Below are positions 1 to 57,008 of a stretch of DNA of 57,008 bases, one piece after another. The notes under the pieces are model-generated. The model saw nothing but the letters and a program-made list of their open reading frames with translations. It had not been told where the DNA came from and ran no database searches. The position numbers were made by a program, and so were the translations under genes. Position 1 is the stretch's first letter. Every line of letters starts with the position of its first letter. This stretch comes from Verrucomicrobiota bacterium (GTDB lineage: Bacteria > Verrucomicrobiota > Verrucomicrobiia > Limisphaerales > CANJXF01): assembly GCA_038214755.1 (NCBI GenBank), contig JBBQRQ010000023.1, positions 1 to 57,008 of the forward strand. The letters are read 5' to 3'.

Positions 1-4
1 TCGA

Positions 5-140
5 CCTCACCCCGGCCCTCTCCTCCGAGGAGAGGGAGAATCTTATGCAGCGCTGGAAAATGTTCATGGTTTAGTGAGTGATGGCGCGTGCTGAGGGCAG
101 GTTCCCTCTCCTCGGGGGAGAGGGTTAGGGTGAGGGCGAG
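5..140. repeat. Palindromic REP-like element, CCCTCACCCCGGCCCTCTCC family
   Basis: Left arm cctcaccccggccctctcc...gagaggg and inverted right arm ccctctcc...gagagggttagggtgaggg. The same family recurs at 1506-1966 and 30706-31027. Confidence 0.8.
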
Positions 141-166
141 CAATCTTCCCAACTGAATCGTTCCGC

Positions 167-1468
167 CTAAGTTAGATCTCGAGGAAACTCCACCGCGTTG
201 CCGATCGCCATCGCTTGATTGGCGATCAAAACCGTAGCGGCGTTTCGCAAACCCTCCTGCACGTCGCAGATCGTTTTCGGATTTTTCTCCCGCACATGAT
301 CGAGGAACGAAACGAGTTGATCCCGCGTGTCGTCGCCTTCTTCGTTTTCAATTTCCGTTGGCTTGCCACGATGCGCCCATGGATCGTTCGCTAGTGAAAG
401 CGTTTTGCCCGAAGTCACGATGGAGGCGTTGTTGCCCGCCGCATTTTGCTTCGCCCAACCGACGTCGTCCGGCCCGTTTTCGGAATAGAGCAGTCCTTTT
501 TTATCCGTGAGGAACAACGTGCCGCGCGTGCCCATGATCGTTTCCGACGCGCCTTCGTAAGCATTGCTGGCGAGCGACGAATAGGTGACGCGCACGACGT
601 AAGGTTCTTTGGATTCCGTTTCGCGGTCGCTCGCTGGCGGCGTGACTCGATAATCGTAAATGCAAAAAATATTATCGGCCACGTCGCGTCCATCGCGCCA
701 ATAATCGACGCCGCCACTCGCCATCACGCGCTGCGGAAAAGCGCCGAGCATCCAATTCGCCACGTCGATCTGATGACTGCCCAGTTCAGCCATCAAGCCT
801 TGCGAAAATTCGCGATACAATCGCCAGTTCAATCGTTTTTCCAATACGTTCCACTGCGGATTTTTTCGCTCCACCGGAACTGGTCGTCGCCAGTTGTTGT
901 TGCGATGCCACTGCGCTTTGATCGCTGTGATGCGCCCAATCATGCCCGCTTCAATCATCGCGCGGGCTTGTTGATAAATCGGATTGGAGCGGCGTTGCAG
1001 ACCCACTTGGAAAACGGTTTTCGTTTCGCGAACTTTGGCGGCGAGTTTGCGCGCCTCGTCGATGCTGTAACACATCGTCTTCTCGCAAAACACCGCGCAG
1101 CCGCTGGCGATGGCGTCGAGACAAACGCGGTAGTGAAGATAAAGCGGCGTCGCGACAACCACGGCTTGCGGTTTGATTTTCTCCAGCATCGGGCGGTAAT
1201 CGGAAAAAGTTTTCGTTTGCGCTCCAGCGAATTCCGCCGCGCGTCGCAAATGCGGCTCGTAATCGTCGGCCAGCGCAACGATCTGCGCGTCTTCAATCGT
1301 GGAAAGTTTGCGAATCAAATCCGAGCCGCGCCCGCCCGTTCCGATGACCGCGACGCGAATCGGTTCACGCTCTGCGGCGAACAAAGGATGAACGCTGGCC
1401 GCGACTGCAAGTGTCGCGGCTGCCCCGAGAAATTCACGGCGCGTCGAATGACTTTGGGTTGGATTCAT
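167..1468 (-). CDS. Gfo/Idh/MocA family NAD(P)-dependent oxidoreductase with Tat signal
   Basis: STRREFL twin-arginine signal, VIGTGGRG Rossmann motif, CEK motif, GSHQID. Start placed at ATG 1468. Confidence 0.9.
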   Translation of the reverse strand: MNPTQSHSTRREFLGAAATLAVAASVHPLFAAEREPIRVAVIGTGGRGSDLIRKLSTIEDAQIVALADDYEPHLRRAAEFAGAQTKTFSDYRPMLEKIKPQAVVVATPLYLHYRVCLDAIASGCAVFCEKTMCYSIDEARKLAAKVRETKTVFQVGLQRRSNPIYQQARAMIEAGMIGRITAIKAQWHRNNNWRRPVPVERKNPQWNVLEKRLNWRLYREFSQGLMAELGSHQIDVANWMLGAFPQRVMASGGVDYWRDGRDVADNIFCIYDYRVTPPASDRETESKEPYVVRVTYSSLASNAYEGASETIMGTRGTLFLTDKKGLLYSENGPDDVGWAKQNAAGNNASIVTSGKTLSLANDPWAHRGKPTEIENEEGDDTRDQLVSFLDHVREKNPKTICDVQEGLRNAATVLIANQAMAIGNAVEFPRDLT

Positions 1469-1505
1469 TTTGTTTATTTGGCGGGAAATGTTTGAGCGAA
1501 GCAAT

Positions 1506-1966
1506 GCTCGCCCTCACGGCATGGTGACAACACATAGGTAACACTTTGATGACAACACATGGGTGACGCTTTGTGCGATAAATACGGCAGGAAAATGCTT
1601 TTTGGTCGTCCGGCCGAATTGCTACAGACCTCAACGCAAACCCCGTATTTCTTGCTTTTAGGGGCTTGCGTTGAGGTCTGTAGCAATTCTCGTTTAAGCC
1701 CGAGAGGAGCCTTGAAAACATTGAAAGTGTTACCCATGTGTTGTCATTGTTTGTAACCCATGTGTTGTCATCGTGCCCACCCCGGCCCTCTCCCCCAAGG
1801 AGAGGGAGGAGCATACTCGCCGCTTCGGTTCTATTTGGCCTGATCTTTTTCGCATAGTTTTTTTGGCGATAGCTCAACGCGGAAACTGAAACCGTGATTC
1901 CACACTTTTCCGAAGACGGCCATTATTCTCCCTCTCCTGGGGGAGAGGGCTGGGGTGAGGGCGAAC
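1506..1966. repeat. CCCTCACCCC-family palindromic element whose left arm is split by a MITE
   Basis: gctcgccctcac (1506-1517) and cccggccctctcc (from 1781) rejoin to match the intact arm at 30706. Right arm at about 1926-1966. Confidence 0.8.
1518..1777. mobile_element. Non-autonomous MITE, 260 bp
   Basis: Terminal IRs GGCATGGTGACAACACATAGGTAACA / GGCACGATGACAACACATGGGTTACA match at 22/26. Two TGACAACACATRGGT motifs at each end, flanking CAC duplication (1515-1517, 1778-1780), and a central perfect 24-bp IR (1616-1639 / 1666-1689). Confidence 0.8.
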
Positions 1967-1972
1967 TTTCAT

Positions 1973-2827
1973 TTACTGCTCGTTCCGGCTGAACCATTCA
2001 AGGCGCGGCGCGCGGTTCTTTTTCTCAATCCACAGAACTTCACATTCGCCGCGCAAATTTTCCGCATAAAATTTTTTCGCCTTTTCTTTTCCCATGCTCA
2101 AAAGCGCGGTGGAAAAAATTTCCGCTTCGGCGGCAGTAATGCCAATCACAGAGCATCCCGCGTCTTCAATCGGTAAATCGCGCTCGTGTGGATTGATGAT
2201 GTCAGAAATTTTTTGGCCAGGATGAAAAGTCGCCGAACTGGAAAGCCCCTGATTGTACAGTGAAACGGTTTCAATTCCTTTATCTTTATTCCACGGGTCT
2301 CTAATGCCAACCACAGCAGGTTCTCCAAACGTGAGAACGGAACTGGTGGCCGCGCTCAAGAGAGAATTCTTCACGCCATAATCTCTCAACAAATCGGCGA
2401 CGACATCCAGCGCGTAACCTTTCCCAATCGCGCCGAAATCCAATTGCACATCAGGATGATTGAAGGAAACCCGTCGGCGAAGCGCGTCCATAACCACATT
2501 CTCGAAATTGATTTTCGCATCCGATACACCTCGAGAAGCGGTGATGTCAAAGTAGCCCTGCGTTCGTTGGTAAGCACTATGGCAAGTTTCCAAAATCGCG
2601 AACAATTCGTGGCTGACCAGCATCGAGAAGAAACGCGCCCGCCGATTGATTCGAAAAACTTCGCTGGACGGGTCAAAGCGCGAAAGCATTTTTTCGATTC
2701 GGTCAATTTCGTCCAACGCCATATAAGCCGCAGCCACGTTATCTTCACAGTCTTCGCCGGTGATGATGATTTCAAACAGCGTGTTCATCGCCGGGCGAGC
2801 GCGATAGGTGAAAGCTGGGTTGGGCAT
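1973..2827 (-). CDS. apbE: FAD:protein FMN transferase (ApbE family)
   Basis: AMNT, LSRFDPSSEV, GYFDIT and DFGAIGKGYALD motifs. Confidence 0.85.
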   Translation of the reverse strand: MPNPAFTYRARPAMNTLFEIIITGEDCEDNVAAAYMALDEIDRIEKMLSRFDPSSEVFRINRRARFFSMLVSHELFAILETCHSAYQRTQGYFDITASRGVSDAKINFENVVMDALRRRVSFNHPDVQLDFGAIGKGYALDVVADLLRDYGVKNSLLSAATSSVLTFGEPAVVGIRDPWNKDKGIETVSLYNQGLSSSATFHPGQKISDIINPHERDLPIEDAGCSVIGITAAEAEIFSTALLSMGKEKAKKFYAENLRGECEVLWIEKKNRAPRLEWFSRNEQ

Positions 2828-3005
2828 TTTGAAATGTTGTTGAGAGGTAAGGATGAAATGTGTTTTGCAGGAGAATTTCCATTCGATTCGTCGGATAAAG
2901 ATTGTTTTTCAACTGCGAAGTCATGCTCGCAGTCCCAAACAATAAATTCGCGCAACAAAAAATTTCAAAACTGGACTGGGCGTTTGAGGCGCGACAAATT
3001 CTTTC

Positions 3006-3737
3006 ATGCCGAAGAAAAACTTTTCAGATCAACTGGTGGAAGCCACACGCGAGTTGTCGGCGAAAGTGGATCGGCTGAAATTTTCTCCGCCTGTCGCGCA
3101 TGTTTATAATCCGCTTGCTTACGGCTGGCGAGCGCAGGAGGAATATTTGCGCCGATTTGGCAATGGAAAGAAACGCGTGGTTTTTTTCGGAATGAACCCC
3201 GGCCCGTTCGGCATGATGCAAACGGGCGTGCCCTTCGGAGAAATTGCGGCGGTGCGCGATTGGATGGGCATTCAGAAAAAAATCGACAAGCCAAAACGCG
3301 AACATCCCAAACGTCCGATTCTCGGTTTCGATTGCCCGCGCTCGGAAGTGAGTGGGCGGCGTTTGTGGGGCCTTTTCGCTGATCGTTTTGGCAACGCGGG
3401 AAAATTTTTCGCCGAGCATTTTGTCGCTAATTATATTCCTCTGGCATTTCTCGCGGAGAGCGGCGCGAACCTCACGCCGGACAAATTGCCCGTCGCCGAA
3501 AGGGAACCGTTGCTGAAAATCTGCGATGAACATCTCCGCCGTGTCGTGGAAATTTTGCAGCCGGAATGGCTGGTGGGCGTGGGAGGTTTCGCGATGGGGC
3601 GCGCGAAATTGGTTGCGGCAAATTCCTCGATTCGTGTGGGACAGATTTTACATCCAAGTCCGGCCAGCCCCGCCGCCAATCGTGGCTGGGCGGAAGCCGC
3701 GATGAAGCAATTGATTGAATTGAAAGTTTGGAAGTGA
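3006..3737 (+). CDS. SMUG1-type (family 3) uracil-DNA glycosylase
   Basis: GMNPGPFGMMQTGVPFG, SEVSGRR and HPSP motifs. Confidence 0.9.
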   Translation: MPKKNFSDQLVEATRELSAKVDRLKFSPPVAHVYNPLAYGWRAQEEYLRRFGNGKKRVVFFGMNPGPFGMMQTGVPFGEIAAVRDWMGIQKKIDKPKREHPKRPILGFDCPRSEVSGRRLWGLFADRFGNAGKFFAEHFVANYIPLAFLAESGANLTPDKLPVAEREPLLKICDEHLRRVVEILQPEWLVGVGGFAMGRAKLVAANSSIRVGQILHPSPASPAANRGWAEAAMKQLIELKVWK

Positions 3738-3789
3738 CGTTGCCCAATCGCGCGGGTGCATCTTGGGGGGCGTCTTGCCCAAAGAGAAA

Positions 3790-3890
3790 GGAGCGCGGAC
3801 AGCCTTGTCCGCGCGAATCCAAGTCGGGTGCAAATGCTTGGATTGTTTTTTTCCGTTTTCGAAACGCGCGGACAAGGCTGTCCGCGCTCC
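3790..3890. repeat. GGAG-type REP-like doublet between convergent genes
   Basis: Perfect 26-bp IR ggagcgcggacagccttgtccgcgcg (3790-3815 / 3865-3890). Confidence 0.85.
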
Positions 3891-3940
3891 AATGGGTTTG
3901 GGCAACACGTCTGCCAGATGCGCCCCGGCACGGAGGTTTT

Positions 3941-5206
3941 TCATTTCGAATTTCCAATACAAAACAAATGTTTTTCTCCGCGCATGAAAATATTTCCTGC
4001 GCTGATTGCCGGAGACGCAAAGCATTTTTCGCCGAGATCATTTTTTGCCAACAGTTGGAATTCGCCGCCGGGCCTCACCACTCGCATCACCCCGTCGTCG
4101 TTCAGAAAATAAACCAAGCCATTGGCGGAGACGAGCGAGGCGTGATGTTCACCCATTCGCTCCTGCCAAAAAAGTTTTCCGGTCGCCGCGTCGAAGCAAT
4201 GCGCCACGCCGGAATCCGATACCACAAAAAAATAATCGCCGGCGATAATTGGAGACGGCACGTAGGCCGCGCCTTTGTTGGTGCGCCAGACGATGTGCGA
4301 TTTCGTCACGTTGCCGGTTCCGTCCGGACGAATCGCGAGAATGTGGTGATCGGGAAAACCGCCGGTGATGTAAACGAGTTTTGTTTTCTCGCTGTAAACG
4401 GGCGACGCCACGAATTGCTCCGTCGGCCCGTCGATGATCCAAAGTAATTTTCCAGAGCGCGGATCGTAACTGGCAACGCATTTATCGCCGGAGAGAATCA
4501 TCTGCATTCGTCCAGCCATTTCGCGCAGGAGCGGGACGCAATAGCTGCGGGTGCGATGGAGCCGCGACGTTTTCCAAAGAATTTTTCCGGTCTCGCATTC
4601 CAGCGCCACGAGGTAGGAATCGCCGTCGTGATCGCCGTTCAAAATGACTTTGTCCTCGAACAAAATGGGCGAACTGCAAAAACCGTGGACGCTCGCGAAC
4701 GGGCCGGGACGAACGATCCACTCTTGTTTCCCATCGAAATCGTAAGCCGCGACGAGCATCTGGTTCACGTCGAGAAATGCGACGTAAACAAACGTGCCAT
4801 CGGTCGCGGGCGTGCTGGAGGCGTGGCTGTTGAGCGAATGTTTTCGTTCCAATGGAGATTTGAGGACGGCTTGTTGCCAAAGAATTTTTCCGGCGTTGCG
4901 TTCGAGACAAAGAAGTTTGCGCTCCTCCGTTTCTGGCAAACAAGTCACCGTGAAAATTTTATCCTCCCAAACAATCGGCGAGGCATGACCGCGACCGGGC
5001 AGTTCAGTTTTCCAAACGAGATTGCTGGAAGCACTCCAATGGATCGGAACATTTGTTTCCAGACTTGTGCCATCGCCGCGCGGCCCGCGCCAGACCGGCC
5101 AGTTTTCAGAGTGGGTTGGTTGAGGTGTAGAAAGGACAGCGCAAATGGAAAACGCACTGACCGCGATGCGCTTTGTAAAAGAAAAATGACTTTCGATCTC
5201 GCGCAC
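3941..5206 (-). CDS. Secreted PQQ-binding-like beta-propeller protein
   Basis: NWPVWRGPRGDG start, repeated SSP/ASP blades with GKxLW motifs, C-terminal HLFCIG. Confidence 0.85.
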   Translation of the reverse strand: MREIESHFSFTKRIAVSAFSICAVLSTPQPTHSENWPVWRGPRGDGTSLETNVPIHWSASSNLVWKTELPGRGHASPIVWEDKIFTVTCLPETEERKLLCLERNAGKILWQQAVLKSPLERKHSLNSHASSTPATDGTFVYVAFLDVNQMLVAAYDFDGKQEWIVRPGPFASVHGFCSSPILFEDKVILNGDHDGDSYLVALECETGKILWKTSRLHRTRSYCVPLLREMAGRMQMILSGDKCVASYDPRSGKLLWIIDGPTEQFVASPVYSEKTKLVYITGGFPDHHILAIRPDGTGNVTKSHIVWRTNKGAAYVPSPIIAGDYFFVVSDSGVAHCFDAATGKLFWQERMGEHHASLVSANGLVYFLNDDGVMRVVRPGGEFQLLAKNDLGEKCFASPAISAGNIFMRGEKHLFCIGNSK

Positions 5207-5344
5207 GCGAGATCAGTAACATTGCCCCCAACGCGCTTCAACGTTTCTCGGAATCAGAAGCTGATTCTTGTTTGTATGTCGCCCGCCGCGACGACAATCT
5301 CGGCGAAATTCAATCCAAGAGAGCGCGAAAGAAAAAAACCGTCC

Positions 5345-5583
5345 GTGAGCCGTACGGAAAATTATTGGAACGTGTCCTCAGTGGCGAAGCCGATGCGAAC
5401 ATCTGATTTGAGGATCTTTGTCGGCTGTTGCAACGGCTCGGTTTCACAATGGAGATTCGCGGCAGCCATCATGTTTTTCGAAAACCGAATTGCGGCATCA
5501 TCAACTTGCAGCCCGGTGGACAAAATGCTAAAAGCTATCAAGTGCGGCAGGCGCGAAAAGTTTTGCAAGGCAATCCCGAATGA
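5345..5583 (+). pseudogene. hicA: Inactivated HicA-family toxin
   Basis: Frame from 5353 reads YGKLLERVLSGEADANI*FEDLCRLLQRLGFTMEIRGSHHVFRKP...AKSYQVRQ. In-frame TGA at 5404-5406, GTG at 5345 is out of frame, and there is an ATGA overlap with hicB. Confidence 0.8.
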
Positions 5584-5795
5584 ACAAATCCAGCTACGAA
5601 GTCGTAATTTATTGGAGTGACGAAGACGCCGTTTTTGTCGCGGAAGTCCCAGAGCTTCCCGGTTGCGGCGCGCACGGTGAGACCCGCGATGAAGCTTTGC
5701 GCCAGGCTGAACAAGCGATTGATAATTGGCTGCATGCCGCCCGTCAGATGGGGCAGTCGATACCCGCTCCCCGAGGCCGCTTGGCTTTTAGCTGA
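5580..5795 (+). CDS. hicB: HicB-family antitoxin
   Basis: YWSDEDAVFVAEVPELPGCGAHGETRDEA signature. Confidence 0.9.
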   Translation: MNKSSYEVVIYWSDEDAVFVAEVPELPGCGAHGETRDEALRQAEQAIDNWLHAARQMGQSIPAPRGRLAFS

Positions 5796-6024
5796 CCAAA
5801 CTAAAAAACTCATTCCGTCACCGCGCGGTCAACGTGAAACCTCCAACAATCCTGTAGTCCGAATTGCCCCATACGTTCTATCAGCCCTTCGGGCTATTTT
5901 TTGTTCGATTAATTTCGCAATCCTTCGGGCCGTTTCTAATCCGCTGCAAATTTCCCAAGCGTGAATCACGTCATCCATCGAATAAACATTTGCGCACCGA
6001 AAAAGTCTGGGAGACATACGTCCC

Positions 6025-6257
6025 ATGTCCTCGACTCATCTTTGCCTTCATGTCCACGTCGTTTTCGGCACTAAACATCAACGCCCTTCGATCGACGCGG
6101 TATGGCGTCCTCGTTTTCATGCGTTCATGGGCGGCGCCATTCGCACACTTGACGTAATCCCCGAATCAGTCGGCAGGGTGGCGAATCACGTTCATCTTCT
6201 GATGGGATTTCGCGCGACGCATCGAATGGCGTGATGCGCGACGTGAAACGCGCATAA
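6025..6257 (+). pseudogene. tnpA: Truncated IS200/RAYT-like Y1 (HUH) transposase
   Basis: HVVFGTKHQR and HVHLL (HUH) motifs. It stops at 6234 and continues as VMRDVKRA* in another frame; the catalytic Tyr region is absent. Small hairpin agccc-ttc-gggct at 5883-5895. Confidence 0.8.
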
Positions 6258-6285
6258 GGCGAGCGGAATAGCCCGTGTTCTCCAA

Positions 6286-9200
6286 TCACGGTGCGGCGAG
6301 AACGTTGGTAAGAATCAACGGTTGGTCAATGGCGCTGCACTGGCTGCCCCAAAAAATATTATAGGTGCGAAGGGCGTTGGGCATCGTGTGCTTTTTGAAA
6401 ACCAGATTATCGATGAGCGAGTTGAACTTCAAATCGTCATACGTGTTCAGGTCCTTCCCCACCGCTTCGCGCGTCACGTGACAGGCGCGGCAGGAAGGTT
6501 TGAAGACATTGTTGTACACATTAATTTGCCCGCCCGTCCAGCCTCCTGGGACGTAATCCGATTTGAAGGTCGTGCCAGCATACCAGCCTTGCACAAGGTC
6601 CGTGATCGCCGGGGTGGTCGCGGCGCGCAACGTGGTTAAGGTCAGCGTTCTGAAAGCGCTCTCTTGTGCGGCCTGGGTGAAGCTGCCATCTGAGGAATAT
6701 CTGAATGATTCCAGATCAAATGGTATAAATTTCGCCTTGAGGTCTCCGGTGCCGGGGTTGGTAGGCGGCACTTTGCCACCGTGGCAAACGAGGCACAAGT
6801 TCGGCACATACTTGAAGCCCCTCCCATCCAAATCCGCTCCGTCAACGCGTTGGTTTTTTGCGTCATAAACATAAAACTTGGTGAAACGATTGGCTGGAGC
6901 ATTGGTCTGGGTCGAAGCCGAATACTCCATGCAAACTGTCGCGATCAAACCATTCGCGGGACTTCCGCTCCGCTTCGCCGCGATGGCGGCGTCCGCCGAT
7001 TTATAATTCGACACGTAATAAGCGATGTCGCCATTTGCGTTGGTGGCCATGCCCATCCAGCGGCCGAAACCGAGGTCGCCGTTATTGAAGTAAATCGCTT
7101 CCGTGACTGGGCCGCTGCCAAAACCATTGGTGGCGAGCCAGCGTTCCAACGTGGGCTTGGAATTGTTCGGATCAATTGCTTTGTAGTAAGCCTGGGCGTA
7201 AGCCGCATCGCCATCCCTGAATTTGAAGTTCAACATGTCGCCGGGATTGGGAATTGGAATTCCGGGAAAGGCCAGCTTCACCGCCACACAGTTTGATCCC
7301 TGCGGCGCGAGTGGATTGGCCGGGCCGGTGTTGACGGCATTACTGATAATGCACGATGCTCCGGTCAAAGTGATGTTGTTGGCGGAAAAAATTTGAAACG
7401 TCGCGAGCGTGTTCGGAGGAAGATTATTTATCGTCGTGAACGGCTCCGTGATGAGTTTCAATTCGCGGGTCGGTTCACGCATCCACACGGACACCGGCAG
7501 ATTAATGGAGGGATCAATCTCGAGCTTCACGCAGGCCGTCCCGTTGGTGAGGGGAACATAATTGCCGCAAGCAGTCAGACCCGTCCGCCGCATCCGCCAG
7601 CGAAAACGATTGGTCACGAAGGTGAAGCCAATTTCTCGTCGGAAAAATCCCGCCGAATAATCGTAGTACCAAAGCGGGAGCGGAGTGAACATGTTTTGCG
7701 GAACTACCTGGCCAAACGGCAGCCCGACGAATACATCAGCTCCCGTCGCCAGACCCAAAGGCGTGGGGGCGACTCCTCCCGTCTGCGCAAAGAGGTAGAC
7801 CGCGCTGTAGGTCGTCACAGACACATTCGTGCCTTGTTCATCCACCCCGCCACCGTTGCCCGGCAATCGTCCCGTAGGATCAGCCACGTTAACGCCGGAG
7901 AATGACAGAGCGACTGTGCCGGAATACGGGTTGCCAAATTCATCCACGAACGCATTGGCGGGAAGATCAATGGTTGCGCCGCTCACTGTATCTGTGATCG
8001 ACGTCGCCATCGAGGCATTGATCATTTCCAAATGACTTCGATGAAGCGAGTAAGCGACCTCCGTGGCTGCGTCCAAAAAAATCCTCGAAATCGGTTCGTA
8101 GCCGGGCGCGGAAATATTCAACACGTAACGAGAACTCAAATTGGTCACCGGCATGGAGAAATAGCCATTGCTGTCGGACAAAACAGTTTGGCCGTTGACG
8201 GTGACCACTGCGGTTGTGAGCAAAGGGATTCCATTCTCTGTCACCGAGCCGCTGAAGAGATCGGACGGATCCGTCGAAATAATAATTTTGTCAGTGGCCA
8301 CGCCGCCTTTGTTATCGCGCACCGAAAAATACATCATATGCACGCCGCTGCCGTTGGGAAGCTGCCACAAAACGGTCGGTGAGTTCGACGAAACGAAAGT
8401 GGTGTCGCCCAGACCGGGAAACCATTGATAGGTGAGCATGTCGCCATTGATGTCTTCCGTCTCCAACGTCAAGCGCACGGTCGCCCCGGGATTGGCGCGG
8501 TGAATTTGCAACCCAGTCGAAATATCCTGAGCGTAGGCGGCCGTTATGCGTGGGACGTTGTTCGACAGCGTCAGAATGATGGGGCCGTTGGTCGGAAGAA
8601 TCATCGTTTGTTGAACATGAGCGCCTTCGCAATCCGCGATGAAAGTGTACGACCCCGATGACAGTCCCGTGAAAAGGAATTCACCGCTGCTGTTGACTTG
8701 CGTCACGTTCGTCGTCCCGAACGTGGACGCCGCTTTGACCGAGGCCAGGATGTTCAGGCCGAAGAACGAATCCTGACGTTGAAACGAATTATTGCCGCCC
8801 AAAATGACCTGGCCGAAAGCCACGCTGCATGACGGCGTCACCGCCAACGCCGGGAGCGAGAGGTTTTGATTGCTGACGGTGAATTGTTGGGTCGAGCAGC
8901 CGGAAAAGCAGAAGCTGTTGCTGTAGCACACGCGATAGAGACCGGGAGCCACGTTCGGAAAAGTGAACCCGCCTGCCAAATCCGTTTGCACTTGACCCAT
9001 CGTGAGGGAGTTGCTCACGTTCATTAGCGTCACCGAAAGGTTGGGAATAAAAATGCGGTTCGTAATGACGTTGGTTGTGCCGGTCACAAACTGGGCGTAG
9101 ATCGAACCACCCACCTCGCCGTGCGGACCGAAGACTTCATTGAGTTCGCTCGACTCGCCGCTTTCTCCTGCTGCGTTGACGGCGGTGACGACCAGGTAAT

Positions 9201-9708
9201 AGCGCATGCCGCTAATAAGACCGGACAAAAAATAAGGATGCGTAACACCGGTGATTTTTTGTCCATTCGGCAGCGATAAGTAATTGCTCCGCGTCACGCC
9301 CGGAACGGAAGCGAGGTAAACATTGTAGGAAGTGGCACCAGCGGAAGCGTTCCAATCGAGGAAAAACGAAAGTTCATAGGGCACGAGAACCAGACCGGTG
9401 GGCGGCGCGGGTAGGCCGGTGGAGAATAATCGAAAAAACTTAGTCGCTGGGCCAATCGGCGCGGTGGCGGAGTGATTGTCCCCGTTGTCGATTATGGTCA
9501 AGCCCGCATCGACCCAGGCAGGCGGCGTGAGACTAGCCGTGGATTGAAGCGCGAAGCCATTGCTGCTCCAGGACAAAATTACATTCCCGCCGGAGCGCGC
9601 AATATTCAGAGTGGGCGCGCCGATGGCGAGTTGCGGCGAGAGCAACCACAAGAAGGCGATGGCGAAAACGCATGAGACCGGTCGAACTCTGGCAAATATT
9701 TTTTTCAT
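6286..9708 (-). CDS. Large secreted multidomain protein (FN3 and carboxypeptidase-regulatory-like repeats) with C-terminal diheme c-type domain
   Basis: Signal peptide from ATG 9708, FN3-like PAPPTGL...WNASAGATSYNVY...YYLVVTAVNAAGES, CLVCH (6781-6795) and CRACH (6478-6492). Confidence 0.8.
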   Translation of the reverse strand: MKKIFARVRPVSCVFAIAFLWLLSPQLAIGAPTLNIARSGGNVILSWSSNGFALQSTASLTPPAWVDAGLTIIDNGDNHSATAPIGPATKFFRLFSTGLPAPPTGLVLVPYELSFFLDWNASAGATSYNVYLASVPGVTRSNYLSLPNGQKITGVTHPYFLSGLISGMRYYLVVTAVNAAGESGESSELNEVFGPHGEVGGSIYAQFVTGTTNVITNRIFIPNLSVTLMNVSNSLTMGQVQTDLAGGFTFPNVAPGLYRVCYSNSFCFSGCSTQQFTVSNQNLSLPALAVTPSCSVAFGQVILGGNNSFQRQDSFFGLNILASVKAASTFGTTNVTQVNSSGEFLFTGLSSGSYTFIADCEGAHVQQTMILPTNGPIILTLSNNVPRITAAYAQDISTGLQIHRANPGATVRLTLETEDINGDMLTYQWFPGLGDTTFVSSNSPTVLWQLPNGSGVHMMYFSVRDNKGGVATDKIIISTDPSDLFSGSVTENGIPLLTTAVVTVNGQTVLSDSNGYFSMPVTNLSSRYVLNISAPGYEPISRIFLDAATEVAYSLHRSHLEMINASMATSITDTVSGATIDLPANAFVDEFGNPYSGTVALSFSGVNVADPTGRLPGNGGGVDEQGTNVSVTTYSAVYLFAQTGGVAPTPLGLATGADVFVGLPFGQVVPQNMFTPLPLWYYDYSAGFFRREIGFTFVTNRFRWRMRRTGLTACGNYVPLTNGTACVKLEIDPSINLPVSVWMREPTRELKLITEPFTTINNLPPNTLATFQIFSANNITLTGASCIISNAVNTGPANPLAPQGSNCVAVKLAFPGIPIPNPGDMLNFKFRDGDAAYAQAYYKAIDPNNSKPTLERWLATNGFGSGPVTEAIYFNNGDLGFGRWMGMATNANGDIAYYVSNYKSADAAIAAKRSGSPANGLIATVCMEYSASTQTNAPANRFTKFYVYDAKNQRVDGADLDGRGFKYVPNLCLVCHGGKVPPTNPGTGDLKAKFIPFDLESFRYSSDGSFTQAAQESAFRTLTLTTLRAATTPAITDLVQGWYAGTTFKSDYVPGGWTGGQINVYNNVFKPSCRACHVTREAVGKDLNTYDDLKFNSLIDNLVFKKHTMPNALRTYNIFWGSQCSAIDQPLILTNVLAAP

Positions 9709-9945
9709 AGTGATAGAGGTGTGCCGTCGGTTGAGGTGAGAAGTGAATAGGCTGCCCTGCGGAATTTGCCTAAGCCAACAGCGTTCAAGCAAACGTCCAA
9801 GCGAACCAATTCCATTTGTGCGCGGCGGGAAAGCATAGAGCCTCCGGATAATTGGGGACGCGCCGATGCAACCACGCTCCGTCGAAAAAGACAATGGTTT
9901 TTAAATCCAACGGAAGAAAATATTGGGAGGGGAAATTTCCAATTA

Positions 9946-11937
9946 TCAAACGCCCGCTTCCAATGGTTTGGTTTTAGAGAGCGGAGACGAGACTCTTTCG
10001 TTTTTGAAACTCGCCCAAAATCTCGCCGGCGTAATGGCGAGCAAAATAAGGATCAACTGGCTCGCGATAAATGCCATCAACCACGGAAACGCTTTGTCCA
10101 TGAAACCGTAGGAATGCAAACCGATGCCGAGCATGTTCACGCCGAACCATGAAAAACTCGTGATGACATTTCCGACAACCGCCATGGCCATCAGCCCTCG
10201 CTCTTTCACCAGCCCGCCCCAACGCGCGTGCAACGTGATGGCGCACCAAATCACGATGAGCAACGCGCCGTTTTCCTTCGGATCCCAACCCCAAAACCGG
10301 CCCCACGATTGATCGGCCCAGATGCCACCGAGAATGGTTCCGACAAAACTGAACAGCGTCGCAAAACAAATAATTCCATAAACCATTCGCGTCAGAGCCT
10401 TGGCTGTTTCCGGTGAAAGCGTTCGAGTGAGAAATCCGCGTAAAATATAAATGATCGCCAGCAAACCGGCGATGAACATGGAAGCGTAACCGGTCGTGAT
10501 GACCACGACGTGCGTCGCGAGCCAGATGTTCGTGTCCAAAACGGCCTGCAACATTTCCATCGTGTCGCCGCTCAACGAAAGATGATGCGCGATGATTTGC
10601 GTGACGAATCCGATGAACGCCGCCGCGACCAACCCGATGCCGCCTTTGAAAATGCGTTCCAAAATCATTCCAAGAATCACCGCGCCCCAGCCGATGAAAA
10701 TTGCCGACGAATATAAATTGGTCACGGGCGGCCGGCCTTCGAGATACATGCGAAACACCAGACCGATGGTGTGGATAGAAAACGCGACGAGGATGAGCGC
10801 GAAGGCCGAACGCCGAATCCATTCGTTGAGATTGATCCAATACAAACAGCCGAGCAGAAGTGCCGCGACGTAAATAACCATTGCTTTGTAAAACGGCTCA
10901 ATCTGGTTGAAGAAAAATTCCTGGCGTGCTTTTTTCAATTCGCGCGAAAGAGTGTTGGATTGAAGCCAGCCGCGATACTCGGCGACGCCTCGGTTAAACT
11001 CGGCTGCATCGTTCTTCGCGTAGGCCGTGGCGACTCGCGCCAGAGATTTGAGGGCGGGATGAATCTCATTGGCGCGCATTGATTCCATCAGGACGGTGCC
11101 GATATTTTTCCAGCCATCGCGCCGTTCGCCCGACAACGGCGGGACGGCCAGCGGATAAGCGTAACTTGCCAATTTCTGATAACGCTTGAAGAACGAAGCC
11201 ATCATTTGCAAATCGGTTTCGTCAAATTTTTCTCCGGCTTCGCTCGCCTGCAATGCCACCAACCCGGGCGCGATTCTTTCCTGAAACACTCCGAGTTCGC
11301 GCGCAAAATCCGGCGAACCTTCCGGCTCCAAACTGTTTTTGATGCGATGATACAAAATCATGCTGTCGTAGAGATGCATCAAATCTTTCTGAAAGGGCGT
11401 GCGGGTTTTCGCGCCATCTTCCCGGCCTTTTTCCGATTCTGCGAGACGCCGGGCCTGTTGCTCGACTTCTTCCAAATGATTCGTCAGGTCGTTGAAGGAA
11501 TAATATTCGAGTTTGCCTTTCTCCGCGCCGAGCAGGTTTTCCAAATCAGGATGTTGCGCGCGAAAAATTTTGCGAGTGTCAGCGTCGTCAGGGCGCGTCA
11601 TCGCTTCGAGCAGCCATTCCGTCGGAGAAAGTTTGTTGGTCGTGACCCACCACTTATCGTCCGGGGCTTTGTCGTAGATCCCGGTCAACGATGCAAAAAC
11701 TCCTTTTGCGCCGCTCAGCTTTTGCGGCTCTTTTACTCGCACAATCGATTTGCCGCTCATGCTCAACAACGCGTTGCGCGCGACGGAATCGAAGGGTTGA
11801 ATGCGTCCGCCCAACAAAACGGGGAGACGACCAAACTCTGCCCGATCAAAAGTATCTTTCGATTTCGGCGCGCGCACTGCGGACAAAATCCAAGCTAGGA
11901 AAATCGCGGCCAGAATTCCGGGCAACCATTTTTTCAT
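9946..11937 (-). CDS. ccsA: Cytochrome c biogenesis system II heme-handling protein CcsA/ResC
   Basis: WWD domain GGIWADQSWGRFWGWDPKEN, WLATHV, GLHSYG, multiple TM helices. Confidence 0.93.
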   Translation of the reverse strand: MKKWLPGILAAIFLAWILSAVRAPKSKDTFDRAEFGRLPVLLGGRIQPFDSVARNALLSMSGKSIVRVKEPQKLSGAKGVFASLTGIYDKAPDDKWWVTTNKLSPTEWLLEAMTRPDDADTRKIFRAQHPDLENLLGAEKGKLEYYSFNDLTNHLEEVEQQARRLAESEKGREDGAKTRTPFQKDLMHLYDSMILYHRIKNSLEPEGSPDFARELGVFQERIAPGLVALQASEAGEKFDETDLQMMASFFKRYQKLASYAYPLAVPPLSGERRDGWKNIGTVLMESMRANEIHPALKSLARVATAYAKNDAAEFNRGVAEYRGWLQSNTLSRELKKARQEFFFNQIEPFYKAMVIYVAALLLGCLYWINLNEWIRRSAFALILVAFSIHTIGLVFRMYLEGRPPVTNLYSSAIFIGWGAVILGMILERIFKGGIGLVAAAFIGFVTQIIAHHLSLSGDTMEMLQAVLDTNIWLATHVVVITTGYASMFIAGLLAIIYILRGFLTRTLSPETAKALTRMVYGIICFATLFSFVGTILGGIWADQSWGRFWGWDPKENGALLIVIWCAITLHARWGGLVKERGLMAMAVVGNVITSFSWFGVNMLGIGLHSYGFMDKAFPWLMAFIASQLILILLAITPARFWASFKNERVSSPLSKTKPLEAGV

Positions 11938-13223
11938 AGGCTCCGCCTTTCGTGCGCCACCGCCGCAACGGGAATTTTTTTGCCGGGCGACGAACGCTTT
12001 GCCGCCGGTGACACTTTGCTTTTTTGTTTTTTTCCGAAGCTGACGAGGTGCATTAAAAATTGAGTCAACAACCCTGCGCCGACCAACGTGCAGGCGAGAT
12101 ATGGCGTGATCGCCGCCGGATTTTTTACAACTTGCAGCACAGTAATTTTGTCATTGAATTTATCGAATCCCGCTTGGAAAAAAGTTTCGCCCGCATAGCG
12201 CAACGGATCGTTCATTTTGATCAGCACATCGCGTTCTTCGCCGTGAGCACGGTCGCTCAAATGAATTTTACTGGAAAAATTCTTTGGAGTGAGTGTGCCG
12301 GCGTAAAGGTCGTGGCGAAATTCCAGCAGCGTGACCTGATACGGCTTGTAGTAACGAATCGGGCGCAGCGCAATCTGGTAAGTGTGACCGTTGAACTCAA
12401 AACTTTGCGGCTCGGTCAACGCGCTTCCGAGCAATGTTCCCATTTTTCGACCAAGAGAAAAGTTCCACGGAAATTTCGTAAGCCAGAGGGAAACCGTCCA
12501 ATCTCCAATCGGCCTTTTGTCCGAAACAATTTCCAAAAGCGCTGTCGGTTTATTTTCGTCGTCCATCGTCGCGACCAACGGCGCTGGAGAAAATTGGAGG
12601 CGTTTTCCAATTCCTTCTGTCGCTTTGATATTGTTGGCTGCGAAGATCATCGGCCCGGCCGGTTCTGAATTCTGGAAAAAGTTTTTTACGCGAATGGCAA
12701 ACGGGAGTTTCGGATGATGAATTTCTCCACCTTTGGCGAGAAGCGTTTCGGGAATGGAAACAACTTCATCGTGATCAGGACTGGAAACATCAATGACCGC
12801 GAGTTCGTTGTGGCGGGAATCTTCGCTGTAGTTCCGCGTCTCCCCTTCCGCAAAACGGATGTTGCTCTCCACCTGAAAAAGCTCGGTCAAAAATTGGCCG
12901 AGCAACAACAAAATCAATCCGCCGTGAATGAGAAAAATTCCGGCTTTTTTTTTCGTGAGTTGAAAACGTTTTGCATGCGCGGCGATGAGGTTGATCAAAA
13001 GCAAACCGCCGAGGAGCCAGCCGCCGGGAAAAACCGGGATTTTCCAACTTGCGCCTTTCGGTTGCCAAAAAATAAACAGGCTGCGGAAATATTCCGACTG
13101 CGCGGTATAAAGACCGAGCTTCACTTGCGCGAGCGTGCCGATGAAAACCAACAGCAACGCGAGACTGAGAAGCGCCACGGTCAATCGCAGCGAGCAGAAG
13201 AAACTGATGACGCGGTTAATCAT
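11934..13223 (-). CDS. resB: Cytochrome c biogenesis system II protein ResB/CcsB-like
   Basis: SLRLTV...IGTLAQ, IHGG TM histidine, MNDPLRYAGETFFQ. Start placed at ATG 13223. Confidence 0.85.
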   Translation of the reverse strand: MINRVISFFCSLRLTVALLSLALLLVFIGTLAQVKLGLYTAQSEYFRSLFIFWQPKGASWKIPVFPGGWLLGGLLLINLIAAHAKRFQLTKKKAGIFLIHGGLILLLLGQFLTELFQVESNIRFAEGETRNYSEDSRHNELAVIDVSSPDHDEVVSIPETLLAKGGEIHHPKLPFAIRVKNFFQNSEPAGPMIFAANNIKATEGIGKRLQFSPAPLVATMDDENKPTALLEIVSDKRPIGDWTVSLWLTKFPWNFSLGRKMGTLLGSALTEPQSFEFNGHTYQIALRPIRYYKPYQVTLLEFRHDLYAGTLTPKNFSSKIHLSDRAHGEERDVLIKMNDPLRYAGETFFQAGFDKFNDKITVLQVVKNPAAITPYLACTLVGAGLLTQFLMHLVSFGKKQKSKVSPAAKRSSPGKKIPVAAVAHERRSL

Positions 13224-13244
13224 TTGCGGAATGAAGCTCACTTT

Positions 13245-13371
13245 GTAGCGCAGGTTTCCAACCTGCTGTATCGCCGATTTCCAATCGGCAAGCCATGCGA
13301 ACGCGAGTTGATCCGGCGAACATCCAGCGGGTTGGAAACCCGCGATACAGCAGATTGGAAATCTGCGCTAC
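13245..13371. repeat. GTAG-type REP-like doublet
   Basis: gtagcgcaggtttccaacctgc ... gcagattggaaatctgcgctac, related to the element at 33758-33894. Confidence 0.8.
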
Positions 13372-13525
13372 GGCCCTAAGGCGAAATCCCGGGTTAAGCA
13401 GTTTTCGTCGGGAAAAAGAAAACCGTTGAAACGGTTCGACATTCCGCACGTCACTTTTCACCCAGCTAAAGGAGGGTGCTAATGAGATAACAGCAACCTC
13501 GGCAAATTCTAATTGGGAAAGTATT

Positions 13526-14617
13526 TTAATCATTCGGATAGTGAACGGATTGCACAAATTTCACAAACGCATCTTTCTCCCGGGCGACGGTCGCTTCGTC
13601 ACCCATCAATTTATAGAACCAGATTTTCTCTTTGCGCGGAACCGTGGCGGCGATCAGGTGCGCGGGTTTTCCGGTTTTTGCATCGGTGCCGTTCATGTCC
13701 ACTAGAGTCGCTTTTCCGCCGAGCACGTCAATGGGCGTTGTCAGTTTGGCAACATCGGATTCGGCAACCGGATCAAGCGAAAGCTGCTTGCGCCAGCGAT
13801 TGACGTTCATCAGTAAACTGCCGCCTGAACCCGAAAACGTGGTCACGGAAACTTTTGCTTCGTGATCCGCATCGCCGACGGAAAAACTTTTCAACACCAT
13901 CTCGGAAGGCGGCTTTTCCTGCCAATTCGCCGGGACTTCCCATTTCGGTTCGCCGGAGGAGCCTTCGTTGGGAACTTTTTTAATGTTGGTGCTGACTGGT
14001 TTCGCGGCAACCAGCGCTTCGGCTGGTTTGGCGGCGTTGAAATTAATCGCTTTCAAAAACTCGACGAAGACAGGTTTGTTTTGGGAAACGATTTCTTTGT
14101 CGCCGCGCATTTTGAAAAACCAGCTTGTGCCCTCTCTTTCCAAAACGGCCGCGATGGTTTTCTGTTGAGCGCCGGTGAGTTCGTAAAGTTTTCCGTCCGA
14201 CGCGCCGATGGAAATTTTCTCAGAAACGATTTCGTTCTCGGCAATGGGCGACAAACTGATTTCGTTTCGCCAACGATTCACGTTTCCCAACTCGGTTCCA
14301 GCTCCTCCAGAAAGAGGAACAATGGAAACTTCCGCTTTTTTCTCGCCACTCGTGACCAGAAAATTGCCGACGCGCATCTCGGTCGGCGCTAATTCCTTCC
14401 AGCCCGCCGGAGTTTCCCAATGGATCGTGGAAGCGTTGGGGTTCGCGGAAATTTCATTTTGCGCCATTGCCGGTCGCGCTTCGGCGGGAACTTCTTTCGG
14501 CACGGAATAAACTTTGATTTCTTCTTTGCCGCAGCCAATGAAAATCAAACTCCCTAAAACCGACAACATTCTTTGCGCTGAACGATGGCCTTGATAAAAG
14601 GTAAATTTTTCTCTCAT
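13526..14617 (-). CDS. Putative lipoprotein with two tandem domains, upstream of resB-ccsA
   Basis: Lipobox-like IFIGC and duplicated WxxPxxWxE...NVNRWR...WFxKxxG units. Start uncertain (14617 or 14569). Confidence 0.7.
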   Translation of the reverse strand: MREKFTFYQGHRSAQRMLSVLGSLIFIGCGKEEIKVYSVPKEVPAEARPAMAQNEISANPNASTIHWETPAGWKELAPTEMRVGNFLVTSGEKKAEVSIVPLSGGAGTELGNVNRWRNEISLSPIAENEIVSEKISIGASDGKLYELTGAQQKTIAAVLEREGTSWFFKMRGDKEIVSQNKPVFVEFLKAINFNAAKPAEALVAAKPVSTNIKKVPNEGSSGEPKWEVPANWQEKPPSEMVLKSFSVGDADHEAKVSVTTFSGSGGSLLMNVNRWRKQLSLDPVAESDVAKLTTPIDVLGGKATLVDMNGTDAKTGKPAHLIAATVPRKEKIWFYKLMGDEATVAREKDAFVKFVQSVHYPND

Positions 14618-14685
14618 TACAGAAGTATTAAAACGATTCGGGCAAAAGTTTGAGCACAATCCGGTTAACTCGGACGTGCGATGAG

Positions 14686-15081
14686 TCAGACTTGTTCGAC
14701 TTTGAGTTTTTCGCCAGTTGCTTTTCTTGCCAGATCAAAATGAATATCGCGACAGACCACCGGCAGATCACATCGGATCGCCACCGTTACCACAAAAAGA
14801 TCATTGCGCGGGATGAACAGGCCTTTCGCCCGAAATTGTCGTTCGAGAATCGCCGCCGCCGGCCAGTCATCCGTCTCAAACAGAAAATGATGGCTCATCG
14901 CCAACGCTTGCTGCAAGTCATCCTCTTCATTTGGCTTCACACCGCTCAAAAGTTCAAAATGAATCGGACAAGTGTAAGCAGCGCAATCCGTTTCCAGCAG
15001 GCGGGCCACCCGATGTTTTATTCTGGAATCTCCTTTGGCTCGCAAAAACTGAACCCACGCAGACGAATCAATGAGTCTCAT
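14686..15081 (-). CDS. vapC: VapC-family PIN-domain toxin
   Basis: LIDSSAW, FELLSG, NDL, DIHF acidic PIN residues. Confidence 0.9.
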   Translation of the reverse strand: MRLIDSSAWVQFLRAKGDSRIKHRVARLLETDCAAYTCPIHFELLSGVKPNEEDDLQQALAMSHHFLFETDDWPAAAILERQFRAKGLFIPRNDLFVVTVAIRCDLPVVCRDIHFDLARKATGEKLKVEQV

Positions 15082-15283
15082 ACACGTCACGAGCTTCCAG
15101 TTCCTCGTTCGTCAGCGAATAATCGGTTTTCCCCGCCAGGGCGCGCTCGATGAACGCTCGTTTCTCCTGCATCCGGATGTAATCCGACAACGCCTGGCTC
15201 ACGGCTGGAGATTTCTTCTTTTGTCCGGTCGCCTTTTGAATTTGTTTTAATTCTTTTGCATCAATTTCAACGGTAATTCTCAT
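15068..15283 (-). CDS. vapB: VapB-family antitoxin
   Basis: MRITVEID...TGQKKKSPAVSQAL, overlapping vapC. Confidence 0.8.
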   Translation of the reverse strand: MRITVEIDAKELKQIQKATGQKKKSPAVSQALSDYIRMQEKRAFIERALAGKTDYSLTNEELEARDVYETH

Positions 15284-15339
15284 ACAATGATTTGAGAATA
15301 CGATGCAAAGACAATTCCACAAGTCAGCTTTTCAGAAAG

Positions 15340-15450
15340 TTATTTTCCGACAGCCATGACCTCGCGTGTGATGAAGGCATCCAACTCATTTTCCATTTGA
15401 GAGAAAAAGACTTTCGCAATTTCATCGCGATGTGCCTTCAATTTATCCCA
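15340..15450 (-). pseudogene. Probable HEPN toxin remnant fused to a displaced rho tail
   Basis: WDKLKAHRDEIAKVFFSQMENELDAF follows the MNT gene with no RxxxxH core. It ends MAVGK*, like the rho ending MTVGK*. Confidence 0.4.
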
Positions 15451-15724
15451 CGCGGATGAGTTCATTTTCATCCTTCAGGTAACGGGTGAACGGAGTTTCT
15501 TGATCCAAATCGACCAAATCCACAGTGCGATCAGAAACCTCTCCGGCGCGGGCGGCTGCGTGAAAAAAATTTTGGGCGGGCAAACCGGAAATCGCCAAAT
15601 CCAAATCAGAAGAAACGGACACGCGGCCTCTCGCTGTAGAACCGAAAAGATAAATTTCCCGCGCGCCAGCCGATTTGAGTTCGGCGACAACGCGTTCGAC
15701 ATCTCCATTGATTTCCGGTTGCAT
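15443..15724 (-). CDS. Minimal nucleotidyltransferase (MNT) antitoxin
   Basis: YLFGSTARG...SDLDLAI...VDLVDL. Confidence 0.88.
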   Translation of the reverse strand: MQPEINGDVERVVAELKSAGAREIYLFGSTARGRVSVSSDLDLAISGLPAQNFFHAAARAGEVSDRTVDLVDLDQETPFTRYLKDENELIRVG

Positions 15725-17272
15725 CTATTTTCCGACCGTCATGCCGAGGAGAAACTCGATATTGCTTCCCGTCTTCTTCAGCTTATTCAGCATCAATTCC
15801 ATCGCCTCGACGGGCGGCACTCCGGTGAGAGCGCGGCGCAGCATGACGACTTTGTCGTATTCCTGCGGATGATAAAGCAGCTCTTCTTTGCGTGTGCCGG
15901 ACACCTCGATGTTGATCGATGGGAAAATTCGGCGATCAACCAAATGACGGTCGAGACTGACCTCCATGTTGCCGGTGCCTTTGAATTCTTCAAAAATAAC
16001 TTCGTCCATCCGCGAACCGGTATCGACCAGCGCGGTCGCCATGATCGTGAGTGAGCCACCTTCTTCGATATTCCGTGCCGCGCCGAAAAAGCGTTTCGGT
16101 TTGTGCAATGCATTGGCATCGACACCGCCGGAAAGAATTTTGCCTGAATGCGGTTGCACGGTGTTGTAAGCGCGCGCCAGGCGAGTGATGGAATCGAGCA
16201 AAATGACGACGTCGCGTTTGTGCTCGACCATGCGCTTGGCTTTTTCGATGACCATTTCCGCTACTTGCACATGGCGTTCGGGCGGCTCGTCGAACGTGGA
16301 AGAAATCACTTCCGCGCCTTTGCAACTGCGCTCCATGTCAGTGACTTCTTCGGGCCGCTCGTCGATCAACAAAATAAAGAGATACGATTCGGGATTATTT
16401 TTCAGAATCGCGTTGGCCAGTTTCTGCATCAAAACCGTTTTGCCCGTGCGCGGCGGGGCGACGATCAAGCCGCGTGTTCCCTTTCCAATCGGGCAAACTA
16501 AATCGAGGACGCGCGTGGAAAGCTCATCCGGCGTCGTCTCCAGAATGAAACGCTTGTCCGGGAAGAGCGGCGTGAGATTTTCGAAATGCGTTTTGTCCTT
16601 CGCCTTGTCGGGGTCTTCGCCATCGACTCCTTCCACTTTAAGCAGCGCGAAAAAGCGTTCCTTGTCTTTCGGCGGACGAATTTGTCCGGCGACCAGATTT
16701 CCCGTTTGCAAATCGAATCGCCGAATTTGCGAAGGCGAGACGTAAATATCTTCGGGGCACGGCAAATAATTGAAGCTGCGTGAACGGAGAAATCCAAAAC
16801 CTTCCGGCAAAATTTCCAAAACGCCCTCCGAAAAAAGCACGCCGGCGCGCTCGGCATTTTTCTGGAGGATATGAAAAATAACTTCGTGCTTGCGCATCGT
16901 GCCGAAGTTTTCAATCCCCATGTCGCGGGCCATCTGATTCAACTCCGGCATCGGCATGGCCTGAAGCTTGGCGATGTTCATCGACGCGCCCGGCGCACGG
17001 CGATCCGCTCCACGTTCGCGTGATTCGCGTTTTTGTCCGACCGATTCTTCGCCGTTTTCCTCAACCGGCGTATCTGTCGCAGTCGCTTCGCCATTGTGAG
17101 AGACGTCCGCCATTTCCGGCGGCTGCTTCTCCTCGCGTGAATTCTCCGAAGCGAATTCATCGGCTGAGGCGGATTCAGCCCCGGGCGCGGACTCAATTGC
17201 GGAATCGGAAACTGTTTTTGATTTCGGTTCGCCTTTTATTTTGGGGGCTCGTTTAGTTGCGGCTCTGGGCAT
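15725..17272 (-). CDS. rho: Transcription termination factor Rho
   Basis: [39 protein letters not shown]. Confidence 0.98.
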
Positions 17273-17398
17273 AGTTTTTAAATAGTGAAAGGCAGTGGAA
17301 GGCGCGTGTGCAGGAATTCAACTGCGAATGATTGGATGTTCTAAATTTGGTTTTGTTCAAACTGAAACCGACTTTTCATAGGTGAAAAAAGTTTGGCT

Positions 17399-17473
17399 TC
17401 AATAAGGCAAAGGAAATCTTGCGGTCAGTTCGCGGACACGCTGCCTCACCCCATGAGCGGCGTCAAGGTTCTT
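17399..17473 (-). pseudogene. Orphan copy of the glyA 3' end (24 codons plus stop)
   Basis: Reads [24 protein letters not shown] versus Gly[25 protein letters not shown] (21494-21568); 58/75 nt identical. Confidence 0.92.
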
Positions 17474-17632
17474 AAAACTGATTTTATTTTGAAGGGGATG
17501 GAAAGGTATGAAGGTGCAAGGCGAAGACGCGATCGCTACGACAGAATAAAATTTTATCGGTGTCGATGATTTGTTTTCTCAGGCCAAGACAATAAATCGG
17601 AAGATCGATCGGCAACGTTACAGGTCGCAAGT

Positions 17633-18970
17633 TTACTTCGTCTGGATTTTTTCTGGCGAGATCGGCACTCCGAGATCAGGCGGCTTATTCCACGAGCGAA
17701 CATCATCAAAGTGAAGTGTCTCAACCGTTCCTCGGTGGCAATCCACTTCGACTTCGATCCATTCGGAACGAGGCTTGCCCCCGCCGGGATACACCCATTG
17801 AATCGTCAGCCGTGGAATCGGCGGCATCCCTTTAATCTCGGTGGGCCGGAAAACGTTCGGTTTCCCATCGATGTGCAATCCAGAATGACCGAGCTTCGTC
17901 ACGGTTTGGCGCGCCAGCTCGATGGCTTGTTCTTCCGTGAGTTTCCAGTCGCCGAGATAATCCTTCAGCCGAAACGGGATGTCTTCGCTATCAAAGAAGC
18001 GGCGTGACGAACTGATTTGCGTGATGCCGTTGACGCGATAAACAAACTTCCAATTATTCTTCAAGAACAAGTCCACGTAAGGCGACCCGCCATTGTTACT
18101 GCAATAAAATCGTCTGACCTGTTTGGTCGTAATGGGCAACGGCAAGTCGAGTCCCAGTTTGCGCACCATATCTTCGGCCGCGCGCAAGACTACGGGCACG
18201 AGGCAATAGGCATATTCCGGGTTGATGTCGTTCGTCCATTCGTTCATGCGCCGCCAGGAACGGGCGAGGGGATTAAAGGGGGAGTCTGGCAATTCAGCTG
18301 GCAGGATTTTAACTTTTGGCGGCGGGCGCTGGATGATGGCCAAAGTGGAACTAAATCTAAGTGACGCAATCGTTTTTCGTTGGGCATCCACTTCGATCTG
18401 GGTTGTTGAAATTTTGCTGCGCGGATCCGGCCACATAATTTGGTAATAAGGTATAATATTCGTTCCAATCTGCGGCAAGGGCAGGACGGTTGGTTCTAAA
18501 TTGGCGAACACATCTTCCAGCGAATAGCCGAGTTTTCTGATCGTTTTTCGGGCGAAAGTAATGGCCTCCGCCTGCGTCATTCGAGGAGTCCCGTAAAAGC
18601 TGGGCCGCCGATACAAAGCTTCGTATCCCGAGAAAAACGACTGAGGGCCGATAAAACCGCCCACCCCTTTTTCAAACCAAATAATATAACCATTCGAGAG
18701 TTCGACCGTCCCGCCGATTTCTCCTCTACGATGCTCGAATGGGAATCGTTTGATTTGTTTCATCTCAGGCACTGGGAGATCCAGTTTTTTTGCGAAGCTT
18801 CTAATATGTGGAAAGACGGCCTTCAACACGGCATTGGAATAAACTGGATCCCAAATATTGATCAACTCGCCGCAACAAAGAAAATCAATTTTGAAATCTT
18901 CAGTTTTGTCTTTCGCCGGGAGCGGCAAACTCGTTAACGCCAGAACGGCCAGAATAATCCAAATTTTCAT
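17633..18970 (-). CDS. Secreted hypothetical protein with an internal duplication, PepSY-like segments
   Basis: Signal peptide. Repeats TQAEAITFARKTIRKLG...IEVDAQRKTI and TEEQAIELARQTVTKLG...VEVDCHRGTV. Confidence 0.75.
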   Translation of the reverse strand: MKIWIILAVLALTSLPLPAKDKTEDFKIDFLCCGELINIWDPVYSNAVLKAVFPHIRSFAKKLDLPVPEMKQIKRFPFEHRRGEIGGTVELSNGYIIWFEKGVGGFIGPQSFFSGYEALYRRPSFYGTPRMTQAEAITFARKTIRKLGYSLEDVFANLEPTVLPLPQIGTNIIPYYQIMWPDPRSKISTTQIEVDAQRKTIASLRFSSTLAIIQRPPPKVKILPAELPDSPFNPLARSWRRMNEWTNDINPEYAYCLVPVVLRAAEDMVRKLGLDLPLPITTKQVRRFYCSNNGGSPYVDLFLKNNWKFVYRVNGITQISSSRRFFDSEDIPFRLKDYLGDWKLTEEQAIELARQTVTKLGHSGLHIDGKPNVFRPTEIKGMPPIPRLTIQWVYPGGGKPRSEWIEVEVDCHRGTVETLHFDDVRSWNKPPDLGVPISPEKIQTK

Positions 18971-18971
18971 T

Positions 18972-21122
18972 TTAAGGCTCCGGGGGTGGCGGCCAATCGC
19001 CGCGCTGGTTGAATTCGTTCAACCGAAGTTCCCTATAACCATAAACCCTTATGGTATTCTCGAAGGTGGCCTGCGAAATCCAGCCGGAATTTTGGTATGC
19101 TCGTGTTAAAGCACCGACGATAGAGAGTGAGTTTGCCTGCTGACGCCACCAAAACATCCATTCGCTTCTGAAGAATGCATATTTTCGATAGTCTCCCCAC
19201 TGGTTTCCTTCATTGTCCGTATAAATCGTATTTAAGGGATAAGAGTAATACGTATCTACATTCCATCCGACGAAAGCCGATGGCCGAGTGTAGGCGAATC
19301 GATCTTGATTTGTGTAATAAGCCAGATCGTTGGTCTGCGCCCCGATGCCGAAAGCGGCCGGCCAATCGCCGGCAACGGTTGAACAACCGTCCAAGAAGAC
19401 AAACCGATATGGATGAGGCTCATCACCAAAAAGCGTCGAAAATTGATAGCACCATCCGCTGAAGAGAAACGCTTCCGTGCGAACCGTATTAGTTCCGTCC
19501 TGATAAACGTTCAAGTCGTATTCCGCGCCATCAGGATGAATCCCATACGGCGGTTCATTCGTCATCTTGTCCCAATCGCCCCCGATCACAAAAGCAGAGC
19601 CATGTCCCCAGTAATAAAAATTCCGAAAGAGCGGCTGCAGCAAATGGCCTTTCAAATTATCCCACGATGCGTTGCGATCCTTCATCGCTTGCAATGGGTC
19701 AGGCGACATGTCCACATCGTTGGTTCTTCCGTATTTGAGCAAAATGGACGCTGACGCCAAACCGGCCAGGCTGGGACCGCCGCGCACCGCCTGCCATGCC
19801 TCAATCGTTTTCACACGCGCAGCCGGGACAAACTTGTCCTTGTCTTGATATGCCACGTTCCACCCGCCGTTGTATGGATAATCCAAAGCGGAAAGCGGCG
19901 CGGGTCGTTGCACCGTTCCACCCGCCGAAATGAGCGTCACATAAGGATCAAAATAAGGATCGGCTTCCACGTTGTCCCGCAAGTTGCCGAAGTCATCATA
20001 CAAATCCCAGGTCCAGGAAATATTCCCGTTGGTTGTCGTTCCTGTTTGACCGCTCACCCATTGCCCGTTGGCGTCGAACACGTCGATCTCCCAAGTGGCC
20101 GGGAAAATCGTGGTTTGCGCTTTAAAAGTGTGATTGGTTCCGACCAATAAATTATTCCATGTCTTGAAAACAATTGGATTGCTTACCACAATTGAAACCG
20201 CCGGATTGGTCAGCGTCAGGAACGGCGTGGTGTCGGTCAACGCGCCATCCAACTGAAGCGTTGTTCGCAATTGCAGTTGATAAGTTCCATTCGTGAGCCG
20301 GTCGCTGTAAAACCAAATTCCGTAAGTCCATTGCACGTTAGGATTGCCGGGTGTGCCGAAATCATATTGCGCTTGGGTGTAGCGGGCGTAGGGAAACACT
20401 TGGCCGTTGACCAGGATTTGTGCGTTCGGCACCGCTTGCGCATCGACTCCTAAATAAATGGGCAGGAATTCAACGCCATAACTGAAGTGATATTGCGCAT
20501 AATCATAAAAGAAATCAGGCACGAGAAACACGCGAAAAAATGCCATGTTCGGACAATCACATCCGCCGCTCGTTAAATCCATCGGAACAGGTGTTTCGCC
20601 ATCGAAGGATTTCTCGTCGAAGGAAAATTTGCTCTCGCTTTGCTTCTCCGGTTTCTCGACTTCAAAAATGAAGAAATTATTTGTGTCGAAACCCGGCGGA
20701 TAAAGCTTCAGCGGAACCGAAACTCCAGAACTTTGCATCGCCCACAATTCCGTTGCATCATCGGAATCGTCGAATCCACTCGTCGTCATCGACGCGCCGG
20801 GAGCAGGCGGGCCATCCCCGCCCGAAGACGATCCGCCACCGTTGGTTCCTCCCGGGGAGGCGGGAAGAAGGCAACACGGGATAACGAACGTTGTGCGATT
20901 GGTGCTGTTGGCTGGATAGGCATTGGTCAGCGTTCCCCACGGCGTCGATGGATCAAGCGAAGATCTGTTTTGAATCAAAAAATATTCGCTTCCGGTGCTG
21001 GGAAACGAAAGAACGAGATTGGTTCCTTGAATTTCCAGTGACTGGCCGACGACGGCGGATGACTCAAAGACAGAACCCAAGATAAATGCTGCCGCGATAA
21101 TTCCCGATTGGATGGTTTTCAT
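18972..21122 (-). CDS. Secreted protein with C-terminal putative clan CD (caspase/gingipain-like) cysteine peptidase domain
   Basis: Signal peptide from ATG 21122, FYYWGHGS and FVFLDGCS motifs. Confidence 0.65.
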   Translation of the reverse strand: MKTIQSGIIAAAFILGSVFESSAVVGQSLEIQGTNLVLSFPSTGSEYFLIQNRSSLDPSTPWGTLTNAYPANSTNRTTFVIPCCLLPASPGGTNGGGSSSGGDGPPAPGASMTTSGFDDSDDATELWAMQSSGVSVPLKLYPPGFDTNNFFIFEVEKPEKQSESKFSFDEKSFDGETPVPMDLTSGGCDCPNMAFFRVFLVPDFFYDYAQYHFSYGVEFLPIYLGVDAQAVPNAQILVNGQVFPYARYTQAQYDFGTPGNPNVQWTYGIWFYSDRLTNGTYQLQLRTTLQLDGALTDTTPFLTLTNPAVSIVVSNPIVFKTWNNLLVGTNHTFKAQTTIFPATWEIDVFDANGQWVSGQTGTTTNGNISWTWDLYDDFGNLRDNVEADPYFDPYVTLISAGGTVQRPAPLSALDYPYNGGWNVAYQDKDKFVPAARVKTIEAWQAVRGGPSLAGLASASILLKYGRTNDVDMSPDPLQAMKDRNASWDNLKGHLLQPLFRNFYYWGHGSAFVIGGDWDKMTNEPPYGIHPDGAEYDLNVYQDGTNTVRTEAFLFSGWCYQFSTLFGDEPHPYRFVFLDGCSTVAGDWPAAFGIGAQTNDLAYYTNQDRFAYTRPSAFVGWNVDTYYSYPLNTIYTDNEGNQWGDYRKYAFFRSEWMFWWRQQANSLSIVGALTRAYQNSGWISQATFENTIRVYGYRELRLNEFNQRGDWPPPPEP

Positions 21123-21226
21123 AGTTGTTTTTGGTGGGTTCGTTGATTGTGCTAAAAAAGGATACGGATTGTCATGTAAGTATTCTGGCATCCTTTGTCA
21201 AACTTCTTTTCTCGTATTGCTGGCGA

Positions 21227-21487
21227 GTGCCTTCGATCAAGTCGCTTGAAGCTGTCAGTTCCCAAGTCGCGATTCTCTTAAAGGAGGAACGCGAGAAGCG
21301 TGCTCTGTCACTCAATGTTCTGGCTCAAAAAGCGGGCCTGTCACGGCAGACAATCAGTTACGTAGAACAGGAAGTGCAGAATCCGACGCTTGATACTTTG
21401 CTGCGTCTCAGTTCCGCTATGGAAATTGAACTCGCGGATTTAATTAAACGAGCAACCAAAGCCGTCTCGGCGAAAACGAGGGATTGA
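21227..21487 (+). CDS. XRE-family HTH regulator
   Basis: REKRALSLNVLAQKAGLSRQTISYVE...NPTLDTL. GTG start at 21227. Confidence 0.88.
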   Translation: MPSIKSLEAVSSQVAILLKEEREKRALSLNVLAQKAGLSRQTISYVEQEVQNPTLDTLLRLSSAMEIELADLIKRATKAVSAKTRD

Positions 21488-21493
21488 AAATCT

Positions 21494-23659
21494 TCAGTAA
21501 GGCAGCGGAAATCTTGCGGTCAGTTCGCGCACCCGCTGCCGAACGATGTGCGCAGCATCCACATTCTTGATGTCCAGCAGCACCTCGGAAATCATGTCGG
21601 CAATCGCAGCCATCTCCGGTTCTTTCATGCCGCGCGTTGTGACTGCGGGAGTGCCGAGACGAATCCCGCTGCCTTGAAATGGCGAACGCGTTTCAAATGG
21701 GATCGTGTTTTTGTTCACGGTAATTCCCGCTTCATCGAGCGCGATTTGACAATCTTTCCCCGTCAAATTTCTTGAACCGACATCGACCAGCATCAAGTGA
21801 TTGTCCGTCCCGCCGCTGACCAAACGAAAATTATTCTGCTGCATTCCATCGGCGAGCGCCCGCGCATTTATCACAATTTGTTGCTGATAAGTTTTGAAAC
21901 CCGGCTGCAACGCTTCGAGAAAACAAACCGCTTTCGCGGCGATGACGTGCATGAGCGGGCCGCCTTGAATTCCGGGAAACACCTGCGAATCGATTTCCTT
22001 CGCAAACTTTTCGCCGCACAAAATCAAACCGCCGCGTGGGCCACGCAAAGTTTTGTGCGTGGTCGTCGTCACGAAATCAGCGTGGCCAATTGGACTCGGA
22101 TGAATTCCCGCCGCCACCAACCCAGCGATGTGGGCGATGTCCGCCAGCAACATCGCGCCGACTTCGCGCGCGATTTCTCCCATCCGTTTAAAATCGATGA
22201 CGCGCGAATACGCGCTCGCGCCGACCGTGATCATTTTCGGTTTATGTTCCCGCGCGATTTTCGCAAGTTGGTCGTAATCGATCCGCTCGTCCTCTTTTCT
22301 GACGCCGTAGTGAACGATCTCAAAAAATTTTCCGGAAAAGTTTGCTTTGTTGCCGTGCGTCAAATGTCCGCCGTGACTCAAATCCATCGTCAGCATTTTG
22401 TCGCCGGGTTTGAGCATGGAAAAATAAACCGCCATGTTCGCCTGGCTGCCAGAGTGCGGCTGGACGTTGGCGTGTTCCGCGCCAAAAAGTTTTTTCGCTC
22501 GATCGATGGCGAGTTGTTCGACGACATCGACATTTTCACAGCCGCCGTACCAACGCTTCTTCGGATACCCCTCGGCATATTTGTTCGTGAGCACTGAGCC
22601 TTGCGCTTCCATCACGGCGGGGCTGGTGAAATTCTCGCTCGCGATCAACTCGATGTTTTCCTGCTGGCGAAGGCCTTCGAGAAAAATCGCGTCGGCAATT
22701 TCCGGATCGACCATTCTCAATTTCAATTCGTTGGGAGTTTTAGAAGTTTCCATTTTATTTACGCGTCGTTCGTGTCGTCCGCCTTCAAATTTCGCGGCTA
22801 AAAATGCGTCCACCATTTTGATGGCTTGTTCAGGCGGAGTAATTTTTCCGCCGATGCAAAGCACGTTGGCGTTGTTATGTTGTCGCGCCATCGTGGCCAT
22901 GTCCTCGCTGAAAACCAACGCGGCGCGGATGCCGGGAATTTTGTTGGCGGCAATGCTCATCCCAACGCCAGTCGTGCAAATCAGCACGCCGAGATCACTT
23001 TTTCCGGCGGCGACATTTTTTGCGACGGACTGCGCATAGTCCGGGTAGTCCGATTGCTCGGCAGAATGAACGCCCAAATCGGCCACGTCGATTCCGCACT
23101 CGCGCAAATGATTTTTTAAAATCTCCTTCAACTCAAACCCACCGTGATCCGAGCCGATGGCAATGGCCGTTCTCTCCGCGCTCCGCATTTCCAAGCCCGG
23201 GGAAGTTTGTTGGATAAATTTAAAGAGCGACGCGATGCCCTGCTCAATTTGATCGCGACAATCCAGATAAGTTTCAAAAGAGCAGCCGATGGGATCGCTG
23301 ATGTCCTTTTCAAAAATGTCGAGCGTCTCGTCAAACTCCCGCAGCAAAAAAGTTTTCTCCGCCGCGAAGGGATAAAGTAGATTGATGGTATCGACATGGT
23401 GATGCGTCAGGCCAAAAATGTAATCGGCTTCCTGCACCAATTGGGCCGTGAGCATGTGGCTGCGCTGCCGCGAAATATCGATGCCGATTTCTTTCAACGC
23501 GCGAACCGCATGCGGACTGGGCGGCTGGCCATCGATGGCGCCGACACCGGCGGAAAGCACTTTGAGATCGTGTCGCCCCCGCATTGCGTGGCGAAAAAGT
23601 CCTTCGGCCATGGGACTGCGGCAGATATTTCCGGTGCAAACGAAAAGGATGGTCTTCAT
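21494..23659 (-). CDS. glyA: Fusion of LMW protein phosphatase, ribose-5-phosphate isomerase B and serine hydroxymethyltransferase
   Basis: CTGNICRS P-loop and DPIG; GSDHGG, DYPD, HNNAN, FEGGRH (RpiB); [25 protein letters not shown] (SHMT), all in one open frame. Confidence 0.95.
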
Positions 23660-23711
23660 TCCCGCGTAAAAAATCAAAGTGAGGCGCGTCGCCAGAATCG
23701 TCAACGGAAAA

Positions 23712-24800
23712 TCAGGGTCGGCGGGTCTGCTCGATGACGGCCAGACCTTTTAACAAATCCAGCGCGCGAATTAAAACGGGGTCGCTCAAGGCGGGCGGGG
23801 TGTCGTCTAAATTTTTGGGGCGAATCGGCGTCGAAGTTTTTCCGGGCGTTTCAAAAATGTCTTGCTCGGCGTTTATTCCTTCACGTTGCAAGCGGACCAA
23901 TTCCGCCTCGTTCAGGCGACGACGCGGGCGATCACTCTGAGAAATTTCCGTGGCGTTGTTCGTCTTGCTCATCGCGCTGACCACGTTTAGCCTGGGCGAA
24001 ATTCGATAGGCGTTCTCGTAATAGGCTTTTTCATCTTCTGCGCTCACCGCAATTTCAATGTCCGGCTGCAACCCTTCTCTCGGTATTTCTTTTCCGTTTC
24101 CTAATTTGACCGGCGCGGATGCGATTTTTAATTGCTGGCCGTTGGAAAGTGAGAACTCCTTGAACACGCTGGCCTGGCCGGCGGTGTTTGTCCCCAGGAT
24201 TACTCCGACTTGCGCCGTGCGCAGAATTTCCGCGAGCGCCTCGGCCGCTCCGGCCGTTTGGTGATTGACCAGGATGGCCACCGGCGCGGTGATTGCATTG
24301 GTCTTCGATTTCGCGCGAGCCGAGGAATCGCCCCCACGCAAAAGTTGAGAATCGTTTTTGATAAAAAGATCAGCGGTTTTCGCCGCCGCCGCGTAATCCA
24401 TTCCCGTGGCGAAACGCAAATCGAGCACCAGCCCTTTTATTTTGTTGGTCGAAACCAGTTTTTGATAAGCCGCTTTAAAATTTTCAGTCAAGTCGCTCTC
24501 GATTTTTCCAACGCGAAAATAAGCGAACACATTTTCCAGAAGGGAAACTTTGCTCAAAGAATTGGGATCCAAGGAGGCGCCCGCAGAAGAGCCGCCGAGC
24601 ACGACCTGTGATGGCAATTGATCAAGCAACCCTTTCACCGCAGCGCGATCGAGTTCTGTCTCCGTCAATCCACTTTTGTCGCGAAGCAACTGATAGACCT
24701 CATCGAATTTCGGCAACTGCGCATCGGCCAATAAGCCCATGGGAAGCGCAAAGAAAATAATCAGCCCGGCCAATAAAAAATTAAATCCTGGTCGTTTCAT
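23712..24800 (-). CDS. S41 (tail-specific protease) family-like protein, probably non-catalytic
   Basis: [43 protein letters not shown]. Start at ATG 24800. Confidence 0.8.
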
Positions 24801-24856
24801 GTCGAAAATAAATTGCGCGACACGAACTCGAAAGTAAAGCGACGAGGAATTGCGGA

Positions 24857-24996
24857 AACCACAGATGGACGCAGATGAACGCAGATAAACGAACGGTCCC
24901 CGACGGAGTCGTCTGGCTTTCTGCACGATTGGGTGACTGCCTTTCACGGCCTTGTTCCGGCCCCCATCTGCGTTCATCGGCGTCCATCTGTGGTTT
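24857..24996. repeat. Inverted pair of 10-mer tandem arrays
   Basis: aaccacagatggacgcagatgaacgcagat ... atctgcgttcatcggcgtccatctgtggtt. Confidence 0.8.
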
Positions 24997-25089
24997 GTTT
25001 GGAATCCCTCTGACCAATCACCCACTGCCAAGACGTCGCACAGAAATTCCTTGTCGGATTCAGCCAGTCAGCGGCGATACACTTCTGAA

Positions 25090-26727
25090 ATGGACGATAC
25101 CGATCTGCAATTATTGCACCGCTACACGCAAAATAATTCGCAAGACTCGTTCGCCGCGCTGGTCAATCGCCATTTGAATTTGGTTTTCTCAGCGGCGATG
25201 CGCCAAGTCCGCTCGCCGCAATTGGCCGAGGAAGTTGCCCAATCCGTTTTTGCCGATCTCGCGCAGAGCGCAACCAAACTTAGGCCGGACACCATTCTCA
25301 CCGCGTGGCTTTATGAAGTGACACGCCGCACCGCGATTGATGTCGTGCGTCGCGAATCCCGCCGACAACTCCGCGAAAAAGTCGCCCATGAACTTACGAC
25401 TATGAATGCCACCGCCGACGATTGGACAGAGATCGAACCGTTCCTCGACGAAGCCATGCACGCGCTCGACGCCACCGACCGCGCCGCCGTCCTGCTCCGT
25501 TATTTTGAGAATAAAACGTTGCGCGAAGTCGGCGAAACTCTCGGCACGAGCGATGACGCCGCCCAAAAACGTGTGAGCCGCGCGGTGGAACGATTGCGGG
25601 AATTTTTCGCGAAACGCAGCGTCACCACCGGCGCGAGCGGACTGGTCGTCGTCATTTCCGCCAACGCCGTTCAAGCTGCGCCAATTGGATTGAGTGCAAC
25701 GATTTCAGCGGCGGTCGCGATTGGAGTAGGAATTAAAACCACAGGAACAATTGCCGCAGCGAAAACTTTAATTATGACAACCACTCAAAAGATTCTCATC
25801 ACAACGGCCATCATGATCGTCGGAGGCGCAGGATTTTACGAGGCACGCCAAGCTTCAACTTTGCGAGGCGAACTTGAATTGCTCAAAGCCAGAGGGACGC
25901 TCGCACCCAAACAATTGCAGCAGGTAGGTGACGCCGCCATAACGGAACTGGCCGCACTCAAAGAGGAGAATGAGCAATTGCGTCGCAACACCAAAGAACT
26001 TCCTAAATTACGTGGTGAAGTTGCACGGATGCGTCAGGACTTAAAAGACCTGGCTGAATCCAGCGCTGGTGGAAAAGACGCATTTGTTCAACAAGCAATC
26101 AAATGAAAGGCGGACGGAGTTAAGCTCCGCCAGTTGTTCGACGATCGCCCAAACCAAAGAGTACCTGAGATGCAATTATTAAGTGACCGGCAGTGGATTG
26201 ATATTGCCAGAGACAAGGATCTGGATTCGGAAATTGGAATTCGTAAGGCATTGAGTGAAGTGCGAAAAGTCGCTAAAAATAATTTTGCACCGGTCTTGAG
26301 CGAAGGGTTGCGTCAATTCGTTGAAGCCAACAACGGGCAGTTGCCAAATGACTTGGCTCAATTGAAGCCTTATTTCAAGAACCCCGTGGATGAGGCAATG
26401 CTTGAGCAATACAAGATTTTACACACAGGAAAAACAAGCGACTTGCTCCCAGGCGAGTGGGTGATTGGTGACAAAGCAGTGATTGACAACGAATACGACC
26501 AACCTTGGCGGATTGGCCCCGGCAGCTACGGTATGGTGTCGGTAACGCATGACGAATTAGCTGGACTAGCGCAGGAACTCGCCCCCGCTTTCAAGGCTTT
26601 TTCCGCCGCGAATGGCGGAGGGGCACCGGACGACATTAGTGCTTTGCAACCTTATATCACTACAGCCGCGCAAGAAGCCGCCTTCAAAAAATTATTAAAA
26701 ATGAACCCGAGTTTGAATAGAAAGTGA
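25090..26727 (+). pseudogene. ECF sigma-70 factor with long C-terminal extension, interrupted by one in-frame TGA
   Basis: Region 2 (AEEVAQSVF...AWL) and region 4 (LRYFENKTLREVG...QKRVSRA). The frame continues past TGA 26104-26106 into ORF 26134-26727. Confidence 0.75.
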
Positions 26728-26741
26728 TTTGTGCCTCCCAA

Positions 26742-26793
26742 TCATCGCACCGCCTTCTTCGATGATGGCGCGACGGAACTGCGCGCCGTCGAA
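26742..26793 (-). pseudogene. Orphan degenerate copy of the purD 3' end
   Basis: FDGAQFRRAI, a frameshift, then SKKAVR* versus PurD FDGAQFRRDIAAKARR*. Core is 22/24 nt with both changes synonymous. Confidence 0.8.
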
Positions 26794-26813
26794 TCCATTC
26801 CATCCCCCCGCAA

Positions 26814-26914
26814 AAAGCGCCAGAGGACTGGCGCACTCCAAGACGCTTCGCGAAGATCGGGAGTCCCCGGAAAACGCGCCAGCGTCTTGGACTGCGGCGG
26901 CCCTCCGCCGCTTT
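26814..26914. repeat. REP-like doublet
   Basis: aaagcgccagaggactggcgcactccaagacgct / agcgtcttggactgcggcggccctccgccgcttt. Confidence 0.75.
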
Positions 26915-26934
26915 CGGCCAGCGATAACGCCAAC

Positions 26935-28224
26935 CTAACGCCGTGCCTTCGCCGCGATGTCGCGACGAAACTGCGCGCCATCGAAATGGATTTTTTCCAC
27001 CGCTGCGTAAGCTGCCGATTGCGCGGTCATTAAATTTTCCGCCCATGCCGTCACGCCCAAAACGCGCCCGCCGTTCGTGACGATTTGATCGCCTGACTTC
27101 GCCGTTCCCGCATGAAAAACTTTCGTGTTCGACAACTGCGCCACTTCATCCAAACCGGAAATTATTTTTCCCTTCGCATAATTTCCTGGATAACCGTCGC
27201 TCGCCATCACGACGCAAACCGCCGCGCCCGGTTTCCATTTCAAATTTATTTTCGCCAATTTTCCATCGACGCTCGCGTCCAGCAGTTCGACCAGATCATT
27301 TTCCAATCGCGTTAGATAAACCTGCGCTTCCGGATCGCCGAAGCGCGCGTTGAATTCCAAAACTTTCGGTCCGTCGCGCGTCAGCATCACGCCCGGATAT
27401 ATTATCCCGCGAAAATCAATTCCTTCTTCCGCGCAACCGTTGAGCCACGGATCCAAAATTTTTCGGCCTACTTCCGCGAGTTCCGTTTCGTTCAAAAACG
27501 GAGTCGGCGAATAGGTTCCCATTCCGCCGGTATTCGGACCTTTGTCGCCATCGAAAATGCGTTTGTGATCTTGCGAGGTGGAAAAAAGTTTCGCGGTTTT
27601 TCCGTCGCAAATAGCGTGGAGTGAAATTTCCGTTCCTTCCAAGAATTCCTGAATGACAATCGTTGCGCCCGCTTTACCAAAAGTTTTGCTGACAAGAATA
27701 TCGTCAATGGCGCGATTCGCTTCGGCGATGTCGCTGCAAACAATTACTCCTTTTCCAAGCGCGAGGCCGTCGGCTTTGACGGCACAACGTCCGCCTAATG
27801 AAGCCGCGAAATCTTTCCCGTGTTTCGCATTTACAAAAGTTCCAGAGCGCGCGGTTGGAATTCCATATCTCTCCATAAACTTCTGCGCGAAAACTTTCGA
27901 CGACTCAAACTGCGCTGCTTTTTTATTTGGTCCCCAGATGCGAAGATTATTTTTCTGAAATAAATCAACGATGCCGAGCGAGAGAGAATTGTCCGGCCCC
28001 ACGACCGTCAAATCGATTTTGTTCAACTGAGCGCAGGCCAGCAACGTTTCCAGATCGTCGGCGGCGATGTTGACGCACAAAACCGGTTTTCCATTTTGCA
28101 ATCGCTCCAGTTCAATGCCCGCATTTCCCGGAGCGCACCAGATTTCCGTGGCGTGTTGCGACTGCGCCAGTTTCCAAACCAGCGCGTGCTCGCGTCCGCC
28201 TGAACCAATCACAAAAATTTTCAT
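26935..28224 (-). CDS. purD: Phosphoribosylamine-glycine ligase
   Basis: GSGGREHAL, KADGLALGKGV, QDHKR, GPNTGGMG, EFNARFGDPE. Confidence 0.98.
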   Translation of the reverse strand: MKIFVIGSGGREHALVWKLAQSQHATEIWCAPGNAGIELERLQNGKPVLCVNIAADDLETLLACAQLNKIDLTVVGPDNSLSLGIVDLFQKNNLRIWGPNKKAAQFESSKVFAQKFMERYGIPTARSGTFVNAKHGKDFAASLGGRCAVKADGLALGKGVIVCSDIAEANRAIDDILVSKTFGKAGATIVIQEFLEGTEISLHAICDGKTAKLFSTSQDHKRIFDGDKGPNTGGMGTYSPTPFLNETELAEVGRKILDPWLNGCAEEGIDFRGIIYPGVMLTRDGPKVLEFNARFGDPEAQVYLTRLENDLVELLDASVDGKLAKINLKWKPGAAVCVVMASDGYPGNYAKGKIISGLDEVAQLSNTKVFHAGTAKSGDQIVTNGGRVLGVTAWAENLMTAQSAAYAAVEKIHFDGAQFRRDIAAKARR

Positions 28225-28333
28225 TGCGGGAACAATGAAGCAGGACAGTGAAAGGTGAGAAATAATTATTTGATCGTCCCCGCCAAGCCCTGCGTGATTG
28301 ACGAAGCGGAATTTCTAAAAGCACACTCACGCG

Positions 28334-29611
28334 ATGACCCACCTCGATTCCTCCCGGCCAACGCGCGCGCGTTATTGGGTCATCGTCTTCGCCATCACGC
28401 TGGCGATCATTCAATACATTGATCGCGTTTGCATTTCGCAGGCCGCGCCTTACATCTCCAAAGACCTCCGCTTGTCGCCGACCCAAATGGGGTATGTTTT
28501 CGCCGCGTTCACTTTGGCCTACGCGCTGTTTGAAATTCCGTGCGGTTATCTCGGCGACCGGATTGGCCCGCGCAAAGTTCTCCTGCGAATCGTCCTCTGG
28601 TGGTCGTTCTTCACCGCAGCAACCGGCTGGGTGAAAAGTTTGCCAGCGCTGATAGCGACGCGATTTCTCTTCGGCGCGGGCGAGGCGGGTTGCTTTCCGA
28701 ATCTCACCAAGGCTTTCAACCGCTGGTTGCCGACGCAAGAGCGGACGCGCGTGCAAGGTCTCATGTGGATGAGCGCGCGTTGGGGCGGCGCATCCACGCC
28801 GTTGCTCGTCTATGTCTGTTTGCAATACATGCACTGGCGCACGGCCTTCCTCGTGTTCAGTTTGCTTGGCGTGGTTTGGGCCGCCATTTTTTACTGGTGG
28901 TATCGCGACAATCCCCGCGAGCACAAAAGCGTCAACGCCGCTGAAGCTGCCCTGCTTCCGGCGGACCGCGATTATTCCACCGACCATCTGCATGTCCCCT
29001 GGAAAAAAATGGTTCGATCGAAAACGGTTTGGTGTTTGTGCGTGCAATATTTTTCCATGAGTTACGCGTGGTATTTTTTCGTGACTTGGTTTCCCACGTA
29101 TTTGCTGAAGGAGCGGGGATTCGATTTGAAACAGAGCGCGCTGCTGGCGGGAACGCCACTGTTGCTCGGTGGTTTTGGTTCGCTGCTCGCCGGCTGGATC
29201 GCGCCTATTTTGAGCCGGCGGTTCGGCGTGGCGCGGGCGCGACGCGGACTGGGCGCCACCGGACTTTTTTTCGGGGCAGTCCTGCTCGTTGTTTCAACTT
29301 TTATAAAAAATCCTTACCTCGCCGTGACCGCCATCGCGCTCGTAAGTTTTTGCAACGACCTCGCCTTGCCGACGGGTTGGACCGCATGCATGGATGTGGG
29401 CGGACGCTACGTCGGCACGCTCTCCGGGACGATGAACATGATGGGCAACCTCGGCGGGTTCGTCTCGCCCATCGTCATCGGTTACATCGTCGAGAAAACG
29501 AACAACTGGTCCCTGACTTTCTACGTGGCGGCGGTCATCTATTTCATCGGCGCAATCTGCTGGCTTGTTTTGGATCCGGTCACGCCGTTGGAGGAGCAGG
29601 TCAAAGATTAA
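28334..29611 (+). CDS. MFS transporter, ACS/sugar-acid type
   Basis: YIDR, GYLGDRIGPRK motif A, RFLFGAGEAG, about 12 TM segments. Confidence 0.9.
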   Translation: MTHLDSSRPTRARYWVIVFAITLAIIQYIDRVCISQAAPYISKDLRLSPTQMGYVFAAFTLAYALFEIPCGYLGDRIGPRKVLLRIVLWWSFFTAATGWVKSLPALIATRFLFGAGEAGCFPNLTKAFNRWLPTQERTRVQGLMWMSARWGGASTPLLVYVCLQYMHWRTAFLVFSLLGVVWAAIFYWWYRDNPREHKSVNAAEAALLPADRDYSTDHLHVPWKKMVRSKTVWCLCVQYFSMSYAWYFFVTWFPTYLLKERGFDLKQSALLAGTPLLLGGFGSLLAGWIAPILSRRFGVARARRGLGATGLFFGAVLLVVSTFIKNPYLAVTAIALVSFCNDLALPTGWTACMDVGGRYVGTLSGTMNMMGNLGGFVSPIVIGYIVEKTNNWSLTFYVAAVIYFIGAICWLVLDPVTPLEEQVKD

Positions 29612-29703
29612 ATCACTGCCGAACAGAATTGTAGCGGCGCGGAATAATTTACTTTCCCTCCAAATGGCGCTCGCTACTTTAACCCGCGTCAGCATCCACA
29701 AAT

Positions 29704-30702
29704 ATGAAACCCATTTTCCTTTTTCTCGTGGCCACACTTCTTGTCACTTCACAAAATTTCGCAGCGGAAATTCGCATCGGAATCATCGGTCTGGACACGT
29801 CGCATTGCACGGAGTTCACGCGACGATTCAACGATCCAAATGATAAAAATTTTGTGCCTGGCGGAAAAGTTGTCGCCGCGTTTAAAGGCGGCAGTCCCGA
29901 CATCAAGGAAAGCTGGACGCGCGTCGAAGGTTACACCAAACAATTGCAGGAAAAATTCGGGGTCAAGATTGTTGATTCCATCGAAGAACTTTGCGCGCAA
30001 GTCGATGTCGTGATGCTGGAAAGCCTCGATGGCCGGCCGCATTTGCAGCAGGCGATTCCGGTTTTCAAAGCGAAGAAGCCGATCTTTATCGACAAGCCCG
30101 TCGCTGGAACTTTGGCCGACGCGATTCAAATTTTTCGCCTGGCCAAAGAAAATAATGTGCCGTGCTTTTCGTCATCGTCGCTGCGGTATTACCCGACGAT
30201 TGATGAATTGAAAAAATCCGAGTTCGGTGAATTGAAAGGCGCGATCTCGGTCGGCCCCGCGCACAAGGAATCGCATCATCCCGATTTGTTTTGGTATGGA
30301 ATTCATCCGACCGAAGCGCTTTTCACGATGATGGGAAAAGGTTGCGAAAGCGTGTCGCGCACCTCAACCGCCGACACCGACGTCGTCACCGGAATCTGGA
30401 GCGGCGGAAAAGTGGGAACATTGCGCGGACTTCGCAACGCGGCTGAACCGTATCGCTTGACGGTTTTCGGCAGCAAAGCAGTTTTGGATAAAAAATTGGA
30501 AGGCGATTACACGCCGTTTTTGCGTGAGGTGATGAAATTTTTCCAGACGGGCATTGCGCCAGTTTCCCCCGAGGAGACGCTCGAGATTTATGCGTTCATG
30601 GAAGCAGCGGATGAAAGCAAACGGGTAGGTGGTTGTCCGGTGAAAATTGCGGACGTGATGAAAAAAGCGGAGGCGGAGATTAAATCTGATGTTGTGAAAT
30701 GA
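29704..30702 (+). CDS. Secreted Gfo/Idh/MocA-like oxidoreductase
   Basis: Signal peptide, IGIIGLDTSH, FIDKP, WYGIH. Confidence 0.85.
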   Translation: MKPIFLFLVATLLVTSQNFAAEIRIGIIGLDTSHCTEFTRRFNDPNDKNFVPGGKVVAAFKGGSPDIKESWTRVEGYTKQLQEKFGVKIVDSIEELCAQVDVVMLESLDGRPHLQQAIPVFKAKKPIFIDKPVAGTLADAIQIFRLAKENNVPCFSSSSLRYYPTIDELKKSEFGELKGAISVGPAHKESHHPDLFWYGIHPTEALFTMMGKGCESVSRTSTADTDVVTGIWSGGKVGTLRGLRNAAEPYRLTVFGSKAVLDKKLEGDYTPFLREVMKFFQTGIAPVSPEETLEIYAFMEAADESKRVGGCPVKIADVMKKAEAEIKSDVVK

Positions 30703-30705
30703 AAC

Positions 30706-31027
30706 GCTCGCCCTCACCCCGGCCCTCTCCCCCGAGGAGAGGGAGAATCGTTCGCCGCGTTCTGGAATTGCGGACGTGCAGGGTTGTCCGGCGGTTTTTT
30801 TTCCAATAACGCAAAGGCGGGAATGACACGAAGCGGATCAAAAATTTCGAGCGCGGCGAATAGCTGTTCCCTCTCCATGAACCCGTTTGTAGCCGCCGAC
30901 GTGAGGAGGCGGAAACTCGCGTGCCTGGCCCAAGTCCGCCTCCTCACGTCGGCGGCTAGGGTTCCGGGGTTCAATGCGCGAAAAAATTTTCGGGGAAATC
31001 TCTTTTGGGAGAGAGGGTGAGGGCGGG
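30706..31027. repeat. CCCTCACCCC-family element with nested insert and inner GTAG hairpin
   Basis: Left arm 30706-30746. Right arm split by an insert at about 30875-30999 that contains a perfect 24-bp IR (30890-30913 / 30935-30958). Confidence 0.75.
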
Positions 31028-31043
31028 TTTCCTCAAACTGAAC

Positions 31044-31718
31044 ATGCCACTTCTCGAAATTTCAGAGTTAAAAAAAACTTTTCGCGCCCCAGATGGTTCG
31101 GTTCAGACGGTCATTGACATTCCGAAATTTTCGCTCGGAGAACAATTCCAAATTGCCTTGCGGGGGGAAAGCGGCTCTGGAAAAACCACCCTGCTCAATT
31201 TAATCGCGGGAATTTTGAAACTGGACTCCGGCGAGATTTCCATCGCAGGCACAAAGATTTCCACTCTGGAGGAACCAGAACGCGACCGCCTTCGCGCGGA
31301 ATCCATCGGCTACATTTTTCAAACGTTCAATCTCCTGCAAGGCTACACCGCGCTGGAAAATGTTTTGCTGGGAATGTCGTTTGGTCCCGGAGTCGATCGC
31401 GGATTCGCGCTCGCTTTGCTGAAACGCGTCGGTCTCTCTGAAAAACTAAAACATTATCCGCGTCAACTTTCGACCGGCCAACAGCAGCGGGTCGCCGTCG
31501 CGCGCGCCCTCGCCAATCGCCCGAAATTGGTTTTGGCCGACGAGCCAACGGGAAATCTCGATCACCAAAATTCGCGCGACGCCTTGAAACTGATTCGCGA
31601 AACGTGCCACGAAAATGGCGCGGCGCTTTTGCTCGTCAGCCACGACCGCGAAGTGCTCGCGCAATTTGAAACCGTTTTCGATCTGGAAAAAATAAATCGC
31701 GCGGCAATTCCGGCCTGA
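31044..31718 (+). CDS. ABC transporter ATP-binding protein (LolD/MacB-like)
   Basis: [31 protein letters not shown]. Start at ATG 31044. Confidence 0.93.
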
Positions 31719-31787
31719 AGCTGGAGTGCCGGTTTCGGTTTACCCGCGCTCGCCGTCGAGCTTGAAAGGCATATCATTTCGCGCTAC

Positions 31788-32090
31788 ATGTTCTCCATGC
31801 CGTCGATCCAGCCGATGCCCATTCGATTGGAAAAAGACTTGCTTGTCATGCTCAACGAGGGGGCGCGAATCACTCCGCACAAAAAACAGGAGTTGATTCG
31901 GATTACGCTCCGACAGTACTTACCAGCCGTGATTCACGCGGAAGCGCTCAGCAAACCAGTCGCCCGCGTCACCAATGTCCGGCCTTGGCCCAAAGGCGCA
32001 TTGGCCAAAGCTTACAAGAAGATCGAGCGCGAAAATTGGGACGAGATCGAAGCTGCCATCAAACCTTTGCCGCCGCGCGCGGATGACTGA
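31788..32090 (+). CDS. Putative RHH-type antitoxin
   Basis: PIRLEKDLL...KQELIR RHH-like pattern, stop coupled to the toxin ATG. Start uncertain. Confidence 0.6.
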   Translation: MFSMPSIQPMPIRLEKDLLVMLNEGARITPHKKQELIRITLRQYLPAVIHAEALSKPVARVTNVRPWPKGALAKAYKKIERENWDEIEAAIKPLPPRADD

Positions 32091-32416
32091 TGAAGACTTT
32101 TGACATTTACACATTCAATTTTCCGGGCGCCGGCATTCATCCCGCTGTAATTCTCGGCGAGCAAGATCGACTCTCCAACAAACCCAAGGTCAATGTTTTG
32201 CTTTGCTCCACCCAGTGGGCCACTCGACGCGCCGAGCTGCACGAGATTATTTTGGACGAATCGGACGGGCTTGATTGGCCAACGATTTGCAAATGCGATC
32301 TGCTCTACACTGCCGAAAAAAAGGACGTGCAAATAAAGCGCGGCTCTGTCACCGACCAGCGCCGCCGCGTGATCGCTTCAAAAATCATCCGCGCTCTAGG
32401 CATCGCCGGACTTTAA
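32090..32416 (+). CDS. MazF/PemK-family toxin
   Basis: DIY...HPAVILG...VNVLLCST...DGLDWPTICKCD...GSV. Confidence 0.8.
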   Translation: MKTFDIYTFNFPGAGIHPAVILGEQDRLSNKPKVNVLLCSTQWATRRAELHEIILDESDGLDWPTICKCDLLYTAEKKDVQIKRGSVTDQRRRVIASKIIRALGIAGL

Positions 32417-32534
32417 CCGCGTGTCTCCGCGCCCCGATTTGAGCTTTAGGTTCAGTTCAAGCTGGTCTGTTCCTCGCGCACTGTGAAGCTTGAAGCCCTA
32501 CGCAACTGAGAATTCCCAACTCGAAATTTTCCGC

Positions 32535-33740
32535 ATGAGCACTCTAAGAATTGTTTTCAAAAGCCTGCGCCAACATTTGCTCTCGACGCTCATCACCGCA
32601 TTTTCCATCGCGCTGGCCGGCGGTTTGTTGATTTCAGTTTGGGTCGTGAAATCCCAGGCGCAAAAAACTTTCACGCAAATCAACGGTGGTTTCGATGCGG
32701 TGCTCGGCGCGCGCAGTTCGCAGCTTCAACTCGTGCTCAATTCCATTTTTCACCTCGAAGCCTCGCCCGGAAATATCGAGTGGCCGGATTTTCTCGAAAT
32801 CAAAAACGATCCGAATGTCGCGCTCGCGATCCCCATTTCCGTCGGCGACAATTATCGCGGCTATCGTCTTGTCGGAACCACGCCGGAGATGTTTTCGCAA
32901 AACGAATACGCGCCCGGAAAAAAATATCAAATCGATGGTGACGGAAATTTTTTTCTCCCCGGTTATCAGGAAGCAGTCGTTGGAAGTTTCGCCGCGCAAC
33001 AATTGCATCTGAAACCAGGCGACGAATTTCATCCGTATCACGGTTTGACCTTCAACGAAAAAGAACAGCACGCCGAGACTTACACCGTCGTCGGAATTTT
33101 AAAACCGTCCAACACGCCCGCTGATCGCGTGATCTGGATTCCGCTCGAAGGATTGCAAAACATGCAGGGCCACACTGAAAAAACTTCGACGGAAGTGAGC
33201 GCGGCGCTGGTGAAACTCAAAAGCCCGATCGCCGGAAAACTTTTGCAGATGAAATATAATCAGCAGGGAAATCGGCTGACGCTCGCCTGGCCCATCGGCG
33301 CAATCATGGCGCAACTGCTCGACAAAGTAAGCTGGTTCGACCGGGTGCTCGCGCTCGTCGCGTATCTCGTCGCCCTCGTGGCGGCGGCTTCGATTCTCGC
33401 GAGCATTTACAATTCGATGAATGAGCGGCGGCGCGAAATTGCGATCTTGCGCGCTCTCGGTGCGAGACGACGGACGATTTTTTTCTCCGTTGTCCTGGAA
33501 GCAATGGCCATTTCCGCTCTGGGAATGTGCGCGGCGTTTGCGATTTATTTTCTTGTGATGAGCGTCGTGGCGAAAATTATTCGCGCGCAAACCGGAGTTG
33601 TGCTCGACCCATTTACGTATCACCACGTGATGATTTTTGCGCCGCTTGGAATTATTGGATTGAGCGCGCTGGCTGGAATTGTGCCCGCGTTCAAAGCCTA
33701 TCGGACCGATGTCGCGGCGAATCTCGTCCCGAATTCGTAA
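32535..33740 (+). CDS. ABC transporter permease (FtsX/MacB family)
   Basis: N-terminal TM, large periplasmic loop, NERRREIAILRALGA, three C-terminal TMs. Start at ATG 32535. Confidence 0.9.
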   Translation: MSTLRIVFKSLRQHLLSTLITAFSIALAGGLLISVWVVKSQAQKTFTQINGGFDAVLGARSSQLQLVLNSIFHLEASPGNIEWPDFLEIKNDPNVALAIPISVGDNYRGYRLVGTTPEMFSQNEYAPGKKYQIDGDGNFFLPGYQEAVVGSFAAQQLHLKPGDEFHPYHGLTFNEKEQHAETYTVVGILKPSNTPADRVIWIPLEGLQNMQGHTEKTSTEVSAALVKLKSPIAGKLLQMKYNQQGNRLTLAWPIGAIMAQLLDKVSWFDRVLALVAYLVALVAAASILASIYNSMNERRREIAILRALGARRRTIFFSVVLEAMAISALGMCAAFAIYFLVMSVVAKIIRAQTGVVLDPFTYHHVMIFAPLGIIGLSALAGIVPAFKAYRTDVAANLVPNS

Positions 33741-33757
33741 ATTCGTAGCGTAGGATT

Positions 33758-33894
33758 CGTAGCGCAGGATTGCATCCTGCCGTATCGCAGGTTTTCAACC
33801 TGCGTGATGTGGCGAGAATGAGAGGGTTTTCCGTGTTGCCGACGTTCAGCCGGTTTCAAACCGGCTATACAGCAGGATGCAATCCTGCGCTACG
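33758..33894. repeat. GTAG-type REP-like doublet
   Basis: Perfect 23-bp IR cgtagcgcaggattgcatcctgc (33758-33780 / 33872-33894). Confidence 0.85.
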
Positions 33895-33949
33895 GTCGGT
33901 ATATCCCTTTCTACTGGATTCTCACTCCTGACTTCTGAATTCTTCCCCC

Positions 33950-35026
33950 GTGCAATTGGCTCATCTGCGCCTTCGCGACTTCCGCAATTACGCGCGGCTC
34001 GATGTCGATTTTGCGCCTGGCTTTCACCTTCTGCTCGGCGACAACGCGCAGGGCAAAACGAATATTCTCGAAGCAATTTATTTGCTCGCGACGCTGCGGT
34101 CTTTTCGCGGAGTCGGCGGCGCGCAAATGGTGCAGCATGGCAAGAAAGGATATTTCGTCGGCGCAAAAGTCGTCGCGCAAGGCGCGCACGAGATAAAGAT
34201 TTATTGGTCGAGCGCGGAACGAAAATTAAGTCTCGATGCGCAACCGGTTCGCAAGCTGGTCGATTATTTCGGAACGCTTCGCGCCGTGGTTTTTTGCACG
34301 GAAGATTTGCAACTCATCAAAGGCGCGGCGCGTTCGCGTCGGCGTTTTCTCGATTTGCTTTTGGCGCAAACGCATCCGGTTTATTTGCCCTTGCTGCAAC
34401 GGTACGCGACGGCGCTGCGTTCCCGCAACGCGCTCCTGAAACAACGCAGCCTAGACGAAGCCGCGCTGGAAAGTTTCACGCGCGAACTGGTGCAAATCGG
34501 AAATCAACTCATAAAATTTCGTCAGGAACTTCTGCCCAAAATTTCTCCGCTCGCCCGTCTCGCCTATCGCCGCATTTCCAGCGACGCCGAGGAGTTGCGT
34601 CTCGTTTATCAACCGGCGGTGAAAAAAGATTTCGCCGTGGAACTCGCGCAGTCCCGTGCCCGCGAAAAAACTTTTCGCTCGACGCTGATCGGCCCGCATC
34701 GCGACGAATTGCAATTGCTGCTCGACGAAAAACCGGCGGTGAAATTTGCCAGCGAAGGACAAAAACGCTCGCTCGCCATCGCGCTGAAAATGGCGCAGGC
34801 CGAATATCTTTCCGGCATCCACGGCTCCCCGCCGATTCTGCTCATCGACGACGTGATGGGCGAACTGGACGCCAAGCGTCGCGCCGGATTTTTGCCGTTG
34901 CTCACCCGCGCGCAACAAGCTCGCAGCCAGGTTTTCATGACCTGCACGGAAGAGAATTGGCCGCGCGAACTTGGAAAAAATTTACAGCGCTGGGAAGTCA
35001 AAGGCGGAGCATTGCGCAAAATTTAA
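33950..35026 (+). CDS. recF: DNA replication/repair protein RecF
   Basis: FRNY, GDNAQGKTN, GPHRDE, SEGQKR, LLIDDVMGELD. Confidence 0.97.
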   Translation: MQLAHLRLRDFRNYARLDVDFAPGFHLLLGDNAQGKTNILEAIYLLATLRSFRGVGGAQMVQHGKKGYFVGAKVVAQGAHEIKIYWSSAERKLSLDAQPVRKLVDYFGTLRAVVFCTEDLQLIKGAARSRRRFLDLLLAQTHPVYLPLLQRYATALRSRNALLKQRSLDEAALESFTRELVQIGNQLIKFRQELLPKISPLARLAYRRISSDAEELRLVYQPAVKKDFAVELAQSRAREKTFRSTLIGPHRDELQLLLDEKPAVKFASEGQKRSLAIALKMAQAEYLSGIHGSPPILLIDDVMGELDAKRRAGFLPLLTRAQQARSQVFMTCTEENWPRELGKNLQRWEVKGGALRKI

Positions 35027-35133
35027 AAGTCCTTTTACAATGGAGTAACCCACAGCGCCTGGTCATTGCGAAGGTGTGTCAAAGACACGAACGTGAACTT
35101 GAAAAGCATGTTGAGAGCAAGCATTCTAATGCC

Positions 35134-35370
35134 ATGAAAACAAACCTTCGCCTCAAACTGACGGCCGTTTTTGAAGCTGCTCCCGAAGGCGGCTACACTT
35201 GTTATTTTGAGGAATTTCCCGACGTGTTTTCCGAAGGTGAAACCATCGAAACAGCCAGGGCGAATCTCCACGATGCGTTGCAACTCGTCCTCGAATATCA
35301 TCGGGACGAGGCGCGGAAAAAAGAAAGCCCCTCCGTCGTGCGTCAGGAAATGGAACTGACAGACGCTTGA
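35134..35370 (+). CDS. hicB: HicB-family antitoxin
   Basis: EGGYTCYFEEFPDVFSEGETIETARANL. ATG at 35134. Confidence 0.87.
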   Translation: MKTNLRLKLTAVFEAAPEGGYTCYFEEFPDVFSEGETIETARANLHDALQLVLEYHRDEARKKESPSVVRQEMELTDA

Positions 35371-35552
35371 AACTTCGGGATCTCGAACGCCACTTGACCA
35401 AACACGGTTGTCATTTCGCACGCGAAGGCGGCAATCACACATTGTGGAAAAATGCACGGACGGGAAAAGTCGCTCCCGTTCCACGTCATCGCGAAATCAA
35501 AGAGGGCACTGTGCGAGCAATCTGCAAGCAACTGGATATTCCCAAGCCGTGA
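35367..35552 (+). CDS. hicA: HicA-family toxin
   Basis: REGGNHTLW...VPRHREI...ICKQL. Confidence 0.9.
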   Translation: MKLRDLERHLTKHGCHFAREGGNHTLWKNARTGKVAPVPRHREIKEGTVRAICKQLDIPKP

Positions 35553-35556
35553 AACG

Positions 35557-35610
35557 CGCAGCCAGGTCTTCATGACTTGCACCCACGAAAATGGGCCACG
35601 TGAATTGGGG
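35557..35610 (+). pseudogene. Orphan copy of the recF 3' region
   Basis: RSQVFMTCTHENGPRELG versus RecF RSQVFMTCTEENWPRELG (34922-34975); 42/54 nt identical. Confidence 0.9.
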
Positions 35611-35631
35611 CGGGAGTTTGCGGAAGATTTT

Positions 35632-35874
35632 TTACGCTGAGAGGTCGTTAATAATTTTGCGCGACTCTGCATCGAAATTAGCGAGGTTCTGGTACGTATA
35701 AACAGCCACCATGATTTCCCGTTTGCCATCAAGATCCGGAACATGATGGTGATGCTTCTCCGGATTCTTGGCTAAATCGCGAGCGGACTGGCCCAATTCG
35801 TCTGCCTCTTCAGGAGTCAGAAAAATGAAGATATTATGAAGGGATTTCTTCGATTCCGGGTCGTAAATTCGCAT
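35632..35874 (-). CDS. Small hypothetical protein
   Basis: 80-aa ATG ORF just downstream of the prepilin-type gene, with an HHHH motif. Confidence 0.6.
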   Translation of the reverse strand: MRIYDPESKKSLHNIFIFLTPEEADELGQSARDLAKNPEKHHHHVPDLDGKREIMVAVYTYQNLANFDAESRKIINDLSA

Positions 35875-35902
35875 AAGATTTCAAACCGCGTGGGAACAGA
35901 AT

Positions 35903-36646
35903 TTACTGCATCTTCTCCTGCACATCTTCCTTCGTCGTCGCGACATGCCAGTCGAAGAAGATTTGGTTGCGAACTTTTTTGTGCGCGCGTTCTTTCGGCA
36001 GAAATGGATAATACGCGGCGAGGCTCACCGCGTTCAATTGATCCGCATCGACAATTGCCCATGAACTCGATGGGTTGCGAATGTCGCTGACGCGTTTGGG
36101 CAATTCATCCAAACCAGAAGCGCCGCGATTGGGAAGACTTCCATACGGATAACCGAACGGCCGCGAAATAATGTCGTTGGTTCTGTTTTGCACTTCCACG
36201 CTCACGATGTAACTCAGCGGCTGCTGCAACGCCTTCGCTGGTGTGAAGAACGAAGCTGATGTCCAAGCCTGTTCCGCCGCCGGACATTTGGCGACTGCGA
36301 GCCGACGCACTTCTGGAGTCGGCTTGGGCAAGCCCAAATAAGACGCGAGATAAAATGGCATTCGGATTCGCGCATCCGAAGTACCGTCATCAAAGTAGGT
36401 GTCGTAAAAACCTTGCCAGACGGGACCGGGCAAACGGTCTTCGTGATCGCTGGCATACATTTCAATCGCCGCCCCGAGTTGCTTCAAATTGCTGACGCAC
36501 TTGATGCGATACGCGCTCTGTTTCGCTCGCGACAGACTTGGCAGCAACAGCGACGCGAGAATGGCGATGATCGCAATCACGACGAGCAATTCGATCAAGG
36601 TGAAGCCTTGATCATTTCGATTGAATGGAAATTTTTTCCTAAACAT
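35903..36646 (-). CDS. Prepilin-type N-terminal cleavage/methylation domain protein
   Basis: [33 protein letters not shown]-terminal H-X9-DW-H variant of the H-X9-DG motif. Confidence 0.9.
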
Positions 36647-36808
36647 GCCGTCCATCAAACACCTCAATTCCCGAAAAGATTTTCAAACATATTTTTTCCA
36701 TTTCGGCAAGCCTGCTGAACCCAAGTTTTAGCTCGAAGGATTTGGCGCGCAACGTGAAGATCGCGACTCAATCCTTTACCCCAAAAGTTTTTTTCGTAAC
36801 ATGCCGTT

Positions 36809-37924
36809 GTGATTCCGCTCGAATCCACCAAGTTGTTCAGCAAGCTCGTTCCGCCGGAAATTGAGATCGTTCGCCAGGCCACGCGCGAAATTACTTTTGC
36901 TCCGAACAAAGAAATTTTTAAAGAAGGCGATCCGGGCGACGGCCTTTACCTCGTGAAAAGTGGTTTGGTGCAAATCTCCGCCGTATTGAATCAGGGAGAG
37001 CGCGTGGTGCTGGCGCGACTTGGCCCCGGGGAAATGTTCGGAGAAATGGCGGTGCTCGATTCCAACCCGCGCTCGGCCACGGCTCTGGCTGAACAAGCGA
37101 CAGAAGTTTTTTTCATTTCGCGCGAGGGGCTGCTGCAATTGCTCGAAAACATTCCGCGCCTCTCCGCCTTTTTTGTGCGGGAACTTAGCCAGCGGTTGCG
37201 CGATTTCAACGGGCAATACATTCGCGAAGTTTTGCAGGCGGAGCGGCTCGCGCTCATCGGCCGTTTCGCCAGTTCCATTGTTCACGACTTTAAAAATCCA
37301 CTGAACATCATCGGCCTTTCGGCGGAAGCGGCGGGCGGCGAAACCGCCACGCTGGCCGAGCGCGTGAAATCTAAAAAACGCATCGACAAACAAGTCGAGC
37401 GCATCAGCAACATGACCAATGAACTTCTGGAATTTGCCCGCGGTTCGCCGGCCGCCATGAACCTTTCCTCGGTCAACTTTGCTTCCTTCATCGAAAATTT
37501 ATTGGAAGAAATTTTGCCGGAGGCCGAGTTAAATTCCGTGACCGTCGAAATTCCAGACCCGCCTCCAGCCGTCGCCGTCCGGATGAACCCTGCGCGTTTG
37601 TTTCGCGTTTTTCACAATCTGATTCGCAATTCATTCGATGCGATGAGCGGGCCGGGCAAAATTATTTTGCGATTCGCGCAAAAGCAGAACGAGATTGTCA
37701 CTGAAATTGAAGACAGCGGGCCGGGTGTCGCGCCGGAGATGGCCGACAAGCTCTTCCAACCGTTCAGCACCTATGGGAAATCGAATGGGACGGGTCTCGG
37801 CTTGAGCATCTGCAAAAAAATTGTGGAAGATCATGGAGGGAAAATCTACGCGCACGACCAGCCCGGTCACGGCGCAATTTTTGGATTCACATTGCCAATC
37901 GAAAGTCCTGATGAACACGGATGA
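36809..37924 (+). CDS. Cyclic-nucleotide-binding domain sensor histidine kinase
   Basis: IFKEGDPG...FGEMA...RSAT, HDFKNPL, DSGPG, GTGLGL. Confidence 0.92.
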   Translation: MIPLESTKLFSKLVPPEIEIVRQATREITFAPNKEIFKEGDPGDGLYLVKSGLVQISAVLNQGERVVLARLGPGEMFGEMAVLDSNPRSATALAEQATEVFFISREGLLQLLENIPRLSAFFVRELSQRLRDFNGQYIREVLQAERLALIGRFASSIVHDFKNPLNIIGLSAEAAGGETATLAERVKSKKRIDKQVERISNMTNELLEFARGSPAAMNLSSVNFASFIENLLEEILPEAELNSVTVEIPDPPPAVAVRMNPARLFRVFHNLIRNSFDAMSGPGKIILRFAQKQNEIVTEIEDSGPGVAPEMADKLFQPFSTYGKSNGTGLGLSICKKIVEDHGGKIYAHDQPGHGAIFGFTLPIESPDEHG

Positions 37925-38062
37925 ACACAGCGCGGCGAAGCCGCCATCACACCGGAGCGCCGGTATGCAACCGGCTTTGCGTCAATGCTTCGAGGCCAAG
38001 CCGGTTGCAAACCGGCGCTCCGTCTTTTGGACTCCGCGTTTATCCGTGTCCATTCTTGGTTA
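37910..38062. repeat. 10-mer tandem array pair enclosing a GGAG hairpin
   Basis: gatgaacacggatgaacac ... tccgcgtttatccgtgtccat around cggagcgccgg...ccggcgctccg. Confidence 0.65.
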
Positions 38063-38075
38063 AATTTGATTTCGC

Positions 38076-40055
38076 ATGAATCGAATCCATTTACTCTCTG
38101 AACAGGTCGCCAACCAAATCGCCGCGGGCGAAGTCGTGGAACGGCCCGCCAGCGTCGTAAAAGAACTGGTGGAAAACGCGCTTGATGCCAAGGCCACTCG
38201 CGTCACCGTGGAAATTCAGGCGGGCGGACGCAGTATGATTCGCGTGACTGACGACGGTTTTGGCATGAGCAAAGACGACGCGCTTCTCTGTCTCGAACGT
38301 CACGCCACCAGCAAGATTCAGCGCGCGGAAGATTTGAGCGCGATTGCCACGATGGGTTTTCGAGGAGAAGCGTTGCCGAGCATCGCCAGCGTGAGCCGGT
38401 TTAATCTCACCACGCGCGAGCGCGACAACCCCGCCCCCGATGGAACGCAAATCACGATCAACGGCGGGAAAATTCTGGAAGTTAAATCTGCCAGCGGCGC
38501 GACCGGAACCAGTGTGGAGGTGCGGCAACTTTTTTTCAATTTGCCGGCGCGAAGAAAATTTTTGCGCAGCGAAGAAACCGAATTCGCGCACATTCAACAT
38601 TACCTCACGCTCGCCGCGCTCGCGTATCCCGAAGTCGCTTTCACATTTTTAAAAGATGGCCGCTTCGTCTGGCAACTGCCGCCCGCGAAAGTTGAAAACA
38701 ATTTGGAATCGCGTACCGGCGCCTTGCGCGAGCGAATGCGCGCGCTGCTCGGGGGCGAAATAAAATTATTGCCCGTCGATTTCTCCGGCGACTTGCCTGA
38801 AGCCAACGAGTCGGATGAAAATTCGCCAGTCGAAATTCGTCATTCGTCATTTCATTTGTGGGGTTTTATCGGCGCGCCCGGCGTTTCCCGCTCGACCCGC
38901 GAAGATCAAAACATTTTTGTCAATCGCCGTCCGGTGGAAAATCGCGGACTGAATTTCGCGTTGCTGGAAGGCTATCGCACCGCGCTGATGAAAGGCCGCT
39001 ATCCGGTCTGCTGTTTATTTCTCGAAATCGATCCCGGCGAAGTGGACGTGAACATCCATCCGTCCAAACGCGAAGTGAAATTTCACCAGGAGCGAGCCGT
39101 GCGACAATTGGTGGCGGAGGCGATTCGCGAAACCCTTTTGAACTTTCACGGCGAGGCTGAAGCCCAGCGGAGATTGATCCGCGGGCAGTGGCAGAAGCCA
39201 AAGCGCGTCGATGCCATTGGAACAACTTTTGAGGTCACATCGACCCCCGAGTTCTCCACACCATCGCTTCCCGAATTTCCGTCGCCGCTGAAACCCGCGA
39301 TTGAATGGCCAACGCGATCCGTCGCGCAGCCGCCATTGAAAATGGGATTCTCTGCGTCGAAACCGAATCCGCCTGCGCTCGCCTCCATTTTCTCTCGTCC
39401 ATCGCCGACACCCGTCAAAGCACTTTCGACGCCTCTCGCCCCACCTTCGCTCGATCCGGTGCCGCTGCTGCGCGTTCCGTTGCGGCTGATCGGCGTGGTC
39501 GGAAAACTTTATGTCGTGCTGGAATCGGATCGCGGATTGGTTTTGCTGGATCAACACGCGGCGCACGAGAGGATTTTGTTCGAGCAAATGTTGCGGCGAT
39601 TGGAAGAACACGGGAATGCCATGTCGCAACGTTTGCTTTTGCCGGAGACGATTGAGCTTTCCGCGAAGGATGGAAATTTTCTGCGTCAACAATTGCCCTC
39701 GCTCACGCGGCTGGGAGTTGGTTTGAGCGAATTTGGCGAACGCACTTTTCTCCTCGATGCGCTGCCGCCGTTTGTGAAAGTTTCCGACCCGCGCCGTTTT
39801 ATTTTGGAATTGATCGATGAATTGAAAGCGGCTGGTCAAAGCGTCAACGCCTTGCGCCTGGGCGAACAGACCGTGGCGAAAACGGTTTGCCGTCACGCGG
39901 TCAAGGCGAACGATTTTCTGGCGCGCGCCGAATTGGAAAGTTTGGTGGAGGATTTGCGCCACTGCGCGATGCCTTACACTTGCCCGCACGGACGCCCGAC
40001 GCTCATCGAAATGAATTTCCGCGAGTTGGAAAAGAAATTCGGAAGGACCCAATAG
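38076..40055 (+). CDS. mutL: DNA mismatch repair endonuclease MutL
   Basis: IAAGEVVERP, HATSK, GFRGEAL, DQHAAHERILFE, CPHGRP. Confidence 0.98.
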   Translation: MNRIHLLSEQVANQIAAGEVVERPASVVKELVENALDAKATRVTVEIQAGGRSMIRVTDDGFGMSKDDALLCLERHATSKIQRAEDLSAIATMGFRGEALPSIASVSRFNLTTRERDNPAPDGTQITINGGKILEVKSASGATGTSVEVRQLFFNLPARRKFLRSEETEFAHIQHYLTLAALAYPEVAFTFLKDGRFVWQLPPAKVENNLESRTGALRERMRALLGGEIKLLPVDFSGDLPEANESDENSPVEIRHSSFHLWGFIGAPGVSRSTREDQNIFVNRRPVENRGLNFALLEGYRTALMKGRYPVCCLFLEIDPGEVDVNIHPSKREVKFHQERAVRQLVAEAIRETLLNFHGEAEAQRRLIRGQWQKPKRVDAIGTTFEVTSTPEFSTPSLPEFPSPLKPAIEWPTRSVAQPPLKMGFSASKPNPPALASIFSRPSPTPVKALSTPLAPPSLDPVPLLRVPLRLIGVVGKLYVVLESDRGLVLLDQHAAHERILFEQMLRRLEEHGNAMSQRLLLPETIELSAKDGNFLRQQLPSLTRLGVGLSEFGERTFLLDALPPFVKVSDPRRFILELIDELKAAGQSVNALRLGEQTVAKTVCRHAVKANDFLARAELESLVEDLRHCAMPYTCPHGRPTLIEMNFRELEKKFGRTQ

Positions 40056-40060
40056 CGATT

Positions 40061-40130
40061 GGGTAGCATCTGCCTCCGGCGGGTGCGGATCAAAAATTGT
40101 TTTCGCACCCGCCGGAGGCAGATGCAACCC
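40061..40130. repeat. GTAG-type hairpin between convergent mutL and metF (possible bidirectional terminator)
   Basis: gggtagcatctgcctccggcgggtgcg / cgcacccgccggaggcagatgcaaccc. The same arm occurs near 41084, 46154 and 46333. Confidence 0.8.
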
Positions 40131-40145
40131 GTTGAAATGATTTAT

Positions 40146-41033
40146 CTAAACCAATTTTAGATTCGTCAGAATTTGTGTGGCTGGCCCGGATTTGTTCAAC
40201 GTGTAAAAGTGAAGCCCTGGAACGCCCGCGCGCAAAAGTTCTTCGCATTGGCCCGTCGCATATTGAATTCCAAATTCGGAAACGGCCCCGTCGTCATCAC
40301 CGAGTTCATCGAGCCGGGCCATCAGCTTCGCCGGAATTTTTGCGCCGCAAAGAGCGGTGAACTTTTTGATTTGTGACGCGCTTTGAATCGGCAAAATGCC
40401 CGGCACAATTGGCACAGCGACGCCAAGCTTTTTTAAATAGTCACGAAATTCAAAAAAGTCGTTGTTATCGAAAAAAAGTTGGGTCAGGACGAAATCCGCG
40501 CCGCAATCGATCTTCGCTTTCAATCTGTCCCAATCAATTTCCTTGCCTTCTTTGCAGGCGATATGGCCTTCAGGAAATCCGGCCGTGCCGATGGATAGTT
40601 CGCCCAGTTCCTGAATAAATTTTACGAGTTGCCAGGAGAACTCGAAGCCGCCTTCCGTTTTTTTGAACTCGCCGGTGCCGGGCGGCGGATCGCCGCGCAA
40701 CGCTAAAATATTTTTGATGCCGAGCGAGCGCGCCTGCTCCAAAACTTTGGCGATTTCATCCTGGGTCGCGTTGACGCAAGTGAGATGCGCCATGGCCGGC
40801 AATTTAAAATCGCGCTGAATGCGATGGACGATCATCAACGTTTTGTCACGGGTGCTGCCGCCTGCGCCATAAGTCACCGAGCAAAAATCAGGATGCAATT
40901 TGAGCAGCGCAGGAATTGTTTTCTCGAAAAGATTGCGTTCGCCCTCCTCGGTTTTCGTCGGAAAAAATTCGAGGGAAATGACGGGGCGTTTTGCGGCGCG
41001 GGCCTCGGCGTAAATGTCACGGATGAATCGCAT
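40146..41033 (-). CDS. metF: Methylenetetrahydrofolate reductase
   Basis: SLEFFP, SVTYGAGG, AHLTC, LALRGD, TQLFFD, HFYTLN. Start at ATG 41033. Confidence 0.96.
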   Translation of the reverse strand: MRFIRDIYAEARAAKRPVISLEFFPTKTEEGERNLFEKTIPALLKLHPDFCSVTYGAGGSTRDKTLMIVHRIQRDFKLPAMAHLTCVNATQDEIAKVLEQARSLGIKNILALRGDPPPGTGEFKKTEGGFEFSWQLVKFIQELGELSIGTAGFPEGHIACKEGKEIDWDRLKAKIDCGADFVLTQLFFDNNDFFEFRDYLKKLGVAVPIVPGILPIQSASQIKKFTALCGAKIPAKLMARLDELGDDDGAVSEFGIQYATGQCEELLRAGVPGLHFYTLNKSGPATQILTNLKLV

Positions 41034-41083
41034 TTGATTGAGTATGCGCAGATCGGCGGACGATTCAATCTTTGGGTACCAGC

Positions 41084-41298
41084 GGGTAGCATCTGCCTCC
41101 GGCGGGAGCGAAGACGCTTCGCTGGTGGATTGTTGGATGTTCGATGTTCGATGTTGGATGTTCAATGTTCAGTGTTAGATGTTTAGTTGAATGTTGGTTT
41201 CAACTTTCAAACATCGAACATCCAACATCGAACTCTGAACATCGAATTGAAGAATTCGCATCAATCCAACCCTCCACCAATCCAACCATCCAATCATC
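41084..41298. repeat. REP half-arm plus inverted heptamer arrays and an octamer array
   Basis: (ATGTTSR)n at 41131-41197, inverted (ACATCSA)n at 41211-41246, tccaacca-like octamers at about 41264-41298. Confidence 0.8.
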
Positions 41299-41309
41299 CC
41301 CCCAATCCA

Positions 41310-42116
41310 CTACCCGGTTATGCTCGCGGACTCGCGGCGGCGCTGCGTGAAGCGGCGACAGTTCGTGTAACCCACGGCGCGCGCCAACCGAATTGCTTGC
41401 TCAAAATCCATTCCAACTTCACTCGGGGCGTGAGCGTCGGAACCAAACGTGATCGCCACTTTTTTTTCGTAGGCCAGTGCGAGAATCGCGCGGGTCGGAT
41501 AAATCTCTTTGCAATCTTTGCGCAAGCCGGCGGTATTCAATTCGATGGCGGTGTCCATTTTTTTCGCGGCATCGAGAAACTGCGTGAAAAGTTTTGTGCA
41601 ATCTTCTTTCGGCACGAAACAAAATTTTTTGGGCAAATCAGTGTGGCCAATAATTTCAAACAAACCTGATTCGGCCGCTCGCGTGAGCCGTTCAAAATAA
41701 ACCGACCAAACCTCAAAGGTGTCGCGATTTTTCCAATCGGAAATCCGGGTCGGATCGTCGATCGCCCACGAATCGGAAACGTAATGCACCGAGCCGATGA
41801 AATAATCCCACAAATGTCGCGCGGCTAGATCGCGAATCCATTCTTCGTGGCCGGGAAGATAATCCACTTCGAGGGCGAGTTTGATTTTTAGGTTTGGAAA
41901 ATCTTTTTGCGCTTTGAGAACTTTCTCGACGTATTCATCGAGTTGATCGTTGCGCATTCGCCAATTATCGAAGTCATCGCGCAACATCGGCGAGTGATCG
42001 GAAAAGCCGATTTCTGTCAAACCCACCTCGATCGCGCGCGCGGCATATTCCACTGGCTCGCCGACCGCATGGTGGCAAAGCGGCGTGTGCATGTGGTAAT
42101 CGGGCACCGAAAACAT
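41310..42116 (-). CDS. Histidinol-phosphatase, PHP (HisJ/HisK) family
   Basis: DYHMHT, GFSDH, IGSVH, GHTD, ELNTAG, FGSDAH. Confidence 0.9.
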   Translation of the reverse strand: MFSVPDYHMHTPLCHHAVGEPVEYAARAIEVGLTEIGFSDHSPMLRDDFDNWRMRNDQLDEYVEKVLKAQKDFPNLKIKLALEVDYLPGHEEWIRDLAARHLWDYFIGSVHYVSDSWAIDDPTRISDWKNRDTFEVWSVYFERLTRAAESGLFEIIGHTDLPKKFCFVPKEDCTKLFTQFLDAAKKMDTAIELNTAGLRKDCKEIYPTRAILALAYEKKVAITFGSDAHAPSEVGMDFEQAIRLARAVGYTNCRRFTQRRRESASITG

Positions 42117-42216
42117 TCGCGAAGTAAAAAGTAAAAAGCAAAAAAGGTAAAAGCATTTGTGGAAATTTGCGGCTCCGAGAAAATTGGGAAGCATCGAATC
42201 CGGGAAGCGACTCGCT

Positions 42217-42245
42217 TTGACAGTAGCGATTCCAACTGCTAAATC
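42217..42245 (+). promoter_or_regulatory. Putative sigma-70 promoter, possibly giving a leaderless MNT mRNA
   Basis: TTGACA-17 bp-TAAATC with a TG extension, ending 6 nt before ATG 42252. Confidence 0.4.
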
Positions 42246-42251
42246 CATGAC

Positions 42252-42560
42252 ATGAAGCTGAACTTCAATCGCGAAAAACTTGGGCGTTTCTGCCGGGAAC
42301 GAGGGATCGCCCGGCTCGAATTATTCGGCTCGGGCCTGGGCGAAAATTTACGTCGTGACAGCGACGTGGATTTGCTGGCGACCCTCAGAAAGGACGCTCA
42401 TCCCACGTTGCTCGATTGGGCGGACATGCAGCAGAAACTCGAAGAAATGTTTGGCCGCCCTGTGGATCTGGTTAGCCGCCGCGCCATTGAACGCAGCCGC
42501 AACCGCTACCGAAAATTTTCCATTCTCTCCACGGCGATGCCGATCTATGCCGAGGAATAA
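42252..42560 (+). CDS. MNT nucleotidyltransferase antitoxin
   Basis: LFGS...DSDVDLL...GRPVDLV. Confidence 0.9.
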   Translation: MKLNFNREKLGRFCRERGIARLELFGSGLGENLRRDSDVDLLATLRKDAHPTLLDWADMQQKLEEMFGRPVDLVSRRAIERSRNRYRKFSILSTAMPIYAEE

Positions 42561-42897
42561 CGCATATCTCTCAGATATTCTCGAAGCAGCGAAGGCGATT
42601 CAGCGTTTCACCCATGGAATCTCCCGCGAAGATTTCAAAGCGAACGAGGAAAAATATGAGGCGGTGAATCGGAAGTTCGAGATCATCGGCGAAGCTGCAC
42701 GCCGCTTGTCACCGGATGCTCGCAAGACTTTTCCAGAAATTCCGTGGAAACTCATCACTGCCATGCGAAATATTCTTATCCACGATTACGACGATGTGGA
42801 TTTGGACATCGTTTGGGACACGGCCCAACGCGATCTCCCGCCGTTGATCGCTCGATTAGAACCCTATCTGTCAGGCAATCCGCCTCCGGAACTTTGA
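42547..42897 (+). CDS. HEPN (DUF86/HepT-like) toxin
   Basis: IIGEAA...IPW...MRNILIHDY (RX4HXY). ATG at 42547. Confidence 0.9.
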   Translation: MPRNNAYLSDILEAAKAIQRFTHGISREDFKANEEKYEAVNRKFEIIGEAARRLSPDARKTFPEIPWKLITAMRNILIHDYDDVDLDIVWDTAQRDLPPLIARLEPYLSGNPPPEL

Positions 42898-43078
42898 AAT
42901 TACAAATTACATGGGTTACTTCGATTAAAAAGAATTCGCCCACTACGCGGGAATCCCGTTGAACATATTTGCTCCCTCGGCAGACAAATCGGGTAGAAGA
43001 AAATAAATTTTCGCGCTGGCCGTTTTCTTTAAATTTGGGCGACCGAGTCATTGCGGTTGTACAATGGCTCACGGCCAC

Positions 43079-43384
43079 CTATACGCGCGGCTTGATTCCG
43101 AGATGCTCGGCGATGCTTTTGACGATGACGCCGAGATTCCGGGCGGTGGGATTACCATTGCGATTCAACATCCGGTGCAACGTTTTTTCGCCCAGACCTG
43201 TTTCACGTGCCAATTCTTTGAACGTGATTTCGGCGTGAACCACATCGCGCAGCATCGAAAGTCCCTCGGCAGTTTCGCCTTCGACCAACGCGCTGATCGC
43301 TTCTGCGTAGAGCGCGCGCGCAAATTTGCGGTCGCATTGAATTCGCGCCACAACGGTTTCTTTGTAATCTCGTGTCAGTGCCAT
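43079..43384 (-). CDS. Orphan addiction-module antidote (HTH) protein
   Basis: MALTRDYKETV...LARETGLGEKTLHRML...GNPT. No upstream toxin ORF. Confidence 0.8.
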   Translation of the reverse strand: MALTRDYKETVVARIQCDRKFARALYAEAISALVEGETAEGLSMLRDVVHAEITFKELARETGLGEKTLHRMLNRNGNPTARNLGVIVKSIAEHLGIKPRV

Positions 43385-43506
43385 TTTATGCCTTTGTCTG
43401 TCTTCAAATATCACACTCAGCATTCAATTTCATCTGCTCGTCTCCCCTAATAGAACTTGACCACGCTTCCTTTCCTCCGTTCTATTTACGCCGTTAGGCA
43501 AAATTC

Positions 43507-44532
43507 ATGTTTGCGCAACTTAAAAGCCTGTTTTCCAATGATATCGGGATAGACCTCGGGACAGCGAACTCTCTTGTTTACGTTCGCGATCAAGGAATCG
43601 TTTTGCGGGAACCTTCCGTCGTTGCCATCGAAGCGGGAACCACCAACGTGCTCGCCGTCGGCGAGGAAGCCAAGCGGATGCTCGGACGCACTCCAGGGAA
43701 TATCGTAGCCATTCGGCCCATGAAAGACGGCGTGATCGCCGACTTTGAAATCACCGAAGCGATGCTGCGTCATTTCATTCAAAAGGTTCATCACCGCAAA
43801 TTGATTGCGCCGAGAGTCGTCGTGGCTGTTCCGTCTGGAATTACCGAAGTGGAAAAACGGGCGGTCAAGGATTCCGCAACTCATGCCGGCGCGCGCGAAG
43901 TTTATTTGATCGAGCAACCCATGGCTTCGGCCATCGGTGTCGGTCTTCCGGTCCACGAACCGGCAGGCAACATGATCGTCGATATCGGCGGGGGCACCTG
44001 CGAGATCGCGATTATTTCTCTGGCTGGAATTGTTTTTAGCCGGAGCTTGCGCGTAGGCGGAGATGAATTTGACGAAACAATCGTCGCGCACATGAAGCGC
44101 GCCTACAACTTAATGATTGGTGAACGCACCGCGGAAGAAATCAAAATTCGTATCGGATCTGCTTTTTCCCTGGAGCAAGAATTAACAATGGAAGTCAAAG
44201 GTCGCGATCTCAGCGCCGGTCTGCCCAAAACGCTCACCGTCCGCTCCGAAGAAGTTCGCGAGGCATTGCAAGAACCGCTTTCCAGTATTTTGGAATCGAT
44301 TCGGATTACACTCGAACGTTGTCCCCCCGAACTTTCCGCCGACCTGGTCGAGCGTGGAATCGTGATGGCGGGCGGCGGCGCACTGTTGCGTGGCATAGAT
44401 CGTCTGGTCGCGGAGGAAACCGGTTTGCCGGTCCACATCGCGGACGATCCGCTCAGCGCGGTCGCCGAGGGAACCGGTCGGGTCTTGCAAGAACTCGCCT
44501 TCCTCAAACGAGTCGCTTCTTCCAGAAGTTAA
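43507..44532 (+). CDS. mreB: Rod shape-determining protein MreB
   Basis: [28 protein letters not shown]. Confidence 0.98.
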
Positions 44533-44593
44533 TTCTTCAAAGCGTTCACCTCAAATTGTAGCGGCGTCTCTGTGAGCGCCGCAATTGGGTGAA

Positions 44594-45403
44594 ATGTTTA
44601 GAAAGCCGCAATACATCGCATTGGCTTCCGTGGCCGTGGTCGCGCTGATTATTTTTAATCTGCCGAGCCAGACGACATCGCACTTCAAGCTGGCGCTCAG
44701 CGGAATTTTTCTGCCGTTATTCGGTCTCGCGGGTTCCTCGCAACAACTTCTGCAAAAAACGGGCAACACCCTTTTGCCGCGAAATATTTTGAGCAAGGAA
44801 AACGAAAAGCTTCGGCGAGAAAACGAAAAACTGAAAATCCAGGCGATGCAAAACGAGGAATTGTTGCGCGAAAACTCCAGGCTGCGCGATTCGCTGGCGT
44901 GGCAAAAACAAACTTCGTGGAAATTACAACTCGCCCGTGTCATCGCGCGCGACCCCGCGAACTGGTGGCGCACGATCCAAATTGATGTCGGCTCGAATCA
45001 CGGAGTTCGCACCAATCTGCCTGTGCTGACTGCGGAGGGTTTGGCGGGCCGCGTCGCCAACGTCGGCCCAAATCGTTCGCAGGTTTTGCTTTTGGGTGAT
45101 CCCAATTTACGCGTCGCCGCGCTGGTGCAGGACAAAGACGTGCGCGAAAACGGAATCATCATGCCCAGTTCCACTCCGCTCGATAACACCATGGTTGACC
45201 TCCAATATTTTTCGCATAACACCGCGATCAAGCCCGGCCAATCCGTCATCACCAGCGGCGATGGCGGAGTTTTTCCGAGAGGAATTCTCATCGGCCAAAT
45301 CGTCGATATGCGAAACAACAACGTCGGACTTTCGACCGAGGCCCGCGTGAAAATTTCGGCAAATCTAAATTCACTCGAGGAAGTGTGGGTGATGTTTCCA
45401 TGA
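44594..45403 (+). CDS. mreC: Rod shape-determining protein MreC
   Basis: TM, coiled coil ENSRLR, TSGDGGVFPRG, operon position. Confidence 0.93.
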   Translation: MFRKPQYIALASVAVVALIIFNLPSQTTSHFKLALSGIFLPLFGLAGSSQQLLQKTGNTLLPRNILSKENEKLRRENEKLKIQAMQNEELLRENSRLRDSLAWQKQTSWKLQLARVIARDPANWWRTIQIDVGSNHGVRTNLPVLTAEGLAGRVANVGPNRSQVLLLGDPNLRVAALVQDKDVRENGIIMPSSTPLDNTMVDLQYFSHNTAIKPGQSVITSGDGGVFPRGILIGQIVDMRNNNVGLSTEARVKISANLNSLEEVWVMFP

Positions 45404-45429
45404 AAAACTTACGAAGCCATTTGATGAAT

Positions 45430-45563
45430 CGTAGCCGCCGACGTGAGGAGGCGGATTCGTATTTTTCACGCCGAAATTTGCCCCCTCACGTCGGCGGCTA
45501 CGGGATGTCAACGGAAAGAGCCGCTTGGAAAAACTTTGAACTTTGAACCTGAAACTTTGAACT
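45430..45563. repeat. GTAG hairpin plus heptamer array between mreC and mreD
   Basis: cgtagccgccgacgtgagg / cctcacgtcggcggctacg (same family as 30890), then (actttga)n. Confidence 0.8.
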
Positions 45564-45573
45564 CAATGAACCA

Positions 45574-46134
45574 ATGAACGCGCTCAGTCCCATCATCATT
45601 TTGCTCGCGGCGTTTGTGGCGGTTTATTTGCAATCGACGGTTTCATTCTTTCGCGATTTCACCGGCGCACAAATCGACTTGCTCCCGACGCTCGTGGTCT
45701 ACGCAAGTTTGACCACCGGCATCACCACCGTCGCGTTTCTCGCGATTTTCGGCGGACTTTTGTTCGACTCGCTTTCGGCCAATCCGCTCGGCGTTTCTAT
45801 CGTTCCGCTTTTTGTTATTGGCTACGCCATCCACCGGTTTCACGGATTGCTTTTGCGCGAGGAATTTTCCGCGCAGTTCGCGTTTGGCGCATTGGCGAGT
45901 TTGCTCACGCCGTTGCTCACACTTTTAATTTTGCTCAGCGGAAACAGCAATCCGCTGGTGGGGTGGGGAACGATTTGGCAATTTTTTGTAATGTCGCTCG
46001 GCGGCGGTTTGCTCACGCCACTTTGTTTTTTGATTTTGGATCGCATCAATCGCGCGCTGAATTATCAGCCCGCTGCGCAAACCGCGTTCCGCCCAGATCG
46101 CGAAATAAAACGCAATCGTGGCTTAAAATTATGA
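45574..46134 (+). CDS. mreD: Rod shape-determining protein MreD
   Basis: Hydrophobic, GGLLFDSLS...LG motif, operon position. Confidence 0.85.
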   Translation: MNALSPIIILLAAFVAVYLQSTVSFFRDFTGAQIDLLPTLVVYASLTTGITTVAFLAIFGGLLFDSLSANPLGVSIVPLFVIGYAIHRFHGLLLREEFSAQFAFGALASLLTPLLTLLILLSGNSNPLVGWGTIWQFFVMSLGGGLLTPLCFLILDRINRALNYQPAAQTAFRPDREIKRNRGLKL

Positions 46135-46481
46135 ACAGCGCATTTCACAGTACGGGTAGCATCTGCCTCCGGCGGGTGCGAAGAAACGTATTCGGAGCGC
46201 CGATCTCCCGATCGGCACGGACCGGCACTCACGGCAGCGAGCCGATCAGGAGATCGGCGTTCCGTTTCGCCCGGATCGCGAAATCAAACGCAAATCGCGG
46301 ATTAAAATTATGAAGGGCGAATTTCACAACACGGGTAGCATCTGCCTCCGGCGGGTGCGAAGAAACGTATTCGGAGCGCCGATCTCCCGATCGGCACGGA
46401 CCGGCACTCACGGCAGCGAGCCGATCAGAAGATCGGCGTTCCGAAAAATGGCTTCGCACCCGCCGGAGGCAGATGCTACCC
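46087..46481 (+). repeat. About 179-bp tandem duplication of the mreD tail plus a nested REP element
   Basis: 46087-46264 versus 46265-46443. Only the second copy is closed by the outer right arm (46453-46481). Confidence 0.9.
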
Positions 46482-46537
46482 GGTCTTTGATTCGGAGTCC
46501 GTCGGTGGGAGGCACTCAGTCTTTGATTTATTAAAGC

Positions 46538-48478
46538 ATGTTAATTTTCGACCAACTGAAACGAGACGACCGGACGCTGAGAATTATTTCTTTCGGCCTG
46601 CTGGCCGGTCTCGCCATTTTGCTTTGCGGACTTTGGTGGGTGCAGGTCGTCTCCGCCAAACGTTACGAAGCAAATTTGAAAAACCAATCGTTTCGCTCCG
46701 TGCGCATTCCCGCGTTGCGCGGAAAAATTTTGGATCGCAACAATCAAAGCCTCGCGGAAAATCGTCCGCGCTTCGACGTGAATCTTTATCTCGAAGATTT
46801 GCGCGATCAATTCACCGCCGAATACACCAACACCGTGCGAAAACAATTCTTGCGCGATCATCCCGGCGCAAAAATTACGGCGTCGGTCCGCACCAATTTA
46901 ATTGCGCGGGCGCGCTATCGAGTCGCCGCAAAAATCACGGCGCAAATTTCCACCGCGCTGGAGCAACCCGTCATCTTGGATGAAGCGCGTTTCATCGGAC
47001 ATTATGCTCGCCAGCCCTACATCCCGTTCCCGATTTTGCAAAATCTGAACCCGCGTCAAGTCGCCACTTTTGCCGAACAACTGACCGGCTTGACCGGAGT
47101 GGAAATGGAAATCCAACCGACGCGCACCTATCCCAACGGAACTTCGGCCGCGCATCTCCTCGGCTACATCCAGCGTCGTGATAAACCCGACGAGGACGAA
47201 GAGATCGCGTGCAAATATTATCTGCCCGATTTTGTCGGTCGCACTGGCGTGGAAGCGAGCTTCGACAACTCGCTGCGCGGAAAAGCGGGCATCAAATCTT
47301 TGCTCGTCAATAATATGGGCTATCGCCAGCGCGAAGAAATGTTGACCGAACCCGAGCCGGGAAAAAATCTCGCGCTCACGATTGATTTGGGAATTCAGCG
47401 CGCGGCGGAAAAAGCTTTGGCGGGGGCGATGCCGAATGTTCGCGGCGCAGCCGTGGTGATGGACGTTCGCAACGGCGATATTCTGGCCTTGGTTTCCGCG
47501 CCTGCGTTCGATCCCAATATTTTTCCCAATGGAGTTTCGACGGCGGAGTGGTCTCGTTGGAACGACGAAAACTACAGTTACATGTTCAATCGCGCGACCT
47601 ACGGCGCGTATCCGCCCGGATCGATTCTGAAAATTCTGACCGGACTCGCCTGTCTGGAAAACAACGTGATGAGCGTTTCGGAAACCATCAACAATCCGGG
47701 ATATTTCTATGAGCCGAAACTTTTGGGCAGCCGAAAAATTGATGATTTGGCGCCGCCCGGCGAATACAATTTTCAGCGCGCCTTTATCAAATCAAGCAAC
47801 ACCTATTTTATTCATTTTGGACTGAAGGCTGGCTTGCGAAAGCTGGTCGAAGTCGGCGAACGATTTCATCTGGGCGAAACCACTGGCATCTTACCGCGCG
47901 AAGAAGTTGCGGGAGAATATCCGCACTCTGACCAATTGAAATCATGGACCCTGGGCAACGCCGCCAATCTTTGCATCGGCCAGGAAGTCACCGTCACTCC
48001 CTTGCAAATGGTGGTGATGACTTCAGCCATCGCCAATGGCGGAAAACTTTTTTGGCCGCGGCTCGTTAAAAAAATTCAGGCATCCGACGCGGAAAAAGAG
48101 AATGAATCCAGTTTGCCCGGAAGTCTCCGCGCTGATTTGCATCTGAATCCCCGGCACGTGGAAATTATTCAGCGCGCCATGCTCGCCGATGTCGAGGATG
48201 CGGAAGGCACTGGGAAAGCAGCGGCCCTAAAAGGTCTTCGCGTCACGGGCAAAACCGGCACCGCGCAAATCACAAAAGGAAATCAGGTCACGGATCACGT
48301 CACTTGGTTTGTTTCCTTCGCGCCCTTCGATAAACCAAAATACGCCGTCGTGGTCATGGTGCAGTCGGGCGCGTCGGGCGGCGGAACTTGCGCGCCAGTC
48401 GCGCACAAAATTTACGAAGCGATTTTAAAATCGGAGCAATCGACGCCATCCGCGACGACTATTGCTCAAAGAAATTAA
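46538..48478 (+). CDS. mrdA: Penicillin-binding protein 2
   Basis: PALRGKILDR, SILK (SxxK), SSN (SxN), KTG. Confidence 0.95.
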   Translation: MLIFDQLKRDDRTLRIISFGLLAGLAILLCGLWWVQVVSAKRYEANLKNQSFRSVRIPALRGKILDRNNQSLAENRPRFDVNLYLEDLRDQFTAEYTNTVRKQFLRDHPGAKITASVRTNLIARARYRVAAKITAQISTALEQPVILDEARFIGHYARQPYIPFPILQNLNPRQVATFAEQLTGLTGVEMEIQPTRTYPNGTSAAHLLGYIQRRDKPDEDEEIACKYYLPDFVGRTGVEASFDNSLRGKAGIKSLLVNNMGYRQREEMLTEPEPGKNLALTIDLGIQRAAEKALAGAMPNVRGAAVVMDVRNGDILALVSAPAFDPNIFPNGVSTAEWSRWNDENYSYMFNRATYGAYPPGSILKILTGLACLENNVMSVSETINNPGYFYEPKLLGSRKIDDLAPPGEYNFQRAFIKSSNTYFIHFGLKAGLRKLVEVGERFHLGETTGILPREEVAGEYPHSDQLKSWTLGNAANLCIGQEVTVTPLQMVVMTSAIANGGKLFWPRLVKKIQASDAEKENESSLPGSLRADLHLNPRHVEIIQRAMLADVEDAEGTGKAAALKGLRVTGKTGTAQITKGNQVTDHVTWFVSFAPFDKPKYAVVVMVQSGASGGGTCAPVAHKIYEAILKSEQSTPSATTIAQRN

Positions 48479-49681
48479 ATGTACGAAACGCATCTCAACG
48501 AACGAAAATCGTTCCTCGATTGGCCGCTGGTTCTGGCGGTGTTGGGACTGATGGCGGTCGGGGCCGTCTTCATTTATAGCGCGTCGTTTGCCAATGAATC
48601 GGCGCGAACGTTGAGTTGGTTCAAGCAACTTTATGTGAAGCAAATGATCTGGTACACGCTCGGCATCGGCCTGGTGGTTTTGGTTTGCGCCTTTGATTAT
48701 CGCACATTGGCGCGTTGGTCTCTCGTTTCGTATTGGATCACCATTTTGCTTTTGCTCGCGGTGATGGTGGTGGGGACGGAACGGCTCGGAGCTAGACGAT
48801 GGATCATGCTCGGCCCTTTTCAATTGCAACCCTCGGAGTTCGCCAAGATCGCGTTCATTCTGATGCTGGCAAATTTTTTGAGTCGCCCCGTCGAAGAACT
48901 GCGTTCGCCAAAAATATTTTTCACCGCGCTCGGCATGATCGCGTTGCCCTTTCTGCTCATTTTGAAAGAGCCGGATCTCGGTTCGGCGCTGGTGTTTTTT
49001 CCCGTGGGTTTGCTGATGATGTTTGTCGCAGGCGTGCCCGTTCCGTACCTGACGAAATTTGTCGGCGGCGTTGGCTTGCTCGTCATTTTACTTTTGGTGG
49101 ACGTTTTGTTCGCTCCGCCCAATTGGCAAATCAAATTGGAAGCGTATCAAAAACATCGGTTGCTCACTTATTTCGGAAAAGATTTCGCTCCACGGAACGC
49201 CACGCCGGCGGAGCGCAAACAAGCGCAAATCCTGCAACGCAACAAATCCTACAACGTGGAGCAGGCGCTTATTTCAGTCGGTTCAGGAGGGCTGACTGGC
49301 AAAGGCTGGCGGCAAGGCACACAATATTCGCTCGGATTCCTGCCGCGGGCCGTGGCCCACAACGACTTCATTTTCTCTGTCATTGCCGAGGAGGAAGGTT
49401 TCGTTGGCAGCGTCACCGTCTTGACGCTTTACACCATCATCCTGTTTAGCGGGATAAAAATTGCCAGCCAGGCGCGCGATCGCCTCGGAAGAATTCTGGC
49501 CGTTGGTGTGGTGGCGCTTTTATTCAGCCACGTCTTCATCAACATCGGCATGAACATTCGGCTCATGCCAGTGACGGGTATCCCACTGCCGCTGCTTAGT
49601 TACGGCGGATCCTCAGTGCTTTGCTCGCTGATCGCCATTGGCATTTTGCAAAACGTCCACATGTATCGAAGGGCTTATTAA
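48479..49681 (+). CDS. rodA: Rod shape-determining protein RodA (SEDS)
   Basis: GARRWI, QPSEFAK, EPDLG, HNDFIF, PLLSYGGSS. Confidence 0.95.
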   Translation: MYETHLNERKSFLDWPLVLAVLGLMAVGAVFIYSASFANESARTLSWFKQLYVKQMIWYTLGIGLVVLVCAFDYRTLARWSLVSYWITILLLLAVMVVGTERLGARRWIMLGPFQLQPSEFAKIAFILMLANFLSRPVEELRSPKIFFTALGMIALPFLLILKEPDLGSALVFFPVGLLMMFVAGVPVPYLTKFVGGVGLLVILLLVDVLFAPPNWQIKLEAYQKHRLLTYFGKDFAPRNATPAERKQAQILQRNKSYNVEQALISVGSGGLTGKGWRQGTQYSLGFLPRAVAHNDFIFSVIAEEEGFVGSVTVLTLYTIILFSGIKIASQARDRLGRILAVGVVALLFSHVFINIGMNIRLMPVTGIPLPLLSYGGSSVLCSLIAIGILQNVHMYRRAY

Positions 49682-49683
49682 TT

Positions 49684-51651
49684 ATGAGTGAAAGAAATTT
49701 TTCGCGCCGCCGCCGGGGCGGAATGCGCTTCCGTCCTCCGGGCGGGTTGAATCCAAACCAGCGACCCGACCGCGCCGCCAACGAAGCGCGCGCCGATGTC
49801 CTCGGTGAAAAATCCGGCGGCAACGAGCCGATTTACGACAAAGCGCGGCACGAACAGGAAATTGAGCGCGCCGAAAATGTTGCGGCCGGATTGCCACCGC
49901 AAGGAATTCCTACCGTCGAAGAAAAGCCCGAATCCTCCAAAAAAGATTTTCGCGAACCGGATTTGAAAGTTCCCGCGCACGTGGAAGAACCGCCTTATGA
50001 ACAAGTCAAAATAGCCGAACCCGTTCCCCAAGGGATTGTCGATAGCATTCGTGTCGCGGCCAACAGGGTCATAAAAAAAGTGCAGCTTTTAATTCGTCCG
50101 GTGAAACGGACGAACAAGGAAGTCATCATCAACGCGGAGTCACTCGAAACCCGCGTCGCCGTTCTCGAAGAAGGCAAGCTCGAGGAATTTACCATCGAGC
50201 GCACGACGGAAGAACGGTTGGTCGGCAGCGTGTTCAAAGGAAAAGTTCGCAACCTCGAAGACGGATTGAAAGCGGCGTTCGTGGATATTGGCTTCGAGAA
50301 AAACGCCTTTCTGCATTATTGGGACATCGTTCCGAACAGCTTCGACAGCGGCGTGGAATTGGTCGAGCGCCCGACGAAAAAACGCGAGCGCCCGCGCATT
50401 ACGCAAAAAGATATTCCGCGTCTTTATCCGCCGGGCAGCGAAATTATTATTCAAGTGACCAAAGGGCCGATTGGAACGAAAGGCCCGCGCGTCACGACCA
50501 ATTTGGTTTTGCCCGGAAGATATTTGGTCCTCTTGCCGAACTCCGATCAATGCGGTATCTCGCGAAAAATTGAGAACCAGGAAGAGCGTCAACGTCTGAA
50601 AAAAATCCTGCGCGAACTGACGATCCCCGAAGGCATGGGCGTCATCATGCGCACCGTCGGCGAAGGACAACGCGCCGCCTACTTCGTGCGCGACCTCGCG
50701 TTGCTCCTCGAAGAATGGAAAGGCATTCAGGAAAAAATCAAAGCGCAACCGTCGGCCACGTGTGTTTTTCAAGAGCCGGATTTGATCGAGCGAACGGTGC
50801 GCGATTTTCTCACCGAAGACATCGAACGCATCGTGGTGGACAGCGCAAAACATTGCGACCGGATGCGCGAAATGATTTCGAAAATTTCCAAACGTTCCGC
50901 GGAGAAGGTCAAACTTTACACCGAGCACCAGCCGATTTTTGATCGCTTCAACATTACCAAACAATTGGAAAATACTTTCTCGCGCCAGGTGCATTTGAAG
51001 AGCGGCGGCTATCTGGTGATCGACGAAACCGAAGCACTCGTCGCCATCGACGTGAACACCGGGCGGCACAAAAGCAATCGCGATCAGGAGTCCACGATTT
51101 TCAAAGTGAATATGGAATCGGCGGATGAAATCGCGCGGCAACTTCGGCTGCGGAACATGGGCGGATTGATCGTGCTGGATTTTATCGACATGAAATCGCG
51201 CCGTGATCAGCAGGCGGTTTATCAACGCATCCGCGAGGGTTTGCGTCGCGACAAAGCGAAGACTCACGTCCTGCCGATTTCGCAACTCGGTTTGATGGAG
51301 ATGACGCGCCAACGCCATTCTGAAAGTGTGCGCTCTGCGGTCTATGACGATTGTCCTTATTGCAAAGGCCGCGGCAAAGTGAAGAGCGCGGTGACGATGA
51401 GCGTGGAAATCCAACGCAAGCTCAGCGAAATTTTAAAGAAACGTCAGCGGGACGAATCGGATTTTCAACTTCGTGTCGTGGTGCATCCGAGCGTGCTGGA
51501 ACGATTGCGCAAGGAGGACGAAAAAATTATTACCGAAATGGAGAAACGCTATTTTGGAAAATTGCTCTTTCGTCCCGATCCCGCCTTTCACGCGGAAGAA
51601 TTCAAAATCATCAACGTCGCCACGAATGAAGAGTTAGCCAGCGGCGCGTAA
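49684..51651 (+). CDS. Ribonuclease E/G family
   Basis: AAFVDIG, KGPRVTT, IDVNTG, RLRNMGGLIVLDFIDM, CPYCKGRG. ATG at 49684. Confidence 0.95.
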   Translation: MSERNFSRRRRGGMRFRPPGGLNPNQRPDRAANEARADVLGEKSGGNEPIYDKARHEQEIERAENVAAGLPPQGIPTVEEKPESSKKDFREPDLKVPAHVEEPPYEQVKIAEPVPQGIVDSIRVAANRVIKKVQLLIRPVKRTNKEVIINAESLETRVAVLEEGKLEEFTIERTTEERLVGSVFKGKVRNLEDGLKAAFVDIGFEKNAFLHYWDIVPNSFDSGVELVERPTKKRERPRITQKDIPRLYPPGSEIIIQVTKGPIGTKGPRVTTNLVLPGRYLVLLPNSDQCGISRKIENQEERQRLKKILRELTIPEGMGVIMRTVGEGQRAAYFVRDLALLLEEWKGIQEKIKAQPSATCVFQEPDLIERTVRDFLTEDIERIVVDSAKHCDRMREMISKISKRSAEKVKLYTEHQPIFDRFNITKQLENTFSRQVHLKSGGYLVIDETEALVAIDVNTGRHKSNRDQESTIFKVNMESADEIARQLRLRNMGGLIVLDFIDMKSRRDQQAVYQRIREGLRRDKAKTHVLPISQLGLMEMTRQRHSESVRSAVYDDCPYCKGRGKVKSAVTMSVEIQRKLSEILKKRQRDESDFQLRVVVHPSVLERLRKEDEKIITEMEKRYFGKLLFRPDPAFHAEEFKIINVATNEELASGA

Positions 51652-51657
51652 AATAAA

Positions 51658-52002
51658 GGAGCGCGGACGTTCTCCGTCCGCGAGTCCTCAATTGGAACGC
51701 CGATTTCCCAATCGGCAGGTCTCGAACGCTGGTCAGTCGCGAGCCGAACGGGAGTTCGGCGTTCCAATCGCAAAACGTCCTTCGGAGATTTATCCTGCCA
51801 ATCAGTGAAGGGTGGCACAGGCGACCCGCCTGTGACGTCCGGACACTGGCCGGACGGAATAAGAGGACGTTGGCATTAGAAACAGACGCACGGAAAAGTT
51901 CGAGCGCTTTCGCCGTTCCCAGCGGCGGGTCGCCCCTCGGAACAGGGGCCTGTGCTACCCCTAAAGTTTTCCAAACGCGCGGACGGAGAACGTCCGCGCT
52001 CC
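51658..52002. repeat. Nested REP-like cluster between convergent genes
   Basis: Perfect 25-bp outer IR (51658-51682 / 51978-52002) enclosing two further IR pairs (51692-51767 and 51810-51960). Confidence 0.85.
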
Positions 52003-52006
52003 CTTT

Positions 52007-52462
52007 TCAAATCTCCCGAATCAAGATGATCCAGGCGCAATCATTTTTGTCATCGCCCGCGATGGCGAGGGAATCTTCCTTCGTGATTTTCTCCGTGATT
52101 TTTCTGACATGTTTGCCTTTGCCGAACACGTTGATTTCGTAGCGCGACCCTTCAATTTGTTTGATGGCAACTTCGCATTGTCCGAGCCGGATTTTTTGTG
52201 CGCCGTGCGAGGTCAGAGAGATTTCCTCTCGATTCACGGTAAAATATTTTTTCCATTTAAACATACCCAGCTTTTTACTCAGAGCCGGATCGAGAACTTT
52301 GTGGTTTTTATCAGGAGACGATTCGCCATTCGTGCCCCAGATTAATTGCACTTCCAACTTGGTATCGGCGGCGGCCACGTTCGCGAGGCCGACGGAAGAA
52401 ATTAGAACAAAAAGGGCAGGCCATGTTGCGAGGCGAATCGGTGAAATGAAAAATTTGTTCAT
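52007..52462 (-). CDS. Secreted hypothetical protein in the ECF sigma operon
   Basis: Signal peptide; follows the anti-sigma gene. Confidence 0.75.
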   Translation of the reverse strand: MNKFFISPIRLATWPALFVLISSVGLANVAAADTKLEVQLIWGTNGESSPDKNHKVLDPALSKKLGMFKWKKYFTVNREEISLTSHGAQKIRLGQCEVAIKQIEGSRYEINVFGKGKHVRKITEKITKEDSLAIAGDDKNDCAWIILIREI

Positions 52463-52500
52463 CGTCTAAAATTAATTTCGTTTGATTCCATCACTGCGCC

Positions 52501-52965
52501 TTACTCGCGGTCAACCAGATAAACCACCGTCATCCCGTCCGCATTGGAGTGATAAGTAATCGCGCCCATTTCTTCACCCGTGCTCTCCATTTCCCCCGGT
52601 AAAGAAGGCGAGGTTCCGGCATTGAACGCCAGGAATGAAATCATCAACAACGCGCATCCCGCCGCTAAACCTGCGGCGATCCGAGCGTAGGCCGGCTTCC
52701 ACCAACGCCCATCGAAACTCCGCGCCAACTCCTTGGGTTGCCGCTCTATTTCGCGCCGTATTTTGCTCCAGTAAAAATCCCGCGATTCGGGCAACTTCAT
52801 TTCCATTTCGTTTCCGCGCAAAGCAGTTTTGGTGAATTGCAACTCAGCGAACAGGCTTTGAGCTTCGTTATCTTTGCGCAACAGATCAACGGTGTCGCGC
52901 GTCTCTCGATTAGAAACTTCTCCGTCCAGATACGCCTGCAATTTTAATTTTGTTTCTTCCTTCAT
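52501..52965 (-). CDS. Putative transmembrane anti-sigma factor
   Basis: LQAYLDGE N-terminus, single TM, ATGA-type overlap with the sigma gene. ATG at 52965. Confidence 0.8.
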   Translation of the reverse strand: MKEETKLKLQAYLDGEVSNRETRDTVDLLRKDNEAQSLFAELQFTKTALRGNEMEMKLPESRDFYWSKIRREIERQPKELARSFDGRWWKPAYARIAAGLAAGCALLMISFLAFNAGTSPSLPGEMESTGEEMGAITYHSNADGMTVVYLVDRE

Positions 52966-53564
52966 TTTAATTCGTCTCGTTTGTAACCGGCCAGCAACGC
53001 CGCCATTTTCCGTCGCGCATAAAAAAGTCGCGACATCACCGTTCCAATCGAACACTCCATCCGTTTCGCGATTTCTTTGTATTCCAAATCTTCAAACTCG
53101 TGCAGCACCAGCACCGTGCGATGTTCCACCGAAAGTTTGCCCAACGCTTCATCAATCCGCTGTCGCAATTCCGTTCGCTCCAAACCTTCGGTCGGATTGA
53201 CCGTCACCACCGGCATCTGTCTTTCCACTCCGCCCGATTCTTCGTTTAAAACCTCAATCGACTCCGCGCGATGCCGTTTGTTCTTCCGCAACTGGTCGAG
53301 GCACAAATTAATTGTGATCCGCGTGATCCATGTCGCGAAGCTGGAGTCGCCTTGAAACTGGGCCAGCCTTTGCCACGCCTTCACCCACGCTTCCTGGGAA
53401 AGATCAATCGCTTCATCCTCATTGCGCATCATGCTGAAGGCGCGCCCATAAATTTTGTCCCGATGCCGCGCCACCAACTCTTCAAACGCCAGCATGTCGC
53501 CTGTTTTCGCCGACTTGACCAGGAGTTCATCAGCTTGCGTCGGGTAATCCTGTTGGCTCGGCAT
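52962..53564 (-). CDS. ECF RNA polymerase sigma factor (RpoE-like)
   Basis: DLSQEAW, FATWITRI, YKEIA...GTVMSRL. Confidence 0.93.
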   Translation of the reverse strand: MPSQQDYPTQADELLVKSAKTGDMLAFEELVARHRDKIYGRAFSMMRNEDEAIDLSQEAWVKAWQRLAQFQGDSSFATWITRITINLCLDQLRKNKRHRAESIEVLNEESGGVERQMPVVTVNPTEGLERTELRQRIDEALGKLSVEHRTVLVLHEFEDLEYKEIAKRMECSIGTVMSRLFYARRKMAALLAGYKRDELK

Positions 53565-53597
53565 GATTTTTGACGGAGAAATTTGGAGAGTTATTCA

Positions 53598-53727
53598 AAC
53601 CACGAATGCACACGAATAAACACGAACCTGAAAAAGCATCAGGCCAAGACCTTCTCTCTTAAAACAATTCATGTCGATCAAACGCAACGGATTCTTGTCG
53701 GAAATAAATTCGGGTTCATTTGTGGTT
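53598..53727. repeat. 10-mer tandem array with degenerate inverted partner
   Basis: aaccacgaatgcacacgaataaacacgaa ... attcgggttcatttgtggtt. Confidence 0.6.
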
Positions 53728-53747
53728 TTGATGCTCACTCAGGCCGC

Positions 53748-54410
53748 TTATAATTTTCCTTTGGTGCTCGGCAATTGACCGGCCATGCGCGGGTCGCGCT
53801 GGCCGGCAAAGTCCACCGCGCGCGCAAAAGCCTTGAACAACGCCTCGACGACATGATGCGGTTCCTCGCCGTAGAGCAATTCCAGATGCAGGTTGCAACG
53901 CGCTTCGTTGGCCAATCCCTGAAAAAATTCTTTCGCCAAACCAAAACGGAAAGCCGAGGACATATCCTGTTTTCTTTCCGCGCTGCTGATTTTTTTGAAC
54001 GACATGTTGTCCAGTCCCCGCCAAACGAGATAGGGTCGTCCGCTGAAATCCACCACGCAACGCGCCAAACATTCATCCATCGGCACGAACGCTTCCCCGG
54101 TGAGCGGATTGCGCGGATCAAAACCAGTTCCGTAACGGCGAATTCCCTTCTTGTCGCCGAGCGCTGCGAGAAACGCCTGACCGAGCGCGATGCCGCAATC
54201 CTCGACCGTGTGATGCGCATCGACTTCCAAATCACCGTTGCAAGTCAGAACCAAATCCATCGTGGAATGTTTCGCAAAAAGCGTGAGCATGTGATCGAAG
54301 AACGGAACACCCGTTTTGATCAAGGATTTCCCTGTTCCATCAATATTCAGTTCGAGGGAAATCTGCGTTTCTTTGGTGGCGCGCTTGATTTGCGCGGCGC
54401 GTTTTTTCAT
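53748..54410 (-). CDS. hisB: Imidazoleglycerol-phosphate dehydratase
   Basis: RATKET, FFDHML, DAHHTVED, PMDE, HHVVEALFKA, PSTKG. Confidence 0.97.
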   Translation of the reverse strand: MKKRAAQIKRATKETQISLELNIDGTGKSLIKTGVPFFDHMLTLFAKHSTMDLVLTCNGDLEVDAHHTVEDCGIALGQAFLAALGDKKGIRRYGTGFDPRNPLTGEAFVPMDECLARCVVDFSGRPYLVWRGLDNMSFKKISSAERKQDMSSAFRFGLAKEFFQGLANEARCNLHLELLYGEEPHHVVEALFKAFARAVDFAGQRDPRMAGQLPSTKGKL

Positions 54411-54463
54411 CGCGCGGAATTAAACAGTTCCGAAAAAGAAAACAAAGAGGAATTGTCCCGTCT

Positions 54464-55198
54464 TTATTCTAGCTTTTCGATTGAACTCGTTGAACGAACG
54501 ACAACGGCTGAACCCTCTGCCAAAAAAGCGGAAACAGGTTTTGCGCGAAGTGTATTTTCAAAATCGGCTCCATACAATTTTCGCACGTCGCAATCGAGAA
54601 CAGGATTGCGAATGGGGAAAATATTCCAACGAGGATGTTCAACGGCATATTCGGTCGGCACGCGCTTCCGTTGAGCGGTGTAGCCCCAATAATGTTCCGT
54701 AATGAATTCCTCCTCGGAGTTTTCTTCCAGCGGATAAGCTGCGCCACAAATCTCTGCCGATAAAAAATTCCAGCGTTTTTGAAAAAACCACTCGTACCGG
54801 ATCGTTCCCGAACAGGGTTGATTATCTTTCATGGGAACCGTGTGTCGCATCGGCATCGCGAGATAAGGCTCGCTGTAAAAAAGTTTCGCCATCGTCGCGA
54901 TGGCCCGGCGGGGAACCATTTCACGAATAAAAACGACACCGCGACGCCAGCCCTCGGCCGTTTTCTTTCGGACGTAGAAACGCAAGTTCACTTCCTCGAA
55001 ATCTGTGTGCAGTGGAAATCTGATTCCGAAAATCCGCGTATTAAAAAAGCAAAACCCGACGATGCTCACATAAGTTTGTCCGTTCCAAAAATCCAGTTCG
55101 AGACCTCCCGGTAAATAATTGCGAAGAAGTTCTGGTTCCGCCGCGTAGTTTAACATCAAAAGATTTTTCCACTCCGCTGTGAGAAAAATACGCATCAC
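54464..55198 (-). CDS. DUF2071 (YqjF-like) protein
   Basis: FLTAEWKNLLMLNY, FEEVNLRFYV, FITEHYWGY, VEHPRW. Confidence 0.8.
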   Translation of the reverse strand: MMRIFLTAEWKNLLMLNYAAEPELLRNYLPGGLELDFWNGQTYVSIVGFCFFNTRIFGIRFPLHTDFEEVNLRFYVRKKTAEGWRRGVVFIREMVPRRAIATMAKLFYSEPYLAMPMRHTVPMKDNQPCSGTIRYEWFFQKRWNFLSAEICGAAYPLEENSEEEFITEHYWGYTAQRKRVPTEYAVEHPRWNIFPIRNPVLDCDVRKLYGADFENTLRAKPVSAFLAEGSAVVVRSTSSIEKLE

Positions 55199-55575
55199 GC
55201 ACCATCCTTTTGCAACCCACAGGCTTTGGAAAAACGAAGCCGATTTCTCGCGAATGTCCTATAGCCCCAATTGAAGATTCTTCGCATCACTGGAGCGATT
55301 GAAAAAAGATAAATGGGAAAGGCCCAACCGATTCGGCGCAAAACATAACGATAAACATTCGCTCCCTGAATTTGGGTTCCGTCTGGAAGCAGAAGGCGCA
55401 AATCTTCCGTTAATTCAGATCGAGATAATTTCAGTTCTCCGCGAACCCACTCGCTTTGTAGCGGCGCAATTTCAAAACCACGCGCGTTGAGTATCCTTTT
55501 CCAGAACGGAACCCAATTCCTACAAAAACCGCAGGAACCATCATAAAAAATCCATCCTGAAAATTTCCTGTTCAC
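55195..55575 (-). CDS. DCC1-like thiol-disulfide oxidoreductase (DUF393)
   Basis: FYDGSCGFC and YRTFARNR. Confidence 0.82.
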   Translation of the reverse strand: MNRKFSGWIFYDGSCGFCRNWVPFWKRILNARGFEIAPLQSEWVRGELKLSRSELTEDLRLLLPDGTQIQGANVYRYVLRRIGWAFPIYLFSIAPVMRRIFNWGYRTFARNRLRFSKACGLQKDGA

Positions 55576-55584
55576 ACGACAAAT

Positions 55585-56802
55585 CTACCCCAAAAACGCC
55601 TCGTGCAACGCCTTCATCGCCTGCTCCCCTTTTTCCAAATCGATGATGACGGAGATTTTTATTTCGCTGGTGGAAATCATTCCGATGTTCACGCCTTCTT
55701 GGGAAAGTGTTTCAAACATTTTCGCGGCAACGCCAGGATGACTGCGCATTCCGACGCCGACGATGGAGAGCTTTCCAATTTTTTCATCGGCCAAAACTTC
55801 TTTGTAGCCGATTTCGCCTTTCAAATCTTCGATCGCTTTTTTCGCCTTGAGCAAATCGGGTTTGTCCACGGTAAAGGACAAATCGGTCGCGGGCATTCCG
55901 GCGTTGTGGCTGATGTTTTGCACGATCATGTCCACGTTGAGATTCGCGTCGGCGATGGCTTTGAAGACGCGCGCGGCAACGCCCGGTTTGTCGGGCACGG
56001 CGACGAGCGTGACCTTGGCCTGATTTTTGTCGAGCGAGACGCCGCGAATCACGACGCCTTCCATGCTGGGTGTTTCTTCTTTCACAATGGTTCCTGGATT
56101 GTCGTTCAAACTGGAGCGGACTTCAAAGACGACGCCGAATTTCTTTGCGAATTCGACCGAGCGTGACTGCATCACTTTTGCGCCGAGGCCGGCGAGTTCG
56201 AGCATTTCATCGTAGGAAATTTCGGAAAGTTTTTTCGCGCTTTTCACAATGCGCGGGTCAGCGGTGTAAACGCCGTCAACGTCCGTGTAAATCTGGCAAA
56301 GATCAGCGTTCAACGCCGCCGCCAGCGCAATGGCCGTGAGATCGGAACCGCCGCGACCAAGCGTGGTGATTTGTCCTTCCATCGTTTGCCCTTGGAATCC
56401 CGCGACGATGACGACGTTTCCTTCGTCGAGCAATTGATGAACGTGTTTCGGCGAAATGTTTTTAATTCTCGCCTTCGTGTGAACGCCGTCAGTGACGATC
56501 CCCGCCTGCGCGCCGGTCAATGAAGTTGCGGCGAGACCGAGCGCATGCAGCGCAATGGCCGTGAGCGCAATCGTCGTTTGTTCGCCTGTCGCGAGCAGCA
56601 TGTCCATCTCGCGGTCATTCGGCAGCGGCATGATTTCCTTCGCCATCTTGATAAGATTATCCGTGACGCCGCTCATCGCTGAAACGACCACGACCACTTG
56701 ATCTCCCTTGTCGCGATATTTTTTAACACGATCCGCGACATTTTTTATCCGGTCGGGATTCGCCACGGAAGTGCCGCCGAATTTTTGAACGATCAAAGCC
56801 AT
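55585..56802 (-). CDS. lysC: Aspartate kinase
   Basis: [27 protein letters not shown], two ACT domains. Confidence 0.97.
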
Positions 56803-57008
56803 GATTGAAAAATTAACTGCTGCGGGATGCTTGCTTGCAGATTATTTAGAAACTCATGTCGCGAGTTCCGGGCCGCCTTGGTACATCGTGACCCCGTGTT
56901 TGAGAAAGAAGAGACTCCAAAGCGATGGGATGGAGCAAGAATATTTTGGGAGAGAGGTGAGGAGCTTTGAGCGCCAGTAAATCGGCTGGGCTTTTGTAGT
57001 CCCGGGAA

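Follow-up and report, generated by a model that had tools for sequence, protein, structure and literature searches.

At some 80 loci of this genome, the end of a conserved gene is present twice, once in the intact gene and once as an orphan copy lying beyond an insert (the cargo). The two copies diverged as coding sequence, and we see about an even chance that the cargo came in small circles carrying a gene end together with the cargo, which would have integrated by a single crossover of the Campbell type without any integrase.

The window is the whole stretch of 57,008 nt that was analysed. Up to six loci in it had been described in the initial annotation as an intact gene followed by cargo and then by an orphan copy of the gene's last codons. 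This layout holds for glyA, recF, purD and rho, while mreD is a 179-nt tandem and the gene before resB stays at chance level. The features at rho and glyA are:

15340..15357, minus strand: orphan rho end, 6 codons
15358..15724, minus strand: rho cargo (Pfam)
15443-15724, minus strand: minimal nucleotidyltransferase (MNT) in the rho cargo (Pfam)
15725..17113, minus strand: rho, final 18 nt duplicated (Pfam, alignment)
17399..17473, minus strand: orphan glyA tail, of resident type, adjoining the spacer upstream of rho (congener alignment)
17474..21493, no strand: glyA cargo, 4.0 kb
17633-18970, minus strand: 445-aa protein in the glyA cargo, without Pfam family
18972-21122, minus strand: 716-aa protein in the glyA cargo, without Pfam family
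21227-21487, plus strand: XRE-type HTH in the glyA cargo
21494..23704, minus strand: fused LMW-phosphatase/RpiB/GlyA gene, 736 aa (Pfam)

The 75-nt tail of glyA (21494-21568) and its orphan (17399-17473) differ at 17 aligned positions, which affect 12 codons synonymously and 2 non-synonymously; the corresponding counts are 7 and 2 for recF (in 51 nt), 5 and 0 for mreD (with one extra base) and 2 and 1 for purD, so that the long copies do differ mostly synonymously, as had been reported. Congeners are identical to the live glyA tail at 55-59 of the 75 nt and to the orphan at 64-65, and the last 75 nt of live glyA (21494-21568) would, on this alignment, be the incoming tail. The orphan and the spacer can be aligned with G007 and G003, and comparison with the congeners shows that the gene end was doubled and the old spacer retained: the orphan adjoins the old downstream DNA, as initially proposed. 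The glyA cargo is missing at the same site in G001, G003, G005 and G007. The cargoes, which had been called unrelated, are not quite so, as the cargo at a transketolase gene on another contig is homologous to that of glyA (27% and 35% identity). At rho, the 18-nt repeat exceeds all 150 null trials, the orphan end has the same Ala codon as G004 and G007, and the cargo holds, besides the MNT gene, about 85 nt of DNA with a short frame without family.

The features at purD and recF are:

26751..26793, minus strand: orphan purD tail, decayed toward its stop (alignment, congeners)
26794..26934, no strand: purD cargo, a REP-like palindrome (inverted self-match 26814-26914)
26935..28224, minus strand: purD, 26945-26985 duplicated (Pfam, alignment)
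33950..35026, plus strand: recF (NCBIfam TIGR00611), last 110 nt duplicated
35027..35551, plus strand: recF cargo
35134-35370, plus strand: hicB-like gene in the recF cargo (below the Pfam cut-off)
35367-35552, plus strand: hicA in the recF cargo (HicA)
35552..35630, plus strand: orphan recF tail with an internal deletion (alignment, congeners)

Taken alone, the purD repeat of 30-42 nt is weak (E 0.002 in the window; the stop-anchored null is not exceeded, 93/150). G007 has the identical REP-orphan junction at purD, and the palindrome has many copies in the congeners. The orphan of recF reaches about 35630, past an internal deletion of about 29 nt read by eye against the congeners; in G004 and G008, recF adjoins a pilin-like gene. 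The two remaining loci are:

46085..46264, plus strand: mreD tail and REP-like DNA, first copy of the 179-nt tandem
46263..46443, plus strand: second copy, orphan mreD tail (46263-46313, one extra base) and REP-like DNA
13216..13546, minus strand: doubtful case, REP-containing insert between the upstream gene and resB

The mreD match continues 130 nt beyond the stop codon with 6 differences, and hence mreD is not a strict case of tail, cargo and orphan; judging from the alignment, it appears to be a 179-nt tandem of tail plus REP from two alleles. The closing REP arm is present only after the second copy, and five congeners have no insert separating mreD from the PBP gene. This is the sole locus with a known donor continuation, and about 2 nt, by eye, are shared at its junction. 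Before resB, the exact match is only 9 nt long, at the stop/start overlap, and 6 of 150 null trials reach it; the presumed orphan is the live resB start, and in G004 and G007 this start and the stop codon overlap.

The pattern is genome-wide, as had been suspected: the tail scan gave 61 tail/orphan pairs at 56 genes, with 5 in the wrong orientation. It is not confined to tails, as it had first been described, since orphan gene heads form a mirror-image class (23 pairs at 21 genes, against 3 in the wrong orientation). Before dN/dS was calculated, inspection by eye removed six paralogue-like genes, which account for 1 tail pair and 7 head pairs; if these are kept, there are 62 tail pairs and 30 head pairs. 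A cruder ORF caller gave 55 tails in the right orientation against 6 in the wrong one and 15 heads against 9, and the heads are less certain because their asymmetry shrinks in this way. A first scan with a score of at least 18 had given 91 of 3398 tails and 62 heads, with controls at 4-40. The tail repeats are 30-612 nt long (median about 90) and the median cargo length is about 790 nt; direct repeats of more than 30 bp around an insert of less than 20 kb are found in the 61 tail pairs, rho being short with 18 nt. The genome is that of an uncultured bacterium from a sediment metagenome, probably of the phylum Verrucomicrobia to judge from a PVC-type protein family; none of the claims draws on the unpublished genome G009.

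The dN/dS between tail copies is 0.146 (CI 0.11-0.19) and that between head copies 0.148, for a pooled dS of 0.44. This means that the copies were still coding sequence while they diverged in separate lineages, and that one copy is foreign, as the initial annotation had it. Empty sites exist in relatives as well: in 9 of the 25 pairs with an ortholog, a congener goes directly from the gene end into the post-orphan DNA (one shares the whole structure). The congeners display cassette-free alleles, stacked orphans, and the same cassette and junction with other downstream DNA. Thus, the cargo end and junction of ilvD are common to G004, G007 and G008 (90-96%) and those of deoC to G005 and G007 (94-95%), and in both cases the post-orphan DNA differs; G003 carries the DNA that lies after the ilvD orphan. 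Four ilvD ends are stacked in this genome. Close to the junction, three congeners resemble the live ilvD copy, and toward the stop they resemble the orphan; the switch lies near nucleotide 383 of 512 (P 0.003, 0.008 and 0.012), and on these alignments the two copies appear as reciprocal mosaics. Among the 8 loci submitted to the mosaic test, the switch is clear at ilvD, weak at fdh and not clear at the six others (P<0.05 in 8 of 39 tests, which are not independent). Mosaics also result from ordinary recombination within genes.

Toxin-antitoxin (TA) modules are frequent in the cargo, with 6 of 25 ParE and 5 of 27 DUF433 inside 2% of the genome; 19 of the 25 ParE have no duplicate, and none was found for mazEF, vapBC and MNT-HepT in the window. 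The absence of an integrase, noted from the start, extends from the 52 window ORFs to the 141 cargo ORFs, for which 60 of the 70 regions lying outside the window were covered: no integrase or transposase family occurs in either set, and no restriction-modification family was found in the surveyed cargo ORFs. An illegitimate junction had been expected, but cargo genes are seldom cut: an ORF runs across the junction with at least 60 nt on the cargo side in only 11 of 84 pairs, several of these being the orphan's own frame.

How could such loci arise? According to the explanation we prefer, to which we give a probability of about one half, DNA of a related lineage with a conserved gene end and adjacent cargo would, after a presumed entry into the cell, close into a small circle unable to replicate; at the outset the ends of a linear fragment would be joined, and subsequently an existing tail could also recombine with its orphan. 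A single homologous crossover within the gene-end segment, probably due to RecA, would insert the circle and rebuild the gene with a foreign end, cargo next, and the orphan would be a hybrid, donor-derived near the junction and resident-derived near the old downstream DNA. Only events keeping the gene whole would survive, which would explain why gene ends are the sites; cassettes able to loop out would be lost unless addictive or useful, which would explain why whole toxin-antitoxin pairs are found. Orphans would later be trimmed via short-homology deletions, and new cassettes would stack beside the gene. The excess of right orientations, the low dN/dS, the duplication at glyA without loss of the spacer, the variable lengths, the lack of a motif, the junctions shared across species at ilvD and deoC, the reciprocal ilvD mosaic and the presence of genes for ComEC, DprA and Ku all favour circles. 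Against them, only one of the 8 loci shows a clear mosaic, orphan length and decay are uncorrelated, a large number of TA modules lack a duplicate, and Ku is present too in G001 and G005, whose sampled DNA gave no tail case; moreover, no excision or circle joint is among the joints listed (contigs only). The listed joints connect REP copies and are uninformative on circles. In E. coli, linear DNA that is degraded, recircularised and integrated by single crossover gives duplications of 109-950 bp, ten times more often than homology-facilitated illegitimate recombination (HFIR) occurs, according to PMC3240628. Circles were the second idea of the initial annotation and fit better than its main one, which resembled HFIR; according to PMC3240628, classical HFIR leaves deletions, and here we find duplications.

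An integration of this HFIR-like, one-sided kind is ranked as a rival because HFIR normally deletes, and it is rather unlikely. A linear molecule would be anchored in the gene and its cargo joined illegitimately inside the displaced resident strand, with later spread by double crossover via the orphan; the whole resident end would be displaced downstream, and the orphan would be the second arm in the later double crossover. This agrees with the glyA orphan being resident-like over all 75 nt, with the competence genes, and with what has been proposed (PMC5361080) for the arrays of orphans found at T6SS and Rhs loci. It also agrees with purB, mqnE and tkt having low-divergence 3' tracts that exceed their orphans in length: low fourfold-site divergence to congeners reaches 420-630 nt into purB and mqnE, whose orphans have 81 and 186 nt, and these two tracts therefore fit linear exchange, unless the orphans were trimmed. 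The control gene mreB has low-divergence windows too, and no general drop in divergence was seen over 65 gene-genome pairs (5' 0.429, 3' 0.425). In products of HFIR, however, about 1 kb is generally deleted (PMC3240628), random junctions should often cut cargo genes, which is seldom seen, and the reciprocal ilvD mosaic speaks against a one-sided event.

The target site could also have been duplicated in place into initially identical copies, a course proposed for restriction-modification insertions, the live end being replaced later by alleles of other species. A few tail pairs are indeed 95-100% identical, the repeat at 128669-130546 of contig C1 covers one stop plus the next start, and congener divergence indicates that target genes are exchanged between species. 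Yet a second event would be required at most of the 80 or so loci, only 10 of the 58 tail pairs that are informative reach a pN/pS of 0.5, and 41 of 62 tail matches terminate between 12 nt before and 10 nt after the stop codon, only 4 running further; we therefore hold this to be unlikely. It is improbable that a trans-acting recombinase or a REP-associated HUH transposase made the junctions: REP-like palindromes adjoin those of purD and mreD, and a general family search found five tyrosine recombinase genes in the genome, but none of the 141 cargo ORFs encodes a recombinase, the targets are unrelated with very different repeat lengths, and the junctions share no 6-mer (best in 7 of 84), in keeping with the initial view that no cognate integrase or common site explains the loci. 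Mixed-strain assembly chimeras, suggested by the sediment-metagenome origin and by the mreD tandem, whose copies are 93% identical and spanned by none among the contigs listed, are very improbable, as was first assumed: the purD, ilvD and deoC junctions recur in other species' assemblies, one Logan contig covers 34678-36134 across the recF islet with zero differences and flat depth (its run being possibly the source of the assembly), and the orphans have indels in 26 of 61 cases and stops in 3.

Returning to circles, it is possible, though doubtful, that they form a self-renewing system without enzymes of its own, in which the duplicated gene end would act as a portable attachment site: circles would cross species and re-enter the same gene, building addiction-selected, integron-like stacks, and would be a main route of TA modules into the chromosomes of the genus, possibly favoured by Ku, forcing exchange of core-gene 3' ends. 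The arrival of chromosomal TA modules without mobile-element genes has been called poorly characterised (PMC13617665). Here there are about 80 countable scars with readable donor and resident copies, so that the rival routes can be separated by strain comparison or outward PCR, and cargo drags core-gene alleles between species.

The elements e14 and phage 21 in icd are integrase-driven and restore the 3' end of their target gene. As in our loci, a new tail is supplied, the old one is displaced and the differences are synonymous; they bring their own integrase and enter at a fixed site, whereas neither is found here. T6SS effector-immunity and Rhs arrays (Kirchberger et al. 2017, PMC5361080) likewise have the newest module beside a conserved gene, older parts displaced downstream, orphan 3' ends and an integron-like order without integrase. 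They are described as varying the protein's own toxin domain at few dedicated loci, whereas here equivalent ends replace those of conserved housekeeping genes, and separate genes make up the cargo. With HFIR, normally an insertion plus deletion with 3-10-bp microhomology (PMC3240628, PMC2884548), our loci share a single homologous anchor, located in a conserved gene, and a single illegitimate junction, but HFIR deletes recipient DNA, while here the gene end is duplicated and the old spacer kept at glyA. Variable-length partial gene duplications around foreign DNA without integrase were obtained by Amarir-Bouhram et al. 2011 (PMC3240628) in the laboratory, where a marker was selected and the homologous stretches were identical; ours are natural, with diverged alleles, and inferred from genomes.

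The layout had been thought possibly undescribed. Its geometry is already known as the insertion with long target duplication of Furuta, Abe and Kobayashi 2010 (PMC2853133), who cite Nobusato et al. 2000. Mobility-gene-free cargo and long variable direct repeats, often at a start or stop, are common to both. As that article presents them, the inserts are restriction-modification genes, one or few cases per genome and mostly from naturally competent species, and their repeats hardly differ (43/46 to 47/47 in the table rows covered); amplification and release via the repeats was hypothesised for them, and Supplementary Figure 7 of the article may contain closer cases. In the literature covered, which leaves aside most subscription journals and supplements, we found nothing that describes the pattern genome-wide, either with TA cargo or in this group. 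Unlike those insertions, ours occur at about 80 loci, with TA-rich cargo, synonymous divergence, stacks and sharing between species. Hence, what is new is the scale, the TA cargo, the foreign origin of one copy and the reuse across species.

Throughout the source genome (5.1 Mb in 175 contigs, the window being contig C23), direct repeats within 10 kb were collected around 4514 genes of a self-trained gene caller, with a cut-off of at least 40 bits and multi-copy repeats excluded. Sixty-two pairs join a gene's tail to an orphan copy downstream and 30 join a head to an orphan upstream, against 5 tail/upstream, 3 head/downstream and 20 mid-gene pairs; removal of six paralogue-like genes reduces the first two classes to 61 tail pairs at 56 genes and 23 head pairs at 21 genes. 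A cruder gene caller leaves the tails asymmetric (55 against 6) and lowers the heads to 15 against 9. The layout of gene, cargo and orphan end, initially described at six loci of the window, is thus genome-wide. Its targets, among 69 proteins examined, include gatA, purB, accC, transketolase, a topoisomerase IV/gyrase B gene, pheT, ilvD, acs, serS, ftsK, gltX, mutS, lipA, nadA, apt and pyruvate carboxylase.

In the window, four of the six loci show this layout. Of the codon changes in the 75-nt glyA repeat, 12 are synonymous and 2 non-synonymous, and recF has 7 and 2 within 51 nt; the 18-nt match of rho exceeds 150 of 150 null trials; purD (30-42 nt) is weak on its own, and its REP-orphan junction is found again in the congener G007. 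The mreD locus is a 179-nt tandem whose similarity continues for 130 nt beyond the stop, its coding parts differing only by five synonymous codons and one extra base. The orphan proposed before resB does not rise above chance. Its match is 9 nt long, a length equalled in 6 of 150 null trials, and consists of the live start of resB, which in G004 and G007 overlaps the stop of the preceding gene. Other features of the window are:

1-58, 13242-13373, 26814-26914, 30697-30964, 33756-33895, 40061-40139, 45426-45503, 46141-46490: REP-like palindromes of several unrelated families, some nested within others (mreD spacer)
14686-15283: VapBC, TA-type (toxin-antitoxin)
17633-21487: 4-kb cargo, XRE HTH, large protein and partner
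21494-23704: single 736-aa frame fusing glyA to an LMW phosphatase and a ribose-5-phosphate isomerase B domain; this DNA aligns at equal length in four congeners
31815-32416: MazF pair, TA-type
35632-35874: 80-aa ORF of no family, between the recF orphan and a pilin-like gene; missing from that site in G004 and G008
42252-42897: MNT-HepT, TA-type; its G003 homologue is flanked by a 150-nt repeat
43079-43384: lone HTH antidote-like gene

No gene-end duplicate was detected at the VapBC, MazF, MNT-HepT and lone HTH modules.

The congeners (DNA identity 75-85%) hold empty alleles of the kind that the initial annotation proposed to look for, with an orphan-type end joined to the next DNA. In G001, G003, G005 and G007 the rho spacer directly follows glyA, whose end agrees with the orphan at 64-65 of 75 nt and with the live tail at 55-59. 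G004 and G008 have recF directly next to the pilin-like gene; in G007, recF has its own orphan and a different cargo. Overall, 9 of the 25 pairs having an ortholog show an allele running directly into the DNA found after the orphan. At ilvD the source genome has four ends, with orphans of about 510, 130 and 70 nt by rising distance; it shares one cargo end and its junction with G004, G007 and G008 (90-96% identity), where the orphans are shorter, with different DNA behind each, and can be read as short-homology deletions. At deoC it shares a cargo end and junction in the same manner with G005 and G007, both having lost the pair's first gene. Cassettes thus move between species once a junction exists. 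Fifteen tail cases occur in 1.7 Mb of the source genome against none in 0.89 Mb (long contigs of 12 other genomes); despite this zero, the congeners have many cases at the same target genes.

Two mechanisms had been proposed, homology-facilitated illegitimate recombination (HFIR) and integration of small circles. The first fits less well, since according to PMC3240628 it generally leaves a deletion, whereas here there is duplication; in the same study, linear DNA that had been trimmed and closed into a circle entered by a single crossover, giving partial gene duplications of 109-950 bp ten times more commonly than HFIR. To single-crossover integration of small circles we give about an even chance. 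It would leave reciprocal hybrid copies, and at ilvD three congeners, G003, G005 and G007, are closer to the live copy on the junction side and to the orphan on the stop side (P 0.003, 0.008, 0.012), G003 being 95% identical upstream and having the DNA found after the orphan. Across 8 loci, 8 of 39 non-independent switch tests gave P<0.05, so that the model is supported at a single locus and falls short of being proved. An observation that speaks against circles alone is the low divergence from congeners that extends 420-630 nt into purB and mqnE; low-divergence windows also occur in a control gene, and there is no 3' effect on average. One-sided integration of the incoming DNA is possible, at clearly lower odds than circles. 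Fourfold-site divergence to several congeners falls from about 0.4-0.7 to 0.13-0.26 over the last 400-600 nt of purB (region L056), an mqnE-like gene (L086) and transketolase (L063), which suggests that these 3' ends were exchanged across species.

A local duplication with later replacement seems rather improbable. A copy decaying next to its live gene should reach a dN/dS of about 0.5 or more, as 10 of 58 tail pairs do; pooled, tails give 0.146 (bootstrap 0.114-0.185) and heads 0.148. Tail differences number 194, 126 and 561 by codon position, and pS exceeds pN in 53 of 58 informative pairs, so that the synonymous bias first noted in the window holds genome-wide. Decay of the orphans themselves is seen as indels in 26 of 61 and stops in 3 of 61.

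A dedicated enzyme is very unlikely: as initially stated, no integrase accompanies the cargo (no integrase or transposase family among 141 cargo ORFs), the genome's five tyrosine recombinase genes all lie outside the listed islets, and no 6-mer is common to more than 7 of 84 junctions. An assembly artefact, such as a strain-mix chimera, is highly improbable because junctions recur in other assemblies, orphans have decayed and a Logan contig, whose run may be the source of the assembly, covers 34678-36134 without difference and at flat depth; none of the listed contigs spans the mreD tandem.

The cargo has a median length of about 790 nt. Its ORFs belong largely to ParE, DUF433/DUF5615, PIN, HicAB, MazF, MNT-HEPN, HigB, TumE and AbiEii, and many have no family. 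Cargo genes are rarely cut by junctions, which would fit a history in which existing cassettes are reused and addictive ones are kept. Islets make up 2.0% of the genome, yet contain 6 of 25 ParE and 5 of 27 DUF433 matches; most TA modules are therefore located outside them. Contrary to what had been thought, the cargoes are not all unrelated: a second class (HTH, large protein and partner) follows glyA as well as transketolase, and these two versions are homologous, with no Pfam family. This 4-kb cargo recurs at L063:1341-5005, L059:951-4611 and L071:2458-6596; by eye, its large protein has a signal-peptide-like start, and it may be a candidate secreted effector-partner pair.

The source genome encodes ComEC, DprA and Ku; a second DprA-family match (contig C8, 21292-21804; L058) is close to two islets of that contig. 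Ku occurs in 7 of 8 congeners and is rare elsewhere in the order sample, passing the cut-off in 1 of 21 genomes from other families, a distribution we take only as a lead. Its gene (L384:4355-5194) has gatB on one side and a gene for a type II secretion/pilus ATPase on the other, and no ligase gene was identified among 5 ORFs beside it.

Related arrangements are known: displaced orphan ends in T6SS and Rhs arrays (PMC5361080), a proposed spread of TA islets through recombination in flanking core genes (PMC13617665), and, for restriction-modification genes, inserts that carry no mobility genes and are enclosed by long, variable repeats located at start or stop codons, mostly in competent species (PMC2853133). 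Our literature search listed no genome-wide account for TA cargo. The islets work in the same way as the insertion with long target duplication described in the last of these papers, but differ from it in the type of cargo and in repeats that are not near-identical.
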